From the NCBI GenBank assembly GCA_002868905.1, contig PKUA01000012.1, positions 1,863 through 65,862 on the forward strand: a DNA stretch of 64,000 nt, in the 5' to 3' direction. Below the pieces are notes generated by a model, which was given only the letters and a program-made list of their open reading frames with translations, made no database searches and was not told the DNA's origin. The translations under genes and the position numbers were made by a program. Of this stretch, positions 1 to 64,000 are shown piece after piece. The DNA is from Desulfuromonas sp. (GTDB lineage Bacteria > Desulfobacterota > Desulfuromonadia > Desulfuromonadales > Geothermobacteraceae). The stretch's first letter is position 1; every line of letters starts with the position of its first letter.

Positions 1-500
1 ACCAGATCGTTTTTCAGCAGCGGCGCCATGGCCAATGCGGCGCTGGTCGGATAGCAACCCGGATTGGCAATCAACCGAGCTTCGGCTATCGCCTCACGGT
101 ACAGCTCCGGTAACCCGTAAACCGCCTCAGCCAGCAGTTCAGGGCTGGTATGGGGCTGATACCACTGCTCGTAGACAGCCGCATCCCGCAACCGGTAGTC
201 GGCTGACAGGTCGACGACCTTGAGGCCGCTTTGCAACAGGTCCGGGATGACCTCCATGGCGCTCTGATGCGGCAGGGCCGTAAAGACCACATCCGCTACG
301 GCTGACAAACTCTCCACCGACAGCGGTGTGCAGGCCAGGTCAATCCGTCCCGCCAACGACGGGAAAACGTTTTGAATTTTCTGCCCGGCATATTGCTGGG
401 AGGTCAGGGCCGTGATTTCGACCTCCGGGTGATCGACCAGCAACCGGATCAGCTCTACACCGGTATAACCGGTCGCGCCTGCTATGCCTACGCGAATCAT
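1..500 (-). CDS. argC: N-acetyl-gamma-glutamyl-phosphate reductase, N-terminal part (gene runs off the left window edge)
   Basis: Absent from the ORF track because there is no stop in the window. Manual reverse translation from ATG 500..498 gives [34 protein letters not shown]...[20 protein letters not shown]. This shows a Rossmann GxxGxxG N-terminus and the catalytic-Cys motif PGCYPT of ArgC. Confidence 0.85.
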
Positions 501-538
501 ACGACCTCCTTCTGCCTTGACTCCTTGAAGTGAACAAT

Positions 539-570
539 AAAAAAAGAGGGAAGCCGGTCGGCTTCCCTCT
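539..570 (-). terminator. Rho-independent terminator after rpsI
   Basis: On the minus strand: AGAGGGAAGCC-gacc-GGCTTCCCTCT (11-bp stem) followed by a T7 run. It lies about 40 nt downstream of the rpsI stop. Confidence 0.75.
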
Positions 571-611
571 TGTACATGCTGCGAATCGGCAGGTGCTTCC
601 TGCTGTCTCGA

Positions 612-1004
612 TTAACGTTTCGAGAACTGGAAGCTGCGCCGTGCGCCGCGCCGACCGTACTTTTTACGTTCCTTGATACGGCTGTCACGAGTGATGAAAC
701 CAGCCTTCTTCAGGACTCCGCGAAGTTCCGGATTAACTTCGAGCAGCGCCTTGGTCAAACCGTGCTTGATGGCACCGGCCTGGCCGGAGGCGCCACCACC
801 GCAGACGTTCACCGAAACGTCGAATTTGCCAACGTTGTCTGTCAACTCGAGCGGCTGGCGGATAACCATCTTGGAGGTCGGACGACCGAAATACTCGTCG
901 ATGTCCTTTTTGTTCACGGTAATGGTGCCGGTACCCGGAGTGATCCAGACCCGTGCGATCGAAGACTTCCGTTTGCCTGTGGCGTAAAATCTCTGTTCTG
1001 ACAT
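612..1004 (-). CDS. rpsI: 30S ribosomal protein S9
   Basis: 130 aa. Contains [13 protein letters not shown]...[14 protein letters not shown]...[25 protein letters not shown], a canonical S9 sequence including the C-terminal SKR. Confidence 0.97.
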
Positions 1005-1027
1005 GTCTTATTCGCTCCTGGCCGGGG

Positions 1028-1462
1028 TTAACCCTTGATTTCCATCGGCTTCGGGGCCTGCGCCGAGTGCGGGTGGTCACCGCCGACATAGACCTTCAGC
1101 TTCTTGACCATCTTCCGGCCGAGTTTGTTTTTCGGCAACATCCCGGTAACAGCCTTTTTGATCAGCTCTTCCGGTTTCTTTTCCAACAGTTTCTCCGCGG
1201 TGATGGATCGAATTCCACCCGGATAACCGCTGTGCCGGTAGTAGGTTTTCTGGGTCAGTTTGTTCCCGGTCAACTTCACCTTGTCGGCGTTGACGACAAC
1301 AACAAAATCCCCGGTGTCGACATGGGGAGTGTAAATCGGTTTATGCTTGCCGCGTAATACACTCGCAATTTGGGCTGCGGCACGTCCGAGGGTCTGTCCC
1401 TCGAGATCTACCACGAACCAGTCTTGTTTCACGGTTGTTGCTTTTGCAGCTATGGTGGTCAT
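1028..1462 (-). CDS. rplM: 50S ribosomal protein L13
   Basis: 144 aa. Contains [47 protein letters not shown], typical of L13. Conserved rplM-rpsI pair. Confidence 0.97.
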
Positions 1463-1508
1463 TTTTCCTCACTTTTTTCTATGAATTACGGGGCTCACAG
1501 AAAGCGGA

Positions 1509-1537
1509 AAATTAACCGAAAGCCCTGATAATGTCAA
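1509..1537 (-). promoter_or_regulatory. Candidate sigma70 promoter for rplM-rpsI
   Basis: On the minus strand: TTGACA (1537..1532), a 17-nt spacer, then TAATTT (1514..1509). It lies about 50 nt upstream of the rplM ATG. Confidence 0.35.
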
Positions 1538-1545
1538 GAGATATT

Positions 1546-2301
1546 TTAACGAAAACCTGGCGGCGGGTCATAAAAGACCTCTTCCAGGCAGAGACCGGAA
1601 GGAGGAGCCGTCAACGCGGGCCGTTCTACCGGCTGATCCTGCAGCATCCGGCCGATGTCCCGGCAGTCCCTTTGTCCCCTGCCAATCTCGACCAGACACC
1701 CGACCATACGCCGCACCATGTTCTTCAGAAAGCCGCTGCCGACAACGTCGATATGCAGCAAGTTCCCCTCGCTCCGGAAATTGATAGCGTCAATCCTGCG
1801 GACGGTCCGTTGCGAACTGCAGCCGCTGGTGCGAAATCGGATGAAGTCGTGCACGCCGACAAAATCAGGCGCCGCCGTCTCCATCGGTGCCAGGTCGAGG
1901 TCGGGTTCGACCCGCCAGACATATCGGCTGACCAGGGGACGCCGCTGCTGCGACAACAGCAGGGTATAACGGTAACGTTTGCCGGTTGCGCTGAACCTAG
2001 CGTGAAAACAGTCCTCGACCGGAGCGACGCCGATCACCGCCAGATCCGGCGGCAGCATGCTGTTCATCCCCTCGCGGTAAGCTGACGCGGGCAACGACCT
2101 TTCGGTATCGAAATGCACCACCATCCCCCGGGCATGCACTCCGGCATCGGTGCGCCCGGATGGGTGAACGCGCACCGGAACCTCGAGCATGGTCTGCAGG
2201 GCCGCTTCGAGTTGCCCCTGTACCGTCCTGCCGTTCGGTTGCAACTGCGAACCACAGAAGTCAGTCCCGTCGAATTCGATTTTCAGACAAATACGGTTCA
2301 C
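1546..2301 (-). CDS. truA: tRNA pseudouridine(38-40) synthase
   Basis: Contains RICLKIEFDGTDFCGSQ...GRTDAGVHARGMVVHF, including the catalytic Asp motif RTDAGVHA. The likely start is GTG 2301..2299, which forms a GTGA overlap with the upstream stop. The track ORF extends to 2331. Confidence 0.9.
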   Translation of the reverse strand: MNRICLKIEFDGTDFCGSQLQPNGRTVQGQLEAALQTMLEVPVRVHPSGRTDAGVHARGMVVHFDTERSLPASAYREGMNSMLPPDLAVIGVAPVEDCFHARFSATGKRYRYTLLLSQQRRPLVSRYVWRVEPDLDLAPMETAAPDFVGVHDFIRFRTSGCSSQRTVRRIDAINFRSEGNLLHIDVVGSGFLKNMVRRMVGCLVEIGRGQRDCRDIGRMLQDQPVERPALTAPPSGLCLEEVFYDPPPGFR

Positions 2302-3053
2302 AGGGCACCCACCAGCACAATGGAAATCCACCCCAGCAGCAGCATGACCAGCACCAGCCGCCCCGTCGCATCGAATTCCGGAAGAGTGAGATCGGGTTCT
2401 TCCCGGGAAGATTTCGCCAGGTCAACGGCATGACGGTCGGCCCGGTCGGCCAGGGCATGAATGGCCGGATCGAGTTGAGCGACCAGGCACTGCAATCGGG
2501 CCGTCATACCGCCCCCGCAGTTCCGTTTGACTTCACGGCGAATCCTCTCCCCCTCATCCCTGAGATGCGGCACAAACTGAAACACCAGACCGACCAGCTC
2601 ACCCCAACGGTGAACCGGAGCTCCAAAGAATTGCAGCGGCCGCATCAGGCCGACCAACCCCTTGACCAGCATTTGGTTTGAGGTCACCCCGGTGAGCAGC
2701 CTGGCGGCAATGATCGCGACGACGATTTTCAGGGCCGTCATCAGGCCTGACTGCAACCCGTCCAGTGAAAGCCAGGTCGTACCGAACAATGTACGCCCGG
2801 GAGAAAGCAGCAGGTGAAACAGAACTGTAACCAACAGCAGCCAGCGAAACTTCAGGATCGACCTGGCGACTTCCTTCCAGTGGCACCCGCTGCTCATCCA
2901 GAACAATCCGAGCACGAAAAGAACGGCGCAAAGGGCGGCAAAGGTGTGACAGGCAAACGCGGCGGCCACCAGAAGCGGAAACAGCAGGAGCTTCAGGCGG
3001 GGGTCGAGTTCCACGAGCCACCCCGACTCGGCAATGAACGGCTGACCGATCAT
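2298..3053 (-). CDS. EcfT/CbiQ-family transmembrane protein (energy-coupling-factor T component-like)
   Basis: Multi-TM protein. LDPRLKLLLFPLLVAAAF near the N-terminus is typical of CbiQ/EcfT, and it sits in the ecfT-truA position known from Firmicutes. Start taken at ATG 3053 because the longer ORF start (3083) runs into the leuB terminator hairpin. Confidence 0.65.
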   Translation of the reverse strand: MIGQPFIAESGWLVELDPRLKLLLFPLLVAAAFACHTFAALCAVLFVLGLFWMSSGCHWKEVARSILKFRWLLLVTVLFHLLLSPGRTLFGTTWLSLDGLQSGLMTALKIVVAIIAARLLTGVTSNQMLVKGLVGLMRPLQFFGAPVHRWGELVGLVFQFVPHLRDEGERIRREVKRNCGGGMTARLQCLVAQLDPAIHALADRADRHAVDLAKSSREEPDLTLPEFDATGRLVLVMLLLGWISIVLVGAL

Positions 3054-3079
3054 GGTCTCACCGGACCAGCGCTCAAGAC

Positions 3080-3111
3080 GCAAAAACCCTGCTTGTAGCA
3101 GGGTTTTTGCG
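3080..3111 (-). terminator. Intrinsic terminator after leuB (symmetric, potentially bidirectional)
   Basis: GCAAAAACCCTGC-ttgt-AGCAGGGTTTTTGC. The stem CCCTGC/GCAGGG is flanked by an A5 run on one side and a T5 run on the other, about 20 nt downstream of the leuB stop. Confidence 0.75.
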
Positions 3112-3131
3112 CATTCGAAATAAGAGCTGTT

Positions 3132-4295
<1,164 letters not shown>

Positions 4296-4316
4296 TCATT
4301 TTTTCAAACGGTTGCA

Positions 4317-4346
4317 ACTATAATTAGCGAACGCGGCTTTTGTCAA
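4317..4346 (-). promoter_or_regulatory. Candidate sigma70 promoter for leuB
   Basis: On the minus strand: TTGACA (4346..4341), an 18-nt spacer, then TATAGT (4322..4317). This predicts a 5' UTR of about 90 nt ending in a hairpin (4235..4252) just before the AAGGAG SD. Confidence 0.5.
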
Positions 4347-4396
4347 ACGGTTTTTCCCCTGTCCTCGTCTAAAGCTTTTCGGCGTTGAACCGACGG

Positions 4397-5089
4397 TCAA
4401 AACAGGGCAAACAGCAGTGGGACCAGGATTGCGCTGGCCAAACCGTTTAAACCGATGGCGAGACCGGCGACCGCCCCACCGAACCGATCCACGGCGAGCA
4501 TACGGGCCGTGCCGATACCGTGCGAGGCAGTACCAACCGCCAGCCCGGTCGCGGCGACCGACCTGATGCCAATCAAGCGGCAGAACTCCGGACCGCAGAT
4601 GGCGCCGATACAACCGGTCAAAACAACCAGGGCCGCCGTCAGCTCGGGGATGCCACCGATTTTCTCGACGATCCCGATGGCGATCGGGGTCGTCACCGAC
4701 TTCGGCCCGAGGGAGCGGACGACCGCAGGACTCCCACCCAGAAACCACGCGACACCGGAAGCTGAAGCGACCGATGCGAAAACTCCGGCAAGGATGCCAA
4801 GCAGGATCGGACGTTTTCGAGCCGCGATCTCCCTGTGCCGCTTGTAAAGGGGCAGCGCAAGGGCGACAACCGATGGACCGAGCATGAACAACACGTAGCG
4901 CCCCCCTTTTGCATACGACGCGTAGGGGATGTCGAACACCAGCAAAAGGAGAATAATGGCGATGATAGAAAACGCGACCGGAGTGAGAAGCATGGAGCGG
5001 GTTCGTGCGTAAAGAAGCTGAGCCAAGGCGTAGACCAGCAGAGTCAAACCGACCCCGAAAAGCGGCTGGGAGAAGATATCAGTCACCAT
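4397..5089 (-). CDS. lrgB: LrgB/CidB-family membrane protein
   Basis: 230 aa, polytopic. Contains PKSVTTPIAIGIVEKIGGIPELTAALVVLTG and GTASHGIGTA, typical of LrgB. Overlaps the upstream lrgA-like gene. Confidence 0.88.
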   Translation of the reverse strand: MVTDIFSQPLFGVGLTLLVYALAQLLYARTRSMLLTPVAFSIIAIILLLLVFDIPYASYAKGGRYVLFMLGPSVVALALPLYKRHREIAARKRPILLGILAGVFASVASASGVAWFLGGSPAVVRSLGPKSVTTPIAIGIVEKIGGIPELTAALVVLTGCIGAICGPEFCRLIGIRSVAATGLAVGTASHGIGTARMLAVDRFGGAVAGLAIGLNGLASAILVPLLFALF

Positions 5090-5450
5090 GCCCCGCCTCT
5101 TCCGGTTCCAGTTTCTCGGCCACCCAGCCGGTGACGGCCATGACGACGAAGGTACTGGCCACCGTGCCGACGGCGATCGGCAACCACTCGGAGCGGATCA
5201 GGTCGAAATAGACCATCACTCCGACACCGGCCGGGACAAAAAAGAGCGCCATATGCGAGAGCAGCAATTCCACCGCCGCTTCGATCCAGTACACCTTGAC
5301 CACGTTCAGGTGGAGCAGGAGCAGCAGCAGAGCCATCCCGATGACGTTACCGGGGACCGGCAGGGAAAACCCGGTGGAGACCAACTCTCCGACAAACTGC
5401 AGCGCAAGCAGAATCCCGAGGCCCAGCGAGAGGCCTGAGAGGTCTTTCAC
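5079..5450 (-). CDS. lrgA: LrgA/CidA holin-like membrane protein
   Basis: 123 aa with 4 predicted TM segments. Contains LPVPGNVIGMALLLLLL, typical of LrgA. Paired with lrgB with an 11-nt overlap. Confidence 0.85.
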   Translation of the reverse strand: MKDLSGLSLGLGILLALQFVGELVSTGFSLPVPGNVIGMALLLLLLHLNVVKVYWIEAAVELLLSHMALFFVPAGVGVMVYFDLIRSEWLPIAVGTVASTFVVMAVTGWVAEKLEPEEAGHGD

Positions 5451-6250
5451 TTCGGTTTTCCGCTCTTCAGTTCGTCGCGCAGGCCTGCCACCACCGCTTC
5501 AACTTCGCTGCGGATGGTTTCGGCATCTGGGCTGGTCTCATTTTGTAAAAACCCGAGAAAGGCGGTGAGGGCCTCGGACGGCTGTTCAAGATCGAGATGG
5601 ATGTTGCCGAGGGTCAGGTAGGCATTGCTGAAGGTCGGATCCTTGGCAATGGCGTTGCGACAACCCGTCTCCGCTGCGTCCAGATCACCGTTGTCGTAAT
5701 GAAGCTCGGCCAGGTTGAAGTCCGCTTGTGGATCTTCGGGATCGAGGGCGATCCCCTTCTCGAAACAATCCCGCGCGCCGTCCATATCACCCTGGGCAAA
5801 CAGGGCATCCCCGAGTGCGTTCAGGGCAAACACGGCTTCGGGATCATGTTCCAATGCCTTCCGGTAGCAGCGAATCGCGTCTTCAACATCTCCCTGGTGA
5901 TAGGAGACCAGGCCGAGACTGACCCAGGCATCGGAATCGGTGGGATCATCGTCGAGAATGGAGCGGTAGGTCGCGGCTGCCTCGCCGGGCTGGTGATTTT
6001 CGAATTCCAGGTCTCCCAGGGCAAACAGGAACTCACTGTTTCCGGGGAGCAGCTCCACGCCCTGACGCAGAATCGCGATGGCCTCTGCAAACAGATGTTG
6101 GCCCGCCAGCGCTTCGCCCAGGAGCAACCTTGCCTGAACCGACTCCGCGTCCTGCTCCAGGGCACGCTGCAGTTGGGACTGGGCTGCCTTGAAGGAGCCT
6201 TTTTCCAGGGCCTGCTCACCAAGGGCAAGCAACCGGGTGGCATCTTCCAT
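5447..6250 (-). CDS. Tetratricopeptide-repeat protein
   Basis: Repeated A..Y...L..DP....A...LG TPR consensus throughout. Start set at ATG 6250 (MEDATRLL) because the longer ORF (6295) overlaps the hfq-distal hairpin. Confidence 0.8.
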   Translation of the reverse strand: MEDATRLLALGEQALEKGSFKAAQSQLQRALEQDAESVQARLLLGEALAGQHLFAEAIAILRQGVELLPGNSEFLFALGDLEFENHQPGEAAATYRSILDDDPTDSDAWVSLGLVSYHQGDVEDAIRCYRKALEHDPEAVFALNALGDALFAQGDMDGARDCFEKGIALDPEDPQADFNLAELHYDNGDLDAAETGCRNAIAKDPTFSNAYLTLGNIHLDLEQPSEALTAFLGFLQNETSPDAETIRSEVEAVVAGLRDELKSGKPK

Positions 6251-6284
6251 AACAGATGGCTCTCGTGGTGGAGTGGATGGAAAC

Positions 6285-6316
6285 GGGCCGCACACCGACT
6301 AGCGGCAGTGCGGCCC
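6285..6316 (-). terminator. Hairpin downstream of hfq (weak terminator or processing site)
   Basis: On the minus strand: GGGCCGCAC-12 nt-GTGCGGCCC (9-bp perfect stem) followed by GTTTCC. The U-tract is poor. Confidence 0.4.
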
Positions 6317-6339
6317 GTCAAGGGTATGTCTCTTGTGCT

Positions 6340-6579
6340 TTAGTCGCGACCGCCGTGCAGGCGGAAGTTGCCGTCTGACGAAGTGATCGTGGAGATTGCG
6401 TGCTTATACAGCAAAAAATCTCCCGTGCTGTCGACCAGCACACAAAAGCTGTCGAACGACTTGATGTATCCTTCAAGACGATCGCCAGACATCATGGTCA
6501 CGGTAACCTTCACCCGCTCCTTGCGGGCCTGGTTCAGATACTGATCCTGAATATTAAACGGTGTCTTTGCCATATCCAC
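6340..6579 (-). CDS. hfq: RNA chaperone Hfq
   Basis: 79 aa. Contains FNIQDQYLNQARKERVKVTVTMMSGDRLEGYIKSFDSFCVLV...LLYKHAISTI, the Sm1/Sm2 motifs. Conserved miaA-hfq order. Confidence 0.97.
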   Translation of the reverse strand: MDMAKTPFNIQDQYLNQARKERVKVTVTMMSGDRLEGYIKSFDSFCVLVDSTGDFLLYKHAISTITSSDGNFRLHGGRD

Positions 6580-6587
6580 TCCTTGAA

Positions 6588-7532
6588 TTAAGCAATAAAA
6601 TTTTCAATCAACTTGCAGATTTTAACAAACTCAGTTGAGGAATCAAGCCAAATCATCGTTTTGTCCCTTCTCATCCAGGTCAATTGGCGTTTGGCATAGC
6701 GTCTGCTATTGCGCTGAATCAGTCCCAGGGCCTTCTCGCGGTCGGACCCGCCCCGCAACACCCCGACCATTTCCCGGTAGCCGATAGTTTTCATCGCCTT
6801 GGCATTACCCAGGCCGGAGTCGAGCAGATTTCTCACCTCGGCTTCAAGGCCCTGCCGCATCATTGCGACGACCCGATCGTCGATGCGCTGATAGAGTTCC
6901 TGCCGATCCATGAACAAGCCGATTTTCAGTACACGGTACGGACGATCGGAGAAACCGTGCTCCCGCTGCAACCTGGAAAAGGCCTGCCCGGTTTGAGAAA
7001 TCACTTCAAGGGCCCGGACAATCCGCACCCGATTACCGGGAGGAATAGCCTGAGCGGCCACGGGATCCCGTTCCTGCAACAATCGGTATAAAGCCCCATC
7101 GCCTTCACGATTGTCCAAACCTTCCAGGGCTTGCCGCAATTCCGGGTCGGCTCCGGGAGAGGACATCAGCCCTTCAGTCAAGAGCTGCCAGTAGAGACCG
7201 GTTCCGCCGACAACCAGCGGAATTCGGCCTCTCGTTTGGATTTCAGCGGCGGCCCGGTCGGCGAGTCGGATAAAATCGGCCACGGAAAACTCCTCGGCCG
7301 GATCGACCACGTCAAGCAGATGATGGGGGACTCCCTCCCGCTCAACCTCTGTCGGTTTGGCCGTACCGATGTTCATGCCACGGTAAACCTGGCGGGAATC
7401 GGCGGAGATAATTTCGAGCGGGTATCGTTTGGCGAGGGTGACCGCCAAAGCCGTTTTGCCGACGGCGGTCGGCCCGCACAGAAGAATGATTCGGGGCCTT
7501 CCCTCAGCGGCGCTGGAAGAGCTTTTCGACAT
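6588..7532 (-). CDS. miaA: tRNA dimethylallyltransferase
   Basis: P-loop LLCGPTAVGKTALA, plus IISADSRQVYRGMNIGTAKPT. Start taken at ATG 7532 (MSKSSS); the track ORF extends to 7568. Overlaps the mutL 3' end. Confidence 0.93.
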   Translation of the reverse strand: MSKSSSSAAEGRPRIILLCGPTAVGKTALAVTLAKRYPLEIISADSRQVYRGMNIGTAKPTEVEREGVPHHLLDVVDPAEEFSVADFIRLADRAAAEIQTRGRIPLVVGGTGLYWQLLTEGLMSSPGADPELRQALEGLDNREGDGALYRLLQERDPVAAQAIPPGNRVRIVRALEVISQTGQAFSRLQREHGFSDRPYRVLKIGLFMDRQELYQRIDDRVVAMMRQGLEAEVRNLLDSGLGNAKAMKTIGYREMVGVLRGGSDREKALGLIQRNSRRYAKRQLTWMRRDKTMIWLDSSTEFVKICKLIENFIA

Positions 7533-9324
7533 CGGCCAGTGACATACGGGTGAAGACCGGGCGCCCATGCGGACACCGGCTGCTGAAATCGATTCGGTCC
7601 AACTCCTTGAGCAGGGCGAGCATCTGTTGCTGGCTTAAAGATTGGTTAGCCCGAACCATGGTGTGACATGCCATGGTCATCAACACTTTGTCGAGTGCCT
7701 CATCGACCAGTCCGCTACTGCCGATGGTGTTGAGTTCACCGGCGACATCCCGCAACAACGTCTCGAAATCAACATGCTGCAACAGCTGCGGCACCCCCTT
7801 GACGACATAGGCACGTTGTCCGAATTCCTCCAGATCGAAACCGAGACGACTCAATTGCGGCAGAACTTCGGAAAAATCAGCGAACTCGGCGGCATTCAAT
7901 TCCAGCACCAACGGGAACAACAACCGCTGCCTCTCGACCCCGGTTTGTTGCAGCTGGACTTTGAGCTTTTCAAATCCGATCCGCTCATGGGCAGCATGCT
8001 GATCGATGAGCAGAAGGTCATCGTCTTCCTGACAGACCAGGTAGCTGTTCCGGTACTGTCCGATCAGCTGAAAACGGGCGAAAAAGCGATCACCCCCGTC
8101 ATGCGACTCGGTCCTCCCGGGCGTCGTCACCTGAAAACCGCCTGTGGACGGCGCAATACCCTCGCGGTCAGCACCGTGAGCGGCATATCGATCCAGCGCC
8201 TCTTTAATGCTGTTCTTCCCGTCCTGTCGGGAGCTTTGTACAGGGAGAGTCGCGGGGAATTCCCGTTGCATTTCCGACCGCTGCGGTGAAGGAACGGGCG
8301 GCATCACCTCGCCCTTTTCAGGAACGGTCGCTGCGGGGGAACTTAAGGTTTCACGGATCCCGGAGGCGACGAAATCGTGAACCCCGCTCGGTTCCCGGAA
8401 TCGGACCTCATGCTTGGTCGGGTGAACATTGACATCGACCTGTTCGGAGGCCATCTCCAGAAACAGCACCACCACCGGATAACGCCCTTTCGGGATAAGA
8501 TTCCGATACCCGTCGAGCAGGGCGTGCTGAATCAAGCGGTCCCTGATGAAACGACCGTTGATATACGTGTAGACGGCATTGGCCGATGAACGAGTCAAGC
8601 CCGGTTCGCCGAGGAAACCGTGCACTTCCCCCCAGGGAGCAGTCAGGCGAAGCGGATGAAGTTGGCTCAGGGTGGGTCTCCCGAGCAAGGCGCCAATCCT
8701 CTCTTCGGGATTCGCGTGTCGCGGCAGGTCGATCAGGGTCCGGCCGTTATGACTCAGACGAAATTGGACATCATATCGGGCGAGAGCTTGCCGCGTGACT
8801 GTTTCACTGATATGGCCGAGCTCTGTTTCATCCCGACGCAGAAATTTTTTCCGTGCCGGCAGTTTATAAAACAGATTCCTGACCTCGATTTCCGTGCCAC
8901 GCGGTCGACCGGCGGCCCTGACATCACGTACCTGCCCGGCTTCGACGCGAACTTCCCAGCCTTCATCGGCCTCTTCGGTTCGACTGCTGGTGGTGAACCT
9001 GGAAACGGCAGCGATAGAAGGAAGGGCTTCTCCACGGAACCCGAGGGTGCGGATCTGGAACAGGTCGGTGTCTTGCCTGATTTTACTGGTTGCATGCCGC
9101 TCGAGGCAAAGCAACAAATCTTCTCTCCCCATGCCGTGACCATCGTCAACAATCCGCACCAGGGATTTCCCGCCCCGCTCCAGGTCTATCTGTATCGATG
9201 TGGCGGCAGCGTCGAGAGAGTTTTCCAGCAACTCCTTGACGACGGAAGAAGGTCGTTCGACCACCTCGCCGGCAGCGATCTGATTACAAAGAGTTTCCGG
9301 AAGAATGTGAATTTGCGGGGGCAT
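7504..9324 (-). CDS. mutL: DNA mismatch repair protein MutL (endonuclease type)
   Basis: N-terminal GHKL ATPase motif QIAAGEVVERPSSVVKELLENSLDA. C-terminal DQHAAHERIGFE endonuclease motif and CPHGRP. Confidence 0.95.
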   Translation of the reverse strand: MPPQIHILPETLCNQIAAGEVVERPSSVVKELLENSLDAAATSIQIDLERGGKSLVRIVDDGHGMGREDLLLCLERHATSKIRQDTDLFQIRTLGFRGEALPSIAAVSRFTTSSRTEEADEGWEVRVEAGQVRDVRAAGRPRGTEIEVRNLFYKLPARKKFLRRDETELGHISETVTRQALARYDVQFRLSHNGRTLIDLPRHANPEERIGALLGRPTLSQLHPLRLTAPWGEVHGFLGEPGLTRSSANAVYTYINGRFIRDRLIQHALLDGYRNLIPKGRYPVVVLFLEMASEQVDVNVHPTKHEVRFREPSGVHDFVASGIRETLSSPAATVPEKGEVMPPVPSPQRSEMQREFPATLPVQSSRQDGKNSIKEALDRYAAHGADREGIAPSTGGFQVTTPGRTESHDGGDRFFARFQLIGQYRNSYLVCQEDDDLLLIDQHAAHERIGFEKLKVQLQQTGVERQRLLFPLVLELNAAEFADFSEVLPQLSRLGFDLEEFGQRAYVVKGVPQLLQHVDFETLLRDVAGELNTIGSSGLVDEALDKVLMTMACHTMVRANQSLSQQQMLALLKELDRIDFSSRCPHGRPVFTRMSLADVEKLFQRR

Positions 9325-9413
9325 GGTCGATTACCGGATCAGCGATCATTGCCTTCCGACCGCTGTCTGACATGAGGCTGTCCCCCCAACCAAGACCTGG
9401 ATGGGGAAAAAGC

Positions 9414-10334
9414 TTACTTCATCTCGAGATTGTCAAGCAGGCTGTCGATCTCATCAAGGTCATCGGAAGCCGCGCTCTCTTCACGAACTTTTCCGCCACC
9501 CTGGGCCGAGGCAACGGCCGAACGCGTCAGGCCGAGGTCGCCGACGACACTCTCGACCACCGGCAGATCGACCTTGAGTTGTTTGCGAAGATACGCCTCG
9601 AACAGGCAGTTGTCGCAAATGGTGTTGATGATACGCGGGACCCCGCCACTGAACTGATGGATCACCTTCAAGGTGTCGGGCTCAAAAAACATTCGTTTAG
9701 CGCCGGCAATTTTGAGCCGATGGCGAACATAGGCATCGGTCGTGTTGTCCTTCATGGAGCGGAGATGGCATTTCACCGCGACCCGCTGAGCCAAAGGCTC
9801 ATCAAGGCTGAGGCATTCCTCGACATCCGGCAGCCCGAAGAAAATGATATTCAACAGCTTTTTACCCGGAATCTCCAGGTTGAGCAGACCACGGAACTCT
9901 TCCATCAACTCCCGCGATTCGAGCATCTGGGCTTCGTCGATCAAGACGACCGCTTTCCGTCCGGCCTCCTCGATCTCCAGCAAGCGATGGTAGAGCTGGC
10001 GAAGCAGGTCAAGCCGGTTCCCCGCCGGATTCTCCACCCCGAGTTGCACGGCAATTCGGGTCAGAATCCATTCCTGGGTCACCCCGGAATGCACCATCAC
10101 CAACAACGATGATTCGTATTTATCCTCGGGGAGTTGCTCCAGCAAACGTCTGGCAAGGGTCGTCTTTCCGCACCCGACCCCGCCGACCAGGACCGCAAGA
10201 CCCTTGTCGGAATCAACCGAGTAGCGCAACTTGAGCAAGGCCTGCTTGTGCTGCTCGCTGGCATAATAGAAACGTGCATCAGGAGCGTTCGAGAACGGCT
10301 CATTGACGAGTTGAAAATGTTCCAGGTAATTCAT
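9414..10334 (-). CDS. ExeA/GspA/MshM-like AAA+ ATPase
   Basis: 306 aa. Contains FQLVNEPFSNAPDARFYY, Walker A GGVGCGKTTLAR, Walker B VVLIDEAQ, and GGVPRIINTICD, which is characteristic of the ExeA/MshM family. Confidence 0.8.
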   Translation of the reverse strand: MNYLEHFQLVNEPFSNAPDARFYYASEQHKQALLKLRYSVDSDKGLAVLVGGVGCGKTTLARRLLEQLPEDKYESSLLVMVHSGVTQEWILTRIAVQLGVENPAGNRLDLLRQLYHRLLEIEEAGRKAVVLIDEAQMLESRELMEEFRGLLNLEIPGKKLLNIIFFGLPDVEECLSLDEPLAQRVAVKCHLRSMKDNTTDAYVRHRLKIAGAKRMFFEPDTLKVIHQFSGGVPRIINTICDNCLFEAYLRKQLKVDLPVVESVVGDLGLTRSAVASAQGGGKVREESAASDDLDEIDSLLDNLEMK

Positions 10335-10358
10335 AGTGTCATAGACAAGTGTTCGGGT

Positions 10359-12569
10359 TTAAAGATAGGAGACCCGGGATCGTCTCTTTTCTGAACCGGC
10401 CGCAGCCTTGCCGTCGGCCATTGCATCCGCCAGGTCCCGCATGGCGCTGATCTTGTCACCAACCTCCCGAAAAAGACTATCGAGTTCTGCCACCTGTTTG
10501 TAATACTCAAGGGCGGCCTCCGGCTCTGCCTTGGCCTCTCCCAGCAACCCTAATTCAAAAAGAAGACTCTTGCGCTCAACGACTTCGAGGTCAGGATGAA
10601 GCAGGCCGAGTTTGAACAGCTTCTCCGCTCCATCGAAGTCTGACTTCTCAACCTGGCAGAGACCTTTTAGCAACAGACAGTCGATTAATCGCTCGGGGTG
10701 GCGCATCGCCTGGCTGAACTCGTTGATGGCGTCGTCCAGCAGCCCCATCTCCTTGTAGGCGATGCCGAGGTTGTAATGGGACTCGGCATCCTCGGCGGCG
10801 ATTTCGAACGGTTCCGTTCCCAGCAGGTTGGCGAGAGCCTGTTCCCAGGTGAGACCGGACTTTTCAGCCGGTCTTTGCCGCACCTCAGTGGTCTGCGCGG
10901 AAGATTTTCGGTCTTTTTCGTCCGAGTCATCGGCGATCTGCTCAAGTTTGGCTACGATTTCCGAATTGCCGGGATTTTCCAGCAAGAGAGCCTGGCAAAG
11001 ATTGATTGCCTCATCTTCCAGTCCCTGCTGCAGGTAAAAATCGACCTCATCCAACGCTGCGGCAACGTCTCCGGCCCCTGCTACCTTGGGTTTTTCCACA
11101 ACCGTTTCGGCAGTCTCCCCGGGTTGTTCTGCAACCGGTTCGAATCCCCCGAGCATATCAGAGATATCATCACCATCGAGTTCCAGTTCCAGCTCGTATT
11201 CCATCTCCGGTTCAACGCCTGGCGTTTCAGCCGCAACGGAGTCATCCTTTTCCGAGCCGTCAGCAGGTTCGGGCTCTTCGATTAATTCAGGTTCTTCGCT
11301 CTCATTGAGGTCCGTCGATTCGACCTCTTCAACCTCCATGGTGTCAAGTTCGGACTCGAGCTCCTCAAGAAAATCGAGGCCAACCTCATCCGCCCCGGCG
11401 CTTATCTCGTCTTCCGTCGCCTCACCCTGGTTGACAGCAGAGGGATCTATCGCCTCTACGCTCTCAGGCTCAAGAACCTCTTCGAGCTCCTCGATCTCCT
11501 CCAACTCCTCGATCTCTTCGAGTTCTTCCAGGACGTCTTCGTCACTTTCAACAGTACCTGCCGCGGAACTGCCGCCGCCCAATGCCGCCAGACCGGTCTG
11601 CACCATCGGGTTGTCAGGGAGCTTGGCCTGAACGGTCTCATAGACCTTGCGGACGAAGTCCTCATCCACGCTCATCAAGCCGGCACGGTACTTATCAATC
11701 GTCTGCAGAGCATCGACAAACTGTTCGGACAGCAGACATGATTCGACATAACGCTTCTGAAAGTCGGTGTTTTTTTCTTCCAGGTTCAACAGGCGCACCA
11801 GGGTGCGACGCTCCAGCGGATAGTTTCCGATTTTTCGCTGACCAACTGCCACCAGGTCAAGCAGGGCAACATCAGCCTCCCTGTTTTTCGCTACGTTTTC
11901 CAGCAACTTAACCCAGGCTGCGCTGTCGCCGGTCAGGATCTGGGCACGCCCTTTCTCAAATGAGATCTGATCATTCGCCGGGAAGTGCGGTAGAAACACA
12001 TCGCAGAGTCTGTTGACCTTCTGGAACTCTTTCTTGGAGACCAGGACATAGCAAACCTCGTTGAACAACTCCAGGCTTTCGTCCTGCATTCCGGTCTCGG
12101 CATAAATCTGCGCCAATTTGACCACAACACCGATGTTGTCGGGATCGAGCTCCCGCATTTTCTTCAGGACCTCGATCATCTGGAGCGAGTCACCCTGTTT
12201 CTGGTAAAACCCGATCAGATTCTGGTATTCCTTCTGGGCGTTCCCGGCCAATCCCTGCTTCTGATTCAGTTCGGCCAACTTCAGATAGTAATCCGGTTCC
12301 TCCGGGTTGCACCGCTGCATCTGCTTGTAAACGGCGATCGCCTTCAGGTTGAAACCATTTTCGGTATAGTGATTTGCAACGGCGGCATAATGCTCTAACG
12401 CCTTGTCGTTGCCCTTGGCGCGCACGTATAGCTCTGCCAGTTTCTGACGATGGCGGATATCTTTGGGGTCGCTTTCAACGATCTTCTCGTAATCTTTGAT
12501 CGCTTTGGCGAGCTGCCCTTTTTGCAAATTTTTCTGCGCTGATGCAATCAGCTTGGCCTTCTGGGACAA
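10359..12569 (-). CDS. Large TPR protein with central polyacidic linker (MshN-like partner of the ATPase)
   Basis: 736 aa with a TTG start. TPR repeats lie in the N- and C-terminal thirds. Residues of about 340-500 are almost entirely E/D/L/P/V low complexity. Confidence 0.8.
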   Translation of the reverse strand: MSQKAKLIASAQKNLQKGQLAKAIKDYEKIVESDPKDIRHRQKLAELYVRAKGNDKALEHYAAVANHYTENGFNLKAIAVYKQMQRCNPEEPDYYLKLAELNQKQGLAGNAQKEYQNLIGFYQKQGDSLQMIEVLKKMRELDPDNIGVVVKLAQIYAETGMQDESLELFNEVCYVLVSKKEFQKVNRLCDVFLPHFPANDQISFEKGRAQILTGDSAAWVKLLENVAKNREADVALLDLVAVGQRKIGNYPLERRTLVRLLNLEEKNTDFQKRYVESCLLSEQFVDALQTIDKYRAGLMSVDEDFVRKVYETVQAKLPDNPMVQTGLAALGGGSSAAGTVESDEDVLEELEEIEELEEIEELEEVLEPESVEAIDPSAVNQGEATEDEISAGADEVGLDFLEELESELDTMEVEEVESTDLNESEEPELIEEPEPADGSEKDDSVAAETPGVEPEMEYELELELDGDDISDMLGGFEPVAEQPGETAETVVEKPKVAGAGDVAAALDEVDFYLQQGLEDEAINLCQALLLENPGNSEIVAKLEQIADDSDEKDRKSSAQTTEVRQRPAEKSGLTWEQALANLLGTEPFEIAAEDAESHYNLGIAYKEMGLLDDAINEFSQAMRHPERLIDCLLLKGLCQVEKSDFDGAEKLFKLGLLHPDLEVVERKSLLFELGLLGEAKAEPEAALEYYKQVAELDSLFREVGDKISAMRDLADAMADGKAAAGSEKRRSRVSYL
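11478..11530 (-). repeat. 18-nt tandem coding repeat (EELEEI x3) inside the TPR gene
   Basis: ctcctcgatctc recurs at 11487 and 11505 with an 18-nt period. It translates to EELEEIEELEEIEELEEV. Confidence 0.8.
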
Positions 12570-12694
12570 AACCTGAAATACTCCTGACTAGGAACCAGAC
12601 CGTTCACACCGGCTACCTGCGGTTCGGTGGGATACCAAAACCTGAATGTAAACCACCGGGTTGCCAACTGTCAACTTCAAAACCTGCATATTTC

Positions 12695-14092
12695 CTAGAG
12701 TTGGCGAAGGTTTACACCACCCTCCCAATCCTCGACTTCGGCTCGTTTTTCTTCGAATCCCGGACGTTTCATCAAACCGTAAGTGAGCAACTTTCCCTCT
12801 TCGACACCGGGCTGATCAAGAGGATCAACCCGAAACAGCCCCCCGGCACATAACGTCTGGACCTCAAACAGGTAAATCAACTCTCCCAGACTCTCCGGAG
12901 ACACAGTCGACAGACGCAAAGCACAATTGGGCCTGCCGTTTTTACACAAGGCAAGAGCCGTGGCCCTCTGTTCACTTTTGATCAGATCTGCCATGCTCTG
13001 ACCGATGAGGTAATCGAGATCACCTGCCTCGGGGAAAGGGGGGATACCCACGTCTTCTCCGAAATCATCGACCGTCAGGAAGGTCACAACCTTGTCATGC
13101 GGACCTTCCATATAAAGTTGCACCTGCGAATGCTGATCGGTCGTTCCCAGAGCCTTGACCGGGGTCGGCCCGACATGCACCGTCTCACCATCGATGGAAA
13201 ATTTCTTCCCGAGGCTCTCAGCCCAGAGCTGCCGGTACCAATCAGCGACGTCACGCAACCGGTCGCTGTACGGCATCATGACCGAAATATGCAACCCCTT
13301 CTGGTAGGCGAGAAACTGCAAAACGGCATTCAGGTAGGCCGGATTTGTCTCAAGTTCGGGGCGAGTGGCCCGCTCGGCCATAGACCGGGCACCGGCCATC
13401 AGCCTTTGCAGCGGCACACCGACCGTCGCCAGCGGCATCAGCCCGACCGGTGTCAACACGGAGAACCGGCCGCCGACCCCGTCGGGAATCGCCAGTGCCC
13501 GGATCGATTCGCGGGTCGCCAGCGGTCGTAATGCCCCCTTGGCTGGATCTGTAACCAACACGAAATGATCTCGCCAGTCATTTCCGACCGCTTTTCTCAT
13601 CCATGCCTGGACCACCATGAACTGACAGCTGGTCTCAACCGTTGTACCCGATTTGGAGATCACACAGACACCGGTCTTGTTCGGGTCAAGGAAATTCAAC
13701 AGTTCGGAAAACCCTGCCGGATCGACATTGTCGGCAACGAACAGACGGGGACGGCTGCGCTGCTTTTCAGTCAACAAATTGTGCTGCAAAGGGACAAGGG
13801 CACGAAACAATGCCGTGGTCCCGAGGGCTGAACCGCCGATACCGAGGACCAGCAGGTTGTCGAACCGTTCCGCGAACTCGTCACCGAGTTGCTGACACTC
13901 GGCCATCATCTCCTCCCGGAAAGGGAGATCGAAAAAGGGAAGCATTCCCTGTTTCCGTCGCGCATGCAGGTCAGCGTGAATCTCGGCGACCGTCGGGGCG
14001 AGCCCTGCGATCTCCACATCGCGCAACCCGTGCTCCTCGCCGACAACATCGGCCATCATATTGGTATAGTCGAGGCGGACCGTCATTTTCAA
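12695..14092 (-). CDS. pgi: Glucose-6-phosphate isomerase (short bacterial/archaeal type)
   Basis: 465 aa. Contains LVLGIGGSALGTTAL, ISKSGTTVETS and GGRFSVLTPVGL, the SIS-domain PGI motifs. Confidence 0.88.
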   Translation of the reverse strand: MKMTVRLDYTNMMADVVGEEHGLRDVEIAGLAPTVAEIHADLHARRKQGMLPFFDLPFREEMMAECQQLGDEFAERFDNLLVLGIGGSALGTTALFRALVPLQHNLLTEKQRSRPRLFVADNVDPAGFSELLNFLDPNKTGVCVISKSGTTVETSCQFMVVQAWMRKAVGNDWRDHFVLVTDPAKGALRPLATRESIRALAIPDGVGGRFSVLTPVGLMPLATVGVPLQRLMAGARSMAERATRPELETNPAYLNAVLQFLAYQKGLHISVMMPYSDRLRDVADWYRQLWAESLGKKFSIDGETVHVGPTPVKALGTTDQHSQVQLYMEGPHDKVVTFLTVDDFGEDVGIPPFPEAGDLDYLIGQSMADLIKSEQRATALALCKNGRPNCALRLSTVSPESLGELIYLFEVQTLCAGGLFRVDPLDQPGVEEGKLLTYGLMKRPGFEEKRAEVEDWEGGVNLRQL

Positions 14093-14189
14093 ACCCCTTT
14101 CGTCTGATTTCGAGAATTCGGGTAATTTTTCAAACCGGGGCAGGACAAAGACTTCGAATGGCTACCACCTTTCAACCGTCGCAAAAGGA

Positions 14190-14921
14190 TTATGCCATCC
14201 CGGTCGCTTTTTTCAATGCGGCAATTTCACCGGCTCGCAACCGGCGGACCTCCCCCAGGGGCAGATTGCCGACGTCAACCGGTCCGATTTGAGTTCGACG
14301 CAATCGACTGACCGGGCAGCCAACAGCTTCGCACATCCGGCGGACCTGGCGGTTACGTCCCTCGCGCAAGGAAATTTCCACCAGACTATGGCTGCCACCA
14401 CCGCGAATCCTTCTGACCTTGGCCGGGAGGGTCGGGCCGTCATCGAGCACGACGCCTGCGGCGAGCCGCCGACAAACATCGTCCGAAACCTTCCCGCGCA
14501 CTCTGACCTGGTAGGTCTTGGTGACCTTGAAACGTGGGTGCTGCAGGCGGCGCGCCAGTTCGCCGTCGTTGGTGAAGAGTAAGGCGCCTTCCGTGTTGAA
14601 ATCGAGTCGTCCAACGGCCTGAACTCTATCCCGGTCTTCACCGAGCAGGGAATAGACGATCGGTCGTCCCTGGGGATCACTGCGGGTGGTCAGAAATCCG
14701 GTCGGCTTGTTGAGCAAAAGATAGACCTGGTCGGTCCTGGCCCGGACCCTACGACCGTCAACATCAACCCTGTCCGTCTCCGGAAGAACCCGCATCCCCA
14801 ATTCCGCCCGGACACCATTGACCAGGACTCGACCTTCGACAATCAACCTCTCGGCCTGACGGCGGGAAGCAACTCCGGCCTGGGCAAGAAATTTTTGCAG
14901 CCGCACCTCCTCCTGACTCAA
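14190..14921 (-). CDS. rluB: Pseudouridine synthase, RsuA/RluB family with N-terminal S4 domain
   Basis: Contains RLQKFLAQAGVASRRQAERLI (S4 domain) and the catalytic motif GRLDFNTEGALLFTNDG. Follows scpB, as in many genomes. Confidence 0.8.
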   Translation of the reverse strand: MSQEEVRLQKFLAQAGVASRRQAERLIVEGRVLVNGVRAELGMRVLPETDRVDVDGRRVRARTDQVYLLLNKPTGFLTTRSDPQGRPIVYSLLGEDRDRVQAVGRLDFNTEGALLFTNDGELARRLQHPRFKVTKTYQVRVRGKVSDDVCRRLAAGVVLDDGPTLPAKVRRIRGGGSHSLVEISLREGRNRQVRRMCEAVGCPVSRLRRTQIGPVDVGNLPLGEVRRLRAGEIAALKKATGMA

Positions 14922-15550
14922 GGGTTGGCTTCTCCCGCTTGAGATCCACCATCCTCGACAGTCGATTTTTCGTTGCCAGAGGTTGCCATTTCCGCTTCCC
15001 GAAGTTCCTTGTCGATGTCGGCAATCTCCTTGAGGGTCGGCAATGCAGCCAGGTCAGCCAAACCGAAAAGCTCGAGGAACTGGCGGGTTGTTCCGTAAAT
15101 CAGTGGTTTGCCCGGGACATCCTTCTTGCCGAGAATCCTCACGAGGTGTTTCTCCAACAAGGTCTTGAGCACTCCTCCGGAGTCGACTCCGCGCAGATAC
15201 TCGATTTCCGGCCGCGTGACCGGCTGTCGGTAAGCAATGATAGCCAACGTCTCCAGAGCCGGACGGGAGAACCTGAAAGGGCGGCTGCCGGCCAGGCGCC
15301 TCACCCATTCGGCATTTTGTTCAATGGTCCTGAATTGATAGCCATTTCCGACAAAGGCGATCTCAATCCCCGCCTCCCGCTGCCGATACGATTCCTGCAA
15401 CGCCTCGATAGCCTGCCTGACTTCGCTTCGCTCCAGCTCAAGGAGTTCGGCCAGCCTCTCGATCCGCAACGGACTCTCCGCAACCAACAACAGAGACTCG
15501 ATGACACTTTGCAATTCATTCGTATCCAAACTGCCCATCCTCCAATTCAT
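14918..15550 (-). CDS. scpB: Segregation and condensation protein B
   Basis: Contains IESLLLVAESPL...IAYRQPVTRPEIEYLRGVDSGGVLKTLLEKHLV. The start may be ATG 15538. Confidence 0.9.
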   Translation of the reverse strand: MNWRMGSLDTNELQSVIESLLLVAESPLRIERLAELLELERSEVRQAIEALQESYRQREAGIEIAFVGNGYQFRTIEQNAEWVRRLAGSRPFRFSRPALETLAIIAYRQPVTRPEIEYLRGVDSGGVLKTLLEKHLVRILGKKDVPGKPLIYGTTRQFLELFGLADLAALPTLKEIADIDKELREAEMATSGNEKSTVEDGGSQAGEANP

Positions 15551-16292
15551 GCGGTGTCAATTCGTCGACCGGAACAGCAGGGAACAGCCAGATCGTACCC
15601 TGGCGGGAGTTCTGCATCACCTTGACTGTCCGCATCTTGACCAACTCCAGAACAGCAAGGAAGGTCGCAACAACCAGAGAGCGATCCGTGCTGCCCAGAA
15701 AAAGATCCTTGAAGGCGACACTTGACTTGCTGGTCAATTCGTCAAGAATATGGTTGATCCGGTCCGACACGGAAAATGTATTCTGGGTGATCTCGTGGAC
15801 TGTTTCCGGCCGGGCGTCTTTTAACAGGGCCTGCAGAGCACTGACCAGGTCGAAAATCCCCACCTCCACAAAGGCGACCTCCGAATCCCGCAGCTCAGGC
15901 GGGACCCCTTCTTCCCGGGTAAAGACATCACGGCCGAGCAACGCCTTGTCATCGAGTTCGAGAGAAGCCTCCTTGTATTTCTGGTATTCGAGCAACCGCG
16001 CGACCAATTCGGCCCGCGGGTCGGCCTCTTCGGACTCTTCTTCATTTTCGATCTCCGGGTTCGGCAGCAGCATTGCCGACTTGATCTGCAGCAGGGTTGC
16101 AGCCATAACCAGAAACTCACCGGCAACATCGAGGTTCAGTGACTTCATGTCGTCAAGAATCCCGAGATACTGGTCGGCAATTTCGGCGATCTGGATATCG
16201 TAGATATCCATCTCATGCTTGCGAATCAGATGAAGCAGCAGATCAAGCGGCCCCTCGAAGGCATCAAGTCGAACGGCGAACGGGCTTGTCAT
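15516..16292 (-). CDS. scpA: Segregation and condensation protein A
   Basis: Contains FEGPLDLLLHLIRKHEMDIYDIQIAEIADQY. Start at ATG 16292, forming an ATGA overlap with the upstream stop. The track ORF extends to 16397. Confidence 0.9.
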   Translation of the reverse strand: MTSPFAVRLDAFEGPLDLLLHLIRKHEMDIYDIQIAEIADQYLGILDDMKSLNLDVAGEFLVMAATLLQIKSAMLLPNPEIENEEESEEADPRAELVARLLEYQKYKEASLELDDKALLGRDVFTREEGVPPELRDSEVAFVEVGIFDLVSALQALLKDARPETVHEITQNTFSVSDRINHILDELTSKSSVAFKDLFLGSTDRSLVVATFLAVLELVKMRTVKVMQNSRQGTIWLFPAVPVDELTPHELEDGQFGYE

Positions 16293-17050
16293 GAGCGGCT
16301 CAAAAGAAAATCCATGGCGGTTTGTACAATCACCAGCGACGGCCCGGCCAGAAAAATGACAACCTGGTTGATCAAGGGTTGGAATACTAGCCGCCACAAA
16401 TCGGTATAGAAAATCAGCAGCAACACGATGATGAAACCGAAGGGTTCCAGGGAAGCCATCACCTTGGACGCACGCGCAGGCAGCAGCCCGATGACGACCC
16501 GGCCGCCGTCAAATGGTGGAAGCGGCACCAGATTGAACAACCCGAGCAGAACATTGATGTAGAGGCTGAAACCGATCATCAGGGCCAGTGGCTCAAGCAC
16601 CATCCCCCCCAGGCTCCCCTGCTGCGGAAGAAATCCACCAAAATGAATCAACAGGCGAAGCAGCAGGGCCGAGGCCAAGGCGAGAGTCAGGTTCATCAAC
16701 GGACCGCCGAGGGAGACCCAGATCATGTCACGTTGCGGATGCCGCAGATTTCCGAAATTGACCGGGACGGGCTTGGCCCAGCCGAACCCGAACAACAGCA
16801 GTGCCAATGTCCCGATCGGGTCGAGATGTTTCAACGGGTTCAGGGTCAGGCGGCCGAGCAGACGCGCGGTCGGGTCACCGAACTTCTCGGCCAGGTAACC
16901 GTGGGCCACCTCGTGCAAGGTAATCGCAAACAACCCGGGAACCAGCATGATTGATATTTTCAGAACAATATTTTCCACGACAACTCGACAATCTATCGAT
17001 AACGATCCGGCCTGAGCCAACAACGGCAGGGCACACCAGGCAGCCAACAA
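16289..17050 (-). CDS. Site-2 protease family (M50) membrane metalloprotease
   Basis: HEVAHG zinc motif and RLTLNPLKHLDPIGT. Polytopic. The true start may be GTG 16978 (VENIVLKISIML). Confidence 0.8.
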   Translation of the reverse strand: MLAAWCALPLLAQAGSLSIDCRVVVENIVLKISIMLVPGLFAITLHEVAHGYLAEKFGDPTARLLGRLTLNPLKHLDPIGTLALLLFGFGWAKPVPVNFGNLRHPQRDMIWVSLGGPLMNLTLALASALLLRLLIHFGGFLPQQGSLGGMVLEPLALMIGFSLYINVLLGLFNLVPLPPFDGGRVVIGLLPARASKVMASLEPFGFIIVLLLIFYTDLWRLVFQPLINQVVIFLAGPSLVIVQTAMDFLLSRS

Positions 17051-17099
17051 TTAACCACAACGATCACCCCGGAGCAGCAACCTGAACGACTGACACCAT

Positions 17100-19745
17100 T
17101 TAACGAAGATAGCGCTTGCGCAACCAGGTCATTTCGTCCTTGCGGGTTACGACCTTACCATTGAGTCTGGCATCTCGCAACGCTTCCAGTTTCTCCTTAA
17201 AATCGGGACCGGGCTGCAAGCCGAGCCGAATGAGATCGTTCCCGCCGAGTTCAGGCCTGACATGCCTCAACCGACTGATGAAATCGGTCAGCCAGCGACG
17301 GACCTGTTCCTCCTTTGCCTGACCGAGCATGAGCAGCAGAATTTCGAGATTGAACGGCTCCAACAAGTGGACGACCTCGCTATTGCTCGGCTTTCGCTTT
17401 CGTTTCAGCCAACGATGTAACCGCTGGAACACATTTCGGCAGGCGGGGACCTGGTCGAAAATTATCTCCTGGTGTCGATGGGCAAGCCCGAGCCGGCGGG
17501 CAAGAGGCTGCAGGTCGCCAGCGGGGAGTTTGACCGTCAATGCGAGGAGAAAAACCAGCCATTTATCGATATGTTCCCCGGTGTAAAGCAGACCGAACCA
17601 GTTCAGGGCCTCAACAGCTCCCGCCATACCCGCTTCAACTCGCGCGTCGATTTCAAGCTTGGGATGGATACAGGACAACAGGTCCAGGGTTTCGAGCCGG
17701 CGCACGGCAGCTATCGCATCGGCCTCTTCGAGAATCAGCCGAAGTTCGTTGCCGAGACGGGGCCCACTGACCCGGTCGACAAAGGCATCACGCACGGAAT
17801 TTCGCAGCAGCCTTTCGGTCGCACGCCCGAGATGAAACCCGAGTCGCATCTCAAAACGGACAGCCCGGAAAACCCTGGTCGGGTCTTCGATAAAGCTCAA
17901 ATTGTGCAACACGCGAATCGCACGATCCTTCAGATCACGCTGGGCGCCAAAGAAGTCGAGTAACAGGCCGAAAGAATCCTGGTTCAAAGCTATGGCGAGG
18001 GTGTTGATGGTAAAATCGCGTCGGGACAGGTCGTTTTTAATGGAAGCGTGCTCGATGGTCGGCAAGGCTGCCGGCTCGCTGTAGAATTCGATACGGGCCG
18101 AAGCGATATCTATTTTCCGCCCGTCGGGACAGACAACGACCGCAGTTTCGAATTTCTGGTGTGAGCGAACACGACCGTCCAGCCGCGCGGACAGGGCTCG
18201 GGCGAAAGCAATCCCCCCCCCTTCCACCACCAGGTCGAGATCGAAGTTCTCTTTGCGCAACAGCAGATCCCGAACGAAACCACCGACGATGAATACCGAA
18301 ATCTGCAACTCGTCAGCGACGGCACCGGCCGTCTGCAGCAAGTCAAAAATCTCTTCCGGCAGCCGTTCACGCATCAGACTGAACATCCGCTTTTTCTTGA
18401 CCCAACTCCCCGCGGCGATCCGCTGGGCCGGTGGCTCGGGGTCGCCGTCGTGGGAGCTGAGCAGATGGCGCAGCAGGTCGGTACGGGTCAACGCGCCAAC
18501 CGGTCGGCCGTCTTCGCCTACGACCGGCAGGAAACGGAAATGGGCATCAAGGATCATCTGTTGCAGCTCGAGCAACGGCGTCTCCGGGGTCACCACCGGA
18601 TAATCGGCGTCCATGAATTCACTGACCCGGTGTTGATTCAGGTTGTGATGAGTGGCACGATCGACCATCTGGCGGGTGATCACACCGACAACGTGCGCGC
18701 CCTCCAGAACCGGCATGGCATTGACCTGGTAACGCAGAAACTGCTGCCGCGCGGTTTCGATATCACTTTCGGCCGGAATCGCCTTAACCGGTTGCGACAT
18801 GAGATGTCCCGCCCGCCAGTGGGGTTGGACCTGCGCATCCAACACCCAACCGAGCTTATCGAGGACCTGGACCAGGGTCTGATCCCGGACCGTTGCGGAT
18901 GCGGCAAAACTGTGCCCACCGCCGCCGAACTCGGCCAGAATACGACCGACATGAACCTCCGGCAGACGTGAACGGCCGATCAGAAAGACCCGGTCCCCGG
19001 TTCGCACGGCGATAATAAGCGCATCCAGTTCCTCCATGTCGCGCAGTTTGTGCGCCAGAACAGCGAGATCACCGACCTGTCTTTCGCTGCTCGCGTGGGC
19101 TACGACAACCACATGTCCGCGAATGGAGATCTCCTTGCGGTTGGAGAGCAGGTCGTGAAGCAGGGCGACCTGTTCGGCTGTCAGTTCCTGGGTCAGGAAA
19201 TCGGCAACCGCATCCAGATCCGCACCGTGTCGGTACAGAAAAGCGCCGGCATGAAAATCGTCAACGGTGGTCGATGAAAAAAGGAGGTTGCCGGTGTCCT
19301 CGTAGAGGCCGAGCATCATCATCGTCGCCTCTTCGGGTGTCGGCTCGATAGCTCTTTCCTGGAAGATTTGGCAGAACAGGGTCACCGTGGAACCGACCGG
19401 ACGCAACACTTCAAGCTCACCTTTCAGGTCAGCCGTTTCGTCCGGATGATGGTCGTAAATATGGAGGGACACGTCGGACCTGGCCACCACCTCGGCAAAT
19501 GGACCGATTCGTTTCGAATGGCGCACATCGACCAGGATCAAGCGCTCGATCTTGTTCAGATCGATCTCCTTGATCCGTTTGAAGTCAAAAGCGTAGGCGG
19601 TACTGTGGACGAAAAACTCCCTGAGATTCTTCTCCTGAGCTCCCGGGAAAACCATAGAGGCGTTGGGATAGAGCCGTTTCGCGGCGATCATCGCCCCAAG
19701 ACAGTCGAAGTCGGCGTTGATGTGAGTGGTGATGACTTCGCGCAC
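17100..19745 (-). CDS. Multidomain DHH/DHHA1 phosphoesterase - CBS pair - poly(A) polymerase/tRNA nucleotidyltransferase fusion
   Basis: 881 aa with a GTG start. N-terminal DHH motifs (NADFDCLGA, IYDHHP, GGGGHSFAASA). A central CBS pair. C-terminal GGFVRDLLL..DLDLVV and RDFTINTLA of the PcnB/CCA family. Confidence 0.85.
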   Translation of the reverse strand: MREVITTHINADFDCLGAMIAAKRLYPNASMVFPGAQEKNLREFFVHSTAYAFDFKRIKEIDLNKIERLILVDVRHSKRIGPFAEVVARSDVSLHIYDHHPDETADLKGELEVLRPVGSTVTLFCQIFQERAIEPTPEEATMMMLGLYEDTGNLLFSSTTVDDFHAGAFLYRHGADLDAVADFLTQELTAEQVALLHDLLSNRKEISIRGHVVVVAHASSERQVGDLAVLAHKLRDMEELDALIIAVRTGDRVFLIGRSRLPEVHVGRILAEFGGGGHSFAASATVRDQTLVQVLDKLGWVLDAQVQPHWRAGHLMSQPVKAIPAESDIETARQQFLRYQVNAMPVLEGAHVVGVITRQMVDRATHHNLNQHRVSEFMDADYPVVTPETPLLELQQMILDAHFRFLPVVGEDGRPVGALTRTDLLRHLLSSHDGDPEPPAQRIAAGSWVKKKRMFSLMRERLPEEIFDLLQTAGAVADELQISVFIVGGFVRDLLLRKENFDLDLVVEGGGIAFARALSARLDGRVRSHQKFETAVVVCPDGRKIDIASARIEFYSEPAALPTIEHASIKNDLSRRDFTINTLAIALNQDSFGLLLDFFGAQRDLKDRAIRVLHNLSFIEDPTRVFRAVRFEMRLGFHLGRATERLLRNSVRDAFVDRVSGPRLGNELRLILEEADAIAAVRRLETLDLLSCIHPKLEIDARVEAGMAGAVEALNWFGLLYTGEHIDKWLVFLLALTVKLPAGDLQPLARRLGLAHRHQEIIFDQVPACRNVFQRLHRWLKRKRKPSNSEVVHLLEPFNLEILLLMLGQAKEEQVRRWLTDFISRLRHVRPELGGNDLIRLGLQPGPDFKEKLEALRDARLNGKVVTRKDEMTWLRKRYLR

Positions 19746-19830
19746 TATGCCCCCGTCAAAAAAGACCCAAGAAGTGTCGACCCGGCGGATCCGCTAACAC
19801 GCATTCGGCAGGTCGGCAATGCCACATCAA

Positions 19831-20781
19831 TTATATCTCAAGGGAGCCGACAAGCCGGTTAATATCCTCAATCCCCTCGTCAATGCAAAACCGTTCAAGT
19901 CCGTCGATGATATCCATCATGGCACCGGGATTAATGAAGTTGGCGGTTCCGACCTGGACAGCGCTGGCGCCGGCGATCAGGAATTCGAGTGCATCCTCGG
20001 CCCGGATGATTCCGCCGACCCCGATGACCGGCACTTTTACCGCCTGCACGACCTGGTGCACCATCCGAACCGCCACGGGCCGGATGGCCGGACCGGAAAG
20101 ACCACCGGTCCGATTGGCGAGGCGGGGTTTGCGGGTCCGGACATCGATCGACATTCCGGTCAGAGTGTTGATACAGCAGATGGCATCGGCACCGGCCTCT
20201 TCGACTGCCCTGGCGATGACCGTGATGTCCGTAACGTTGGGGGTGAGTTTGACGATCAGCGGCATCTTCAGATGTTTACGGACAGCGGTCACCGCCGCCT
20301 CGGCTGCCTTCGGGTCTGTACCGAAAACGATTCCACCCTTTTTGACATTGGGACATGAGATGTTCAATTCAGCCGCTGCCAGCTCCGGAATATCCGACAA
20401 CTGTTTGGCGACTTCGCCGTACTCCTCCAGGCTGTTGCCGAAGAAGTTGGCAATGATCGGGGTGTTCAATTCACGCAAATAGGGCATCTTGTGGCGGGCG
20501 AAATCCTGCACCCCGACATTCTGCAGGCCGATGGCATTGAGCATGCCGCTGACGGTCTCGGCAATGCGCGGAGTCGGGTTGCCCGCTTTCGGGTTGAGGG
20601 AGAGCCCCTTGGTCACGATCGCCCCGAGCCGGTTCAGGTCAATATAGCCGGCATACTCTTCTCCGTAACCGAAAGTGCCGGATGCCGGCATGATCGGGTT
20701 CTTCAGGGACAGCCCGGCGATTTCGACCGCAAGGTTCGGTTTCTCGACCTGTTGGGTCTTTTGCGTACTGCTCATTTGCAC
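19831..20781 (-). CDS. pyrD: Dihydroorotate dehydrogenase B, catalytic subunit
   Basis: 316 aa. Contains [13 protein letters not shown]...[12 protein letters not shown]...[12 protein letters not shown], class 1B PyrD motifs. Confidence 0.95.
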
Positions 20782-21629
20782 CCTCCACTCGCTTTCTGGT
20801 TTTTGCCGCCGAACTGTGACCAGTCAAGCTGCTCCGACTTGAATACCGGGCCCGCCTTGCAGGTGCAGAGCTGCTTCGGCTGTTCGGTCGTATGCCCGGC
20901 GCCGATGACCACACAGCCGAGACAGGCGCCGACCCCACAAGCCATCAACGCTTCCAGAGAAACCTGCAACGGGGTCTTCCTGTCGCGACAGATCCCCTCG
21001 ACAGCTTCGAGCATCGGCATCGGGCCGCAGGCGAATACGCGGGAATCCGGAAACTTCTTCAGCTTGCGGACCAAGACCTGGGTCACCAGACCTTCCTCGC
21101 CGAGGCTACCGTCTTCGGTCGAGACATAGGTCTCGACGCCGAGTCTTTCGAATTCGGTGACGGTAATAATGTCATCGCGGGTTCTCCCCCCCATCAGCAG
21201 GCGCACCCGGTTCTCTTTCACCAACTCGGAGGCGAGCATGTAAAGCGGGACCAGGCCGATGCCGCCACCAACCAGAATCTTCTCTTCTCCGACAGGGCCC
21301 GCGTCGAAACCGCGCCCCAAAGGTCCGAGGATTTCGACCTTGTCCCCTTCATGCAGTTCCTGCATGATGCCGGTGCCGCGACCAACCACCTTGTAGAGGA
21401 TTTCGACATACTCAAGCGGGGGCATCCCGTCGCACTCCGGCGGAAGGAAACCGGTCCGAAAAACCCCGAATGGGCGTCGTAGCAGCGGCGGCAGCGAAAG
21501 CTGAACCCGAAACATGATGAACTGTCCCGGCCTGGCTTGTTGGCTGTAACCGGGGGCGAGAATCCGCATCCGGTAATAGCCCGGTGCGATCTCCTGGTTC
21601 GACAGTACCTTGGTGGTCAGATTCTTCAT
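20772..21629 (-). CDS. pyrK: Dihydroorotate dehydrogenase B, electron-transfer subunit
   Basis: FAD/NAD-binding fold plus a C-terminal CGVGACLGC...C 2Fe-2S motif. Start at ATG 21629 (MKNLTT), forming an ATGA overlap with the rimI stop. Confidence 0.9.
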
Positions 21630-22093
21630 TCTCTCTCCTTGAACAACTCCAGATTCATCAGGATCGCGTCTTCGCCATCCCGGTAATATCCTTTGCGACA
21701 ACCGACCTCCACAAAACCGCTGGAGGCATAAAGATTCCGGGCTGGACGATTTCCGGCCCTGACTTCGAGGAATACGACCTGAACGCCCTGTTCGACCCCC
21801 TGCTGCAGAACGTGTCGCAAAAGTTGTCGGCCCAGTCCCCTTCCATGCAACTCCGGCGCAACCGCAATGTTGAGAATTTCCATCTCACCGGCGACACAAC
21901 GGGTGACCGCAAAGCCATCAACGGTCTCTCCGAGGAAGAGCACTTCAAGCCGGGCCGACGGCTGCTCCAGTTCGTCTCGAAACAGCTGCTCCGTCCATGG
22001 ATGCGGATTGACCGCAGATTCAATCTCAAGAACTCTTGAGAGATCCTCCGGCTGCAGGGGCCGAACCCGGAATTTGTCAGCAGATATTTCCAC
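21626..22093 (-). CDS. rimI: Ribosomal-protein-alanine N-acetyltransferase (GNAT)
   Basis: 155 aa. Contains ILNIAVAPELHGRGLGRQLL...LEVRAGNRPARNLYASSGF, typical of RimI. Confidence 0.82.
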   Translation of the reverse strand: MEISADKFRVRPLQPEDLSRVLEIESAVNPHPWTEQLFRDELEQPSARLEVLFLGETVDGFAVTRCVAGEMEILNIAVAPELHGRGLGRQLLRHVLQQGVEQGVQVVFLEVRAGNRPARNLYASSGFVEVGCRKGYYRDGEDAILMNLELFKERE

Positions 22094-22186
22094 GATATTT
22101 GATGTAATGATTAAGCCTAAGATTCGACCGCCCTATCATATAGGCGGTCTTTGATGACTGTAAAGAGCAAACCAGAAAACCTGCCG

Positions 22187-22216
22187 TTGACAAAAGGACA
22201 CGCAATGATTTAATAA
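22187..22216 (+). promoter_or_regulatory. Candidate sigma70 promoter for purM
   Basis: TTGACA (22187..22192) followed after 17-18 nt by TTAATA/TAATAA. AGGAG SD at 22233..22237. Confidence 0.3.
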
Positions 22217-22244
22217 AGGGCCAACCTTAACAAGGAGCAACCCC

Positions 22245-23291
22245 TTGGCAGAAGAGAAAATGACTTACAAGTCTGCCGGTGTCGACATTGACGCCGGCAA
22301 TCGTTTTGTAGACATGATAAAACCGCTGGTCAAGGCGGCTTCCCGCCCGGAAGTCCTGACCGATATCGGTGGGTTCGGCGGCCTGTTCTCCCTGAATGCC
22401 GACAAGTATTCCCAACCCGCCCTGGTCGCTTCTACGGACGGCGTCGGCACCAAGCTGAAGCTCGCATTCCAGCTCGACAAACACGACACCGTCGGTATCG
22501 ACCTTGTTGCCATGTGCGTCAACGATATAGTCGTTCAGGGAGCCGAGCCGCTCTTTTTCCTCGACTATTTCGCAACCGGGCACCTGGCACCGGAAAAAGC
22601 GGCCGAGGTGGTCAAAGGGATCGCTAACGGTTGCAAGCAAGCCAACTGTGCCCTGATCGGCGGTGAGACCGCAGAACTCCCAGGCATGTATGCCGACGAG
22701 GAATACGATCTTGCCGGCTTTACCGTCGGCGTGGTCGACAAGGAAAAGATCATCGACGGCTCAGGCATTACCGTCGGGGACCAGGTGATCGGTATCGGGT
22801 CGAGCGGCCTGCACTCCAACGGCTATTCCCTTGCCCGCAAAGTCGTTTTCGAAAAAATGGGGCTCTCACTGACCGACCAACCCGAAGGACTTTCCCAGGC
22901 AGTCGGCCTTGAAATGCTCACGCCGACCAAAATCTACGTCAAGAGCATCCTGAATCTGTTGCGCGATTTCGGGATCAAGGGGATGGCCCATATCACCGGC
23001 GGTGGTTTGCTGGAGAACATCCCGCGCATCCTGCCGCACAACTGCCGAACCCTCCTCCGCAAAGGGAGCTGGGAGAGACCGGCCATTTTTGACCTGATCC
23101 AGGACGGTGGCAACATCGAGGACCAGGAGATGTTCCGGACCTTTAACAACGGAATCGGCATGATTCTGATCGTCAAGGCCGATCTCTGCGAGGAGGTTCT
23201 GCTCCGCCTGCACGGGCTCGGAGAAACGGCGAGCCATATTGGCGAGGTTGCCCGTATGCAAGACGGAGAGCCCCAAGTCATCATCGATTGA
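22245..23291 (+). CDS. purM: Phosphoribosylformylglycinamidine cyclo-ligase (AIR synthetase)
   Basis: 348 aa. Contains YKSAGVDIDAGN...DGVGTKLK...VAMCVNDIVVQGAEPLFFLDY. TTG start at 22245, 7 nt after the SD; an alternative ATG lies at 22260. Confidence 0.96.
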   Translation: MAEEKMTYKSAGVDIDAGNRFVDMIKPLVKAASRPEVLTDIGGFGGLFSLNADKYSQPALVASTDGVGTKLKLAFQLDKHDTVGIDLVAMCVNDIVVQGAEPLFFLDYFATGHLAPEKAAEVVKGIANGCKQANCALIGGETAELPGMYADEEYDLAGFTVGVVDKEKIIDGSGITVGDQVIGIGSSGLHSNGYSLARKVVFEKMGLSLTDQPEGLSQAVGLEMLTPTKIYVKSILNLLRDFGIKGMAHITGGGLLENIPRILPHNCRTLLRKGSWERPAIFDLIQDGGNIEDQEMFRTFNNGIGMILIVKADLCEEVLLRLHGLGETASHIGEVARMQDGEPQVIID

Positions 23292-23303
23292 CCCGACTGA
23301 CCT

Positions 23304-23975
23304 ATGACTAACCGAAAAGAAAAACTTCGCATCGGCGTTCTTGCCTCCGGTGGCGGAACCAACCTGCAGGCAATCATTGACCGCAGTCTTGACGGCAGCC
23401 TCGACGCCGAGATCGCCGTGGTATTGAGCAACAACCCGGACGCCGGTGCATTGGAACGAGCCGCCCAAAAAGGCATTGCCACCCGCTGTATCAACCACCG
23501 CGAGTTCGGCTCCCGCGAAGAATTCGACCGGGCCATGGTTGCAGCCCTGCAGGAGGCCGGTGTCGAGCTTGTGGTCCTCGCCGGCTTCATGCGGATCATT
23601 ACCGAGACCTTTTTGACAGCTTTCCCGCAACGGATTATCAATATTCACCCCGCCCTGCTCCCAGCGTTTCCCGGTCTGCATGTCCAGCAGCAGGCCCTCG
23701 ACTACGGAGCCCGTTTTTCCGGTTGCACCGTTCATTTCGTCGATGGCGGAGTTGATACCGGGCCGATCATTATCCAGGCGGTGGTGCCGATCATCCCAGG
23801 AGATAACGCTGACAGGCTGGCAGCACGAATCCTGGAACAGGAGCACCTGATTTACCCGCGAGCCATCCAGCTTTTTGCCGAAGGCCGGATCAAAATCGAG
23901 GGGCGACAAGTCATCATCACCCCCCCTCCTCCAGATGTTTCCGGCGCCCTGGTCAACCCCGCCCTCAACAGCTGA
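23304..23975 (+). CDS. purN: Phosphoribosylglycinamide formyltransferase
   Basis: Contains IGVLASGGGTNLQAIID...VVLAGFMRI...INIHPALLPAFPG...GCTVHFVDGGVDTGPII. Confidence 0.95.
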   Translation: MTNRKEKLRIGVLASGGGTNLQAIIDRSLDGSLDAEIAVVLSNNPDAGALERAAQKGIATRCINHREFGSREEFDRAMVAALQEAGVELVVLAGFMRIITETFLTAFPQRIINIHPALLPAFPGLHVQQQALDYGARFSGCTVHFVDGGVDTGPIIIQAVVPIIPGDNADRLAARILEQEHLIYPRAIQLFAEGRIKIEGRQVIITPPPPDVSGALVNPALNS

Positions 23976-23993
23976 CATTAATCCGGAGCTGAA

Positions 23994-24443
23994 ATGTCCG
24001 AACCGATCCTGGTCAGCGCTTGCCTGCTCGGCCTGCTGACCCGTTACGATGGCGTTGACAAAACCAATACTGGTGTCAGAGACTTTCTGGATCGGCACAA
24101 CCTGCTACCGGTCCCGATCTGCCCGGAACAGTTGGGCGGCATGCCGACGCCAAGGCCAGCCACCGAATTCTCCTGCGGCGATGGCGAAGCTATTCTGGAC
24201 AGAGTATGCCGGCTCCAAAATCGATGCGGCGATGATGTCACCGATTCGTTCATCCGTGGGGCAAGTCAATCTGTCGGCATCGCGCGACTTTGTGGTACGA
24301 GAAAGGCATTACTGAAGGAACGGAGCCCTTCCTGCGGAGTGCGTCAGGTCTACCGCAACCGCAAAATCGTACCAGGCAGAGGCGTTACGGCCGCCCTCCT
24401 GGCACGCGAAGGCCTCACCCTGTTGACGGAAGAAGATATTTAA
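23994..24443 (+). CDS. DUF523 family protein (TudS-like Fe-S thiouracil desulfidase family)
   Basis: 149 aa. Contains VSACLLG...CPE...SPSCG, the conserved Cys pattern of DUF523. Confidence 0.75.
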   Translation: MSEPILVSACLLGLLTRYDGVDKTNTGVRDFLDRHNLLPVPICPEQLGGMPTPRPATEFSCGDGEAILDRVCRLQNRCGDDVTDSFIRGASQSVGIARLCGTRKALLKERSPSCGVRQVYRNRKIVPGRGVTAALLAREGLTLLTEEDI

Positions 24444-24463
24444 CCCAAGCGAACGGATTGGGG

Positions 24464-24492
24464 TTGCAATACAACCGCAACCATGCTATACG
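24464..24492 (+). promoter_or_regulatory. Candidate promoter for rpmB
   Basis: TTGCAA (24464..24469), a 17-nt spacer, then TATACG (24487..24492). GGAGGA SD at 24511..24516. Confidence 0.3.
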
Positions 24493-24524
24493 ATGGCGTT
24501 CCAAACTTGAGGAGGAAGTCGATC

Positions 24525-24716
24525 ATGGCAAGAGAATGTGAAATCTGTGGAAAAAAACCGATGACCGGCAACAATGTCAGTCATGCCCATAACAAAACCC
24601 GGCGGGTTTGGTATCCTAACCTGCAGAAAGTTAGGGCCGTGGATAACGGTCAGGTCCGTTCCATGAAAGTCTGTACCCGTTGCATCCGTTCAGGGAAAAT
24701 CACCAAGGCAGTCTGA
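24525..24716 (+). CDS. rpmB: 50S ribosomal protein L28
   Basis: [37 protein letters not shown]. Start at ATG 24525, preceded by GGAGGA; the track ORF begins further upstream at 24483. Confidence 0.95.
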
Positions 24717-24737
24717 ACCGGCTGGAACACAAGATTT

Positions 24738-24774
24738 GAAAAGGCGAGTCGTCTCGAGACGACTCGCCTTTTTG
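24738..24774 (+). terminator. Rho-independent terminator after rpmB
   Basis: AAAAGGCGAGTCGTCTC-GAGACGACTCGCCTTTTT, a perfect stem of about 15 bp with a T5 tail. Confidence 0.88.
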
Positions 24775-24868
24775 CATTTCCTGTCTCATTTCTCAATCAA
24801 TACCGTGGGTTTCTCGACCTCTCGCCCTCTCACCCCGAGAACCCGCCCCTCCTGAATCATGCCTGATC

Positions 24869-24910
24869 AAAAAGCAAAACCGACCGGTCTGACAGCGCGT
24901 GCGGTTTTGC
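24869..24910 (-). terminator. Rho-independent terminator after ridA
   Basis: On the minus strand: GCAAAACCG-19 nt-CGGTTTTGC followed by TTTTT. It lies about 20 nt downstream of the ridA stop. Confidence 0.65.
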
Positions 24911-24931
24911 TTCACCCTCGTCAACTTAAAC

Positions 24932-25315
24932 TTACCCGCAATAGGCGACCCACTCAATCTCGATCTTAGCCCCCTTCGGTAAAGCAGCAACCTGAACCGT
25001 CGCCCGCGCCGGGCGGTGAGGGTCGAGACGGTTGCCGTAAATGCCATTGACAACCCCGAAATCGTTCAAATCAGTGAGAAAAAGGGTCGTCTTGACCACA
25101 TTGGCGTACGAGAGGCCTGCACCGGCGAGAGCAGCTTTCATATTGGCCATAACCTGTTCAGTCTGAGCTTCGATGCCAGGTCCAACAATTTCCATGGAGA
25201 CCGGATCGAGCGGGATCTGCCCTGAGAAATAGCAAAAGTCGCCCGCCTTTACCCCCTGCGAGTAGGGGCCGATCGCAGCCGGAGCGGCGTCAGTATTGAT
25301 CTGTTCCAGACCCAT
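24932..25315 (-). CDS. ridA: RidA/YjgF-family enamine/imine deaminase
   Basis: Contains APAAIGPYSQGVKAG...FFSGQIPLDP...ARATVQVAALPKGAKIEIE. Start at ATG 25315, preceded by AAGGAG; the track ORF extends to 25411. Confidence 0.9.
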   Translation of the reverse strand: MGLEQINTDAAPAAIGPYSQGVKAGDFCYFSGQIPLDPVSMEIVGPGIEAQTEQVMANMKAALAGAGLSYANVVKTTLFLTDLNDFGVVNGIYGNRLDPHRPARATVQVAALPKGAKIEIEWVAYCG

Positions 25316-25349
25316 TTTCAAACTCCTTGTGTTTGCGGGGCAGGCGGTT

Positions 25350-27503
25350 TCAATTCCGCAACCTTTCCACCCGGTAGACACCCTTGATCTTCTGCAGCCC
25401 GTTGGTAACACGCGTCAGATGAGCGAGATCCATGACATCGATTTCGAAGTAATTGACCCCTTGCTGCTCCTTGGTCGAGAAAACCTTGGCGCTGACAATG
25501 TTCGCCTCGGCACCGGTAATGGCAGTACTGAGACTGGCCAGCATCCCCTTCTGATCACTGCAGAATATGCGAATTTTAACTCTGTGGCTCGCCTTTTTGG
25601 CCCGGTCCCAGGCCACGTCGATCCGCCTGTCCGGATCAGATTCTTGGACATGCTGACAATCTATAGTGTGGACCGTGACCCCGCGTCCGCGTGTGATAAA
25701 TCCGGTGACCTTGTCCCCCGGCAAGGGGTTACAGCATTTTGCGAACCGAACCAGGATATCATCCACCCCGGCGATTTTGATAGCCGCAGACGGTTTTGGT
25801 TTGATCTTCTCGAGAACTTTACCGATCCCACTGGGTTTCTCCTCGGCCTTTCCGATCACCTCTTTTGGCAGCACCTTCGAGACGACCTGCCCTGGCGAAA
25901 GTTTGCCATAACCTATCGCTGCAATCAGGTCGTCACTGCCGGAAAAACCGAACTCATGTACCGCTTCGTCGAACAGGTCGGTTGTAATAGTCTTTTTCAG
26001 ACTCGCACCATACTTGCGCAGTTTCTTTTCAAGCAGGTCCCGACCGAGCTCAATGCTCCGTTCTCTCTGCTCCGCCTTGACCCAGCCACGTATCTTGTTT
26101 CTGGCTTTGGAGGTACGGACGAACTTCAACCAGTCCTTGCTCGGGCTCTGGGAAGCCGTGGTGAGGACCTCGATAATATCCCCGTTTTTCAACTCGGTGC
26201 GAAGCGGTACCATTTTGCCGTTGACCTTGGCACCGCTGCAATGCTGACCGACATCCGAATGAATCGCATAGGCGAAATCGACCGGCGTCGCCCCCTGGGG
26301 GAGTTCTTTGACATCTCCACCCGGAGTAAAAACATAGACTTCATCGGGGAAGAGATCGACCTTGACCGAGGAGAGAAATTCTTTCGAGTCCTCCAGGTCG
26401 CGCTGCCACTCGAGCATTTGCCTGAGCCAACGGAAACGGGAGTCGCTCTGGTCCGCAGCCGGAACCGAGCCCCCTTCCTTATATTTCCAGTGGGCGGCGA
26501 TACCCTCCTCGGCGATGCGATGCATCTCTTCTGTGCGGATCTGAATCTCCATCCGCTCTCCCTTGCGTCCAATGACCGAAGTATGCAGGGACTGATACAG
26601 GTTTGCCTTCGGCATGGCGATGTAGTCTTTGAAACGACCGGGAATCGGAGTCCAGTTGGCATGGACGATGCCAAGGACTCCATAGCAGTCCCGTACCGTT
26701 GGCACGATGATCCGGAAGGCGATGAGATCGAACACCTGGTCGAACTGAATCCCCTGTCGTTCCATCTTCCGGTAAACCGAGTAGAGATGTTTTAATCTCC
26801 CTGAGACCTGCCCCTCAAGTTGGTTGGCCGCTAGCAGGTCTGTCAGAATCCTTTTCACTTCTGAGATGAAGCGTTTCCGCTCGGTCTTTTTCTTTTCGAC
26901 CTTTTCCGCCAGGTCGGCGTAAGCGTCGGGGTAAATATAGCGAAAGGCGAGATCTTCCAGTTCACTCTTGACCCAGCTGATACCGAGCCGGTTGGCGAGC
27001 GGAGCGAATATGTCCATCGTTTCCTGGGAGATCCTACGTTGACTCTCCTTCGGCATTCGCTCCAGAGTGCGCATATTGTGCAGCCGGTCGGCCAACTTGA
27101 CCATGATGACCCGGATATCACGCGCCATGGCCAGCAACATTTTGCGAAAACTCTCGGCCTGACGCTTCTCGCTGGTCCGAAAGGCCATCCGGCCGATCTT
27201 CGTCGCGCCTTCGACCATGGAAGCGATGTCGGGTCCGAATCGCTCCGCGAGTTCCTCCTGTGACACCGCCTCCTCATCCAGCACATTGTGAAGCAGACCG
27301 GTAACAATGGAAGCGATATCGAGATGCAGTTCCGCGAGAAGAAACCCGACGGCCGTCAGGTGTTCGAGATAGGGTTCGCCATTGGGGCGACGTTTGTCAC
27401 CAAAAAGACCGGCGACAAAGTCGTGGGCCCGGCGAATCGGGTCGAGGTCGGCATCTGGTTGATACGCCTCGACTTGCCGAAGGATCTGTTCCAAAGATGC
27501 CAT
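25350..27503 (-). CDS. rel: Long RSH (p)ppGpp synthetase/hydrolase (Rel/SpoT)
   Basis: 717 aa. HD-domain blocks present (KLADRLHNMRT, APLANRLG). Synthetase blocks present (GRLKHLYSVYRKM, DLIAFRIIV, GRFKDYIAMPKANLYQSLHT, EIQIRT). TGS and ACT regions present. The HD dyad itself reads HN (see findings). Confidence 0.95.
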   Translation of the reverse strand: MASLEQILRQVEAYQPDADLDPIRRAHDFVAGLFGDKRRPNGEPYLEHLTAVGFLLAELHLDIASIVTGLLHNVLDEEAVSQEELAERFGPDIASMVEGATKIGRMAFRTSEKRQAESFRKMLLAMARDIRVIMVKLADRLHNMRTLERMPKESQRRISQETMDIFAPLANRLGISWVKSELEDLAFRYIYPDAYADLAEKVEKKKTERKRFISEVKRILTDLLAANQLEGQVSGRLKHLYSVYRKMERQGIQFDQVFDLIAFRIIVPTVRDCYGVLGIVHANWTPIPGRFKDYIAMPKANLYQSLHTSVIGRKGERMEIQIRTEEMHRIAEEGIAAHWKYKEGGSVPAADQSDSRFRWLRQMLEWQRDLEDSKEFLSSVKVDLFPDEVYVFTPGGDVKELPQGATPVDFAYAIHSDVGQHCSGAKVNGKMVPLRTELKNGDIIEVLTTASQSPSKDWLKFVRTSKARNKIRGWVKAEQRERSIELGRDLLEKKLRKYGASLKKTITTDLFDEAVHEFGFSGSDDLIAAIGYGKLSPGQVVSKVLPKEVIGKAEEKPSGIGKVLEKIKPKPSAAIKIAGVDDILVRFAKCCNPLPGDKVTGFITRGRGVTVHTIDCQHVQESDPDRRIDVAWDRAKKASHRVKIRIFCSDQKGMLASLSTAITGAEANIVSAKVFSTKEQQGVNYFEIDVMDLAHLTRVTNGLQKIKGVYRVERLRN

Positions 27504-27529
27504 TTAAGGTGAGAGACTTTGCATGGGGC

Positions 27530-27555
27530 GGCAGCGACCGAACCCGGTCGCTGCC
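27530..27555 (-). promoter_or_regulatory. GC-rich hairpin between rpoZ and rel
   Basis: GGCAGCGACC-gaaccc-GGTCGCTGCC, a 10-bp perfect stem with no U-tract. It occupies most of the 62-nt rpoZ-rel spacer. Confidence 0.4.
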
Positions 27556-27565
27556 GGAATTGATG

Positions 27566-27772
27566 CTAACGCTTCCGGGTCGGCAATTCGTATTCGATCA
27601 TACCGGCAGCGATTTCACGCAGACTCACGACAATTTTTTTGTTGTGCGACTTGTTCTCAATCAACGGGGTCGCGCCTTTGTATAGCTGTTTCGCCCGCTT
27701 GGATGCGACCATGACAAGCTGAAACCGGTTCGGAACCTCCACGAGGCAATCTTCAACTGTGACGCGTGCCAT
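27566..27772 (-). CDS. rpoZ: DNA-directed RNA polymerase subunit omega
   Basis: 68 aa. Contains [30 protein letters not shown]. Confidence 0.95.
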
Positions 27773-27799
27773 AAACTAACTCCTTCAATCATAGTATCG

Positions 27800-28447
27800 T
27801 TAAGGTTGGTAATCTTCCACAGGGAGTCGCTGCAATCTCGACGTGCGTAACCTTTCGGCCACCACGATGGAAACCAACTCCTGCAAGGCCCGGTCAAAAT
27901 CCTCATTGACCACGACATAATCATAATCCTTTACCGCCTGCATCTCAACCCTGGCGTTCATCAATCGCCGATTAATCTCGGCATCCTCATCAGTCGAACG
28001 TCCTCGCAGTCGTCGCTCCAGCTCCTGAAGCGACGGGGGAAGGACAAAGATGCTGACCGATTCCGGTTCGGCCAGCTTGATCTGGGCCGCCCCCTGGCAG
28101 TCGATTTCCAGCAAGAGATCCTCGCCACCGAGCCTTGCCTGCTCCAGGGTCGACTTGGCCGTACCGTAACGGTTGCCATGAACCTCGGCCCACTCGACGA
28201 ATTCATCCGCTTCGACCATGAGGGCAAACGTCTCGGAAGAAACGAAATGATAATCGACGCCATCACGCTCTTCCCCCCGAGGCGCCCGCGTGGTAAAGGA
28301 GGTGGAGTGCCCCATCTCCGGAAGAATTTCAATCAGGCGTTGACAGAGGCTGGTTTTACCCGCCCCGGAAGGGGCCGAAATCACCAACAGCACACCCTGG
28401 CGCATCGGCATCGACTTCTCGTCCGGTCCTGAAGCCTCATACGACAT
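27800..28447 (-). CDS. gmk: Guanylate kinase
   Basis: P-loop ISAPSGAGKTSL, plus TTRAPRGEERDGVDYHFV. The start may be an internal ATG at 28411 or 28405. Confidence 0.93.
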   Translation of the reverse strand: MSYEASGPDEKSMPMRQGVLLVISAPSGAGKTSLCQRLIEILPEMGHSTSFTTRAPRGEERDGVDYHFVSSETFALMVEADEFVEWAEVHGNRYGTAKSTLEQARLGGEDLLLEIDCQGAAQIKLAEPESVSIFVLPPSLQELERRLRGRSTDEDAEINRRLMNARVEMQAVKDYDYVVVNEDFDRALQELVSIVVAERLRTSRLQRLPVEDYQP

Positions 28448-29315
28448 TCTGGACTTGCTCCCGGATCTTTTCGAGTTCTGATTTCAGACTGACGACAGCG
28501 GATGCCATAACGGCATCATTCCCCTTGGAGCCGATCGTATTGGCCTCCCGGTTCATCTCCTGAACCAGGAAATCCATCTTACGACCGATCGGTCCCTCGA
28601 CCTGCAGCATCTGTGCGAACTGGTCGAGGTGGCTGTGAAACCGGACCAGTTCTTCACTGATATCACACCGATCGGCATAGAGTGCAAGCTCCTGGACCAG
28701 CCGTTGCGGGTCACATTCCACATCCTCCTGCAGCCGGGTTAAACGCTCACGCAATTTTTTCTGCCACTCAACCGGAACTGTCGCCGCACGCTCTGAGATC
28801 GACTCGAGCAGTTGACGCAGCACCTCGCCTCGTTCGAGCATGTCCTGGCCCAGGGCTGCACCTTCGGCCCTGCGCATCTCGTCCAGAGTCGTCAAAGCGG
28901 CATCGACCCCCCCTTCCAGCAGCGACTGCAGGTTTTCTTCCGGGATATCCGCCTCGGCCACTTCCAACACGTCTTTCTGTTCAGCCAGCCAGGTGGAGGA
29001 AAACGTTCCCCCGCCCCCTTCCAGCTCCTGCAACTCCCGCAACGCAACCAGATACGATTCCGCGAGAGCGCGATTCACCTTAACCTTCGGTAATTGCTCG
29101 TCTTCCCGTTCCAGGGTGATGAAAATATCGACCTTGCCCCGTTGGGCCGACTCAGAAACCCGCTTGCGCAATGCAGGCTCAAACGGCGCAAACTGCCGCG
29201 GCGAACGGATATTGATGTCACAGAATCGATGGTTGACCGCCTTGATCTCAACGTTCAACACCAACCCCTCCCTGGTGGCACTTCCTCGGCCGTAACCGGT
29301 CATACTTCGAATCAT
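28437..29315 (-). CDS. yicC: YicC-family stress-induced protein
   Basis: Contains MIRSMTGYGRG...LVQEMNREANTIGSKG. Start at ATG 29315, forming an ATGA overlap with the cysQ stop. Confidence 0.9.
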   Translation of the reverse strand: MIRSMTGYGRGSATREGLVLNVEIKAVNHRFCDINIRSPRQFAPFEPALRKRVSESAQRGKVDIFITLEREDEQLPKVKVNRALAESYLVALRELQELEGGGGTFSSTWLAEQKDVLEVAEADIPEENLQSLLEGGVDAALTTLDEMRRAEGAALGQDMLERGEVLRQLLESISERAATVPVEWQKKLRERLTRLQEDVECDPQRLVQELALYADRCDISEELVRFHSHLDQFAQMLQVEGPIGRKMDFLVQEMNREANTIGSKGNDAVMASAVVSLKSELEKIREQVQNVV

Positions 29316-30112
29316 GCCCATTCACCTTTCCAAGGGGGACCTGTCGCAAGAAATATCGGATTCAGCAAAGACTCTTTATTGTAACGCAATGGAACACTTC
29401 CGGGGTCGACAACCTGCCCCCCTGCGCCGATCAACACGGCGTGGCCGGCCGCCGTATCCCATTCCATCGTCGGACCGAAGCGTGGATAGTAATCAGCCGA
29501 TCCGTCCGCGACCCGGCAGAACTTCAGGGAACTGCCGAAAGGCAACTGATTGTAGCTGGGGAGCCGCTCAAGAAATCGCGCCAGATCCGGAGAAGGATGA
29601 GAGCGACTGGCGACCACGTTCCAACACTCCTTTTCGGACCCGACCGGCACCTCTAATTTCCGAACCGTTTGCGCAGCGGTTTCGAGCCAGGAGCCATACT
29701 CCGGCCCGCCGGCGTAAAGCTGCTCCTGGGCCGGAACAAACACAACACCGAAGACAGGCGTCGAACCGATAATCAGGGCTATATTGACAGTGAACTCACC
29801 GTTTTTATTAATGAATTCTTTGGTGCCATCGAGAGGGTCGACAAGAAAAAACATCTCCCAGCGACTCCTCTCCTCCCAGGAGATCTCTCCACCCTCTTCC
29901 GACAAAACCGGGATATCCGGGAAATGCTCGCTTAATCCAGCAGCGATGCAATGGTGCGAAGCCCGGTCAGCCTCGGTCAGAGGAGAACTATCCTCCTTCC
30001 AATCGACGGCGATATCCCCGACCGTGTTGTAAATCCCCATAATGGCCGTCCCGGCTTGCCTGGCGAGTTTGCAGAGCAAAGCTTGCTGTTCCCGGTTGAG
30101 ACGATATTCCAT
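29312..30112 (-). CDS. cysQ: 3'(2'),5'-bisphosphate nucleotidase (PAP phosphatase)
   Basis: Inositol-monophosphatase fold. Contains VLSEEG, VDPLDGTKEF and WDTAAGHAVL. Start at ATG 30112 (MEYRLN), 4 nt after the cysN stop; the track ORF extends to 30184. Confidence 0.85.
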   Translation of the reverse strand: MEYRLNREQQALLCKLARQAGTAIMGIYNTVGDIAVDWKEDSSPLTEADRASHHCIAAGLSEHFPDIPVLSEEGGEISWEERSRWEMFFLVDPLDGTKEFINKNGEFTVNIALIIGSTPVFGVVFVPAQEQLYAGGPEYGSWLETAAQTVRKLEVPVGSEKECWNVVASRSHPSPDLARFLERLPSYNQLPFGSSLKFCRVADGSADYYPRFGPTMEWDTAAGHAVLIGAGGQVVDPGSVPLRYNKESLLNPIFLATGPPWKGEWA

Positions 30113-30116
30113 AGCT

Positions 30117-31946
30117 TTATCCCTTGAAAATGATACCCTGCTCCTGGAGCAGGGACTTGACATGGGCGACACCGTCTTCAACATTCAACTGAGCCGGCAC
30201 TTCCGTATCGGCCGAGACCGGCATGCCTGATTGATCGCCTGACCAGACCACAAGGACAGGATGCCGCTGCAGAACGGTTCGGATCATCTCGAGATCATGC
30301 TGGCTCAAATCAATGGCGGTTGCCACCAGGATCATGCCGGAATCAAGGAACAAATGGGCTACCTCGGCAAAGCGACGCAGATGTTCGTCGCGATGCTCCA
30401 CCCGGCTGTCACTGCCGGGGGTCTTCAGGTCGGCATCGACCCCGTACAGCAGACTGCCGATACCGAGATAATAGGTTAACCGGCCGTGGGAGAACAGATC
30501 TGCCTCCAGCGCCTTGGCGACCTCCTTTTTCCGCGAGTCCTCGTGGCCGGTCACTAGGACCAACGCAGCTCTCTGGCAATAGTGTTCGGCGCGTTGCAGC
30601 CGACCGATCGCACTCTTCTCCCACTTGATGTTCCGGGTCATCACCTTGTCGCGCAACCAGCTCTGATCATCCTCAAGAGCCTCCTGGATGATCCCGCCGC
30701 CGGCGATTTCGTAATCATCGATAATGACGAAACGTCCCGTCTCGGCATTATCGACCGAAAGGTCGAAAGCAATCGGCTGATCACACTGCAGGACACATTC
30801 TGCCACATCGTGCCGTTTCACTTCCTCCGGGCTTGCCAAAGCTTCCAGGTTGGACGCATCGATCAACCGGTTGATCTGCTCCAGTCGTGCCCGAACCTTG
30901 CAGGTCCCGATCCGCAACAGGACATCCCGACTGGAGGACAGGCTCTTCCTGGCAAGCCAGAACAGGCTGACCTTCAACCGGGTTGCCACCTTGGGATTCG
31001 CCTCCCCTTCAATCGCAACCATATCCCCACGTGTCACGTAGAGTTGCTCTTCCAGGGTTATCCCAACCGGGTTGCCGCTGATTTCACTGCCCGGTATGTC
31101 TGCGGGGGATTCTGGCACCGGAAAAGTCTGGAGACTTTGCACGGTCGTTCTTTTCCCGGACGGGAAGAAAACGACTTTATCCCCGACCCGAACCCGACCG
31201 CTGGTAATGGTGCCGGCAATGATACGGCGGCTGTCCCCGAAGCGGGTGAACTTGTAAACGTCCTGAACCGGCAACCTGAACGGCAGGCTCTCATCGGGCG
31301 GCAACACTTCAAAATCGTCCAGAGTCTGCAGGACGGTTTTCCCGTCGTACCACGGCATCCCCTCTCCGAAACCTGCGACATTGTCTCCCGCCATACCGGA
31401 AACCGGAATGAACAGTTCAGCTTCGAGACCGATCCCGCTCAGGAACTCGGAATATTCGCTGCGAATCCGCTCAAACACCTGCTGGCTGTAACCGACAAGG
31501 TCCATCTTGTTGACCAGGACGGCGATCTTGCGAATGCCGAGCATGCCGAGCATGTAGCCGTGGCGACGGGAGTTTTCCTGCACTCCCTCATTGGCATCGA
31601 TCACCAACAGGGCCGCCTCCGCCCGGGAAGCGCCGGTAATCATATTTTTCAGGAATTCGATATGCCCCGGCGCGTCAATAATGATGTAGTGCCGTTTCTC
31701 GGTTTTGAAAAACACCCGCGCTGAATCAATGGTGATGCCCTGGGACTGTTCGTCCTTCAAGGCATCGAGCAGGAAAGCGTATTCAAACGGCTTGCTGGTC
31801 CGCTCGCAGAGATCACGAATCTGCTGGAGCTTCCCTTTCGGCAGGCTGTCGGTATCCGCCAGCAGGCGTCCGATAACGGTCGATTTCCCATGATCGACGT
31901 GACCGACGATCACGATATTCATCTGTTGTTTCATACTGGTTGGCAT
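30117..31946 (-). CDS. cysN: Sulfate adenylyltransferase subunit 1 (CysN GTPase) fused to a degenerate APS-kinase-like C-terminal domain
   Basis: GTPase motifs [17 protein letters not shown] and NKMD. The C-terminal domain of about 165 aa aligns by eye to APS kinase but has GHEDSRKKE where the P-loop GLSGSGKST should be. Confidence 0.88.
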
Positions 31947-31985
31947 TCCGTTTATTTAGAGGTTCCTGATAACAATCAGAACAAA

Positions 31986-32888
31986 TTACATGTAGCCGTC
32001 ACGCCGCAAAGTCTCAAGACCGCCGCCGTCATCCTTGTCCTGGGCCCGTCCGGAGCGCTCAGCAATATTTGACAGTTGCCCACTCTGCAACTCGTCGATA
32101 ATGTCGTCAACCGTCTTCGACGTCGAATCGATCGGAGTGGTGCAAGGCTGGCAGCCGAGGGAGCGATACCGTTTCCCATCTCCCTGGTCGTAATAGAGAG
32201 AGACGGTCGGGATCTCCTCCTGGCGGATATATTCCCAGATATTCAACTCGGTCCAGTCGAGCAGCGGGTGGATACGGACATGGGTGCCTGGCGCAAAATC
32301 GGTTTTGTAGTAGCTCCAGAACTCGGGGGGCTGATCGGCGATATCCCAGGTCGCGGCACGATTACGGGCCGAAAAATAACGTTCCTTGGAACGGGATCCC
32401 TCCTCGTCCGCCCGCACTCCGGCAATGACCCCGGTATACGGCTCGTTGTTGCGATCCAGATCGTATTCACCTGTTTTGTGGTTGAAACGATAGCGGGGCC
32501 AGCTGCCATCCAGGGTGTGAACCAGCGCCTGGGTCTTGAGATTGCGGCAGCAGGTAATCCGGTCGACATTCCCGTCAGGAAACGTCTCCTTTTGATCCAG
32601 GGCGGAAGCATTCTCACCCACCACCATGGTCAGTCCCCACTCTTTGGTCAGACGGTCCCGGTAGCTGATCATCTCGGGGATTTTATAGTGGGTGTCGATA
32701 TGCACAAGCGGAAACGGCACATGCCCGTAAAACGCTTTGCGTGCGAGCCAGAGCATCACGGTGCTGTCCTTGCCGATCGACCACAGCATGCACAGGTTGC
32801 CGAAGCTGGCATACGCTTCGCGCAGGATATGGATAGAGATGTTTTCCAGTCGTTTCAGGTGTGGAAATGTCCTTTTAGTCGTCATCAA
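31986..32888 (-). CDS. cysD: Sulfate adenylyltransferase subunit 2
   Basis: 300 aa. Contains [19 protein letters not shown] (PP-loop SxGKDS) and [10 protein letters not shown]. Confidence 0.93.
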
Positions 32889-32932
32889 TCTTTCCTGATT
32901 TCTCCGCGCCGGGCATCAACGGTTGACCCGGG

Positions 32933-33556
32933 CTAAATATAAAGGGCATTCAACCCTTTAAGATAGTTGACTTCTTCCAAGTAGTCGAGAATGGCCTCAA
33001 CCGCCTGCTCGACATTCAGTTGTTCCGTATCGATCGTCATCTCCGGGTTCAAAGGCTCTTCGTATGGGCTGGAAATCCCCGTAAAGTCAGGGATTTGTCC
33101 TGCGCGTGCTTTTTTGTATAGCCCCTTTGGATCCCGCTGTTCGCAACGATCCAGACCACATTTGACATGAATTTCGATAAACTCCCTAGGCTCCAGAATG
33201 GCACGTACCCGATCCCGGTCCTCCCGAAACGGCGAGATGAAAGCGGCCATCACCACCATTCCGGCATCAACGAAAAGCTTGGCCATCTCCCCGATCCGAC
33301 GGATATTTTCCGTGCGGTCATCGGCGCTGAATCCGAGATCGCTGTTCAGACCGTGCCGGACATTGTCGCCGTCCAGAACGTAGGTATGCCACCCCTGGCG
33401 AAACAGGCGTTCGTGCACGGCATGAGCCAAGGTCGACTTGCCGGACCCGGAAAGTCCGGTAAACCAGAGGACCATCGAACCGTGTCCATTGCGTGAGCGG
33501 TAATCGCTCTTACGCACCGAACCTTCGTGCCAGACGATGTGACGTTCAGCGGACAC
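32933..33556 (-). CDS. cysC: Adenylylsulfate (APS) kinase
   Basis: 207 aa. Contains [36 protein letters not shown] and [31 protein letters not shown], all canonical. Confidence 0.93.
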
Positions 33557-34307
33557 GCAGCAACCTCCGTTTCAGATAGTCATAGACCTGATCAGCGGCG
33601 ACGTCGAAATCTGTGTCATCGACGTCGATGACAATCTCGGGGGCTGAACTTTCCTCGTAGGCGACGTCGACACCGGGGAAATACCGGTATTCGCCATTAC
33701 GGGCGAGTGCATAGTGCCCCTTGTCATCCCGTTTTTCGCATGCCTCGGCTGTCGACCTCATATGGACTTCGACAAAATGTCCGGCCACCTGGCGGGCAAA
33801 TTCACGACTCTGCCTGTAGGGCGAGACAAAGGAAGCGACCACGACCACCCCGTTTTTTTCGAGCATGGCAGCAAGATGCCCGGCCCGCTTGACATGGCGG
33901 TCCACCTCGTCCGGAGAGAAACCGGTCTCCGGAAACAACGGACGGACATCGTGGCTATCGATCCGTTCGACCTTCAGGCCGAATTCCCGCAACCTCCTGG
34001 TGACCTCATCAGCCACAATTTTCTTGCCGGAAGCGGGCAGTCCGGTAAACCAGAGGACAAAGGGTGCTATCTCCTTCCGTCCGTAGCGGATTCGCGTCCA
34101 GAGGCGCTCGTGAAAAAAATAGAGCCCCATCTTCGCCACAACTTCCAACAAACCAACCGTAATGGCCAGTGTCAGTTCGCCGGTAAAAATCAGCACAATA
34201 ACGGCGGTGGTTACTGTCGCCCATATCCGCCAGGAAACCGCCTTGAAAACGGAGCGGCGCTTCGTCTCAAAAATCACTGCCGTACTCCTCGATCTTTCCC
34301 GAAGCAC
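33546..34307 (-). CDS. DUF2061 membrane domain fused to an APS-kinase-like domain
   Basis: N-terminal [14 protein letters not shown]...[10 protein letters not shown] is the 2-TM DUF2061 signature. C-terminal [29 protein letters not shown] and [10 protein letters not shown] parallel the CysC motifs with substitutions. Confidence 0.75.
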
Positions 34308-34330
34308 GCCCGGCCATCAGCCGGCCGACC

Positions 34331-34357
34331 AAAATAGGAAAGGGGCGAAACCGCCCC
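34331..34357 (-). terminator. Intrinsic terminator after gmhB
   Basis: On the minus strand: GGGGCG-gttt-CGCCCC followed by TTTCCTATTTT. It lies in the 124-nt gap between gmhB and the DUF2061-APSK gene. Confidence 0.55.
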
Positions 34358-34431
34358 AAGTAGCCTCTAACCGTTTAGGATAACGGCTTAAACTGTGGAA
34401 AATTATCACAAAAGGACCTTGAGGGTCAATA

Positions 34432-35022
34432 TCACTGACACTCCAGATCGCCTTCGTCGAGAACCAGGTTAACGGCTGCCGGCAGGTCATCGACAACATT
34501 CAGCGCCCCCCCCCCGGTCATCTCCGTTTCAACCCCGTATCCGGTCCGGACCAGAATGGAGCGGCAACCCGCCCTGTGACCGGCCTCCAGGTCGGCCGAC
34601 TTGTCGCCGACCATGTAGGAGGCCGCCAGGTCGATTCCGAGTTCTCCGGCCGCCTGCAGCAGCAACCCCGGCGCCCCCTTTCTGCAGTCACACTCGCGCC
34701 TGAGTTTCCCCGTTCCGGCCGTCGGGTGATGCGGGCAGATGTAAAATCGATCGATGCGAGCGCCAAAATGTGACAATTGCGCCTGAATGTGCGTATGCAG
34801 CTTCTCGACGTCTTCCAGGGGGAAATAACCGCGGGCTACCCCGGATTGATTGGTAACCACCACCACAAGGCAACCTGCCTTGTTCAAACGAGCAATCGCC
34901 TCAGGCACTCCCGGAATGAATTCAAAGTCCTCGATGCGGTAAAGATAATCTTTCTCCACGTTGATTGTGCCATCTCGGTCGAGAAATACCGCTTTACGCA
35001 ATGTTTGTCCTGGAGAGATCAT
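34432..35022 (-). CDS. gmhB: D-glycero-D-manno-heptose 1,7-bisphosphate phosphatase (HAD)
   Basis: Contains VFLDRDGTIN, VVVTNQSGVARG, CPHHP...C.CRKGAPG and VGDKSADLEAG. Confidence 0.88.
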   Translation of the reverse strand: MISPGQTLRKAVFLDRDGTINVEKDYLYRIEDFEFIPGVPEAIARLNKAGCLVVVVTNQSGVARGYFPLEDVEKLHTHIQAQLSHFGARIDRFYICPHHPTAGTGKLRRECDCRKGAPGLLLQAAGELGIDLAASYMVGDKSADLEAGHRAGCRSILVRTGYGVETEMTGGGALNVVDDLPAAVNLVLDEGDLECQ

Positions 35023-35031
35023 CCCGGATGA

Positions 35032-36504
35032 TCACGCGTCGCCGTACTGTTCCAGAATACGGTCAATGATGTTCGAGGTCGATTTGCCATCGACAAACTG
35101 AATCAACTTCAGACAGCCGCCATAAGATTCAACGAACTCGCGCCCGACCACCTGTTCCGGCTCGTAGTCCCCCCCCTTGATCAGCACGTCCGGACGGACT
35201 CGTTCGATCAACTCCTGCGGCGTGTCCTGATTAAAGACTACCACGTAATCGATGCAGTCGAGTGCGGCGAGGATGTGCGCCCGCTCCTCTTGGCCGATCA
35301 ATGGTCTTTTCTCCCCTTTCAACCGCTTGATCGAGCTGTCGGAGTTCAAACCGAGCACCAGGAGATCGCCGGCCATGCGGGCCTTCTCCAGGTATTTGAC
35401 ATGACCGACATGGAGCAGGTCGAAACAACCATTGGTAAAAACGATACGTCTCCCCCGCAGCCGCTCTTTTTCGAGCGCGGTTGCCAAGCCGTCCCAGCTG
35501 AGGATTTTGCGTGCCACCCCGAGGTCTTCCCGTCCAACTTCCTGCAAAATTTCTTCGGGGAGCACGGTCGATGTCCCGACCTTGCCGACCACAATTCCCG
35601 CCGCAAGGTTGGCCAACTCCACCGCCTGCACAAAATTCCGCCCGGTGGCGAGGGCAACACCGAGACCTGCAAGGACCGTGTCTCCAGCTCCCGAGATATC
35701 GAAAACCTCGCGGGCGCGGGTCGGCAGATGACGTACATCCTCATCACGCACGAACAGCGACATCCCCTCCTCGCTTCGGGTGACAACCAGGGCGTCGAGA
35801 TCGAGGCGCTCGCGTAAAGTCTCCGCGGCCGCGACCAGGGCCTTATCGTCAGGCAGGGATCGACCGACGGCGATGGACAACTCCTTGCGGTTAGGGGTCA
35901 ACAGGGTCGCTCCGTGGTACTTGGCGTAATCATCCCCCTTCGGGTCGACCAGAACCGGGATCCCCTTTTCCCTGCATATTCCGATAAGATTCTGGACAAG
36001 GTTTTCCGTCAGGGTACCCTTGAGATAATCCGACAGCAGGACGATATCGACCTCGGCCACCAATTGACGGCAGGCAGACAGCAGGCGCTGCTCCAGTTCT
36101 TCATCGAGCGGTGTACATATCTCACGATCGATGCGCATCATCTGCTGTTGCTGGGCAATGACCCGTGACTTGCGGGTGGTGCAACGTTCGCCTGAAACCA
36201 GCAACCCCTCCGTGTCGATCCCGGAGCCGGAGAGAATCCTGTTTGCCTCGCGACCATCGAGGTCATCACCGACAACACCAGCCAGCTTGACGTCGACACC
36301 GAGCGTTGCGAGATTCAGAGCGACATTGCCTGCGCCGCCGAGGCGAAGTTCTGTCCGGACAATGTTGACCACCGGTACCGGCGCTTCGGGAGAGATCCGA
36401 CCGGCATCCCCCCAAAGATACTCATCGAGCATCAAATCACCTGCGACCAACACCTTGCGACCTGACAAATCCTTGAACAGTTCGGTGATCGTCTCGAAAT
36501 CCAT
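35032..36504 (-). CDS. hldE: Bifunctional D-beta-D-heptose 7-phosphate kinase / heptose 1-phosphate adenylyltransferase
   Basis: N-terminal PfkB kinase domain (VLVAGDLMLDEYLWG...DISGAGDT). C-terminal cytidylyltransferase domain (VFTNGCFDLLHVGHVKYL). Start at ATG 36504, sharing 1 nt with the gmhA stop; the track ORF extends to 36651. Confidence 0.92.
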   Translation of the reverse strand: MDFETITELFKDLSGRKVLVAGDLMLDEYLWGDAGRISPEAPVPVVNIVRTELRLGGAGNVALNLATLGVDVKLAGVVGDDLDGREANRILSGSGIDTEGLLVSGERCTTRKSRVIAQQQQMMRIDREICTPLDEELEQRLLSACRQLVAEVDIVLLSDYLKGTLTENLVQNLIGICREKGIPVLVDPKGDDYAKYHGATLLTPNRKELSIAVGRSLPDDKALVAAAETLRERLDLDALVVTRSEEGMSLFVRDEDVRHLPTRAREVFDISGAGDTVLAGLGVALATGRNFVQAVELANLAAGIVVGKVGTSTVLPEEILQEVGREDLGVARKILSWDGLATALEKERLRGRRIVFTNGCFDLLHVGHVKYLEKARMAGDLLVLGLNSDSSIKRLKGEKRPLIGQEERAHILAALDCIDYVVVFNQDTPQELIERVRPDVLIKGGDYEPEQVVGREFVESYGGCLKLIQFVDGKSTSNIIDRILEQYGDA

Positions 36505-37076
36505 CACCCCTCCTGGCACGTTAACCGGCTCTCGATCATGGCACAGAGCATGTGAATGACCGTCACATGCGCCTCCTGAATATGCGGTGTCTCCTCCGAA
36601 GGGACGACAAGACCGACATCGGTTGCCGCGGCGAGCGGACCCCCATCGCACCCGGCCAGGCAGACAGTCGCACAGCCTCGCTGCCGCCCTGCCTCAACCG
36701 CCTGGAGAACGTTCGGAGACCGCCCACTGGTGCTGATTCCACAGATCACGTCCCCGGGAGCGGCAAGGGCCTCCACCTGGCGGGCATAGACCATTTCAAA
36801 ACCGTAATCATTCCCGACGGCGGTCAGGATCGAACTGTCCGTGGTCAAGGCGATCGCGGGGATGGCCTTGCGCTCCTTGCGAAAACGACCGACCAGCTCA
36901 GCAGCAAAGTGCTGCGCGTCGGCGGCCGACCCACCGTTTCCCATGACCAGAAGCTTGCCGCCGGCCTGCAACGAAGCGACGATGACATCCGCCAGCTCGA
37001 GAATGGTACTGGCATGGTCCTCCTTGACCCTGTTCAAAACCTCGACGTGTTTTTCAAGATAACCAGCGATATCCAT
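36504..37076 (-). CDS. gmhA: Phosphoheptose isomerase (SIS domain)
   Basis: 190 aa. Contains LVMGNGGSAADAQHFAAELVGRF...GISTSGRSPNV. Confidence 0.92.
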   Translation of the reverse strand: MDIAGYLEKHVEVLNRVKEDHASTILELADVIVASLQAGGKLLVMGNGGSAADAQHFAAELVGRFRKERKAIPAIALTTDSSILTAVGNDYGFEMVYARQVEALAAPGDVICGISTSGRSPNVLQAVEAGRQRGCATVCLAGCDGGPLAAATDVGLVVPSEETPHIQEAHVTVIHMLCAMIESRLTCQEG

Positions 37077-37109
37077 CAGGTTCCCTTTTAATGGTTGATC
37101 CGCCTGCGA

Positions 37110-37778
37110 TCAGTCTAGCTCGGCCGGATCGAAGCGGTAGTCGAACAGATCAATGTCGGCCCGGAAATAGTCCGCCACCAAGGCGGCCGTCTCATCGTCA
37201 TAGTAGGAGCGATAGTCTTTTCGATCACTCGCCTTGCGTCGATGTTCAAGTTGCGGTGGCGCGATACCGATCCGGTTGCAAACCGTGGTGAAATCCTCGT
37301 GCAATCGTTCGTAGCGACCGACAAAATCGACCAGTACCTTGCCGTGCAAATCAACCAGGTAGTCCGACTGCAACTCGATGGAGGTGTCGATATGATACTG
37401 GTACGGACGTTCCGGATCGAGCTTGTATTTCAGAAAATCGGCGAAGGTGTCATGGCCGGCGACCAGGTGCGGCCGCTCACGCCTGATATGATGGAACGAG
37501 CTCACCTGGAGATCCCACGGATTGCGTACGAAGGCAAACTTGAACAACCGGTCGAAGATCTCCTTCGGCAGCATCTCCCTGGCAGCGATGACCTTGGCAT
37601 GCCGCGGTATCTTGCAGGCGAGGCGGTGGCCGGTGAGATGACTGAAACGACTGCAGACGAACTGCAGGGGAAACAGCGGATCGCGCCAGCGCAGACGACT
37701 CAAAGTCGCCCGCACACTGGTCCCGCCGGTTTTGGCGATATGAACGTAAAGAAAATTATATTTGTGACTTATCAACAT
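37110..37778 (-). CDS. Sulfotransferase family 2 protein (PAPS-dependent carbohydrate sulfotransferase-like)
   Basis: 222 aa. Contains FLYVHIAKTGGTSV (5'-phosphosulfate-binding loop, P/A-K-T-G-G-T-S) and FAFVRNPWDLQVSSF (3'-phosphate-binding R-N-P...S), typical of Sulfotransfer_2 members. Confidence 0.75.
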   Translation of the reverse strand: MLISHKYNFLYVHIAKTGGTSVRATLSRLRWRDPLFPLQFVCSRFSHLTGHRLACKIPRHAKVIAAREMLPKEIFDRLFKFAFVRNPWDLQVSSFHHIRRERPHLVAGHDTFADFLKYKLDPERPYQYHIDTSIELQSDYLVDLHGKVLVDFVGRYERLHEDFTTVCNRIGIAPPQLEHRRKASDRKDYRSYYDDETAALVADYFRADIDLFDYRFDPAELD

Positions 37779-37814
37779 GGCTCAGATTATTCTGTGAATC
37801 GACCCTTCAGTGGA

Positions 37815-38927
37815 TCATTTCAGTAATAAATCGGCATATTGCCGGCTGCTCTCCTCGACCGTAAACGATTGTACAGCCAGTTGCAAACTCTTTGGGTCGG
37901 GCGGGGCCTCGAGCACATGATTCATAGCGGTGGCCAATGCGTTGACATCCCCCACCGGGACAAGCGGCGCCACTTGACCTCCCTGGAGAATTTCACGTGG
38001 GCCGTTCGGACAATCGGTCGCCACCACAGGCGTTCCGACCGCCAGCGCTTCAACCAGAACGTTCCCGAAACCTTCCCATGCCGACGACAAGACGAAAAGG
38101 TCGGCTCTCGCCATGTAGGCATATGGGTTGTCAACAAAACCCGGAAGATCGACTTTCGCATTCAGGCCGAGTTCGTCCCGCAATGCCTCAAGTTTCTTTC
38201 GATCGCCCCCTTCACCCAGGATAACCAACCGACACGCCCTCTGCTGCTCCAATATTGCAAAAGCCCGCAGCAGGGTGGGAAAGTCTTTTTGTCGGGTCAA
38301 ACGGCCGACCCCCAGCACGACCGGCTCACCTCCATCCCCAAACCAGGGATGAGGACACGGCTCTCCGGCCTGGCTGGCAAGATTCGCGGGGACCGTCGGA
38401 TTATAGATGGTATGGAAAAAGCCGCGCGACAAACCGGTGATCCGGCACAGGTCATCGGCAACACCATCGGAGATCCCTACGATTCCATCTGCAAAACGAT
38501 AGAACATTCGCATGGGCAGAAACCTGGCCGTGCGCTGCAACCAGGATTTCCCTGCAAGGGCCGCCGAGGGGGTTGTGCCAATGCGAATCAGCAATTTTTC
38601 CGGTTGTCCGCCGGCCAAAACCCTGGCAAGGACGGCGACCTGTCCGGCGCGGTCCTTGGCGGCAAGCAGGGCATCAGGACGTGCCTTGCGGATATAGCTA
38701 GTCAAGGCGAATAAACTGGACATGGTGTGTCTCGCCTTCAGCTTGACCACGTTCACTTCATCCGGCAGGCCCACAAGATGATCGCTCTCGGCCTTCACCA
38801 AAACCAGATCAACCCGGTGCCCGAGATCGACCAGCCCCCGACAAAGGTTGCAGACCATCTTCTCCACCCCGCCCATGCCGGAAAAAGAGACAAAGACGGC
38901 AAGGTGCTTCTGCTTAATCTCTCGCAA
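37815..38927 (-). CDS. Glycosyltransferase family 4 (GT-B, RfaB-like)
   Basis: 370 aa. N-terminal SFSGMGGVEKMV. C-terminal LSSAWEGFGNVLVEALAVGTPVVATD, the E(x7)E GT4 motif. Confidence 0.85.
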   Translation of the reverse strand: MREIKQKHLAVFVSFSGMGGVEKMVCNLCRGLVDLGHRVDLVLVKAESDHLVGLPDEVNVVKLKARHTMSSLFALTSYIRKARPDALLAAKDRAGQVAVLARVLAGGQPEKLLIRIGTTPSAALAGKSWLQRTARFLPMRMFYRFADGIVGISDGVADDLCRITGLSRGFFHTIYNPTVPANLASQAGEPCPHPWFGDGGEPVVLGVGRLTRQKDFPTLLRAFAILEQQRACRLVILGEGGDRKKLEALRDELGLNAKVDLPGFVDNPYAYMARADLFVLSSAWEGFGNVLVEALAVGTPVVATDCPNGPREILQGGQVAPLVPVGDVNALATAMNHVLEAPPDPKSLQLAVQSFTVEESSRQYADLLLK

Positions 38928-39810
38928 TGATCCGTCCGTTCAGGAACTCTTCGACCGATCCCGGTTCCACCCTTGGGAAAATACTCGCTGGCAGGCGTGA
39001 ATAGGGGCTGGCATTCACAACCTTCACGCCGAGGGTTCGACATGCATCGGCACCCCAGGCAAAATGCGGCTCGATAAACTGTTCGTAATCCTGGTCGATC
39101 ATTGATTTCTCCGGACTTTCCTCCTCGTAAAAGCGGCGTGATCCACCCAGGTCGAGACCATAGTAGACAATCTGGTCGTACCCCAGGGCAATAGATACCT
39201 GGAGGGCAAGGTAGGCCACGGTTTTCACCCCCGCGAATCCATGATCGGGGTTAATGGAGAATTCCTGCAGGCCATTGAAAAACAGACCTTGCTCGGGAAC
39301 GTGGCCCGGAGTCGGCAGGGGCTTGTTAAAAGGGCGTTTCACCTGATCGAAAAGGACAACTTTTTTGTCGCCCAGAATATCGGGGTCCGTTTCAAGAACT
39401 TCCTTCAGCACCCGATGATCGACCAGAAGGGATCTGGCTTTTTTAACGCCTTCGACAAAATTCTTCCACTGACGTCTTACGAAACCGACATCGGCCACCA
39501 GATAGTAGGAAAAAACCTCGTCAGTTCCTCGATAGATTGAATGGGAGCCGTTCACGACCATTGACGGGCGATTCCGAAAAAACGACTCTCCTTTTATGTC
39601 AGCGACTGAAGGACCGGAACAGATGATGCTGATGGCGCCTGACTCCCCTCTCACCAGGCGTTCGGCACGGCAAGATACCTTGCCCGAACTCACGCGGTAT
39701 CCACTCCCGTCTTCAGTGACACGGTAGCTCGGACCGTAATAGCGCCAATGCCAATACTGCCTGCCACGAAACAGGAGATAACCACGATATAAAATTTCCG
39801 CTAAATCCAT
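38914..39810 (-). CDS. Putative glycosyltransferase of unclear family (DUF115/MptE-like or Kdo/sialyl-transferase-like)
   Basis: 298 aa and soluble. IICSGPSV resembles the GNGPS nucleotide-sugar loop of CMP-sugar transferases and DUF115 proteins. Sits in an LPS-core context. The assignment comes from memory of motifs only. Confidence 0.35.
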   Translation of the reverse strand: MDLAEILYRGYLLFRGRQYWHWRYYGPSYRVTEDGSGYRVSSGKVSCRAERLVRGESGAISIICSGPSVADIKGESFFRNRPSMVVNGSHSIYRGTDEVFSYYLVADVGFVRRQWKNFVEGVKKARSLLVDHRVLKEVLETDPDILGDKKVVLFDQVKRPFNKPLPTPGHVPEQGLFFNGLQEFSINPDHGFAGVKTVAYLALQVSIALGYDQIVYYGLDLGGSRRFYEEESPEKSMIDQDYEQFIEPHFAWGADACRTLGVKVVNASPYSRLPASIFPRVEPGSVEEFLNGRIIARD

Positions 39811-39834
39811 TGCACCTGCCTGAACCTACACTTG

Positions 39835-40557
39835 CTACAGGTTGTCCGTGTTGCCCAGAAGGAGGTCATCCAACGAGTCGGGGACATTCCTGGCCTGATG
39901 GGCCTCGGCCAAAATCTGCTCAAGGCGTCTAACTTCAGCCTCTGCATTGGCCGGCTTAACCCCCACCACCGAACAGAGATCAATGACGTAACCTCTTTCC
40001 TGTTGTCGAAAACAACTCAGGATCTGATCCGGGACGACCCCCGCCGCCTTTATCTGGCTCAAGGTCGCATTCCGCTTGCGCGGCAAATGATAAACATTTT
40101 CGGAGATCAGACCGCAACTCGGCCCAAGCGATTTCCTGTCCCTCACATATTGATCGACAAAGCAGATTCCAAGTGGCTGTGGTCCCAGCCCGGCACGCCA
40201 AAGCCTGCAACTGACCAGCCAGATCTCGGACAGCCTTCGATAAACCGTGGTAGAAAGAGCTCTGCGCCAATCATCCATCTCATAGCGGCCTACCTTCCCC
40301 TGGACATTGAGCAAGGCATCTTCGGTCGGTCGAGACTTGCGCACGCAATCAATTCTGCCGTTATTGCCATAAAAATACTTCTCCTCGCTGGCAGGCAGAT
40401 AGAACATCCATGCGCCCGGATTCGCGACCTGCAATACACCATCGACCGTCGCCTGCCCGGAAGAAGAATTGAGCATGATAGTTGAATGAAAAACCGTGCG
40501 CAACGGTTCACGTTTTTCCGACATATATCGCTTGCTAAAACGGGTGAGAAATTTCAT
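39835..40557 (-). CDS. Hypothetical protein, possibly a degenerate kinase-fold paralogue of the adjacent LPS kinase
   Basis: 240 aa with no TM segments. The only similarity I can see is ...AGVVPDQILSCFRQQERGYVIDL versus KGFSHGDVNFYNFLLCQGEIFIIDL in the neighbouring gene. Confidence 0.3.
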   Translation of the reverse strand: MKFLTRFSKRYMSEKREPLRTVFHSTIMLNSSSGQATVDGVLQVANPGAWMFYLPASEEKYFYGNNGRIDCVRKSRPTEDALLNVQGKVGRYEMDDWRRALSTTVYRRLSEIWLVSCRLWRAGLGPQPLGICFVDQYVRDRKSLGPSCGLISENVYHLPRKRNATLSQIKAAGVVPDQILSCFRQQERGYVIDLCSVVGVKPANAEAEVRRLEQILAEAHQARNVPDSLDDLLLGNTDNL

Positions 40558-40592
40558 GGCAATCCAAAATCACATTACGATCCGTCCTGTCC

Positions 40593-41342
40593 TCAATCAG
40601 GCCGGACCCAGCGTGTCCCCTCAAAGTCGGTCGCTTTTTCCTTCGCCCGACCGAGTAGGTACTCGGCTTTTTCACCGAGGTTGCAACCGGCGGCCGCTTC
40701 ATAGGAACTTAACAATTCACGCTGACGATCCAACCCGACACCAAGGAGGTTTGTTTTGGCGAAAAAAGTGATCAGGTCACGTGTTCGGCGCTTACCATTA
40801 AGCCGTTTTACCCTGGCAAGATCGATGATAAAAATTTCGCCCTGACACAGCAGAAAATTGTAAAAATTGACATCCCCGTGGGAGAACCCTTTTTTATGTA
40901 TTACACCAAGCAGGCATGTCAGTTTCTTCAACAACCCGAAATCATCCGTACGTTCAAGATATTCCTGTGCCGTCTCTCCCTGGAGCTTTTCCACCGCGAC
41001 AATACCACGTTCCCCCGTCCCTTGACCTTCGACTCCATAGAAAAGAAGTTTCGGTGTCAACAACCCACATCCGGCGAATCGCTGATAGGCCTTTCCTTCG
41101 GTGAGCGCCTCGTTCCGTTTTGCAAACAACCTGCGAAAGAATTTCTTTTCGACATTCCGCTGGTAAATTTTGACGAAGGCAGCGTTCTCCGGGACAGATT
41201 CCGGGAGTGGCAGGTAAGCCATTTGTCGATATCCAATCATTGGGATATTGAGCATCTCCGTCAAAGACCTCCTCACCCAACCAGCGATTTCCGCATCTCG
41301 AGCCCTTACCTGGAATGAGCCTATTCGAACAGCTTCATACAT
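40593..41342 (-). CDS. Lipopolysaccharide kinase family protein (Kdo/WaaP/InaA-type, protein-kinase fold)
   Basis: 249 aa. Contains FVKIY (VAIK-Lys equivalent), a catalytic loop GFSHGDVNFYNFLL, and the metal-binding IFIIDLAR. Confidence 0.7.
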   Translation of the reverse strand: MYEAVRIGSFQVRARDAEIAGWVRRSLTEMLNIPMIGYRQMAYLPLPESVPENAAFVKIYQRNVEKKFFRRLFAKRNEALTEGKAYQRFAGCGLLTPKLLFYGVEGQGTGERGIVAVEKLQGETAQEYLERTDDFGLLKKLTCLLGVIHKKGFSHGDVNFYNFLLCQGEIFIIDLARVKRLNGKRRTRDLITFFAKTNLLGVGLDRQRELLSSYEAAAGCNLGEKAEYLLGRAKEKATDFEGTRWVRPD

Positions 41343-41344
41343 GG

Positions 41345-42397
41345 TCAGGCCACAAGGTTCCGAATCGAGGCAAACATATTATTTGCAGAACTTTGTGAGT
41401 TTTCAATCAACGCCTCAACACCCTCAAGTTCACCAACAGTCCACGACAGATTCGCCGAAATCTGTTCAGTGACATCTTCGACGCTGTCGACCAAGCGTCT
41501 TTGCAAACCAGCCTCTGCGAGCAAGGCCTCCACTTTAAAAGTATTGGATGCAACCGCCAGAAACGGCGTCCGCAACAGCATGGCAAGGCAAATCCCGTGA
41601 AAACGCCCCGTGACGAAAAGTTCACACCGCGCCAGGGCCTGCAGAAAATCCTCCATGCCGCACCCCTTGAACATCACCGCTTTAAAGGGGACGTATCCGG
41701 GGTTTCCGCTGCCGACGACCCCACCCAGAGCCTTGAACAACTCTTTCTTGAGCCGATAATCGCATGTCGCCCAGATATTGCGCAATCGGTCACTCGGTTT
41801 TCGTCGCCGGAGCCGGGGTCGCAAGGTTTCCATGGGAAGGAAGGTCGACCCTGGCAAACTGGCTGCGAAATCGAACAAGCGCCTCGCCTCGTTCTTGTTG
41901 ACGTGATCCGTAAACAAGATCCCGGACCGTTTGTCAGCGCCCAACATCCCGGGATCCGATGACAGAACCAGGTCCGGCACCACCTCGGCGTCAACGATCC
42001 CCTCAAGTTCCTTCAGGCTTAACGGGTCCCTTACGAACACACGATCAAAATTGCGAACATGGTCAACAAATTCGGGACCATTCTGCTGGTAGAGCGCGTT
42101 GATGAGGACCGCCGGAATGCCGCGGGACCGGCAGAAGCTCGCAACCCGGACCAGTGTCAGTCCATTCGGCGCATCATGATGAATGGTACCCTCTCCGTTA
42201 ACCAGGCAGAGATCGAAACCGTCAATCCGTTTGCACAATTGACTGTAAGGAGTCCCCATGGCACATGTGGCCACGATCTCTATGCCGTTCCTGGCGGCGA
42301 GGCGGCGAATCTGATCAACCACGATCCGGCACCCGAAATGTCCGCTTAAGGAGGTGTCATTGACCAGGATCGCCCGGATGAGGCGCGGCGACGTCAT
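41345..42397 (-). CDS. Polysaccharide pyruvyl transferase family protein
   Basis: 350 aa. Contains LVNGEGTIHH, FVRDPLSLKEL and VTGRFHGICLAMLLRTPFLAVASN, matching the PS_pyruv_trans (CsaB/WcaK-like) pattern. Confidence 0.7.
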   Translation of the reverse strand: MTSPRLIRAILVNDTSLSGHFGCRIVVDQIRRLAARNGIEIVATCAMGTPYSQLCKRIDGFDLCLVNGEGTIHHDAPNGLTLVRVASFCRSRGIPAVLINALYQQNGPEFVDHVRNFDRVFVRDPLSLKELEGIVDAEVVPDLVLSSDPGMLGADKRSGILFTDHVNKNEARRLFDFAASLPGSTFLPMETLRPRLRRRKPSDRLRNIWATCDYRLKKELFKALGGVVGSGNPGYVPFKAVMFKGCGMEDFLQALARCELFVTGRFHGICLAMLLRTPFLAVASNTFKVEALLAEAGLQRRLVDSVEDVTEQISANLSWTVGELEGVEALIENSQSSANNMFASIRNLVA

Positions 42398-43494
42398 CTT
42401 CCCTCTCTCCCCGATAACGCAAGCAGTTTTTCATACACGGCAACATTCCCCTCTACCATCTGATCGACACCAAATTCTTCGGCAACCAGGCGCCGCCCAC
42501 CTTCACCGAGGGTTTTCAGCTTTAGGGAATCCGCAAGCAAAAGATTGATGGCCGCTTCCAGGCAAGCAGTGTCGGCCGGTTCGACCAGAACCCCGTTGAC
42601 CCCGTCACGCACAACTTCAGGGATTCCTCCTGCGGCAGAAGCAATAATGGGGACACCTGCTGCTGCAGCCTGCACCAGTGAAACACCAAGCCCCTCCATC
42701 AAGGCTGGATGAACAACCAGGTCGAGACAAGGGAGAAGGCGTTCAAGGTCGGTCCTGAACCCTGCAAAGACAACGATTTCTTCAAGTGCCAACTCCTTGA
42801 CCAATCTTTCCAGGTCGGCCCTGCTCCCTCCCTTTCCCAAAAACAGGACTTTCAGATCGGGATGGTTGACCAGAACCTTCGGCAAAGCTTGCAACAGATA
42901 ACGATGCCCTTTACGTGGAATCAACTGGGCGATGACAGCGATGGTCCTGTCTTGCGGCGAGAAGTCGAACTCCTTCCGGAACCAGTCCATGTCCCCCTCA
43001 TGCTGATAAGGGGTCGCATCGATAGCGCTGCGCACGCAGCATAGGCTTTCAGGAGGAACCCCCTCCCGGAGAAGGACATGCCTGATCCCTTCCGATATGG
43101 TCACCACCTTGGAAAAACGAGAATATTTCCAGCGCGCCCACCAACCAGGCTCCGGGTTGTCGACCCGGCGCGTTACAATAGCAGGCACCCGGCATTGGGA
43201 CGCAACCAGCCCTCCCCAGAAATCAGCGCCGCGGCGGCTATGGACATGCAGGATATCCGGTTTCACCGACCTGATCAGCCGACGGAGTGCAATGGGGAAT
43301 CTCAGGTCAAGATCCCCTCCGGCCGTCACCTCATGAACGACAGCATTCCTGTGACAACAGTCGGCGATCTCGCTGCCGTCGGTGCAGACCAGGTGGTTTT
43401 CGACCCCTCGTTCACGTAAGCCTTGAAGCAAGTAGGCCACCTGCAAAGCGCCGCCGTAAAGCTGCCGACCGAGTTCAACGTGCATCACCTTCAT
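42394..43494 (-). CDS. Glycosyltransferase family 4
   Basis: 366 aa. Contains MKVMHVELGRQLYGGALQV and HPALMEGLGVSLVQAAAAGVPIIASAAGGIPEVV. Confidence 0.85.
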   Translation of the reverse strand: MKVMHVELGRQLYGGALQVAYLLQGLRERGVENHLVCTDGSEIADCCHRNAVVHEVTAGGDLDLRFPIALRRLIRSVKPDILHVHSRRGADFWGGLVASQCRVPAIVTRRVDNPEPGWWARWKYSRFSKVVTISEGIRHVLLREGVPPESLCCVRSAIDATPYQHEGDMDWFRKEFDFSPQDRTIAVIAQLIPRKGHRYLLQALPKVLVNHPDLKVLFLGKGGSRADLERLVKELALEEIVVFAGFRTDLERLLPCLDLVVHPALMEGLGVSLVQAAAAGVPIIASAAGGIPEVVRDGVNGVLVEPADTACLEAAINLLLADSLKLKTLGEGGRRLVAEEFGVDQMVEGNVAVYEKLLALSGREGR

Positions 43495-44543
43495 GCCGGC
43501 ACAGCCCCCATGGCCTTATGTGCGGCCTCGAGAACCTCTTCTACGGTGAGCGAACGCATGCAGTCGAATCGTCCATCGCAGGTCGGATTCCTCCGGCATG
43601 GAGAGCAGTCGAATGGATGATAAAGGATTTCGGTTGTTAATCGCCCTGTCCGCAGGTAGGGGCATGTCGAACCGAACAGTCCGACCGTTGGCCGTGCAAA
43701 GGCTGTCCCGAGGTGGGTCAACCCGGTATCGACACCGACAACAAGTTCGGCATCTGCGACTACGGCCATGCTTTGGGCGAGCGACGTCTCACCGGCCAGA
43801 TTAAATAGTCTATCCTGACGACCTATCAACCTCTCGCCTGCCTCCTGATCACCTGAGCCACCAAGGACGTAACACGGCTGTCCCGCTGCCTCGAATCGAG
43901 CGATCAGCTCAATCCAGCGTTCTTCGAACCAATGTTTCTGCGGGCGTGTGGTAAACGGCGCAAGGACGGCATACCCCTTGTCGCCGACATCCTGATTCCG
44001 CCTATCCCGCCACCAGTGACGCGCAGCCTGGCCAGGCTCGAGTTCGAATCGACACATAGCGGGATCAATGCCCAATGTTTCTGCCATAAACAGATATTCC
44101 GAGCCGATGACGGTATTATCACCGCCCTTGCTGACGACTTCATGCATCAGCCACTCTCCGGGCTCCTTCGATACGAAACCGATGCGCCTTTCCGCACCGC
44201 TCAGGGCAGCCAACAGGCGACTTCGCATTAAACCCTGCAGATCGAGACAGAGGTCGAATTGTTCGTGGCGTAAATCCCTGCGCAAGGAAAAGATTTGACC
44301 CGCCAAGGAGAGCAGGTGGCCGCGTCGCAGTAACCCGGACCATTCCTTCTTCGACCAGGGGATCACCCGGTCAAGAGCAGGATGATGCTGAATCAGGTCG
44401 GCAAGCCCCGGGTCAATCAGCCAGTGAAGCCTTGCGTCCGGCAACACCTGCTTCAATCCCGACAAAACTGGACTCGCCATGATCACATCGCCCATTGCGC
44501 TTGGGCGGACAATCAGGACATTTCTAACCGAAAGCAGGTTCAT
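43491..44543 (-). CDS. Glycosyltransferase family 9 (LPS heptosyltransferase, WaaC/WaaF-like)
   Basis: 350 aa. Contains VLIVRPSAMGDVIMASPVL, plus GSGDQEA...LAGETSL and VGVDTGLTHLGTAF. Confidence 0.85.
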   Translation of the reverse strand: MNLLSVRNVLIVRPSAMGDVIMASPVLSGLKQVLPDARLHWLIDPGLADLIQHHPALDRVIPWSKKEWSGLLRRGHLLSLAGQIFSLRRDLRHEQFDLCLDLQGLMRSRLLAALSGAERRIGFVSKEPGEWLMHEVVSKGGDNTVIGSEYLFMAETLGIDPAMCRFELEPGQAARHWWRDRRNQDVGDKGYAVLAPFTTRPQKHWFEERWIELIARFEAAGQPCYVLGGSGDQEAGERLIGRQDRLFNLAGETSLAQSMAVVADAELVVGVDTGLTHLGTAFARPTVGLFGSTCPYLRTGRLTTEILYHPFDCSPCRRNPTCDGRFDCMRSLTVEEVLEAAHKAMGAVPA

Positions 44544-44716
44544 GAATCAACCAACCCTGTTCCCGCGCTGAAACTACCTCGGTTATCGCCAGACATGGAC
44601 ACAAAAATCCCTCCCGGGACACTCTCGGTGAGACCGGGGAAAAACAGATCCGCCTTGAACAATGCGATGACAGCAAAACACATAAAGAACAGGAACCAAG
44701 CCAAGGCGAAGGATCG

Positions 44717-44896
44717 TCAACCTTGTTGCGAAAGTTTTCTGGCCTCGTCGATCAGCATCACGGGGATATCGTCCCGGATCGGAAAAGCGAGTCCACACTG
44801 CTTGCAGACCAACTCCTGGTTGTCGAGGTCCGGTTCAATCGGCTGTTTGCATTGTGGACAAGCAAGAATATCAAGTAGCTCTTTGGATATATTCAT
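44717..44896 (-). CDS. ycaR: Trm112/YcaR-family (UPF0434) zinc-ribbon protein
   Basis: 59 aa. Contains LLDILACPQCKQP...LVCKQCGLAFPIRDDIPVMLIDEAR. Start at ATG 44896, forming an ATGA overlap with the lpxK stop. Confidence 0.85.
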   Translation of the reverse strand: MNISKELLDILACPQCKQPIEPDLDNQELVCKQCGLAFPIRDDIPVMLIDEARKLSQQG

Positions 44897-45957
44897 CGAT
44901 TTCGAACCTCCAATTTTTTCACAACCTCGATCAGCTGCTCCCGAAATGAACCGAAATCCAGGGTCATCCCGACGGTCAGGCAGGGAACGGGGAAGCACTT
45001 CGGCTGCAGTTTGACGCCATCTTTTTCCGTGGTCAACAGGTAATCAGCCCTGCCCGCCTCTTCAAAAAGACGGTCAAGCAGGTTTTGAGTATATCGAACG
45101 TGATCCGGGAAGGGTATCCGCGCAGCAAGTTCGATCCCCACACCAACCAATGCCTGAAAGAACTTGTCCGGATTGGCGATACCGGCAAAAGCGACAATGC
45201 GTTTCCCGGACAATTCTTCCAGCGGAATACTTCCCCCTTCCAGGCGAGTGGCCACATTATCGAGCCGATGGCTTGAATGGAACTGCGGACCGGTGAAACC
45301 GGCAACGCAGGAGTCATGGTCAGCGCTCCGAGTGTGAATTAGTATGTCAGCACGCTTAAGGGCCGAAGGGAATTCGCGCAGGTTCCCGGCCGGCAAGGGA
45401 AGCCCGTTACCGAACGGGCGTGCTGCATCAAGGAGAACGATATCCATATCCCGATCGACCTGAAGATGCTGAAAACCATCATCGAGAATCACCACGTCGG
45501 CCTGATGATGTTCTACCGCCTGCTCGACACCTATTCGGCGCTTTCTTGCCACAATAACGACTGCTTCGGGATTCCTCTTGGCGAGGAGAAGCGGTTCGTC
45601 CCCAACGACCTCAACCGGGGAATCTACGGAAACAAGCTGGACACCATGTCCGCCTTCGCCCTTGTAGCCACGGCTGACGACAGCAACCCTCTTCCCTTGT
45701 TCGAGCCAGAAGCGGACCAGGAAATCGACCATCGGGGTTTTGCCTGTGCCACCAACGGTCAGGTTGCCGACCGACACGACTGACGCTCGGCAGCGATACA
45801 CCGACCTTAATCCATTTTGGAACGACAAAACACGAATCCGGTTGACCAGACCATAAATCCAGGCCAAGGGGGCCAACATAAAGAGCAGCAGAACCGTGCC
45901 AACTCGACGCGAATGCCCCTCGACCATTTCCCGGTGAAGATCGAGCAAACAGCTCAT
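44893..45957 (-). CDS. lpxK: Tetraacyldisaccharide 4'-kinase
   Basis: 354 aa. Contains VVSVGNLTVGGTGKTPMV, VVSRGYKG and ILDDGFQH. Confidence 0.93.
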   Translation of the reverse strand: MSCLLDLHREMVEGHSRRVGTVLLLFMLAPLAWIYGLVNRIRVLSFQNGLRSVYRCRASVVSVGNLTVGGTGKTPMVDFLVRFWLEQGKRVAVVSRGYKGEGGHGVQLVSVDSPVEVVGDEPLLLAKRNPEAVVIVARKRRIGVEQAVEHHQADVVILDDGFQHLQVDRDMDIVLLDAARPFGNGLPLPAGNLREFPSALKRADILIHTRSADHDSCVAGFTGPQFHSSHRLDNVATRLEGGSIPLEELSGKRIVAFAGIANPDKFFQALVGVGIELAARIPFPDHVRYTQNLLDRLFEEAGRADYLLTTEKDGVKLQPKCFPVPCLTVGMTLDFGSFREQLIEVVKKLEVRNR

Positions 45958-47252
45958 GGTTCATCCGCAAGAGTTGCCAGGAGCCGATCAAGGGTCTTCC
46001 CGGTTGCGCCAGCATTGCGACGAATGAGAGCAAACCCCTCCTCTCCCATTCTGGCAGCTTCGTCGGGATGTCCCAACAGTCTGGCCACCACCCCCTGCAG
46101 GGTTTGCTCGTCGGGAACCATGCGACCTCCGTCAGCCGCCAGCAACAATTTCGTAATTTCCTTGAAATTGTGGGTATGCGGGCCGAACAAGACCGGCTTC
46201 TTCATCAGCGATGCCTCAAGCAGGTTGTGACCACCGACCGGGACAAGGCTCCCTCCGACAAAAACCAGATCGGACAGATGGTAGAAGCGCAGCATCTCAC
46301 CCAGGGTATCGACAATCAGGACCTCGCCCGGTTGCATCGGTTCCTGTTCAGGGGATATCTGGCTACGAAAACGGCTCGGCACGTCTTCACGGGCGGCACC
46401 TTCGGCCACCTCGGCTGCGCGCTCCGGATGCCGCGGTACCACGATCAACAACAGGGGCATTCCAGTTCCAAGCAAACGACGATATGTCCGAAACAGCATG
46501 TTCTCTTCGCCGCTATGAGTGCTGCCGGCAACCAGGATCTGCGGACCCGCGGCGAGGCGGAGCTCCTCCCGGAGGATGTCTCGTTCCGGGAATCTGGTTG
46601 AAATTTCCATATCGAACTTGACGTTTCCCGTCACCACCACTCGATCCAGACGCGCCCCCATGGTGTGAATCCGGCCAGCATCGAGTTCGCTCTGCATGCA
46701 GCAGACGGCTAAATTTTCGAGCAAAGGTTTCAGGAAGGAGGTAAACCAGAGGTAGCGTGGGAAAGACCGGTCGGAAATCCTGCCGTTGGCAATACCGACC
46801 GGAATTTGACGCGCCTGGGCATGACGTACGAAATTCGGCCAAATTTCCGTTTCAATCAGGATTATAAGGTCCGGCTTGATCTTTCGCAGGACCCGTTTGA
46901 CCACACAGGAAAGGTCAAACGGGAAGAACAACAGCAGATCGACTTCCGGAATTTTTGCAGCGATTTCCCGCCCGGTCTCCGTGACATGGGACAAGACAAC
47001 CGCATAGTCCGGTCGCTCCTTCTTGAGAGACCTGATCAGCGGCATGGCGGCACGCGTCTCTCCAACCGACACGGCATGAATCCATATTACCTTTTTCCCG
47101 GCCAAACGCCGGAGTTGATCTTTCGGGTAGAAACCAAGACGTTCCCGGATACCACGACGGGTCTTGCCGTACTTCACCCCACGCAGGAGGTAATACGGAA
47201 GCAGTCCCAAACCGGCCAACAGGACCAGTATGTCATACAGCAGGTAGACCAC
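45954..47252 (-). CDS. waaA: 3-deoxy-D-manno-octulosonic acid (Kdo) transferase
   Basis: 432 aa. Contains IWIHAVSVGE, plus VPRHPER and FVGGSLVPVGGHNLLE. Confidence 0.93.
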   Translation of the reverse strand: MVYLLYDILVLLAGLGLLPYYLLRGVKYGKTRRGIRERLGFYPKDQLRRLAGKKVIWIHAVSVGETRAAMPLIRSLKKERPDYAVVLSHVTETGREIAAKIPEVDLLLFFPFDLSCVVKRVLRKIKPDLIILIETEIWPNFVRHAQARQIPVGIANGRISDRSFPRYLWFTSFLKPLLENLAVCCMQSELDAGRIHTMGARLDRVVVTGNVKFDMEISTRFPERDILREELRLAAGPQILVAGSTHSGEENMLFRTYRRLLGTGMPLLLIVVPRHPERAAEVAEGAAREDVPSRFRSQISPEQEPMQPGEVLIVDTLGEMLRFYHLSDLVFVGGSLVPVGGHNLLEASLMKKPVLFGPHTHNFKEITKLLLAADGGRMVPDEQTLQGVVARLLGHPDEAARMGEEGFALIRRNAGATGKTLDRLLATLADEP

Positions 47253-47904
47253 GATCCTTCAACTCTCTCCTTGCTGATGCATTTGCCTGATTCAACCCTT
47301 GAGCAATCTTGTCACAGCATTGATCAATATCATCATCCTTATCCAGCCAGATAGGGTCTCCAAAAGCAAACACCCCTCTCCCCCATGGATACGGCAGCAG
47401 AAAACGGTCCCAGGATGCAAACCTATGCCCGCTGCTGGCCGCGAAAGCCAGCGGCATGACGGGTCGTCCTGTCAGCCGAGCCAGTTGGGCAATGCCCGGC
47501 TTTACTTGATGACGCGGTCCTTTCGGTCCATCCGGAGTAATGCCGAGATCGACCGGCTCACGCCCGAGTTTGATCATATCCCGCAGAGCTTTGGCTCCCT
47601 GTCGCGACGAGGACCCACGCACCGCTTCGATACCGAAATATTTCATGGTGCGGGCTATCAACTCACCATCGCTGGAAGGGCTGATCAATGCCTTGGCCCC
47701 CCTGCCCGGATACCCCTTCGGAACCATCAGCAATTGGTCATGCCACATCGCTATGATGACCCGGTTGCCGTTTTCCCAGCAACCATGAAGGTTTTCCAGA
47801 CCGACTGTTCTAACTCTCATGAAAGCATGAAACAGCTGAATGATCAACGCGGCGAGGGGCGGGGCAACCAGAATCAACAATCCCCTGGTGAAACGACCTC
47901 TCAT
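47233..47904 (-). CDS. DUF374 / lysophospholipid acyltransferase-like protein
   Basis: 223 aa. Contains IIAMWHDQLLMVP...SPSSDGELIA...GSSSRQGAKAL...ITPDGPKGP. Occupies the typical msbA-DUF374-waaA position. Confidence 0.8.
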   Translation of the reverse strand: MRGRFTRGLLILVAPPLAALIIQLFHAFMRVRTVGLENLHGCWENGNRVIIAMWHDQLLMVPKGYPGRGAKALISPSSDGELIARTMKYFGIEAVRGSSSRQGAKALRDMIKLGREPVDLGITPDGPKGPRHQVKPGIAQLARLTGRPVMPLAFAASSGHRFASWDRFLLPYPWGRGVFAFGDPIWLDKDDDIDQCCDKIAQGLNQANASARRELKDRGLPAV

Positions 47905-49631
47905 CCTTCGATCCCCGACTGCATCTGATAAAGACGTCGATAGAGCCCCTCTTTGGCCATCAGATCTTCATGGGTGCCGATATCGACAATTCGTCCACCT
48001 TCCATGACAACGATACGATCGGCATGCATGATGGTTGATAGACGGTGGGCGATAACCAGGGTTGTGCGATTGCGCATCAAGTTGACCAGCGCTTTCTGCA
48101 CCATCGCCTCGCTTTCCGAATCCAGCGCGCTGGTTGCTTCATCCAGAATCAGAATCGGTGCATCCCGTAACAGGGCGCGGGCGATGCAGATCCGCTGCCG
48201 TTGCCCCCCTGAGAGCCGAACGCCACGATCCCCGATGTGAGTCAGATACCCCTCAGGCAGCTCTGAGACAAACTCATCGGCAAATGCGAGTTTGGCAGCC
48301 TCGCGAACCGCCTCCTCATCGTAATTCGGTTGACCGTAGGCAATATTCTCGGCAATGCTCGTGCTGAACAGGAATGTTTCCTGATCCACCAGGGAAAGGT
48401 TATTTCGCAAACCATCCAACATCATTTCGCGGATATCGATCCCGTCAATCCGCACCGCACCCAGGCCAGGGTCGTAAAAGCGACTTAACAGGCCAGCCAC
48501 CGTTGACTTGCCGGCGCCGCTCGGCCCGACCAGCGCCACAATTTCACCCGGGGCAATGTCGAGGTTGAAGTCAAGCAGGACCGGCTCATCGGCATACGAG
48601 AAATCGACATGATCGAATCGGACGTTTCCTGCCAATCGTCCGACAGGCCGGGCGGTGGTAAGGTCGGCGATATCGGACCTGGTGTCGAGGATTTCAAAGA
48701 CCCGTTCACTGGCGCCAAGAGCTTCCTGGACCGTGTTGTTGACCTTGATCAGACGCTTGGCCGGCGTGTAGAGCATGACGATCGCCACCAGGGTCGAGGT
48801 CAACTCGCCCTGGCTCATCCCGCCGCTCAAAACCCTATGCATGCCGTACCAGAGTACCGCTGCTATTCCGAATGAGGCGAGCAGTTCAACAACCGGTGAA
48901 GAGAGGGCATTGTAACGGATCAATTTCCTGAAAAACCGGTAATAGATGTTATTGGTCTCTTCGAACCTTCGGACCTCTTCTGCTTCGGTTCCGAACGCCT
49001 TGATCAGTTTAATGCCAGACAGGCTTTGCTCCAGGGCCTTGGTCAGGATCCCCATCGCACCCTGGCGCCGTTTGGTGTTCTTCTTGATTTGCCGCCCGAT
49101 GCTCGCTGCCGGACCGAATGCCAATGGCAAAACGGTAAATGCGACCAACGCCAGTCTCCAGTCCTGGTAAAAGGCCAACCCAATCAAACCGATCAAGGTC
49201 AAACTCTCGCGGATGGCGTCGACCAGTGCCGTCGATGCGGCTTTCTGCATCTGGTTAACATCGTTCAGCGTGCGGGACATCAAGTTACCGATGGTATTCC
49301 GGCTGTGGTACCCCATCGAAAGATCCATCGCCTTGGCAAACAACTCGTTCCGAACTTTCTGAATGACCAGTTGACCGGCTGTTCGGATCAGGTATTCCTG
49401 GACATACCGAGCGCCCCCCTTAATGATTGCCAGCCCGATAACAAACACCGGCACCCAGTTGATCAGGCTGATCGCTCCGCCGATCAGAATTTTGTCGATC
49501 AGCGGCTCGACAAGCTTGGCATAGGTGACATCCGCCGCAGCCACCAACAAGCTGGCGACCATGGCAGCAGCGATTCGCTTCCGGTAGGCGATGGTATAAC
49601 CGAACAGGCGCTTGAGGGCTGGAGAACTCAC
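47901..49631 (-). CDS. msbA: Lipid A export ABC transporter (permease + ATPase)
   Basis: 6-TM domain plus an NBD (GPSGAGKST, LSGGQRQRICIARA, ILILDEATSALD). Start at GTG 49631 (VSSPALKRL), preceded by AAGGAAGGGGGA and immediately after the lpxB stop; the track ORF extends to 49748. Confidence 0.9.
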   Translation of the reverse strand: MSSPALKRLFGYTIAYRKRIAAAMVASLLVAAADVTYAKLVEPLIDKILIGGAISLINWVPVFVIGLAIIKGGARYVQEYLIRTAGQLVIQKVRNELFAKAMDLSMGYHSRNTIGNLMSRTLNDVNQMQKAASTALVDAIRESLTLIGLIGLAFYQDWRLALVAFTVLPLAFGPAASIGRQIKKNTKRRQGAMGILTKALEQSLSGIKLIKAFGTEAEEVRRFEETNNIYYRFFRKLIRYNALSSPVVELLASFGIAAVLWYGMHRVLSGGMSQGELTSTLVAIVMLYTPAKRLIKVNNTVQEALGASERVFEILDTRSDIADLTTARPVGRLAGNVRFDHVDFSYADEPVLLDFNLDIAPGEIVALVGPSGAGKSTVAGLLSRFYDPGLGAVRIDGIDIREMMLDGLRNNLSLVDQETFLFSTSIAENIAYGQPNYDEEAVREAAKLAFADEFVSELPEGYLTHIGDRGVRLSGGQRQRICIARALLRDAPILILDEATSALDSESEAMVQKALVNLMRNRTTLVIAHRLSTIMHADRIVVMEGGRIVDIGTHEDLMAKEGLYRRLYQMQSGIEG

Positions 49632-49632
49632 G

Positions 49633-50796
49633 TTATCGTCCCCCTTCCTTCTCGAGCATTTCCAACACCATGCGGGCAACTCGTTGCGAGCAACCCGGCT
49701 CGCCCATCTCGCTCCGCATCGTTGCGAGCCGTTCAAGCATCTCGACACGATAGTCAGAGTCGTGGATCAAGCGTCCCATTTCATCCGCGAGGGCTTGCGG
49801 CGATGCCGCATCCTGTAAAAATTCCTTGACGATTTCAGCCCCCGAAATGATGTTGACCAAGCTGACATGCTTGAGTTTCACCAGGCGCCTACCAATGGCG
49901 AAACTGGCAGGTGAACATTTGAAAATGACTGCCAAGGGGGTTCCGACCAACCCGGTCTGCAAAGTAGCCGTCCCGGAAACGACCAGTGCGGCGTCACACG
50001 CTCTCGCGGCTTCAAACAACTCGCCCGGGACCAGGGTGACGGGAAGCTTGCATGCCGTCACCTGCTCATCGAGTGAGGCCTTGGAAAGATTGGGAGCGAC
50101 CGGCAACAGGAATTTCATCTCCGGGTTCTTCGCCAAAAGAAGCTTTGCAGTTTCCAGCATGGTTGGCAAATTGAACCGAATCTCACTTTCTCGGCTGCCG
50201 GGAAACAGACCGACGATCAAATCGTCGGCAGACAGATCGAATGTTTCACGACACTTCAATCGCCCCGGAACCGATTCCAGATCATCCAGCAACGGATTGC
50301 CGACAAACGACACATCGACCCCGTGTCGTTGGAAGTGCGGCACCTCAAACGGAAAAATGACCGCGATTCGGTCGACCACCCGGGCAATCGTTTGCAGGCG
50401 ACCCTGTCGCCAGGCCCAGAATTTCGGACTGATGTAATAAAGAACTGGTATCCCGGCCTTTTGGGCTTCAGCGGCCAGTCGCAGGTTGAAATCGGGAAAG
50501 TCGATCAGGACCAGCAGATCGGGTGGGGCATTACCGTGCAGAACCTTTTTGAGACTTCGAAAATGGCGCAGGATGGTCGGCAACCGCCCGAAGACCTCAA
50601 ACAATCCCATTGCCGACAGTTCGCCACTGTCGAGAATCAGGTCACAACCCGCTTTCTCCAGATTCCTGCTGCCGACTCCGAAGAAACTGACGTCGGGAGC
50701 ATGGCTGGCCACGGCTTTGACCAGTGATCCGCCATGCAGATCCCCGGACGCCTCACCGGTAACGATCATGACCTTTTTCCGGCAGTTCAAATTCAC
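49633..50796 (-). CDS. lpxB: Lipid-A-disaccharide synthase
   Basis: Contains MIVTGEASGDLHG, IDFPDFNL, YISPKFWAWR and SGTATLQ. Start is GTG 50796 or ATG 50769. Confidence 0.93.
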   Translation of the reverse strand: MNLNCRKKVMIVTGEASGDLHGGSLVKAVASHAPDVSFFGVGSRNLEKAGCDLILDSGELSAMGLFEVFGRLPTILRHFRSLKKVLHGNAPPDLLVLIDFPDFNLRLAAEAQKAGIPVLYYISPKFWAWRQGRLQTIARVVDRIAVIFPFEVPHFQRHGVDVSFVGNPLLDDLESVPGRLKCRETFDLSADDLIVGLFPGSRESEIRFNLPTMLETAKLLLAKNPEMKFLLPVAPNLSKASLDEQVTACKLPVTLVPGELFEAARACDAALVVSGTATLQTGLVGTPLAVIFKCSPASFAIGRRLVKLKHVSLVNIISGAEIVKEFLQDAASPQALADEMGRLIHDSDYRVEMLERLATMRSEMGEPGCSQRVARMVLEMLEKEGGR

Positions 50797-50971
50797 CTCT
50801 TTTAAACGTCTGCGAACGGAACCGAGGCTCAGCCGAAATTACGCTCCGTCAGTGCAGCGCCGAAAACGGAAACAGGCAAGGTCGAATACCCTCGCCCGTT
50901 ATCAATCTTTTCTAACACTTGTCTGCCCAAAAAAACCGAGCGGAATCGAGCCGGCTTGGTCATGACCGCCC

Positions 50972-51745
50972 TCAGCGGGCAAGCCCTCGTTGGCTCTGCT
51001 TGATAAAATCGACGAATTCCCCAACGACATCCCCTGGAGATCCCTCAGCGATTTTTTTCAGAGCCTCTTCCAGGCGAAGGTCCGAGCGGAAAATCAGTCG
51101 GTAGGCCGCCTTTAATTGTTTGAGCTGGTCTTCCTCAAACCCACGCCGCTTCAAGCCGACCAGGTTCAAACCTACCGTCTGGGCCCGGTCCCCCTGCGCA
51201 ATGGTGAACGGCGCCACATCCTGCGCGACCATGGAACCTCCGCTGATCATGACATGGGCTCCAACCCTCACGAACTGATGCACGGCGGACAGACCGCCGA
51301 GGATAGCCCAGTCCGCAACTTCGACATGCCCTGCCAAGGTAGCACCATTGGCAAGAATGACATGGTTTCCAACCCGGCAGTCGTGCGCGACGTGGGCATA
51401 GGCCATGAACAGGCAATCGTCGCCAATGACGGTTTCCTCGCCGCCACCTTCGGTGCCGCGATGCAGGGTGACGAATTCACGAATCTTGTTGCGGTCTCCG
51501 ATCTTAAGGTAGGACTTTTCACCACCGAACTTGAGATCCTGCGTATCTGCCCCCACGGACGCAAACTGGAAAATTCGGTTCTCCTCACCGATTTCCGTCC
51601 ACCCCTCGATTACGACGTGAGGCCCAACTTCGGTTCCGGCACCGATGGTGACGTGCTCACCGATAATGGTATAAGGACCGACTTTGACTCCTTCGGCCAA
51701 ACGCGCGCCGGGATGAATCAGTGCTGTAGGATGAATCATGATCAC
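50972..51745 (-). CDS. lpxA: Acyl-ACP--UDP-N-acetylglucosamine O-acyltransferase
   Basis: 257 aa. Left-handed beta-helix hexapeptide repeats, with IHPTALIHPGA and HVAHDCRVGN. Confidence 0.95.
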   Translation of the reverse strand: MIMIHPTALIHPGARLAEGVKVGPYTIIGEHVTIGAGTEVGPHVVIEGWTEIGEENRIFQFASVGADTQDLKFGGEKSYLKIGDRNKIREFVTLHRGTEGGGEETVIGDDCLFMAYAHVAHDCRVGNHVILANGATLAGHVEVADWAILGGLSAVHQFVRVGAHVMISGGSMVAQDVAPFTIAQGDRAQTVGLNLVGLKRRGFEEDQLKQLKAAYRLIFRSDLRLEEALKKIAEGSPGDVVGEFVDFIKQSQRGLAR

Positions 51746-51748
51746 CTC

Positions 51749-52183
51749 TTATCGATCGGCAAAAGTCGCCTTCAGTTCAGCTTCTGTCACCACCTTATCG
51801 TCGACTGTCGCTTTGGCTGAGAAGGTATAAATGCCGCGTCGACAACTCAGCAGTTCCAGTTCCATAACCAAAGTGTCCCCGGGAACCACGGGACGCCGGA
51901 AACGAGCCTTGTCGATTCCAACGAAATAGGTCACCTTACCGGCAGTTGAATCATCACAATTCAGCGCATAAAGTCCACCAACCTGGGCCATCGCTTCGAT
52001 GATGAGAACTCCGGGCATAATCGGATGACCGGGGAAATGACCCTGGAAGAAAGGTTCATTGATCGTAACGTTTTTAACACCGACAATCCGTTCTCCAGGG
52101 GTACAGGAGACAATCTTGTCGACCAATAAAAATGGGTAGCGATGCGGCAGAAGTTCCTGAATCTGCCGGGCATTGAGTTCCAT
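51749..52183 (-). CDS. fabZ: 3-hydroxyacyl-ACP dehydratase
   Basis: 144 aa. Contains LPHRYPFLLVD...FFQGHFPGHPIMPGVLIIEAMAQ. Confidence 0.96.
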   Translation of the reverse strand: MELNARQIQELLPHRYPFLLVDKIVSCTPGERIVGVKNVTINEPFFQGHFPGHPIMPGVLIIEAMAQVGGLYALNCDDSTAGKVTYFVGIDKARFRRPVVPGDTLVMELELLSCRRGIYTFSAKATVDDKVVTEAELKATFADR

Positions 52184-52185
52184 GG

Positions 52186-53238
52186 CTATTTCTCCTTCAG
52201 CCGTTGTTCCAGCTCATGTACCAGGTTCTTGAGTTGGTGCAGTTCACGACGCATGTCCGGCAGCCGCGGAAAAGCCATGCTCGCCTTGAGCCATTCCCTG
52301 TGCGGCATCGCCGGAAGACCGGAAAGAACCTGATTGCCTGCGACACTGCTGGCGATTCCGCCACGCCCCGCAACAGTGACGTTCTCGCCAATCTTGATAT
52401 GACCTGCCGCTGCGGCCTGGCCGCCAAATGTACAGTGGCGACCGATGATCGTACTCCCGGCAATGCCAACCTGGGCGGCCATCACCGTATCCTCACCGAC
52501 CTCGACATTGTGTGCGACCTGCACCAGGTTGTCGATTTTGCATCCGCGCCTGATATGCGTCACGCCGAGCGCCGCACGGTCGATACAGCTGCAGGCACCG
52601 ATCTCGACGTCATCCTCAATGTCCACGGTTCCGGATTGGGGAATTTTTTCATACTTCCCACCGTCCGGGGCAAATCCGAATCCGTCACTGCCGATAATCG
52701 CACCCGGCTGGAGAACGACCCGATTCCCGAGTCGGCAATGTTCGCGAACCATGGAGCCTGCGTGGAGCAGGCAATCCTGGCCGACGCTTACGCCCTGATA
52801 AAGAACCACATTCGGGTAGAGAATGGTTCCTGACCCAACCGTGCAACCCGGCCCGACGTAACAGCCGGGGTAGATCGAAATATCTTCGCCGAGCTGTGCC
52901 GTCGGATCAATGGTTGCGCCCTGCTGGATGCCGATTGCCGCGGGTGCCTTACCGTGAAAATACTGTTGTACGCGCGCGAACGCAAGATAAGGGTTGCTGT
53001 AAATCAACTGGTTGCACTCGGCGACCGAAATCCGCTCCGGAACAATCACCGCGGAGGCCTTGGTTCGATCGAGGTCTGCCAGGTATTTCTTCTGGGTGAC
53101 AAAGGTGATCTCACCCTTCCCGGCGGTTTCGAAGGGTGCGACACGCTCGATCAAGACCTCGGGGTCACCGAAAACATCCCCACCGACCAGGTCTGCCAAA
53201 CCCTGCAGAGTCGCAGGTGGTGCAACCTGCGCGATCAC
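52186..53238 (-). CDS. lpxD: UDP-3-O-acylglucosamine N-acyltransferase
   Basis: 350 aa. Hexapeptide repeats, with GSDGFGF and VQVAHNVEVGE. Conserved lpxD-fabZ-lpxA order. Confidence 0.95.
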   Translation of the reverse strand: MIAQVAPPATLQGLADLVGGDVFGDPEVLIERVAPFETAGKGEITFVTQKKYLADLDRTKASAVIVPERISVAECNQLIYSNPYLAFARVQQYFHGKAPAAIGIQQGATIDPTAQLGEDISIYPGCYVGPGCTVGSGTILYPNVVLYQGVSVGQDCLLHAGSMVREHCRLGNRVVLQPGAIIGSDGFGFAPDGGKYEKIPQSGTVDIEDDVEIGACSCIDRAALGVTHIRRGCKIDNLVQVAHNVEVGEDTVMAAQVGIAGSTIIGRHCTFGGQAAAAGHIKIGENVTVAGRGGIASSVAGNQVLSGLPAMPHREWLKASMAFPRLPDMRRELHQLKNLVHELEQRLKEK

Positions 53239-53753
53239 TTCTGTTTCGCGTTAGCCGCGGCAATGACCTGATCGGTCAGGTCGATCTTTTCGTCGGCGTA
53301 GATCAGGGAACTTTCGTTCTTTTCAAAAATGACCGTAAAGCCCTCTTTCTTGCCGATTTCAAGGACAACTGCAAGCAAATCGTCGAGGATCTTTCGCGTG
53401 AACTCGCTATCCTTAATCTGAAGCTCTTCCTTGATGTCATTGGCAAAACGCTTGAATTCTTTGACTTTTTGCTGGTAGTCACGTTCCTTGGCCGAACGTG
53501 CATCCTCCGACAGCAACAGTGCCTGTTTGTCCATCTCTTCTTTGCTCTTTTCGAGGTCACTGCGCATTTCGTCGAGTTGGGTCTCATAATTCGTGACTTG
53601 CTGACGCATCTTCTCCTTGGCCATTTTGCCGGAATCGGAAAGGTTGAGTGCTTTTTGCAGATCAACAAATCCGATCTTTCCATCAACAGCGACAGCCGTG
53701 GAGGCAAGGCCCAGCAACAGAACCACAAGACAAATACTTACCAACCGTTTCAT
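53235..53753 (-). CDS. skp: OmpH/Skp periplasmic chaperone
   Basis: 172 aa. Signal peptide followed by a K/E-rich coiled coil. Lies between bamA and lpxD. Confidence 0.88.
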   Translation of the reverse strand: MKRLVSICLVVLLLGLASTAVAVDGKIGFVDLQKALNLSDSGKMAKEKMRQQVTNYETQLDEMRSDLEKSKEEMDKQALLLSEDARSAKERDYQQKVKEFKRFANDIKEELQIKDSEFTRKILDDLLAVVLEIGKKEGFTVIFEKNESSLIYADEKIDLTDQVIAAANAKQK

Positions 53754-53813
53754 TTACGACTCCTTCACACTTTTTTGAGGGTATTAACCCGGAACACTCG
53801 ATGAGCGACCCGG

Positions 53814-56123
53814 TTAAAAAAAACGTCCGATTGTAAATTCGAACTGGCTATTATCTTCATCTTCTCGAGGATCAAGGTTGTATCCCCATTCGAGTCGCAT
53901 CGGGCCCATGGGGCTGAGCCAACGGATGCCGGCTCCGGTACTGTAGCGAAAGCTCTCGAAATAGTTTTCATCCTCTCCCCAGGAATTGCCGACATCGAAA
54001 AAGACAACCCCTTTGAGTTTGACTTCCGGGAAGAGCGGGAAAATCACTTCGATGTTTCCATAAGCTTCCTTCTCGCCGCCGATATATGTATATTCGTCCT
54101 CGGAGATAAAAACAAGATCACCGCTTACCGGATCAACAGTTTCGATGATTCGTTTCACGCGCGGACCAACTTTGCGAGCCGGCAATCCGCGCAGGGTCGA
54201 TATCCCTCCGAGGTAGAATCGTTCATCAATCGGGGTTTCTTCCCCCTGGACCTGGAAAATCTGCCCGATCTGTCCATGGATGGACAGGACCGACGGTCCG
54301 ATAAACGGGAAGAAGTGACGGTCATCCAGAATGATTTTGGCAAATTTTTCCGTTCCGCCCAGACCGGCATATTCTGCACTGAGTCTGGCCACGTACCCTC
54401 GACTCGGGTCGAGATAGTTGTCCGTGGTATTCCGGGTAAAGCTGCTGCTGATAGAAGAAAGTATCGAATCCCCCTCCTGCTCCTTGACAAGGGAACTCGC
54501 ACCGGAATCGACATTATAGATTTCCTTTTCCTCGTAGCGATAGGTCAGGAAAACCTTATTGTCCTCTCCGGCATTGAAACCGAACTTGATATCACCACCA
54601 AGAGTCTTCTTGTCAAAATCGACATATTCTCGGTCGGTCTTGTATAGGTCGAAGCCGAGAGAGATGTTGTAATCAAGGAAATAGGGATCGAGCAGACCGA
54701 TATTATAAGTGGATGCTCCCCCGATAGCGGCACTGAAATCAAGTTTCAGCCCATAGCCGAGTAAATTATTCTGGGATATCGCGCCCTGGGCAATCAGGCC
54801 GTCAACCGAAGAGTAACCCGCACCGAGGCTGAAGGTTCCGGTCGGTTTCTCCTTGACCGAAATATCGATATCGAGCACATCCTCTTCGTCGGTCTTGTTG
54901 GTTACAACCTCGACCTCATCGAAAAATCCGAGGTTATTGATACGGCGACGGCTCCCTTTCAACTTGCCGGCGCTATAAAGATCCCCTTCTTCGATATTGA
55001 CTTCACGCCGGATCACCTTGTCACGGGTTCGTGTATTCCCCCTGATATTGATACGCCCGATTTTGACGCGAAGACCACGCTCGATGGCGAGCTTCATATC
55101 GACCAGGTTATTCTCCGTGTCGAGGCGCGTCAATGGGGAGACATTGGCATAGGCAAACCCGGCATTGGCGTAGAGGTCATTGATTTTCGCAAGATCCAGC
55201 CGCAGGGTTTGACGGCTGAACACATCGCCGGGCTGCAATTCCATCGTGTCGAGAAGCTCTTTCTCGCTTCTGATCAGATCTCCCTCAACCTCAAGTTTGC
55301 CGATCCGGAACTGGTCCCCTTCTTCGACCCTGATCTTGACCAGGAGAGATGTTTTATCCTCACTGACCACAACCTCCGGATCCTTGATCTTGACCTGCAG
55401 GTAACCGTGATTAAAATATTTGTCGGCAAGAATATCGAGATCGTTCTCCAACACCTCCGGGAGATAAGATCCGCGACCGGTCAGCCAGGAGAGAAACCAC
55501 CTCTGCTTGGTCTCCATGGCGCCCCGGAGTTCATCATCGTCAAAAACCTTATTCCCTTCGAAAGTGATAGTCGCTACGAGAGCCTTCTCACCCTCCTTGA
55601 TCTCGAAGGTGACGGTCGCCTCATTGGCATCGTTGACCGTCAGTTTCTCCTTGATCTCCGCCGCATGAAAACCTTCGCCGACGTAAACGGCCTTCATCTC
55701 CTGGATACTGTTCGCGACAACTTGGGGTTCGTAAATTCCAGGAGCCCGCAGGGTGACTGCTTCACGCAGCTTTTGCGTCTCGATTTCCGAGTTGCCGCTC
55801 CATTCGACGCGCCGGATCAACGGACGTTCTTCGAGGCGGTAAACCAGGACCTTCAATCCGTTCCGGCTATCGATTTCGGCGCGGACATCTTCAAACCGGC
55901 CAAGCTTGTAAATAGCGCGAATATCCCGGTCGACCTCCGGTTTGCCGAAAGGCTGATTCGGTTTGACGGAGACAAGGGGAAGAATCGCACTCTTTTCGAC
56001 CCTGCGATTCCCTTCGATCAGGACATCGGCCACAGTATAGTTATCCGCCGCCCAGGTTGTCGCACTCCCCCCCAGAAGAAGCAGCAATATCAGGATATTA
56101 ACGAGATTGGTTCCAAATGACAT
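53814..56123 (-). CDS. bamA: Outer membrane protein assembly factor BamA
   Basis: POTRA repeats followed by an Omp85 barrel ending ...FEFTIGRFF. Start at ATG 56123 (MSFGTNLVNILILLLLLG signal peptide); the track ORF extends to 56165. Confidence 0.93.
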   Translation of the reverse strand: MSFGTNLVNILILLLLLGGSATTWAADNYTVADVLIEGNRRVEKSAILPLVSVKPNQPFGKPEVDRDIRAIYKLGRFEDVRAEIDSRNGLKVLVYRLEERPLIRRVEWSGNSEIETQKLREAVTLRAPGIYEPQVVANSIQEMKAVYVGEGFHAAEIKEKLTVNDANEATVTFEIKEGEKALVATITFEGNKVFDDDELRGAMETKQRWFLSWLTGRGSYLPEVLENDLDILADKYFNHGYLQVKIKDPEVVVSEDKTSLLVKIRVEEGDQFRIGKLEVEGDLIRSEKELLDTMELQPGDVFSRQTLRLDLAKINDLYANAGFAYANVSPLTRLDTENNLVDMKLAIERGLRVKIGRINIRGNTRTRDKVIRREVNIEEGDLYSAGKLKGSRRRINNLGFFDEVEVVTNKTDEEDVLDIDISVKEKPTGTFSLGAGYSSVDGLIAQGAISQNNLLGYGLKLDFSAAIGGASTYNIGLLDPYFLDYNISLGFDLYKTDREYVDFDKKTLGGDIKFGFNAGEDNKVFLTYRYEEKEIYNVDSGASSLVKEQEGDSILSSISSSFTRNTTDNYLDPSRGYVARLSAEYAGLGGTEKFAKIILDDRHFFPFIGPSVLSIHGQIGQIFQVQGEETPIDERFYLGGISTLRGLPARKVGPRVKRIIETVDPVSGDLVFISEDEYTYIGGEKEAYGNIEVIFPLFPEVKLKGVVFFDVGNSWGEDENYFESFRYSTGAGIRWLSPMGPMRLEWGYNLDPREDEDNSQFEFTIGRFF

Positions 56124-56151
56124 AAAATCTTTCACTCCAAGGTGCGCGACA

Positions 56152-56862
<711 letters not shown>

Positions 56863-56873
56863 TTCAGCTCCCC

Positions 56874-58136
56874 CTATTCATAACGCAACGCCTCGGCGGG
56901 ATCCATCCGGGCCGCATGCCAGGCGGGATAAAGGGTTGCAAACAGGGAAATCAGCAGGGCGACTACGACCACGGCGATGACATCGGAAGAATGGACCACG
57001 GACGGGAAATGTTCCATTCCGTAGACATTTTTGTCAAACAGCTTGATATGAAACTGGTTTTCGATCCCCTTAATGATTGGATCTGCATTTTTCGCCAGCA
57101 GAAGACCGATCACCGTGCCGAGGCCGGTACCGACTACCCCGATGATCAACCCCTCGAACAGGAAAATCTTCAGAATACTGCGCGAGGTCGCACCGAGAGA
57201 TCGAAGCACGGCGATATCCTTGGTCTTCTCCATAACCACCATGATCAGGGTGGTGGCGATGTTGAAAGCCGCAACCAGGACGATAATGCCGAGCACGATA
57301 AACAAACCGAGCTTTTCGAGCTTGAGCGCCGCCAGGAACGACCCGAACAGGTCCTCCCAGGAGCGGGTCAGGTACGGATAGCCGTACTCCTGCCGGACCA
57401 GGCTCGCTACCGGACGAGCGTGATCGAAGCGATCAACGTCGATTTCAATGCCGCTCACCTTGTCACCCAGGCCGAAAAAGCGCTGGGCCTCGTCGAGCGC
57501 CACGTAGGCGACAAAATTGTCCAGGATGCTGCTACCGGTCGTGCTGATCGCGACGATTTTAAATGGCTTCAACTTCGGGATCATGCCGAAGGGGGTAATG
57601 GTGAAATCGGGCGGGATGACGTTGATGGTATCGCCAATCGCCACCCCGAGGGTCGTTGCGGTGTCCGTGCTGACGACAATCCCCGGCCTTCCTTCCTTCT
57701 TGTCAAACAACAGCTCTCCAACCGGTATCCCCCCCTGGCTGACGAACTCCTGGGCCAGGACCTTGTGACCTGGAGCAATACCCTTGACGTTGACCGCAGC
57801 CACGTTCTGCCGGGCGAGCAACATCGCCTCTCGCGAAACAAACGGCGCCACATCGACGACATAGGGTGACAGGGAACGGATCTCCTTGACGATCTGCTCC
57901 TGACCGGCCAGCCCGCTGCCATGTCGTTGCAGCACAACATGCGGCACGTTGCCGAGGATCTGCTGCCGGACCCCGTCATGGAAACCGGTCATAACCGCCA
58001 GGACCACGATCAAGGCAGCCACCCCCAACGTCACCCCGGCGATGGAGATGAACGAAATGACCGAAATGAAGGTCTGCTTGCGCTTGGCCCGAAGGTAGCG
58101 GAGACTGACAAACAGTTCGTAACCCATTATCTGCAC
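56874..58136 (-). CDS. Lipoprotein-releasing system permease (LolC/LolE family)
   Basis: 420 aa. MacB-like periplasmic domain and FtsX domain. Starts [17 protein letters not shown] and ends ...DPAEALRYE. Confidence 0.88.
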
Positions 58137-58221
58137 CGCGACCTAAAATCGGGAACGAGGCACGAAAACCAAAGGTTTGCCGCTGCAACAGAATTCATCG
58201 CGTCCAGCCCGGTATCCGTCA

Positions 58222-59712
58222 TCACTTGGTTGACTCCGCCCTGAGCTGCGGGAACAGGATCACGTCACGAATCGAGGCGCTGTCCGTCAACAGCATCACC
58301 AAACGGTCGATGCCGATCCCCTCGCCGGCCGTCGGCGGCAATCCGTATTCAAGTGCCCGGATATAGTCTTCGTCCATTCCGTGCGCCTCTTCATCCCCCG
58401 CCGCCTTCTGCTCCAACTGCTGAAGAAACCTCTCCTTCTGGTCGCGAGGGTCATTCAGCTCGGAAAAAGCATTGGCCAGTTCACGACCGACGATAAACAG
58501 TTCAAACCGGTCGACCACCTCGGGGTTCTCATCATTCTTGCGGGAAAGAGGTGAAACCTCCAGCGGATATTCGGTGATAAAGGTCGGCTGCCACAGCTCC
58601 GATTCGGCGACGAGGTCGAAAACCTCGGTCAACAACTTGCCGACGGGGATGGTCTTGTCGAGTTCCAGTCCCCGATCCTTGGCGAATTTGAGCAGGAAGG
58701 CATGGTCGTCGAGCTGATCCTCGGTCAGGTCGCTGTACTGGCAGATCGCTTCACGCACGGTCAACCGTTTCCAGGGACGACTCAGGTCGACTTCCCGGCC
58801 GCCATAACTGATCTGCAAAGATCCGCAGACCTGTTCCGCCACATGACAGATCAACTCCTCGGTCATCTCCATCAGGTCGTGATAAGTCGCGAACGCCTGG
58901 TAAAACTCCATCATGGTGAACTCGGGGTTGTGCTGGATGGAGATACCTTCGTTGCGGAAATTCCGGTTGATCTCAAAGACCCGTTCGAAACCACCGACCA
59001 CCAACCTCTTCAGGTAAAGTTCCGGAGCGATACGGAGGAACAGGTCCATTTTCAGGGTATTGTGATGGGTGACGAACGGCTTGGCAGTCGCACCACCGGC
59101 GAGGGGCTGCATCATCGGGGTCTCGACTTCGAGGTAGTCCCGTTGCAGCATAAACTCGCGCACCAGGGAGATAATCCTGCTCCGTTTACGGAACACCTCA
59201 CCGACGTCAGGATTGACCATCAGGTCGAGGTAGCGTTGCCGGTAACGGGTTTCGACATCGGTCAGGCCGTGCCATTTTTCCGGCAACGGCAGCATCGACT
59301 TGGTCAGGATGCGCAACTCTGCGGCACGAAGCGACAACTCACCGGTCTTGGTCCGGAATGGCGTTCCGACGATGCCGACGACGTCGCCGATATCGAGGCT
59401 CCGATACAACGCGAACCCGTCGTCACCGAGATTCCCCTTGTTGACATAAACCTGCAGTCGGCCGCTTCGGTCCTGCAACTGGATGAAACCGGCCTTGCCG
59501 AAATCGCGCCGAGCCATGATCCTGCCGGCAACCCGGTAAGTGACATCGGCACCCTGCAAGGCCTCTGCATCGTCATCACCGTGTCGTTCCCCGATCCGGG
59601 AAAGGGTCTGATCCACCGTAAAATCGTTCGCATAGGGATTGATCCCCTGCTCGCGCAAGGCGTCGATTTTGCTGATCCGCTGCTGTAACAATTCGTTCTG
59701 TTCGTCCATCAT
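58222..59712 (-). CDS. lysS: Lysine--tRNA ligase (class II)
   Basis: OB-fold N-terminus followed by class II motifs (FRNEGIS, GIGIDRLVM). Start at ATG 59712/59709; the track ORF extends to 59748. Confidence 0.95.
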   Translation of the reverse strand: MMDEQNELLQQRISKIDALREQGINPYANDFTVDQTLSRIGERHGDDDAEALQGADVTYRVAGRIMARRDFGKAGFIQLQDRSGRLQVYVNKGNLGDDGFALYRSLDIGDVVGIVGTPFRTKTGELSLRAAELRILTKSMLPLPEKWHGLTDVETRYRQRYLDLMVNPDVGEVFRKRSRIISLVREFMLQRDYLEVETPMMQPLAGGATAKPFVTHHNTLKMDLFLRIAPELYLKRLVVGGFERVFEINRNFRNEGISIQHNPEFTMMEFYQAFATYHDLMEMTEELICHVAEQVCGSLQISYGGREVDLSRPWKRLTVREAICQYSDLTEDQLDDHAFLLKFAKDRGLELDKTIPVGKLLTEVFDLVAESELWQPTFITEYPLEVSPLSRKNDENPEVVDRFELFIVGRELANAFSELNDPRDQKERFLQQLEQKAAGDEEAHGMDEDYIRALEYGLPPTAGEGIGIDRLVMLLTDSASIRDVILFPQLRAESTK

Positions 59713-59771
59713 TCTCTCTTTGTTTATACGGCGATTGGCGAAAATCACCCTCTGTCAGGTCACTGAATCGC

Positions 59772-60968
59772 TTATTCCCCGGTTTGGAAAGACCAGATCA
59801 GTTCGGCGGGGAGCGGGTTCCCATCGATATCGCTGACATCGGTGGTCAAACGGACCTGATAATCGGAATTCGGGTCAAGATCCGCCTGCGGAGCGAGGGT
59901 CAGGATCTGGGTCTCTTCGTCATATTCGACCGTTGCGGTCACCAGGCCGAGCTGGTCGCTCAATTCGACGGTCTCGGACGTGAGGGTTTCCCCATTCATC
60001 GCCCTGCCGAATCCGATCGCGACGTCGGCTGCGACATCAACACCCGTCGCGCCGTCGGCCGGGCTGAGTTGGTTAACAACATGAAACTGGCTGCCGCGGA
60101 GCAGCAGACCGTGGGCTGTGGCAATGACACCGTTCAAATTGACCGAAGCTGACAGCGAGGATTTCCCGACCGGCAGGATGGAGATCGTACCGCTCCAACT
60201 GCCGGCACCGTCCAACACGGCCGCTCCTTCAAGCGGGGTCGGAGTCACGGTGACACTTGACGCGGCAGCGTCGACGTTGCCGGAGACGACAAGGCTCGGC
60301 AGGGTGACCGATTCGATAGCCGGTTCCAGGCTGATCAGCGGAGCATCACCATCAACCTCAATCTCCACTGTTTTTTCGACCAGTCCCAGATCGGCGTGAT
60401 CCAGGCCGAGTGTCACAGTTGTCGTCCCCTCCGGAAGGTTCTCCAGGCTATAGCTCCAAATATCGCCATCGACGTCAACTTCAGTGCCAGGATCCTCTTC
60501 GCCCAGAAAAATGACGGGAACATTCGCAGCGGACGGATCGAACAATCCACCGATCTGTTGTCCGACCGTCCCGTCGGCGATCACGTCGATGTACCGGTCG
60601 ATGCTCAGGACGTCATAAGTCAGAACGAATTGAAAACCCCGTACGTTGCCCGCTTCATCCGAAGCACGGATCAGCACGACGTGGCTCCCTTCTTCCAGTT
60701 CTATCTCGGCACTCCAAGTGTCCCCGTCGACGCTTTCCTCGGTGTAAACCTCTTCGGAATCGATAAGGATCTCAATTGTACTACCTGGATCGACGGTCCC
60801 GGAGAGCTGATGAAAACGATTCGTGGTGATTGAACTGGTGCCGGAAAAGGTCAGGTCCGGCGGGGTCAAGTCTTCTTCGGTATCACTGCCGCAACCCAAC
60901 GGAAGCAGGCATAAGAGACAACCGATACAACAACAGAGAATTCGAATCCAGGATTTCGCCATGGTCAC
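59772..60968 (-). CDS. Lipoprotein with tandem Ig-like (Big/SbsA-Ig type) domains
   Basis: Signal peptide with lipobox LLPLGC. Repetitive beta-rich D/T/V-rich body. The C-terminal segment ...VTATVEYDEETQILTLAPQADLDPNSDYQVRLTTDVSDIDGNPL is typical of bacterial Ig-like domains. Confidence 0.7.
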   Translation of the reverse strand: MTMAKSWIRILCCCIGCLLCLLPLGCGSDTEEDLTPPDLTFSGTSSITTNRFHQLSGTVDPGSTIEILIDSEEVYTEESVDGDTWSAEIELEEGSHVVLIRASDEAGNVRGFQFVLTYDVLSIDRYIDVIADGTVGQQIGGLFDPSAANVPVIFLGEEDPGTEVDVDGDIWSYSLENLPEGTTTVTLGLDHADLGLVEKTVEIEVDGDAPLISLEPAIESVTLPSLVVSGNVDAAASSVTVTPTPLEGAAVLDGAGSWSGTISILPVGKSSLSASVNLNGVIATAHGLLLRGSQFHVVNQLSPADGATGVDVAADVAIGFGRAMNGETLTSETVELSDQLGLVTATVEYDEETQILTLAPQADLDPNSDYQVRLTTDVSDIDGNPLPAELIWSFQTGE

Positions 60969-61006
60969 AACCTAGTCATTCAATTGAAACGTTAAGAGCA
61001 ACATCA

Positions 61007-62102
61007 CTATTTCTGGCTTAAGAGGTAGGCCTCGATGAACTTGTCGATGTCTCCATCGAGGACGGCATCCGTATTTCCGGTTTCGAAATTAGTCCGGTGG
61101 TCCTTGACCATCCGATACGGGTGGAGCACGTAAGAGCGAATCTGGCTCCCCCAACCGATATCTTTTTTCTCCCCGGTCAGTGAGGCGGCCTCTTCCTCTT
61201 TCTTGCGCAGCTCAACCTCGAACAGCCGGGAACGCAACTGCTTCATGGCTGTTGCCCGGTTCTTGTGCTGGGACCGCTCGTTCTGGCAGGCAACCACGAT
61301 TCCGGTCGGGACATGGGTAATACGGATAGCGGAGTCGGTCTTGTTGACATGCTGTCCCCCGGCACCGCTGGCACGGAACGTATCCACCTTCAGGTCTTTG
61401 TCAAGAATTTCCACCTCAACGTCATCAGGCAGTTCAGGAAAAACGAAGACCGAACTGAAGGAGGTGTGACGACGGGCATTGCTGTCGAAAGGGGAAATTC
61501 TCACCAGGCGATGAATACCGATCTCTGCCCGCAACCACCCGTATGCGTGATCTCCGTCGACGGTAAATGTCGCACTTTTGACCCCAGCCTCGTCACCCGG
61601 GAGGTATTCGGTCATGTCGGTCTTGAACCCGCGGCGTTCACAGAAGCGGAGGTACATCCGCAACAGCATATCGGCCCAGTCCTGAGCTTCGGTCCCGCCA
61701 GCGCCGGCGTTGATACTCAGAATCGCGTTGCAAGCGTCATGTTCACCCGACAGCATGCGGGCAAATTCCATTTTGTCGACCCGCTCTTCCAACCCGGGGA
61801 GAAGCTGCTTGACCTCTTCGAGGGTTTCGTCGTCCTCTCCCTCATCTCCGAGTTCGCAGAGAATCTGAAGATCTTCAAACTCTTTCCAGGATTCATCCCA
61901 CCCTTCAACGATATTTTGCAAGCTGGTCCGTTCCTTGAGAATCTCCTGGCTTTTCTCCCCCCGGTCCCAGAAGTCGGGGCTCGCTATATCAGCGTCAAGT
62001 TCGGCTACCCTCTCTCGCTTGCCGTCAACGTCAAAGGTACCTCCTCAGCTCAACGAGCTTGTTCTTGAGGGTCTCGAGTGCATCCTGCTGTTCACGAAAC
62101 AT
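61007..62102 (-). CDS. prfB: Peptide chain release factor 2 (two frames joined by a programmed +1 frameshift)
   Basis: Frame 0 runs 62102..62034 (MFREQQDALETLKNKLVELRRYL) and ends at an in-frame TGA (62033..62031). The +1 frame from 62032 reads DVDGKRERVAELDADIASPDFW... and is continuous with the track ORF 61007..61921, which carries the SPF and GGQ motifs. Confidence 0.93.
62030..62045 (-). other. prfB programmed +1 frameshift site
   Basis: On the minus strand: AGG AGG TAC CTT TGA C. This is an internal SD (AGGAGG), 3 nt, then the slippery CUU UGA C, identical in architecture to the E. coli prfB site. Confidence 0.9.
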
Positions 62103-62365
62103 GGTCAAACTCCCTGCCATGGCTACCCGTGACGTCAAATACGGGTGAATTTTTGGATAAAATGAACAGGGGATTATAGCGGGCGTCGCATTGAGTGGCA
62201 AGGAGAATACATGCGATCAGCTGAAATCAGCCAAGCGGAAACCTCCGGCAGGAATGGAGTCTTCGTTCGTTTTCTCAACTTTTCCGAATTTGACAGGTTC
62301 CATATGCCTGATATCTGGTTATGATGAAGGTTCATCAGGCCCAGACTGCTCACGGGAGACCTGTC

Positions 62366-63379
62366 ATGCCGCTGTCAAAACCATTTATCGTCGGCATTTT
62401 CATCCTGCTGTTATCTCCCGCATCCGTTTGCCTCGGAGGCCTGCTCGACATTGTCGATCTGGAGGAGGTCGGGTCCACCGAGGCTGAAAGTTATCCCTGG
62501 AGAGCGATCGGCGTCCTGGCCTTCGATGACAAACCGCCCCATTGCACAGCCTTTTTGACCGGACCCGACGAAATCCGGACGAACACCCACTGCGTTATCG
62601 ACAGCACCACCGGAACGATTTATCCAATTATCAGGTTCATCCTTTACCCCCACAGCCCGACCGACAATCGCTCTATCCGGGTGAAAACCGACAATGCCGT
62701 CTATGACCGCCACCGACAACAGGAGCAAAACGGCGAAAAACCAGAATCTCCCCTGGATCTCGGACGTATGGACTACGCCATACTAACACTTAAGGAAAGC
62801 ATCGGTGACGAGATCGGCTATTTCGGCATTTCCTACCCTCCGACGACACATCGTCCCGGGAAAATTCGCCCAGGTTTTCTGGGGGCGGAACCGAGCAGGA
62901 TCGACCCATGCAGCGGAAGTTGCCGCTACGATGAAGATCCCCTCTCAAACTACCTGGCTGAACTTAAAAATGAACAACAAATTCGCAAAGGAGCAAGGGG
63001 TAAAAAGGATTTCGATGACAGACCAAAATCGTGCATGGCAGGCTTCCCGAATGTCTCATGGCCGAGCAAGATGCTGCGCAGCCGGGACTGCGGGCTGAGT
63101 GGCCTTGGCACGGGCGCGCCGGCCCACAATTGCGAAAGCGACCGGGGTGGCAGCGGCAGCCCGCTGTTTGTGATTAATCGTCAATGTCAGGCCATCGCCT
63201 TCGCAATACACACCGGCACCAGGAAAACAACGATCTATTATGCCCCACACGGCACCGACCAAACCATTGAAATTACCTATTTCAACTACAATCGGTCTGT
63301 CCTGATGAGTGATGAGAATCCCGACCCGGAGCTTGAGTCGATCCTGATCAAGAATGGCAGCGCAACCCCGAATCAATGA
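62366..63379 (+). CDS. Secreted trypsin-fold serine peptidase (S1, V8/glutamyl-endopeptidase-like) with a long insertion
   Basis: Signal peptide MPLSKPFIVGIFILLLSPASVCLG. Catalytic His in TNTHCV, Asp in DYAILTL, and Ser in DRGGSGSPLF. Start at ATG 62366, preceded by GGGAGA; the track ORF starts at 62321. Confidence 0.7.
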   Translation: MPLSKPFIVGIFILLLSPASVCLGGLLDIVDLEEVGSTEAESYPWRAIGVLAFDDKPPHCTAFLTGPDEIRTNTHCVIDSTTGTIYPIIRFILYPHSPTDNRSIRVKTDNAVYDRHRQQEQNGEKPESPLDLGRMDYAILTLKESIGDEIGYFGISYPPTTHRPGKIRPGFLGAEPSRIDPCSGSCRYDEDPLSNYLAELKNEQQIRKGARGKKDFDDRPKSCMAGFPNVSWPSKMLRSRDCGLSGLGTGAPAHNCESDRGGSGSPLFVINRQCQAIAFAIHTGTRKTTIYYAPHGTDQTIEITYFNYNRSVLMSDENPDPELESILIKNGSATPNQ

Positions 63380-63439
63380 CAGAAGCCACTTTATAAGGCA
63401 TAATCAGAGAGTTTCGACTCTCAACAACCCAAGGTCCGG

Positions 63440-64000
63440 ATGAAAAACTCACCACTGATCGACTTACAAAACGTGTCCAAGGTCTACCATACAGGCCATC
63501 AACAGGTGCATGCCGTCGCCGAATTCACCACGACATTCGACCCTGGGGAGTTCACCGTTCTGGCCGGCCCCTCGGGAAGCGGCAAAACCACACTACTCAA
63601 CCTGATCGGCTGTCTCGACAAAGCGAGCGAAGGACGAATTCTTATCGAGGGAGGAGATATCGCCCAAAGGTCCTCCCGGGAACTGGCTGTTTTCAGACTG
63701 CACCGAATCGGTTTCATCTTCCAGTCCTACAACCTGATTCCTGTTCTGTCAGCAGCGGAAAACGCCGAATTCACCCTGATGCTGCAGGGGGTTTCCCCCG
63801 CACAGCGTAGAGCAAAAGTCCTTGAGATTCTAAATCAGCTCGGTCTGGAGGGGCTTGCCGACCGCCGACCGGGAGACCTGTCCGGCGGTCAGCAGCAACG
63901 GGTCGCCATCGCCCGCGCCATCGCCGCCGATCCGGCCGTTGTCCTGGCCGACGAGCCGACAGCCAACCTCGATTCGGAAACCGCTAACGACCTGCTCGAC
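63440..64000 (+). CDS. ABC transporter ATP-binding protein, MacB/LolD/FtsE-like (3' end outside the window)
   Basis: Manual translation from ATG 63440: MKNSPLIDLQNVSKVY...GPSGSGKTTLLN...FIFQSYNLIPVLSAAENA...[14 protein letters not shown]...VLADEPTANLD. The ORF is open to the window edge and is not in the ORF track. Confidence 0.88.
   Translation, partial: MKNSPLIDLQNVSKVYHTGHQQVHAVAEFTTTFDPGEFTVLAGPSGSGKTTLLNLIGCLDKASEGRILIEGGDIAQRSSRELAVFRLHRIGFIFQSYNLIPVLSAAENAEFTLMLQGVSPAQRRAKVLEILNQLGLEGLADRRPGDLSGGQQQRVAIARAIAADPAVVLADEPTANLDSETANDLLD

Follow-up and report, generated by a model that had tools for sequence, protein, structure and literature searches.

Predicted sulfation of the lipopolysaccharide core in a Desulfuromonas lineage with a PAPS-supply cassette in its core assembly locus

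A block of 16 genes in a Desulfuromonas sp. MAG (assembly GCA_002868905.1, contig PKUA01000012.1) is best read as an LPS-core assembly operon that includes a conserved pair of a glycosyltransferase (GT4b) and a sulfotransferase, together with an inserted downstream cassette dedicated to PAPS supply. We consider it fairly probable that core sugars are sulfated in the cytoplasm with PAPS made locally. If this is true, the outer-membrane core of this Desulfuromonas would be sulfated, a prediction drawn from its genes; no report of sulfate on the LPS of these lineages was found in the literature searched. The original prediction that PAPS serves as the sulfuryl donor for an LPS core was supported, and none of the refutation tests that can be run in silico went against it. 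The DNA analysed was a stretch of 64,000 nt, hereafter the window.

Gene calls were checked with Pfam and NCBIfam profiles against curated cut-offs (Table 1). The 16 genes named in the original prediction passed the profile searches and their coordinates were confirmed, except that three longest-ORF starts had been placed too far upstream; the corrected lengths are 490 aa for hldE, 266 aa for cysQ and 243 aa for the DUF2061 kinase. All 16 genes (29312-44543) are on the minus strand, and neighbours are spaced by -11 to +51 nt except at one gap of 154 nt, which separates gmhB from the DUF2061 kinase gene. The lipid A/Kdo cluster described upstream was also found with Pfam, i.e. ycaR, lpxK, waaA, DUF374, msbA, lpxB, lpxA, fabZ, lpxD, skp and bamA. 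Pfam scans gave no Wzx/Wzy, Wzm/Wzt or ligase genes in the window cluster, so the core oligosaccharide is the only glycan that this cluster can build.

Table 1. Features of the block, in window coordinates, with profile matches and cut-offs
Feature	Coordinates	Strand	Basis
GT9 heptosyltransferase, closest to heptosyltransferase I (WaaC-like)	43491..44543	-	PF01075, 128 bits; TIGR02193 176.1 vs cut-off 185.3 (just under)
GT4a glycosyltransferase	42394..43494	-	PF00534 + PF13439
Polysaccharide pyruvyl transferase family protein	41345..42397	-	PF04230, 59.5 bits vs 25.3
Kdo/WaaP-family lipopolysaccharide kinase-fold protein	40593..41342	-	PF06293, 37.8 bits vs 21.3
240-aa protein, no recognisable family	39835..40557	-	no Pfam/NCBIfam match
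WaaZ-like (Kdo III transferase-like) protein	38914..39810	-	TIGR04437 64.5 bits, far under cut-off 200; precomputed Pfam PF27901 WaaZ_KDO_III
GT4b glycosyltransferase, conserved sulfotransferase partner	37815..38876	-	PF00534 + PF13579
PAPS-dependent sulfotransferase, PF03567 family, predicted soluble/cytoplasmic	37110..37778	-	PF03567 56.5 bits vs 22
gmhA, sedoheptulose-7-phosphate isomerase	36504..37076	-	TIGR00441, 211.7 bits vs 209.45
hldE, bifunctional heptose kinase/adenylyltransferase	35032..36504	-	NF008454, 548.5 bits vs 521
gmhB, heptose-1,7-bisphosphate phosphatase	34432..35022	-	NF006506, 191.7 bits vs 178
Intergenic element: promoter-like site 34429-34402, then GC hairpin with T-rich tail 34357-34342	34342..34429	-	
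DUF2061 membrane domain + divergent APS-kinase domain, first gene of PAPS cassette	33546..34277	-	PF09834 + PF01583
cysC, canonical APS kinase	32933..33556	-	NF003013 308 bits vs 163; GLSGSGKST, LDGDNVR intact
cysD, ATP sulfurylase small subunit	31986..32885	-	NF003587 342.9 bits vs 195
cysN, ATP sulfurylase GTPase subunit	30117..31934	-	TIGR02034 338.6 bits vs 336.1
cysQ, 3'(2'),5'-bisphosphate nucleotidase (pAp phosphatase)	29312..30112	-	TIGR01331 281.5 bits vs 228.8

Orthologues of the core glycosyltransferases recur near the sulfotransferase in other species. Those of GT9 (37-51% identity) lie within 10 kb of it in 22 of 82 loci and those of GT4a (47-57% identity) occur in 30, mostly about 1 kb from GT9, i.e. 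the two form a conserved adjacent pair. Among the loci examined, the pyruvyl transferase gene is present only in the window lineage and its close relative L170. The 240-aa protein had no Pfam or NCBIfam match at E <= 0.01 and no hydrophobic segment. A core that is "highly anionic" through pyruvate and phosphate, as originally proposed, is suggested at the level of family matches only.

The profile search proposed earlier for the sulfotransferase returned PF03567 with E = 5.9e-15. The motifs that had been called intact are indeed present: K16, the lysine of the 5'-PSB, lies in HIAKTGGTS, R85 and S93 of the 3'-PB lie in VRNPWDLQVSS, and all three residues are invariant in 20 diverse homologues. 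A family review lists the PSB lysine and the PB helix serine as defining features (PMC11625862). In the 3'-PB region the protein can be aligned with solved SULT structures. The structure model is of moderate quality (pLDDT 74), and its top Foldseek matches are all PAPS sulfotransferases, but weak ones (E 0.01-0.1). Neither a signal peptide nor a membrane or hydrophobic segment was detected in the protein.

Directly upstream of the sulfotransferase and on the same strand, a GT4b orthologue (48-61% identity) is found in 38-40 of the 82 species loci. This pair occurs in Desulfuromonadales, Desulfobacterales, Nevskiales, Rhodocyclales, Hydrogenophilus, Halothiobacillus, Ectothiorhodospiraceae and Nitrospirota, in the vicinity of GT9, GT4a, lpxK, lptFG, msbA or an O-antigen-ligase-type Wzy_C gene, and both of two GT4b homologues picked blind to context had a PF03567 gene directly downstream. 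In Chromatiaceae and related gammaproteobacteria, which make up about 44 of the 82 loci, the sulfotransferase gene is on its own, for example in a dapF-DUF484-xerC neighbourhood or at miscellaneous sites without glycan genes, and is conserved at 67-75% identity. In other words, about half of the family lies outside LPS loci and the family is not obligatorily LPS-linked. This would suit an active sulfotransferase that works on something other than the LPS core, such as a glycolipid, lipid A itself, a different envelope glycan, a nucleotide sugar or some small molecule; its place beside GT4b would then stem from a non-core product that both serve. The family is also very tight (63-80% identity across classes, in >500 species genomes) and more conserved than GT9, GT4, gmhA or hldE of the same loci (37-67%), which hints at an acceptor more invariant than the variable outer core. 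Moreover, loci L083 and L173 also carry Wzy_C and GT2 genes, typical of outer-core/O-antigen attachment. We regard a non-core acceptor as unlikely all the same, because every non-Chromatiaceae locus embeds the pair among GT9, lpxK, lptFG, msbA and gmhA/hldE and because the window cluster is equipped to build a core oligosaccharide only.

For sulfation of the core, we propose the following route. WaaA, GT9 (heptose I), GT4a and GT4b would extend lipid A by the core sugars on the cytoplasmic side of the inner membrane, with ADP-heptose supplied by GmhA, HldE and GmhB. CysD-CysN would form APS, the canonical CysC would phosphorylate it to PAPS, and the soluble PF03567 sulfotransferase would move the sulfate to a core-sugar hydroxyl. 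The sulfated sugar would most likely be the one added by the constant neighbour GT4b, which probably installs the acceptor. Sulfation would precede flipping by MsbA, and CysQ would remove the inhibitory by-product pAp. The data themselves show the identities of the genes, their motifs, an operon-like packing and the patterns seen across species; the acceptor, the site and the timing of sulfation are what we infer.

The PAPS cassette contains two unusual kinase-type domains. The call of a DUF2061-APS-kinase fusion holds as far as the domains are concerned (residues 13-55 are hydrophobic), but the catalytic motifs are non-canonical: the family-invariant GLPASGKK and LDSxDVR stand in place of GxSGxGK[ST] and LDGD. 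The C terminus of CysN carries a weak APS-kinase-like domain (PF01583, 40.6 bits) that is degenerate, with TGHEDSRKK as its P-loop and LGIGS where LDGDN is expected. That two of the three APS-kinase-type domains are non-canonical or degenerate could be taken as a sign that either the cassette or the sulfotransferase has lost its function, being a remnant in decay or catalytically inactive. Such a loss of function is highly improbable, since the ORFs are all intact, the canonical CysC, CysD, CysN and CysQ exceed curated cut-offs, and very strong purifying selection acts on both the sulfotransferase and the DUF2061 kinase (63-89% identity across phyla). For the two unusual domains we infer probable supporting roles: the membrane-anchored DUF2061-kinase-like protein may bring PAPS supply to the membrane or regulate it there, and the CysN tail is probably non-catalytic and possibly PAPS-sensing.

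Other loci bear on the origin of the cassette. In a related Desulfuromonas (L085) the backbone is the same (lpxK…GT9…GT4-sulfotransferase-gmhA-hldE-gmhB-yicC, from waaA to rpoZ) but without cys genes, so the five-gene PAPS block is, judging from this comparison, a lineage-specific insertion between gmhB and yicC. The L085 core cluster has a second sulfotransferase (PF00685/PF13469). L170, a close relative, carries the cys block at the same place; its contig extends 7 kb further upstream, a stretch in which no sulfotransferase is visible. An unrelated delta MAG (L055) shows the order sulfotransferase-gmhA-hldE-[permease-like]-cysD-cysNC-cysQ-gmhB, and its cysD and cysN are just 34-38% identical to those of the window, which points to the independent nesting of a different cysD-cysNC-cysQ set in the same operon. 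Relatives carry the sulfotransferase whether or not they have the cys block, in agreement with the prediction.

The main alternative is that the cys block is a plain assimilatory sulfate-activation operon beside an LPS cluster, with the reductase elsewhere. In that case the sulfotransferase would use PAPS from the general pool, or the proximity would have no functional meaning. As had been claimed, no PAPS/APS or sulfite reductase is present in the 64-kb window (Pfam on large ORFs; tblastn with E. coli CysH and CysI). E. coli keeps cysDNC and cysJIH in different operons, a layout that we checked, and a window of 64 kb that lacks cysH therefore proves little; as far as this window shows, the cys genes may feed assimilation as well. 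Where a terminator had been predicted after gmhB, the gap carries a terminator-like hairpin, GGGGCGGTTTCGCCCC, with a T-rich tail behind it. Downstream, the cysQ stop and the yicC start overlap by 10 nt, and translational coupling ties the block to the housekeeping genes yicC and gmk and not to LPS genes. Both features would fit an assimilatory operon, as would the sulfotransferase clusters of L085 and L083, which run without adjacent cys genes, and L170, where the block is seen without a visible sulfotransferase. The element in the gap (promoter-like site and hairpin) is kept in L170 and absent upstream of the other DUF2061-kinase cassettes compared; promoter-like sites in the gap region are not enriched over shuffled sequence (8 found, 7.3 expected).

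Several observations argue against plain assimilation. By tblastn with the same E. coli queries over 2.13 Mb of loci, neither cysH nor cysI was beside any cassette or sulfotransferase locus; the only true cysH and cysI, at L164, lie beside a plain APS kinase and served as positive control. Cassettes of the type DUF2061-kinase-cysD-cysN(C)-(cysQ) occur in O-antigen, capsule or EPS clusters, often with sulfotransferases (L087, L088, L089, L171, L117), and never beside cysH/cysI in the loci examined. In a Pfam census of 146 ORFs around cassettes, sugar-nucleotide and polysaccharide families dominate, and the PAPS_reduct matches (7) equal the GTP_EFTU matches (7), so that there is no extra cysH. 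With cysC, cysQ and three kinase-type domains, the block is equipped to make and recycle PAPS. Finally, we estimated roughly that a cys operon falls into a given 20-kb stretch of a 4-Mb genome by chance in about 0.5% of cases; about 0.2 cases would then be expected in some 40 LPS-type loci, whereas two independent lineages were observed, L055 having a different set in the same operon. A plain assimilatory operon therefore seems to us improbable.

A dedicated PAPS supply for glycan sulfation is a kind of system already known. Fungal ATP sulfurylase has an APS-kinase-like domain with a non-catalytic, allosteric or regulatory role. Like the CysN of the window, the fungal enzyme (PDB 1I2D/1M8P) carries this domain at its C terminus without kinase motifs; however, it is a homo-oligomeric ATP sulfurylase, whereas the window encodes a CysD/CysN GTPase system, and PAPS binding by its kinase-like domain is putative. 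In rhizobia, NodPQ provide a dedicated ATP sulfurylase/APS kinase for Nod-factor sulfation by NodH. The likeness lies in PAPS supply of the CysDN(C) type, either duplicated or dedicated, that is tied to one specific sulfotransferase; the acceptor there is a lipo-chitooligosaccharide signal and the genes are plasmid-borne symbiosis genes. NodH, discussed in PMC11625862, belongs to PF13469 and not to PF03567.

The eukaryotic PF03567 enzymes (HS2ST, HS6ST, CHSTs) share the Pfam family, the PSB lysine and the PB helix serine with the window protein, and act on sugars as is predicted here. They are Golgi type II membrane proteins, in contrast to a soluble bacterial protein of 222 aa, whose 3'-PB motif RNPxxxxxS is SULT1-like and differs from the PxxRxxS of the family, and whose structural matches are weak. 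LpsS of Sinorhizobium meliloti sulfates LPS (Cronan & Keating 2004, cited in PMC12445080); PAPS-dependent LPS sulfation by a cytoplasmic sulfotransferase is the common feature, predicted from genes for the window. LpsS is of the Stf0 family (PMC12445080, Table 1), while the window protein matches PF03567 only; a location of LpsS in a core-glycosyltransferase/ADP-heptose operon or beside a PAPS cassette is not described in the literature searched. In Cobetia marina, whose capsule was shown by chemical analysis to be sulfated, the gene cluster differs in that it specifies a KpsMT-exported capsule instead of an LPS core, has a sulfate permease (the window has none, L055 has a permease-like gene) and is not reported to have a DUF2061-kinase gene, which the window has (PMC11766843). 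Nevertheless, its cysNC-cysD-cysQ-permease genes and a sulfotransferase lie in one cluster, i.e. cysN/C, cysD and cysQ accompany a sulfotransferase inside a single glycan cluster, as they do in the window (PMC11766843).

The block at 29312-44543 contains 16 minus-strand genes, for which the original prediction had proposed a sulfated, highly anionic LPS core as the product. The gene identities on which this proposal was built were all borne out by Pfam and NCBIfam profile searches. CysQ, CysN, CysD, the canonical CysC, GmhB, HldE and GmhA score above the curated NCBIfam equivalog or subfamily cut-offs, and both GT4 glycosyltransferases, the GT9 heptosyltransferase, the pyruvyl transferase (PF04230) and the Kdo/WaaP-family kinase (PF06293) pass their Pfam thresholds. 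By score the gmhA, hldE and gmhB trio of the ADP-L-glycero-D-manno-heptose pathway is thus complete, and the scores of CysD and CysN, together with the distance of 51 nt between their genes, identify a CysDN ATP sulfurylase. The protein given as CMP-sugar-transferase-like weakly resembles WaaZ at the family level only (PF27901), and it fails the WaaZ equivalog TIGR04437 (64.5 against 200), which aligns with its C-terminal part only. For the 240-aa protein encoded in the core operon, profile searches detected no family. Between ycaR and the GT9 gene there is an ORF of 47 codons that overlaps the latter by 4 nt; gene calling on identical metagenome contigs recognised both this ORF and the gene of the 240-aa protein.

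The spacing of the genes is operon-like (-11 to +51 nt), with a 154-nt gap 3' of gmhB as the sole exception, and cysD, cysN(C), cysQ, the sulfotransferase and the glycosyltransferases are found on one strand within 8.5 kb. Pfam scans also confirmed the upstream cluster, i.e. ycaR-lpxK-waaA-DUF374-msbA-lpxB-lpxA-fabZ-lpxD-skp-bamA, and the remainder of the window consists of housekeeping genes.

Coordinates, profile scores and gene orders of the features discussed. L-numbers are loci from other genomes or metagenome contigs; "shortened" marks ORFs shortened by gene calls on identical metagenome contigs.
Feature	Coordinates	Strand	Score or remark
CysQ, pAp phosphatase	29312-30112	-	equivalog TIGR01331, 281.5 vs 228.8; shortened
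CysN	30117-31934	-	TIGR02034, 338.6 vs cut-off 336.1
CysN C-terminal domain	30117-30620	-	PF01583, just 40.6 bits, partial profile
CysD	31986-32885	-	NF003587, 342.9 vs cut-off 195
CysC	32933-33556	-	NF003013, 308 vs 163
DUF2061-APS kinase	33546-34277	-	kinase domain TIGR00455, 146.2 vs 138.7; shortened
Promoter-like TTGACC-16-TGTGATAAT site, then GC hairpin and T-rich tail	34342-34429	-	upstream of the DUF2061-kinase gene
GmhB		-	equivalog NF006506, 191.7 vs 178
HldE	35032-36504	-	equivalog NF008454, 548.5 vs 521; shortened
GmhA		-	equivalog TIGR00441, 211.7 vs 209.45
Sulfotransferase	37110-37778	-	222 aa; PF03567
GT4b, upstream neighbour of the sulfotransferase	37815-38876	-	GT4
240-aa protein	39835-40557	-	
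GT4a, adjoining GT9	42394-43494	-	GT4
GT9 heptosyltransferase	43491-44543	-	best heptosyltransferase model TIGR02193 (heptosyltransferase I, WaaC), 176.1 bits, below cut-off 185.3; PF01075 clearly passed
47-codon ORF	44540-44683	-	
Second sulfotransferase, L085	7852-8811		PF00685/PF13469
Second sulfotransferase, L086	3648-4709		PF00685/PF13469
Permease-like gene, L055	12910-14768		CitMHS and two TrkA_C domains
L055 (delta-proteobacterial MAG)			GT4-GT4b-sulfotransferase-gmhA-hldE-[CitMHS/TrkA_C permease-like]-cysD-cysNC-cysQ-gmhB
L083			lpxK-GT9-GT4-…-Wzy_C-GT2-GT4b-sulfotransferase-epimerase-gmhA-hldE-gmhB (annotated look-up)
L173			…AsnB-GT4b-sulfotransferase, opposite lpxK-lptF-lptG-msbA-lpxB (annotated look-up)
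17 Chromatiaceae loci (L042 and 16 others)	about 9000-11500 in each		dapF-DUF484-xerC-sulfotransferase-DUF2189

The sulfotransferase passed the profile search as a Sulfotransfer_2 protein (PF03567, 56.5 bits against a gathering threshold of 22, E = 5.9e-15, residues 2-214), and both of its cofactor motifs are intact, as had been proposed. K16 and G19-T20-S21 of the 5'-phosphosulfate-binding loop (HIAKTGGTS) and R85 and S93 of the 3'-phosphate-binding motif (VRNPWDLQVSS) are invariant in 20 homologues. The conserved loop lysine is a sulfotransferase feature defined in PMC11625862, and the VRNPWDLQVSS region aligns in the profile with RNPSDVAVSYYH, i.e. the RNPxDVAVSYYH motif of solved sulfotransferases; the internal R of the family's PxxRxxS corresponds to L90. 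The histidines H13, H51, H60, H96, H97, H129 and H179 are likewise invariant in the 20 homologues and are candidate catalytic bases. The AlphaFold2 model is moderate (pLDDT 74.4) and its underlying alignment is low in diversity, all sequences being at least 67% identical. In the PDB, the best 37 Foldseek matches are all PAPS sulfotransferases, but they are weak (E 0.01-1, TM 0.22-0.44). The protein has no hydrophobic segment and is therefore expected to act in the cytoplasm. With respect to Stf0/LpsS-type membership, PF03567 was the only Pfam family reported at E <= 0.01, and there was no NCBIfam match. LpsS is annotated as a member of the Stf0 family (PMC12445080) and, judged by sequence, the window sulfotransferase is unrelated to this rhizobial LPS sulfotransferase.

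It is conspicuous that the sulfotransferase is highly conserved. The best 120 of 2,993 database relatives, which come from Desulfuromonas, Desulfobacterales, Chromatiaceae, Nevskiales and betaproteobacteria, are all 67-100% identical, and a gene for the protein occurs in at least 501 species-representative genomes of GTDB. The mean column identity is 76% across 20 diverse members, and in a 50%-identity representative library the tight group is reduced to about one cluster. The wider superfamily consists of bacterial proteins of about 210 aa, with 17,097 representatives at E <= 1e-3 and 74 at E <= 1e-30. The sulfotransferase is also the most conserved gene of its LPS loci, with 63-80% identity across classes (L003-L082); the identities of GT9, GT4a/b, gmhA, hldE and gmhB in the same loci are only 37-67% (tblastn).

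The genomic context of the sulfotransferase was investigated by tblastn of the window proteins against 82 loci. In 38-40 of the 82, which comprise essentially every locus that is not Chromatiaceae-like, the gene immediately upstream of the sulfotransferase on its strand is an orthologue of GT4b (48-61% identity). Orthologues of GT9 and GT4a are nearby in 22 and 30 of the 82 loci, respectively, usually as an adjacent GT9-GT4a pair. Annotated look-ups placed the GT4b-sulfotransferase pair within unmistakable LPS loci in L083, L085, L172 and L173, the last two of which were chosen from the list of GT4b matches, their neighbours not being known beforehand. The 17 Chromatiaceae loci have a different arrangement, and no glycan genes were found within 4-10 kb of the sulfotransferase there, so that the LPS link was dropped for these neighbourhoods. 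At 27 further loci the 132 neighbouring ORFs covered by a Pfam census have miscellaneous functions, with no glycan enrichment. Outside the Chromatiaceae the sulfotransferase is thus strongly linked to LPS genes; inside them, its immediate neighbourhood shows no such link. It is from the latter contexts that one could argue for an acceptor other than the LPS core; set against the position of the pair in the LPS loci, we consider such an acceptor improbable. An assignment of the acceptor sugar from GT4b was rejected, as the top-scoring NCBIfam and PDB entries (PglJ, WaaB and other GT4s) are far under the cut-offs.

A gene for an AsnB-like amidotransferase is found repeatedly, in about 20 loci (L005, L007, L035, L046, L063, L066, L074, L077, L081, L082, L172, L173 and the Nevskiales loci), at a distance of 1-3.5 kb from the pair, and is missing from the window. 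Its product may be a third partner of the pair, e.g. one that amidates a uronic acid.

The cys genes show a different kind of distribution. In a related Desulfuromonas (L085/L086, GCA_002868845.1) the order is msbA-DUF374-waaA-lpxK/ycaR-GT4-GT9-GT4a-[second sulfotransferase]-GT4, followed by GT4b-sulfotransferase-gmhA-hldE-gmhB-yicC-gmk-rpoZ-relA, which is the window backbone without any cys gene. The second sulfotransferase is of a different family and has GT4a on one side and a further GT4 on the other. In the window and in its close relative L170 the DUF2061-kinase gene, cysC, cysD, cysN and cysQ stand exactly between gmhB and yicC. In L055 the ADP-heptose operon itself encloses the cys set, whose CysD and CysN share only 34-38% identity with those of the window; the CysN of L055 bears a full APS-kinase domain. 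Comparison of these gene orders indicates that the cys block is an insertion, with two independent events, one in the lineage of the window and L170 and the other in L055. The permease-like gene between hldE and cysD of L055 is split over three reading frames, probably by frameshift errors of a long-read MAG, and its intactness is uncertain.

Between L170 and window positions 28437-37076, the cys block and yicC are 84-95% identical, whereas identity falls to only about 58-63% in the adjoining hldE and gmhA; this contrast suggests that the LPS-core cluster has been exchanged by recombination, beside a cys-yicC segment that stayed stable. Two unknown genes also separate gmhA from hldE in L170. 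Among the compared loci, the pyruvyl transferase, Kdo/WaaP-type kinase and WaaZ-like genes are found only in the window lineage and L170.

The cys block could also be, wholly or in part, an assimilatory set, its adjacency to the LPS genes being incidental. Pfam scans and tblastn with E. coli CysH and CysI found neither cysH nor a sulfite reductase gene in the window, in agreement with the original prediction, and Pfam scans found no sulfate permease or transporter among the window ORFs. A tblastn search with E. coli CysH, CysI and CysJ over 173 loci and the window (2.13 Mb), which small assimilatory sulfite reductases not of the CysI type could escape, gave a true cysH and cysI pair only at L164, where the APS kinase is plain and lacks DUF2061; this locus serves as a positive control. 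As to incidental adjacency, we roughly estimate a chance of about 0.5% that a cys operon lies in a particular 20-kb neighbourhood when the genome has 4 Mb, so that about 0.2 cases are expected in roughly 40 LPS-type loci, as against two independent lineages observed. On this evidence an assimilatory role with chance adjacency appears unlikely.

The gap between gmhB and the cys genes carries a six-GC-pair hairpin with a T-rich tail where a terminator had been proposed, and most simply it is the terminator of the LPS operon. The hairpin and the promoter-like site are kept only in L170. A role as a conserved cassette leader was ruled out, as they are missing upstream of 30 other cassettes, and the frequency of promoter-like sites in the gap region equals chance expectation. 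There was no Rfam match, i.e. no riboswitch or other known RNA, anywhere in the window.

The DUF2061-APS-kinase-like proteins form a tight family (65-89% identity; window, L087-L121, L170 and L171), with at least 526 relatives in metagenome contigs. The gene is always the first of its cassette, which lies in glycan clusters, and is typically followed by cysD and cysNC, often also by cysQ. In Geothermobacter ehrlichii the context is gmhA-hldE-gmhB-ugd-rmlBDAC-cassette-Sulfotransfer_1-wzm-wzt; elsewhere the cassette is found in a capsule locus (Wzi/Wza/Wzc/Wzx) that also has cysQ and a Sulfotransfer_1 gene, in an annotated EPS locus, and in a Desulfuromonadales locus of the order GT2s-AsnB-GT4-sulfotransferase-Wzy_C-GT4-cassette. 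Sugar-nucleotide and polysaccharide families predominate among 146 neighbouring ORFs of 14 further cassette loci (Pfam census). The PAPS_reduct matches in this census (7) equal the GTP_EFTU matches (7), and there is therefore no extra cysH. Local HMMs revealed sulfotransferase-like ORFs beside several more cassettes.

The three kinase-related domains of the window differ in their motifs. The canonical CysC has the GLSGSGKST P-loop and LDGDNVR. The DUF2061-fused domain passes its profile, yet its P-loop is GLPASGKK (Lys replaces Ser/Thr) and LDGD is changed to I/LDSxDVR; both non-canonical motifs are invariant throughout the family, whose nearest solved relatives are archaeal-type APS kinases, and residues 13-55 of the protein are hydrophobic. 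The CysN C-terminal domain has lost the catalytic APS-kinase motifs, with TGHEDSRKK for the P-loop and LGIGS for LDGD. A degenerate CysN with a separate canonical cysC recurs in L107 and L170; in the other cassettes the CysNC fusion is intact and a separate cysC is lacking. The kinase-like domain of fungal ATP sulfurylase has a regulatory role, and the CysN C-terminal domain recalls this non-catalytic domain (PDB 1I2D/1M8P). From the motifs we infer that CysC is the working APS kinase and that the DUF2061-fused and CysN C-terminal domains would bind, sense or localise APS or PAPS.

Taken with the observed gene identities, motifs, packing and comparative patterns, the genomic context supports a sulfated LPS core as a probable prediction. 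Assembly of the core would take place on lipid A, on the cytoplasmic side of the inner membrane, PAPS would be provided by CysDN and CysC, the soluble sulfotransferase would sulfate a core sugar, most probably that added by GT4b, before the flip by MsbA, and CysQ would clear pAp. Additional anionic groups may come from the pyruvyl transferase, the Kdo/WaaP-type kinase and the WaaZ-like protein, a prediction at family level only. Phosphate, Kdo and uronic acids are usually taken to account for the negative charge of the LPS core; sulfate esters keep their charge at low pH and are resistant to phosphatases. A conserved core sulfotransferase, if the prediction is true, would add sulfate esters to the LPS-core charges of many environmental Proteobacteria and Desulfobacterota. 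In the metal- or sulfur-respiring Desulfuromonas it would then affect outer-membrane stiffness and the binding of cations and minerals, and would change recognition by phages and antimicrobial peptides.

A broader joint reading is possible but tentative, namely that the GT4b-sulfotransferase pair marks a widespread, chemically undescribed sulfated LPS-core epitope in hundreds of environmental species of at least six orders, and that the DUF2061-kinase-like protein is a membrane-anchored, altered-motif component through which PAPS is delivered or gated for the sulfation of envelope glycans, and which could be used as a genomic marker of sulfated bacterial glycans. The corresponding rule for genome mining would be a DUF2061-kinase-cysD-cysN cassette adjoining glycan genes. 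Both the 220-aa sulfotransferase and the DUF2061-APS-kinase-like protein represent uncharacterised, highly conserved and assayable families. The prediction is testable and reaches hundreds of species; its conceptual frame is already known.

In the literature searched we found no description of a PF03567 enzyme in an LPS-core operon, of the GT4b-sulfotransferase pair or of the DUF2061-kinase cassette, and nothing on target for a sulfated LPS core or for a sulfotransferase together with a heptosyltransferase. A dedicated PAPS supply beside a sulfotransferase is established for the rhizobial NodPQ/NodH system. According to a recent review few bacterial glycan sulfotransferases have been characterised so far (PMC11625862), and LPS sulfation is known in S. 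meliloti, where LpsS carries it out (as cited in PMC12445080). For the sulfated capsule of Cobetia marina, the PAPS supply cysNC-cysD-cysQ-permease lies next to the sulfotransferase (PMC11766843). As in the Cobetia-type cluster, cysD, cysN(C), cysQ and a sulfotransferase are co-located with glycosyltransferases in the window. Unlike that cluster, whose product was shown chemically to be sulfated, the window has a sulfated product by prediction and is without a sulfate permease; L055 has the CitMHS/TrkA_C permease-like gene. In other words, the window shares with the Cobetia capsule and NodPQ/NodH the logic of a dedicated PAPS supply, but differs from them in the enzyme family and in the predicted glycan, the LPS core, and adds an uncharacterised membrane component.
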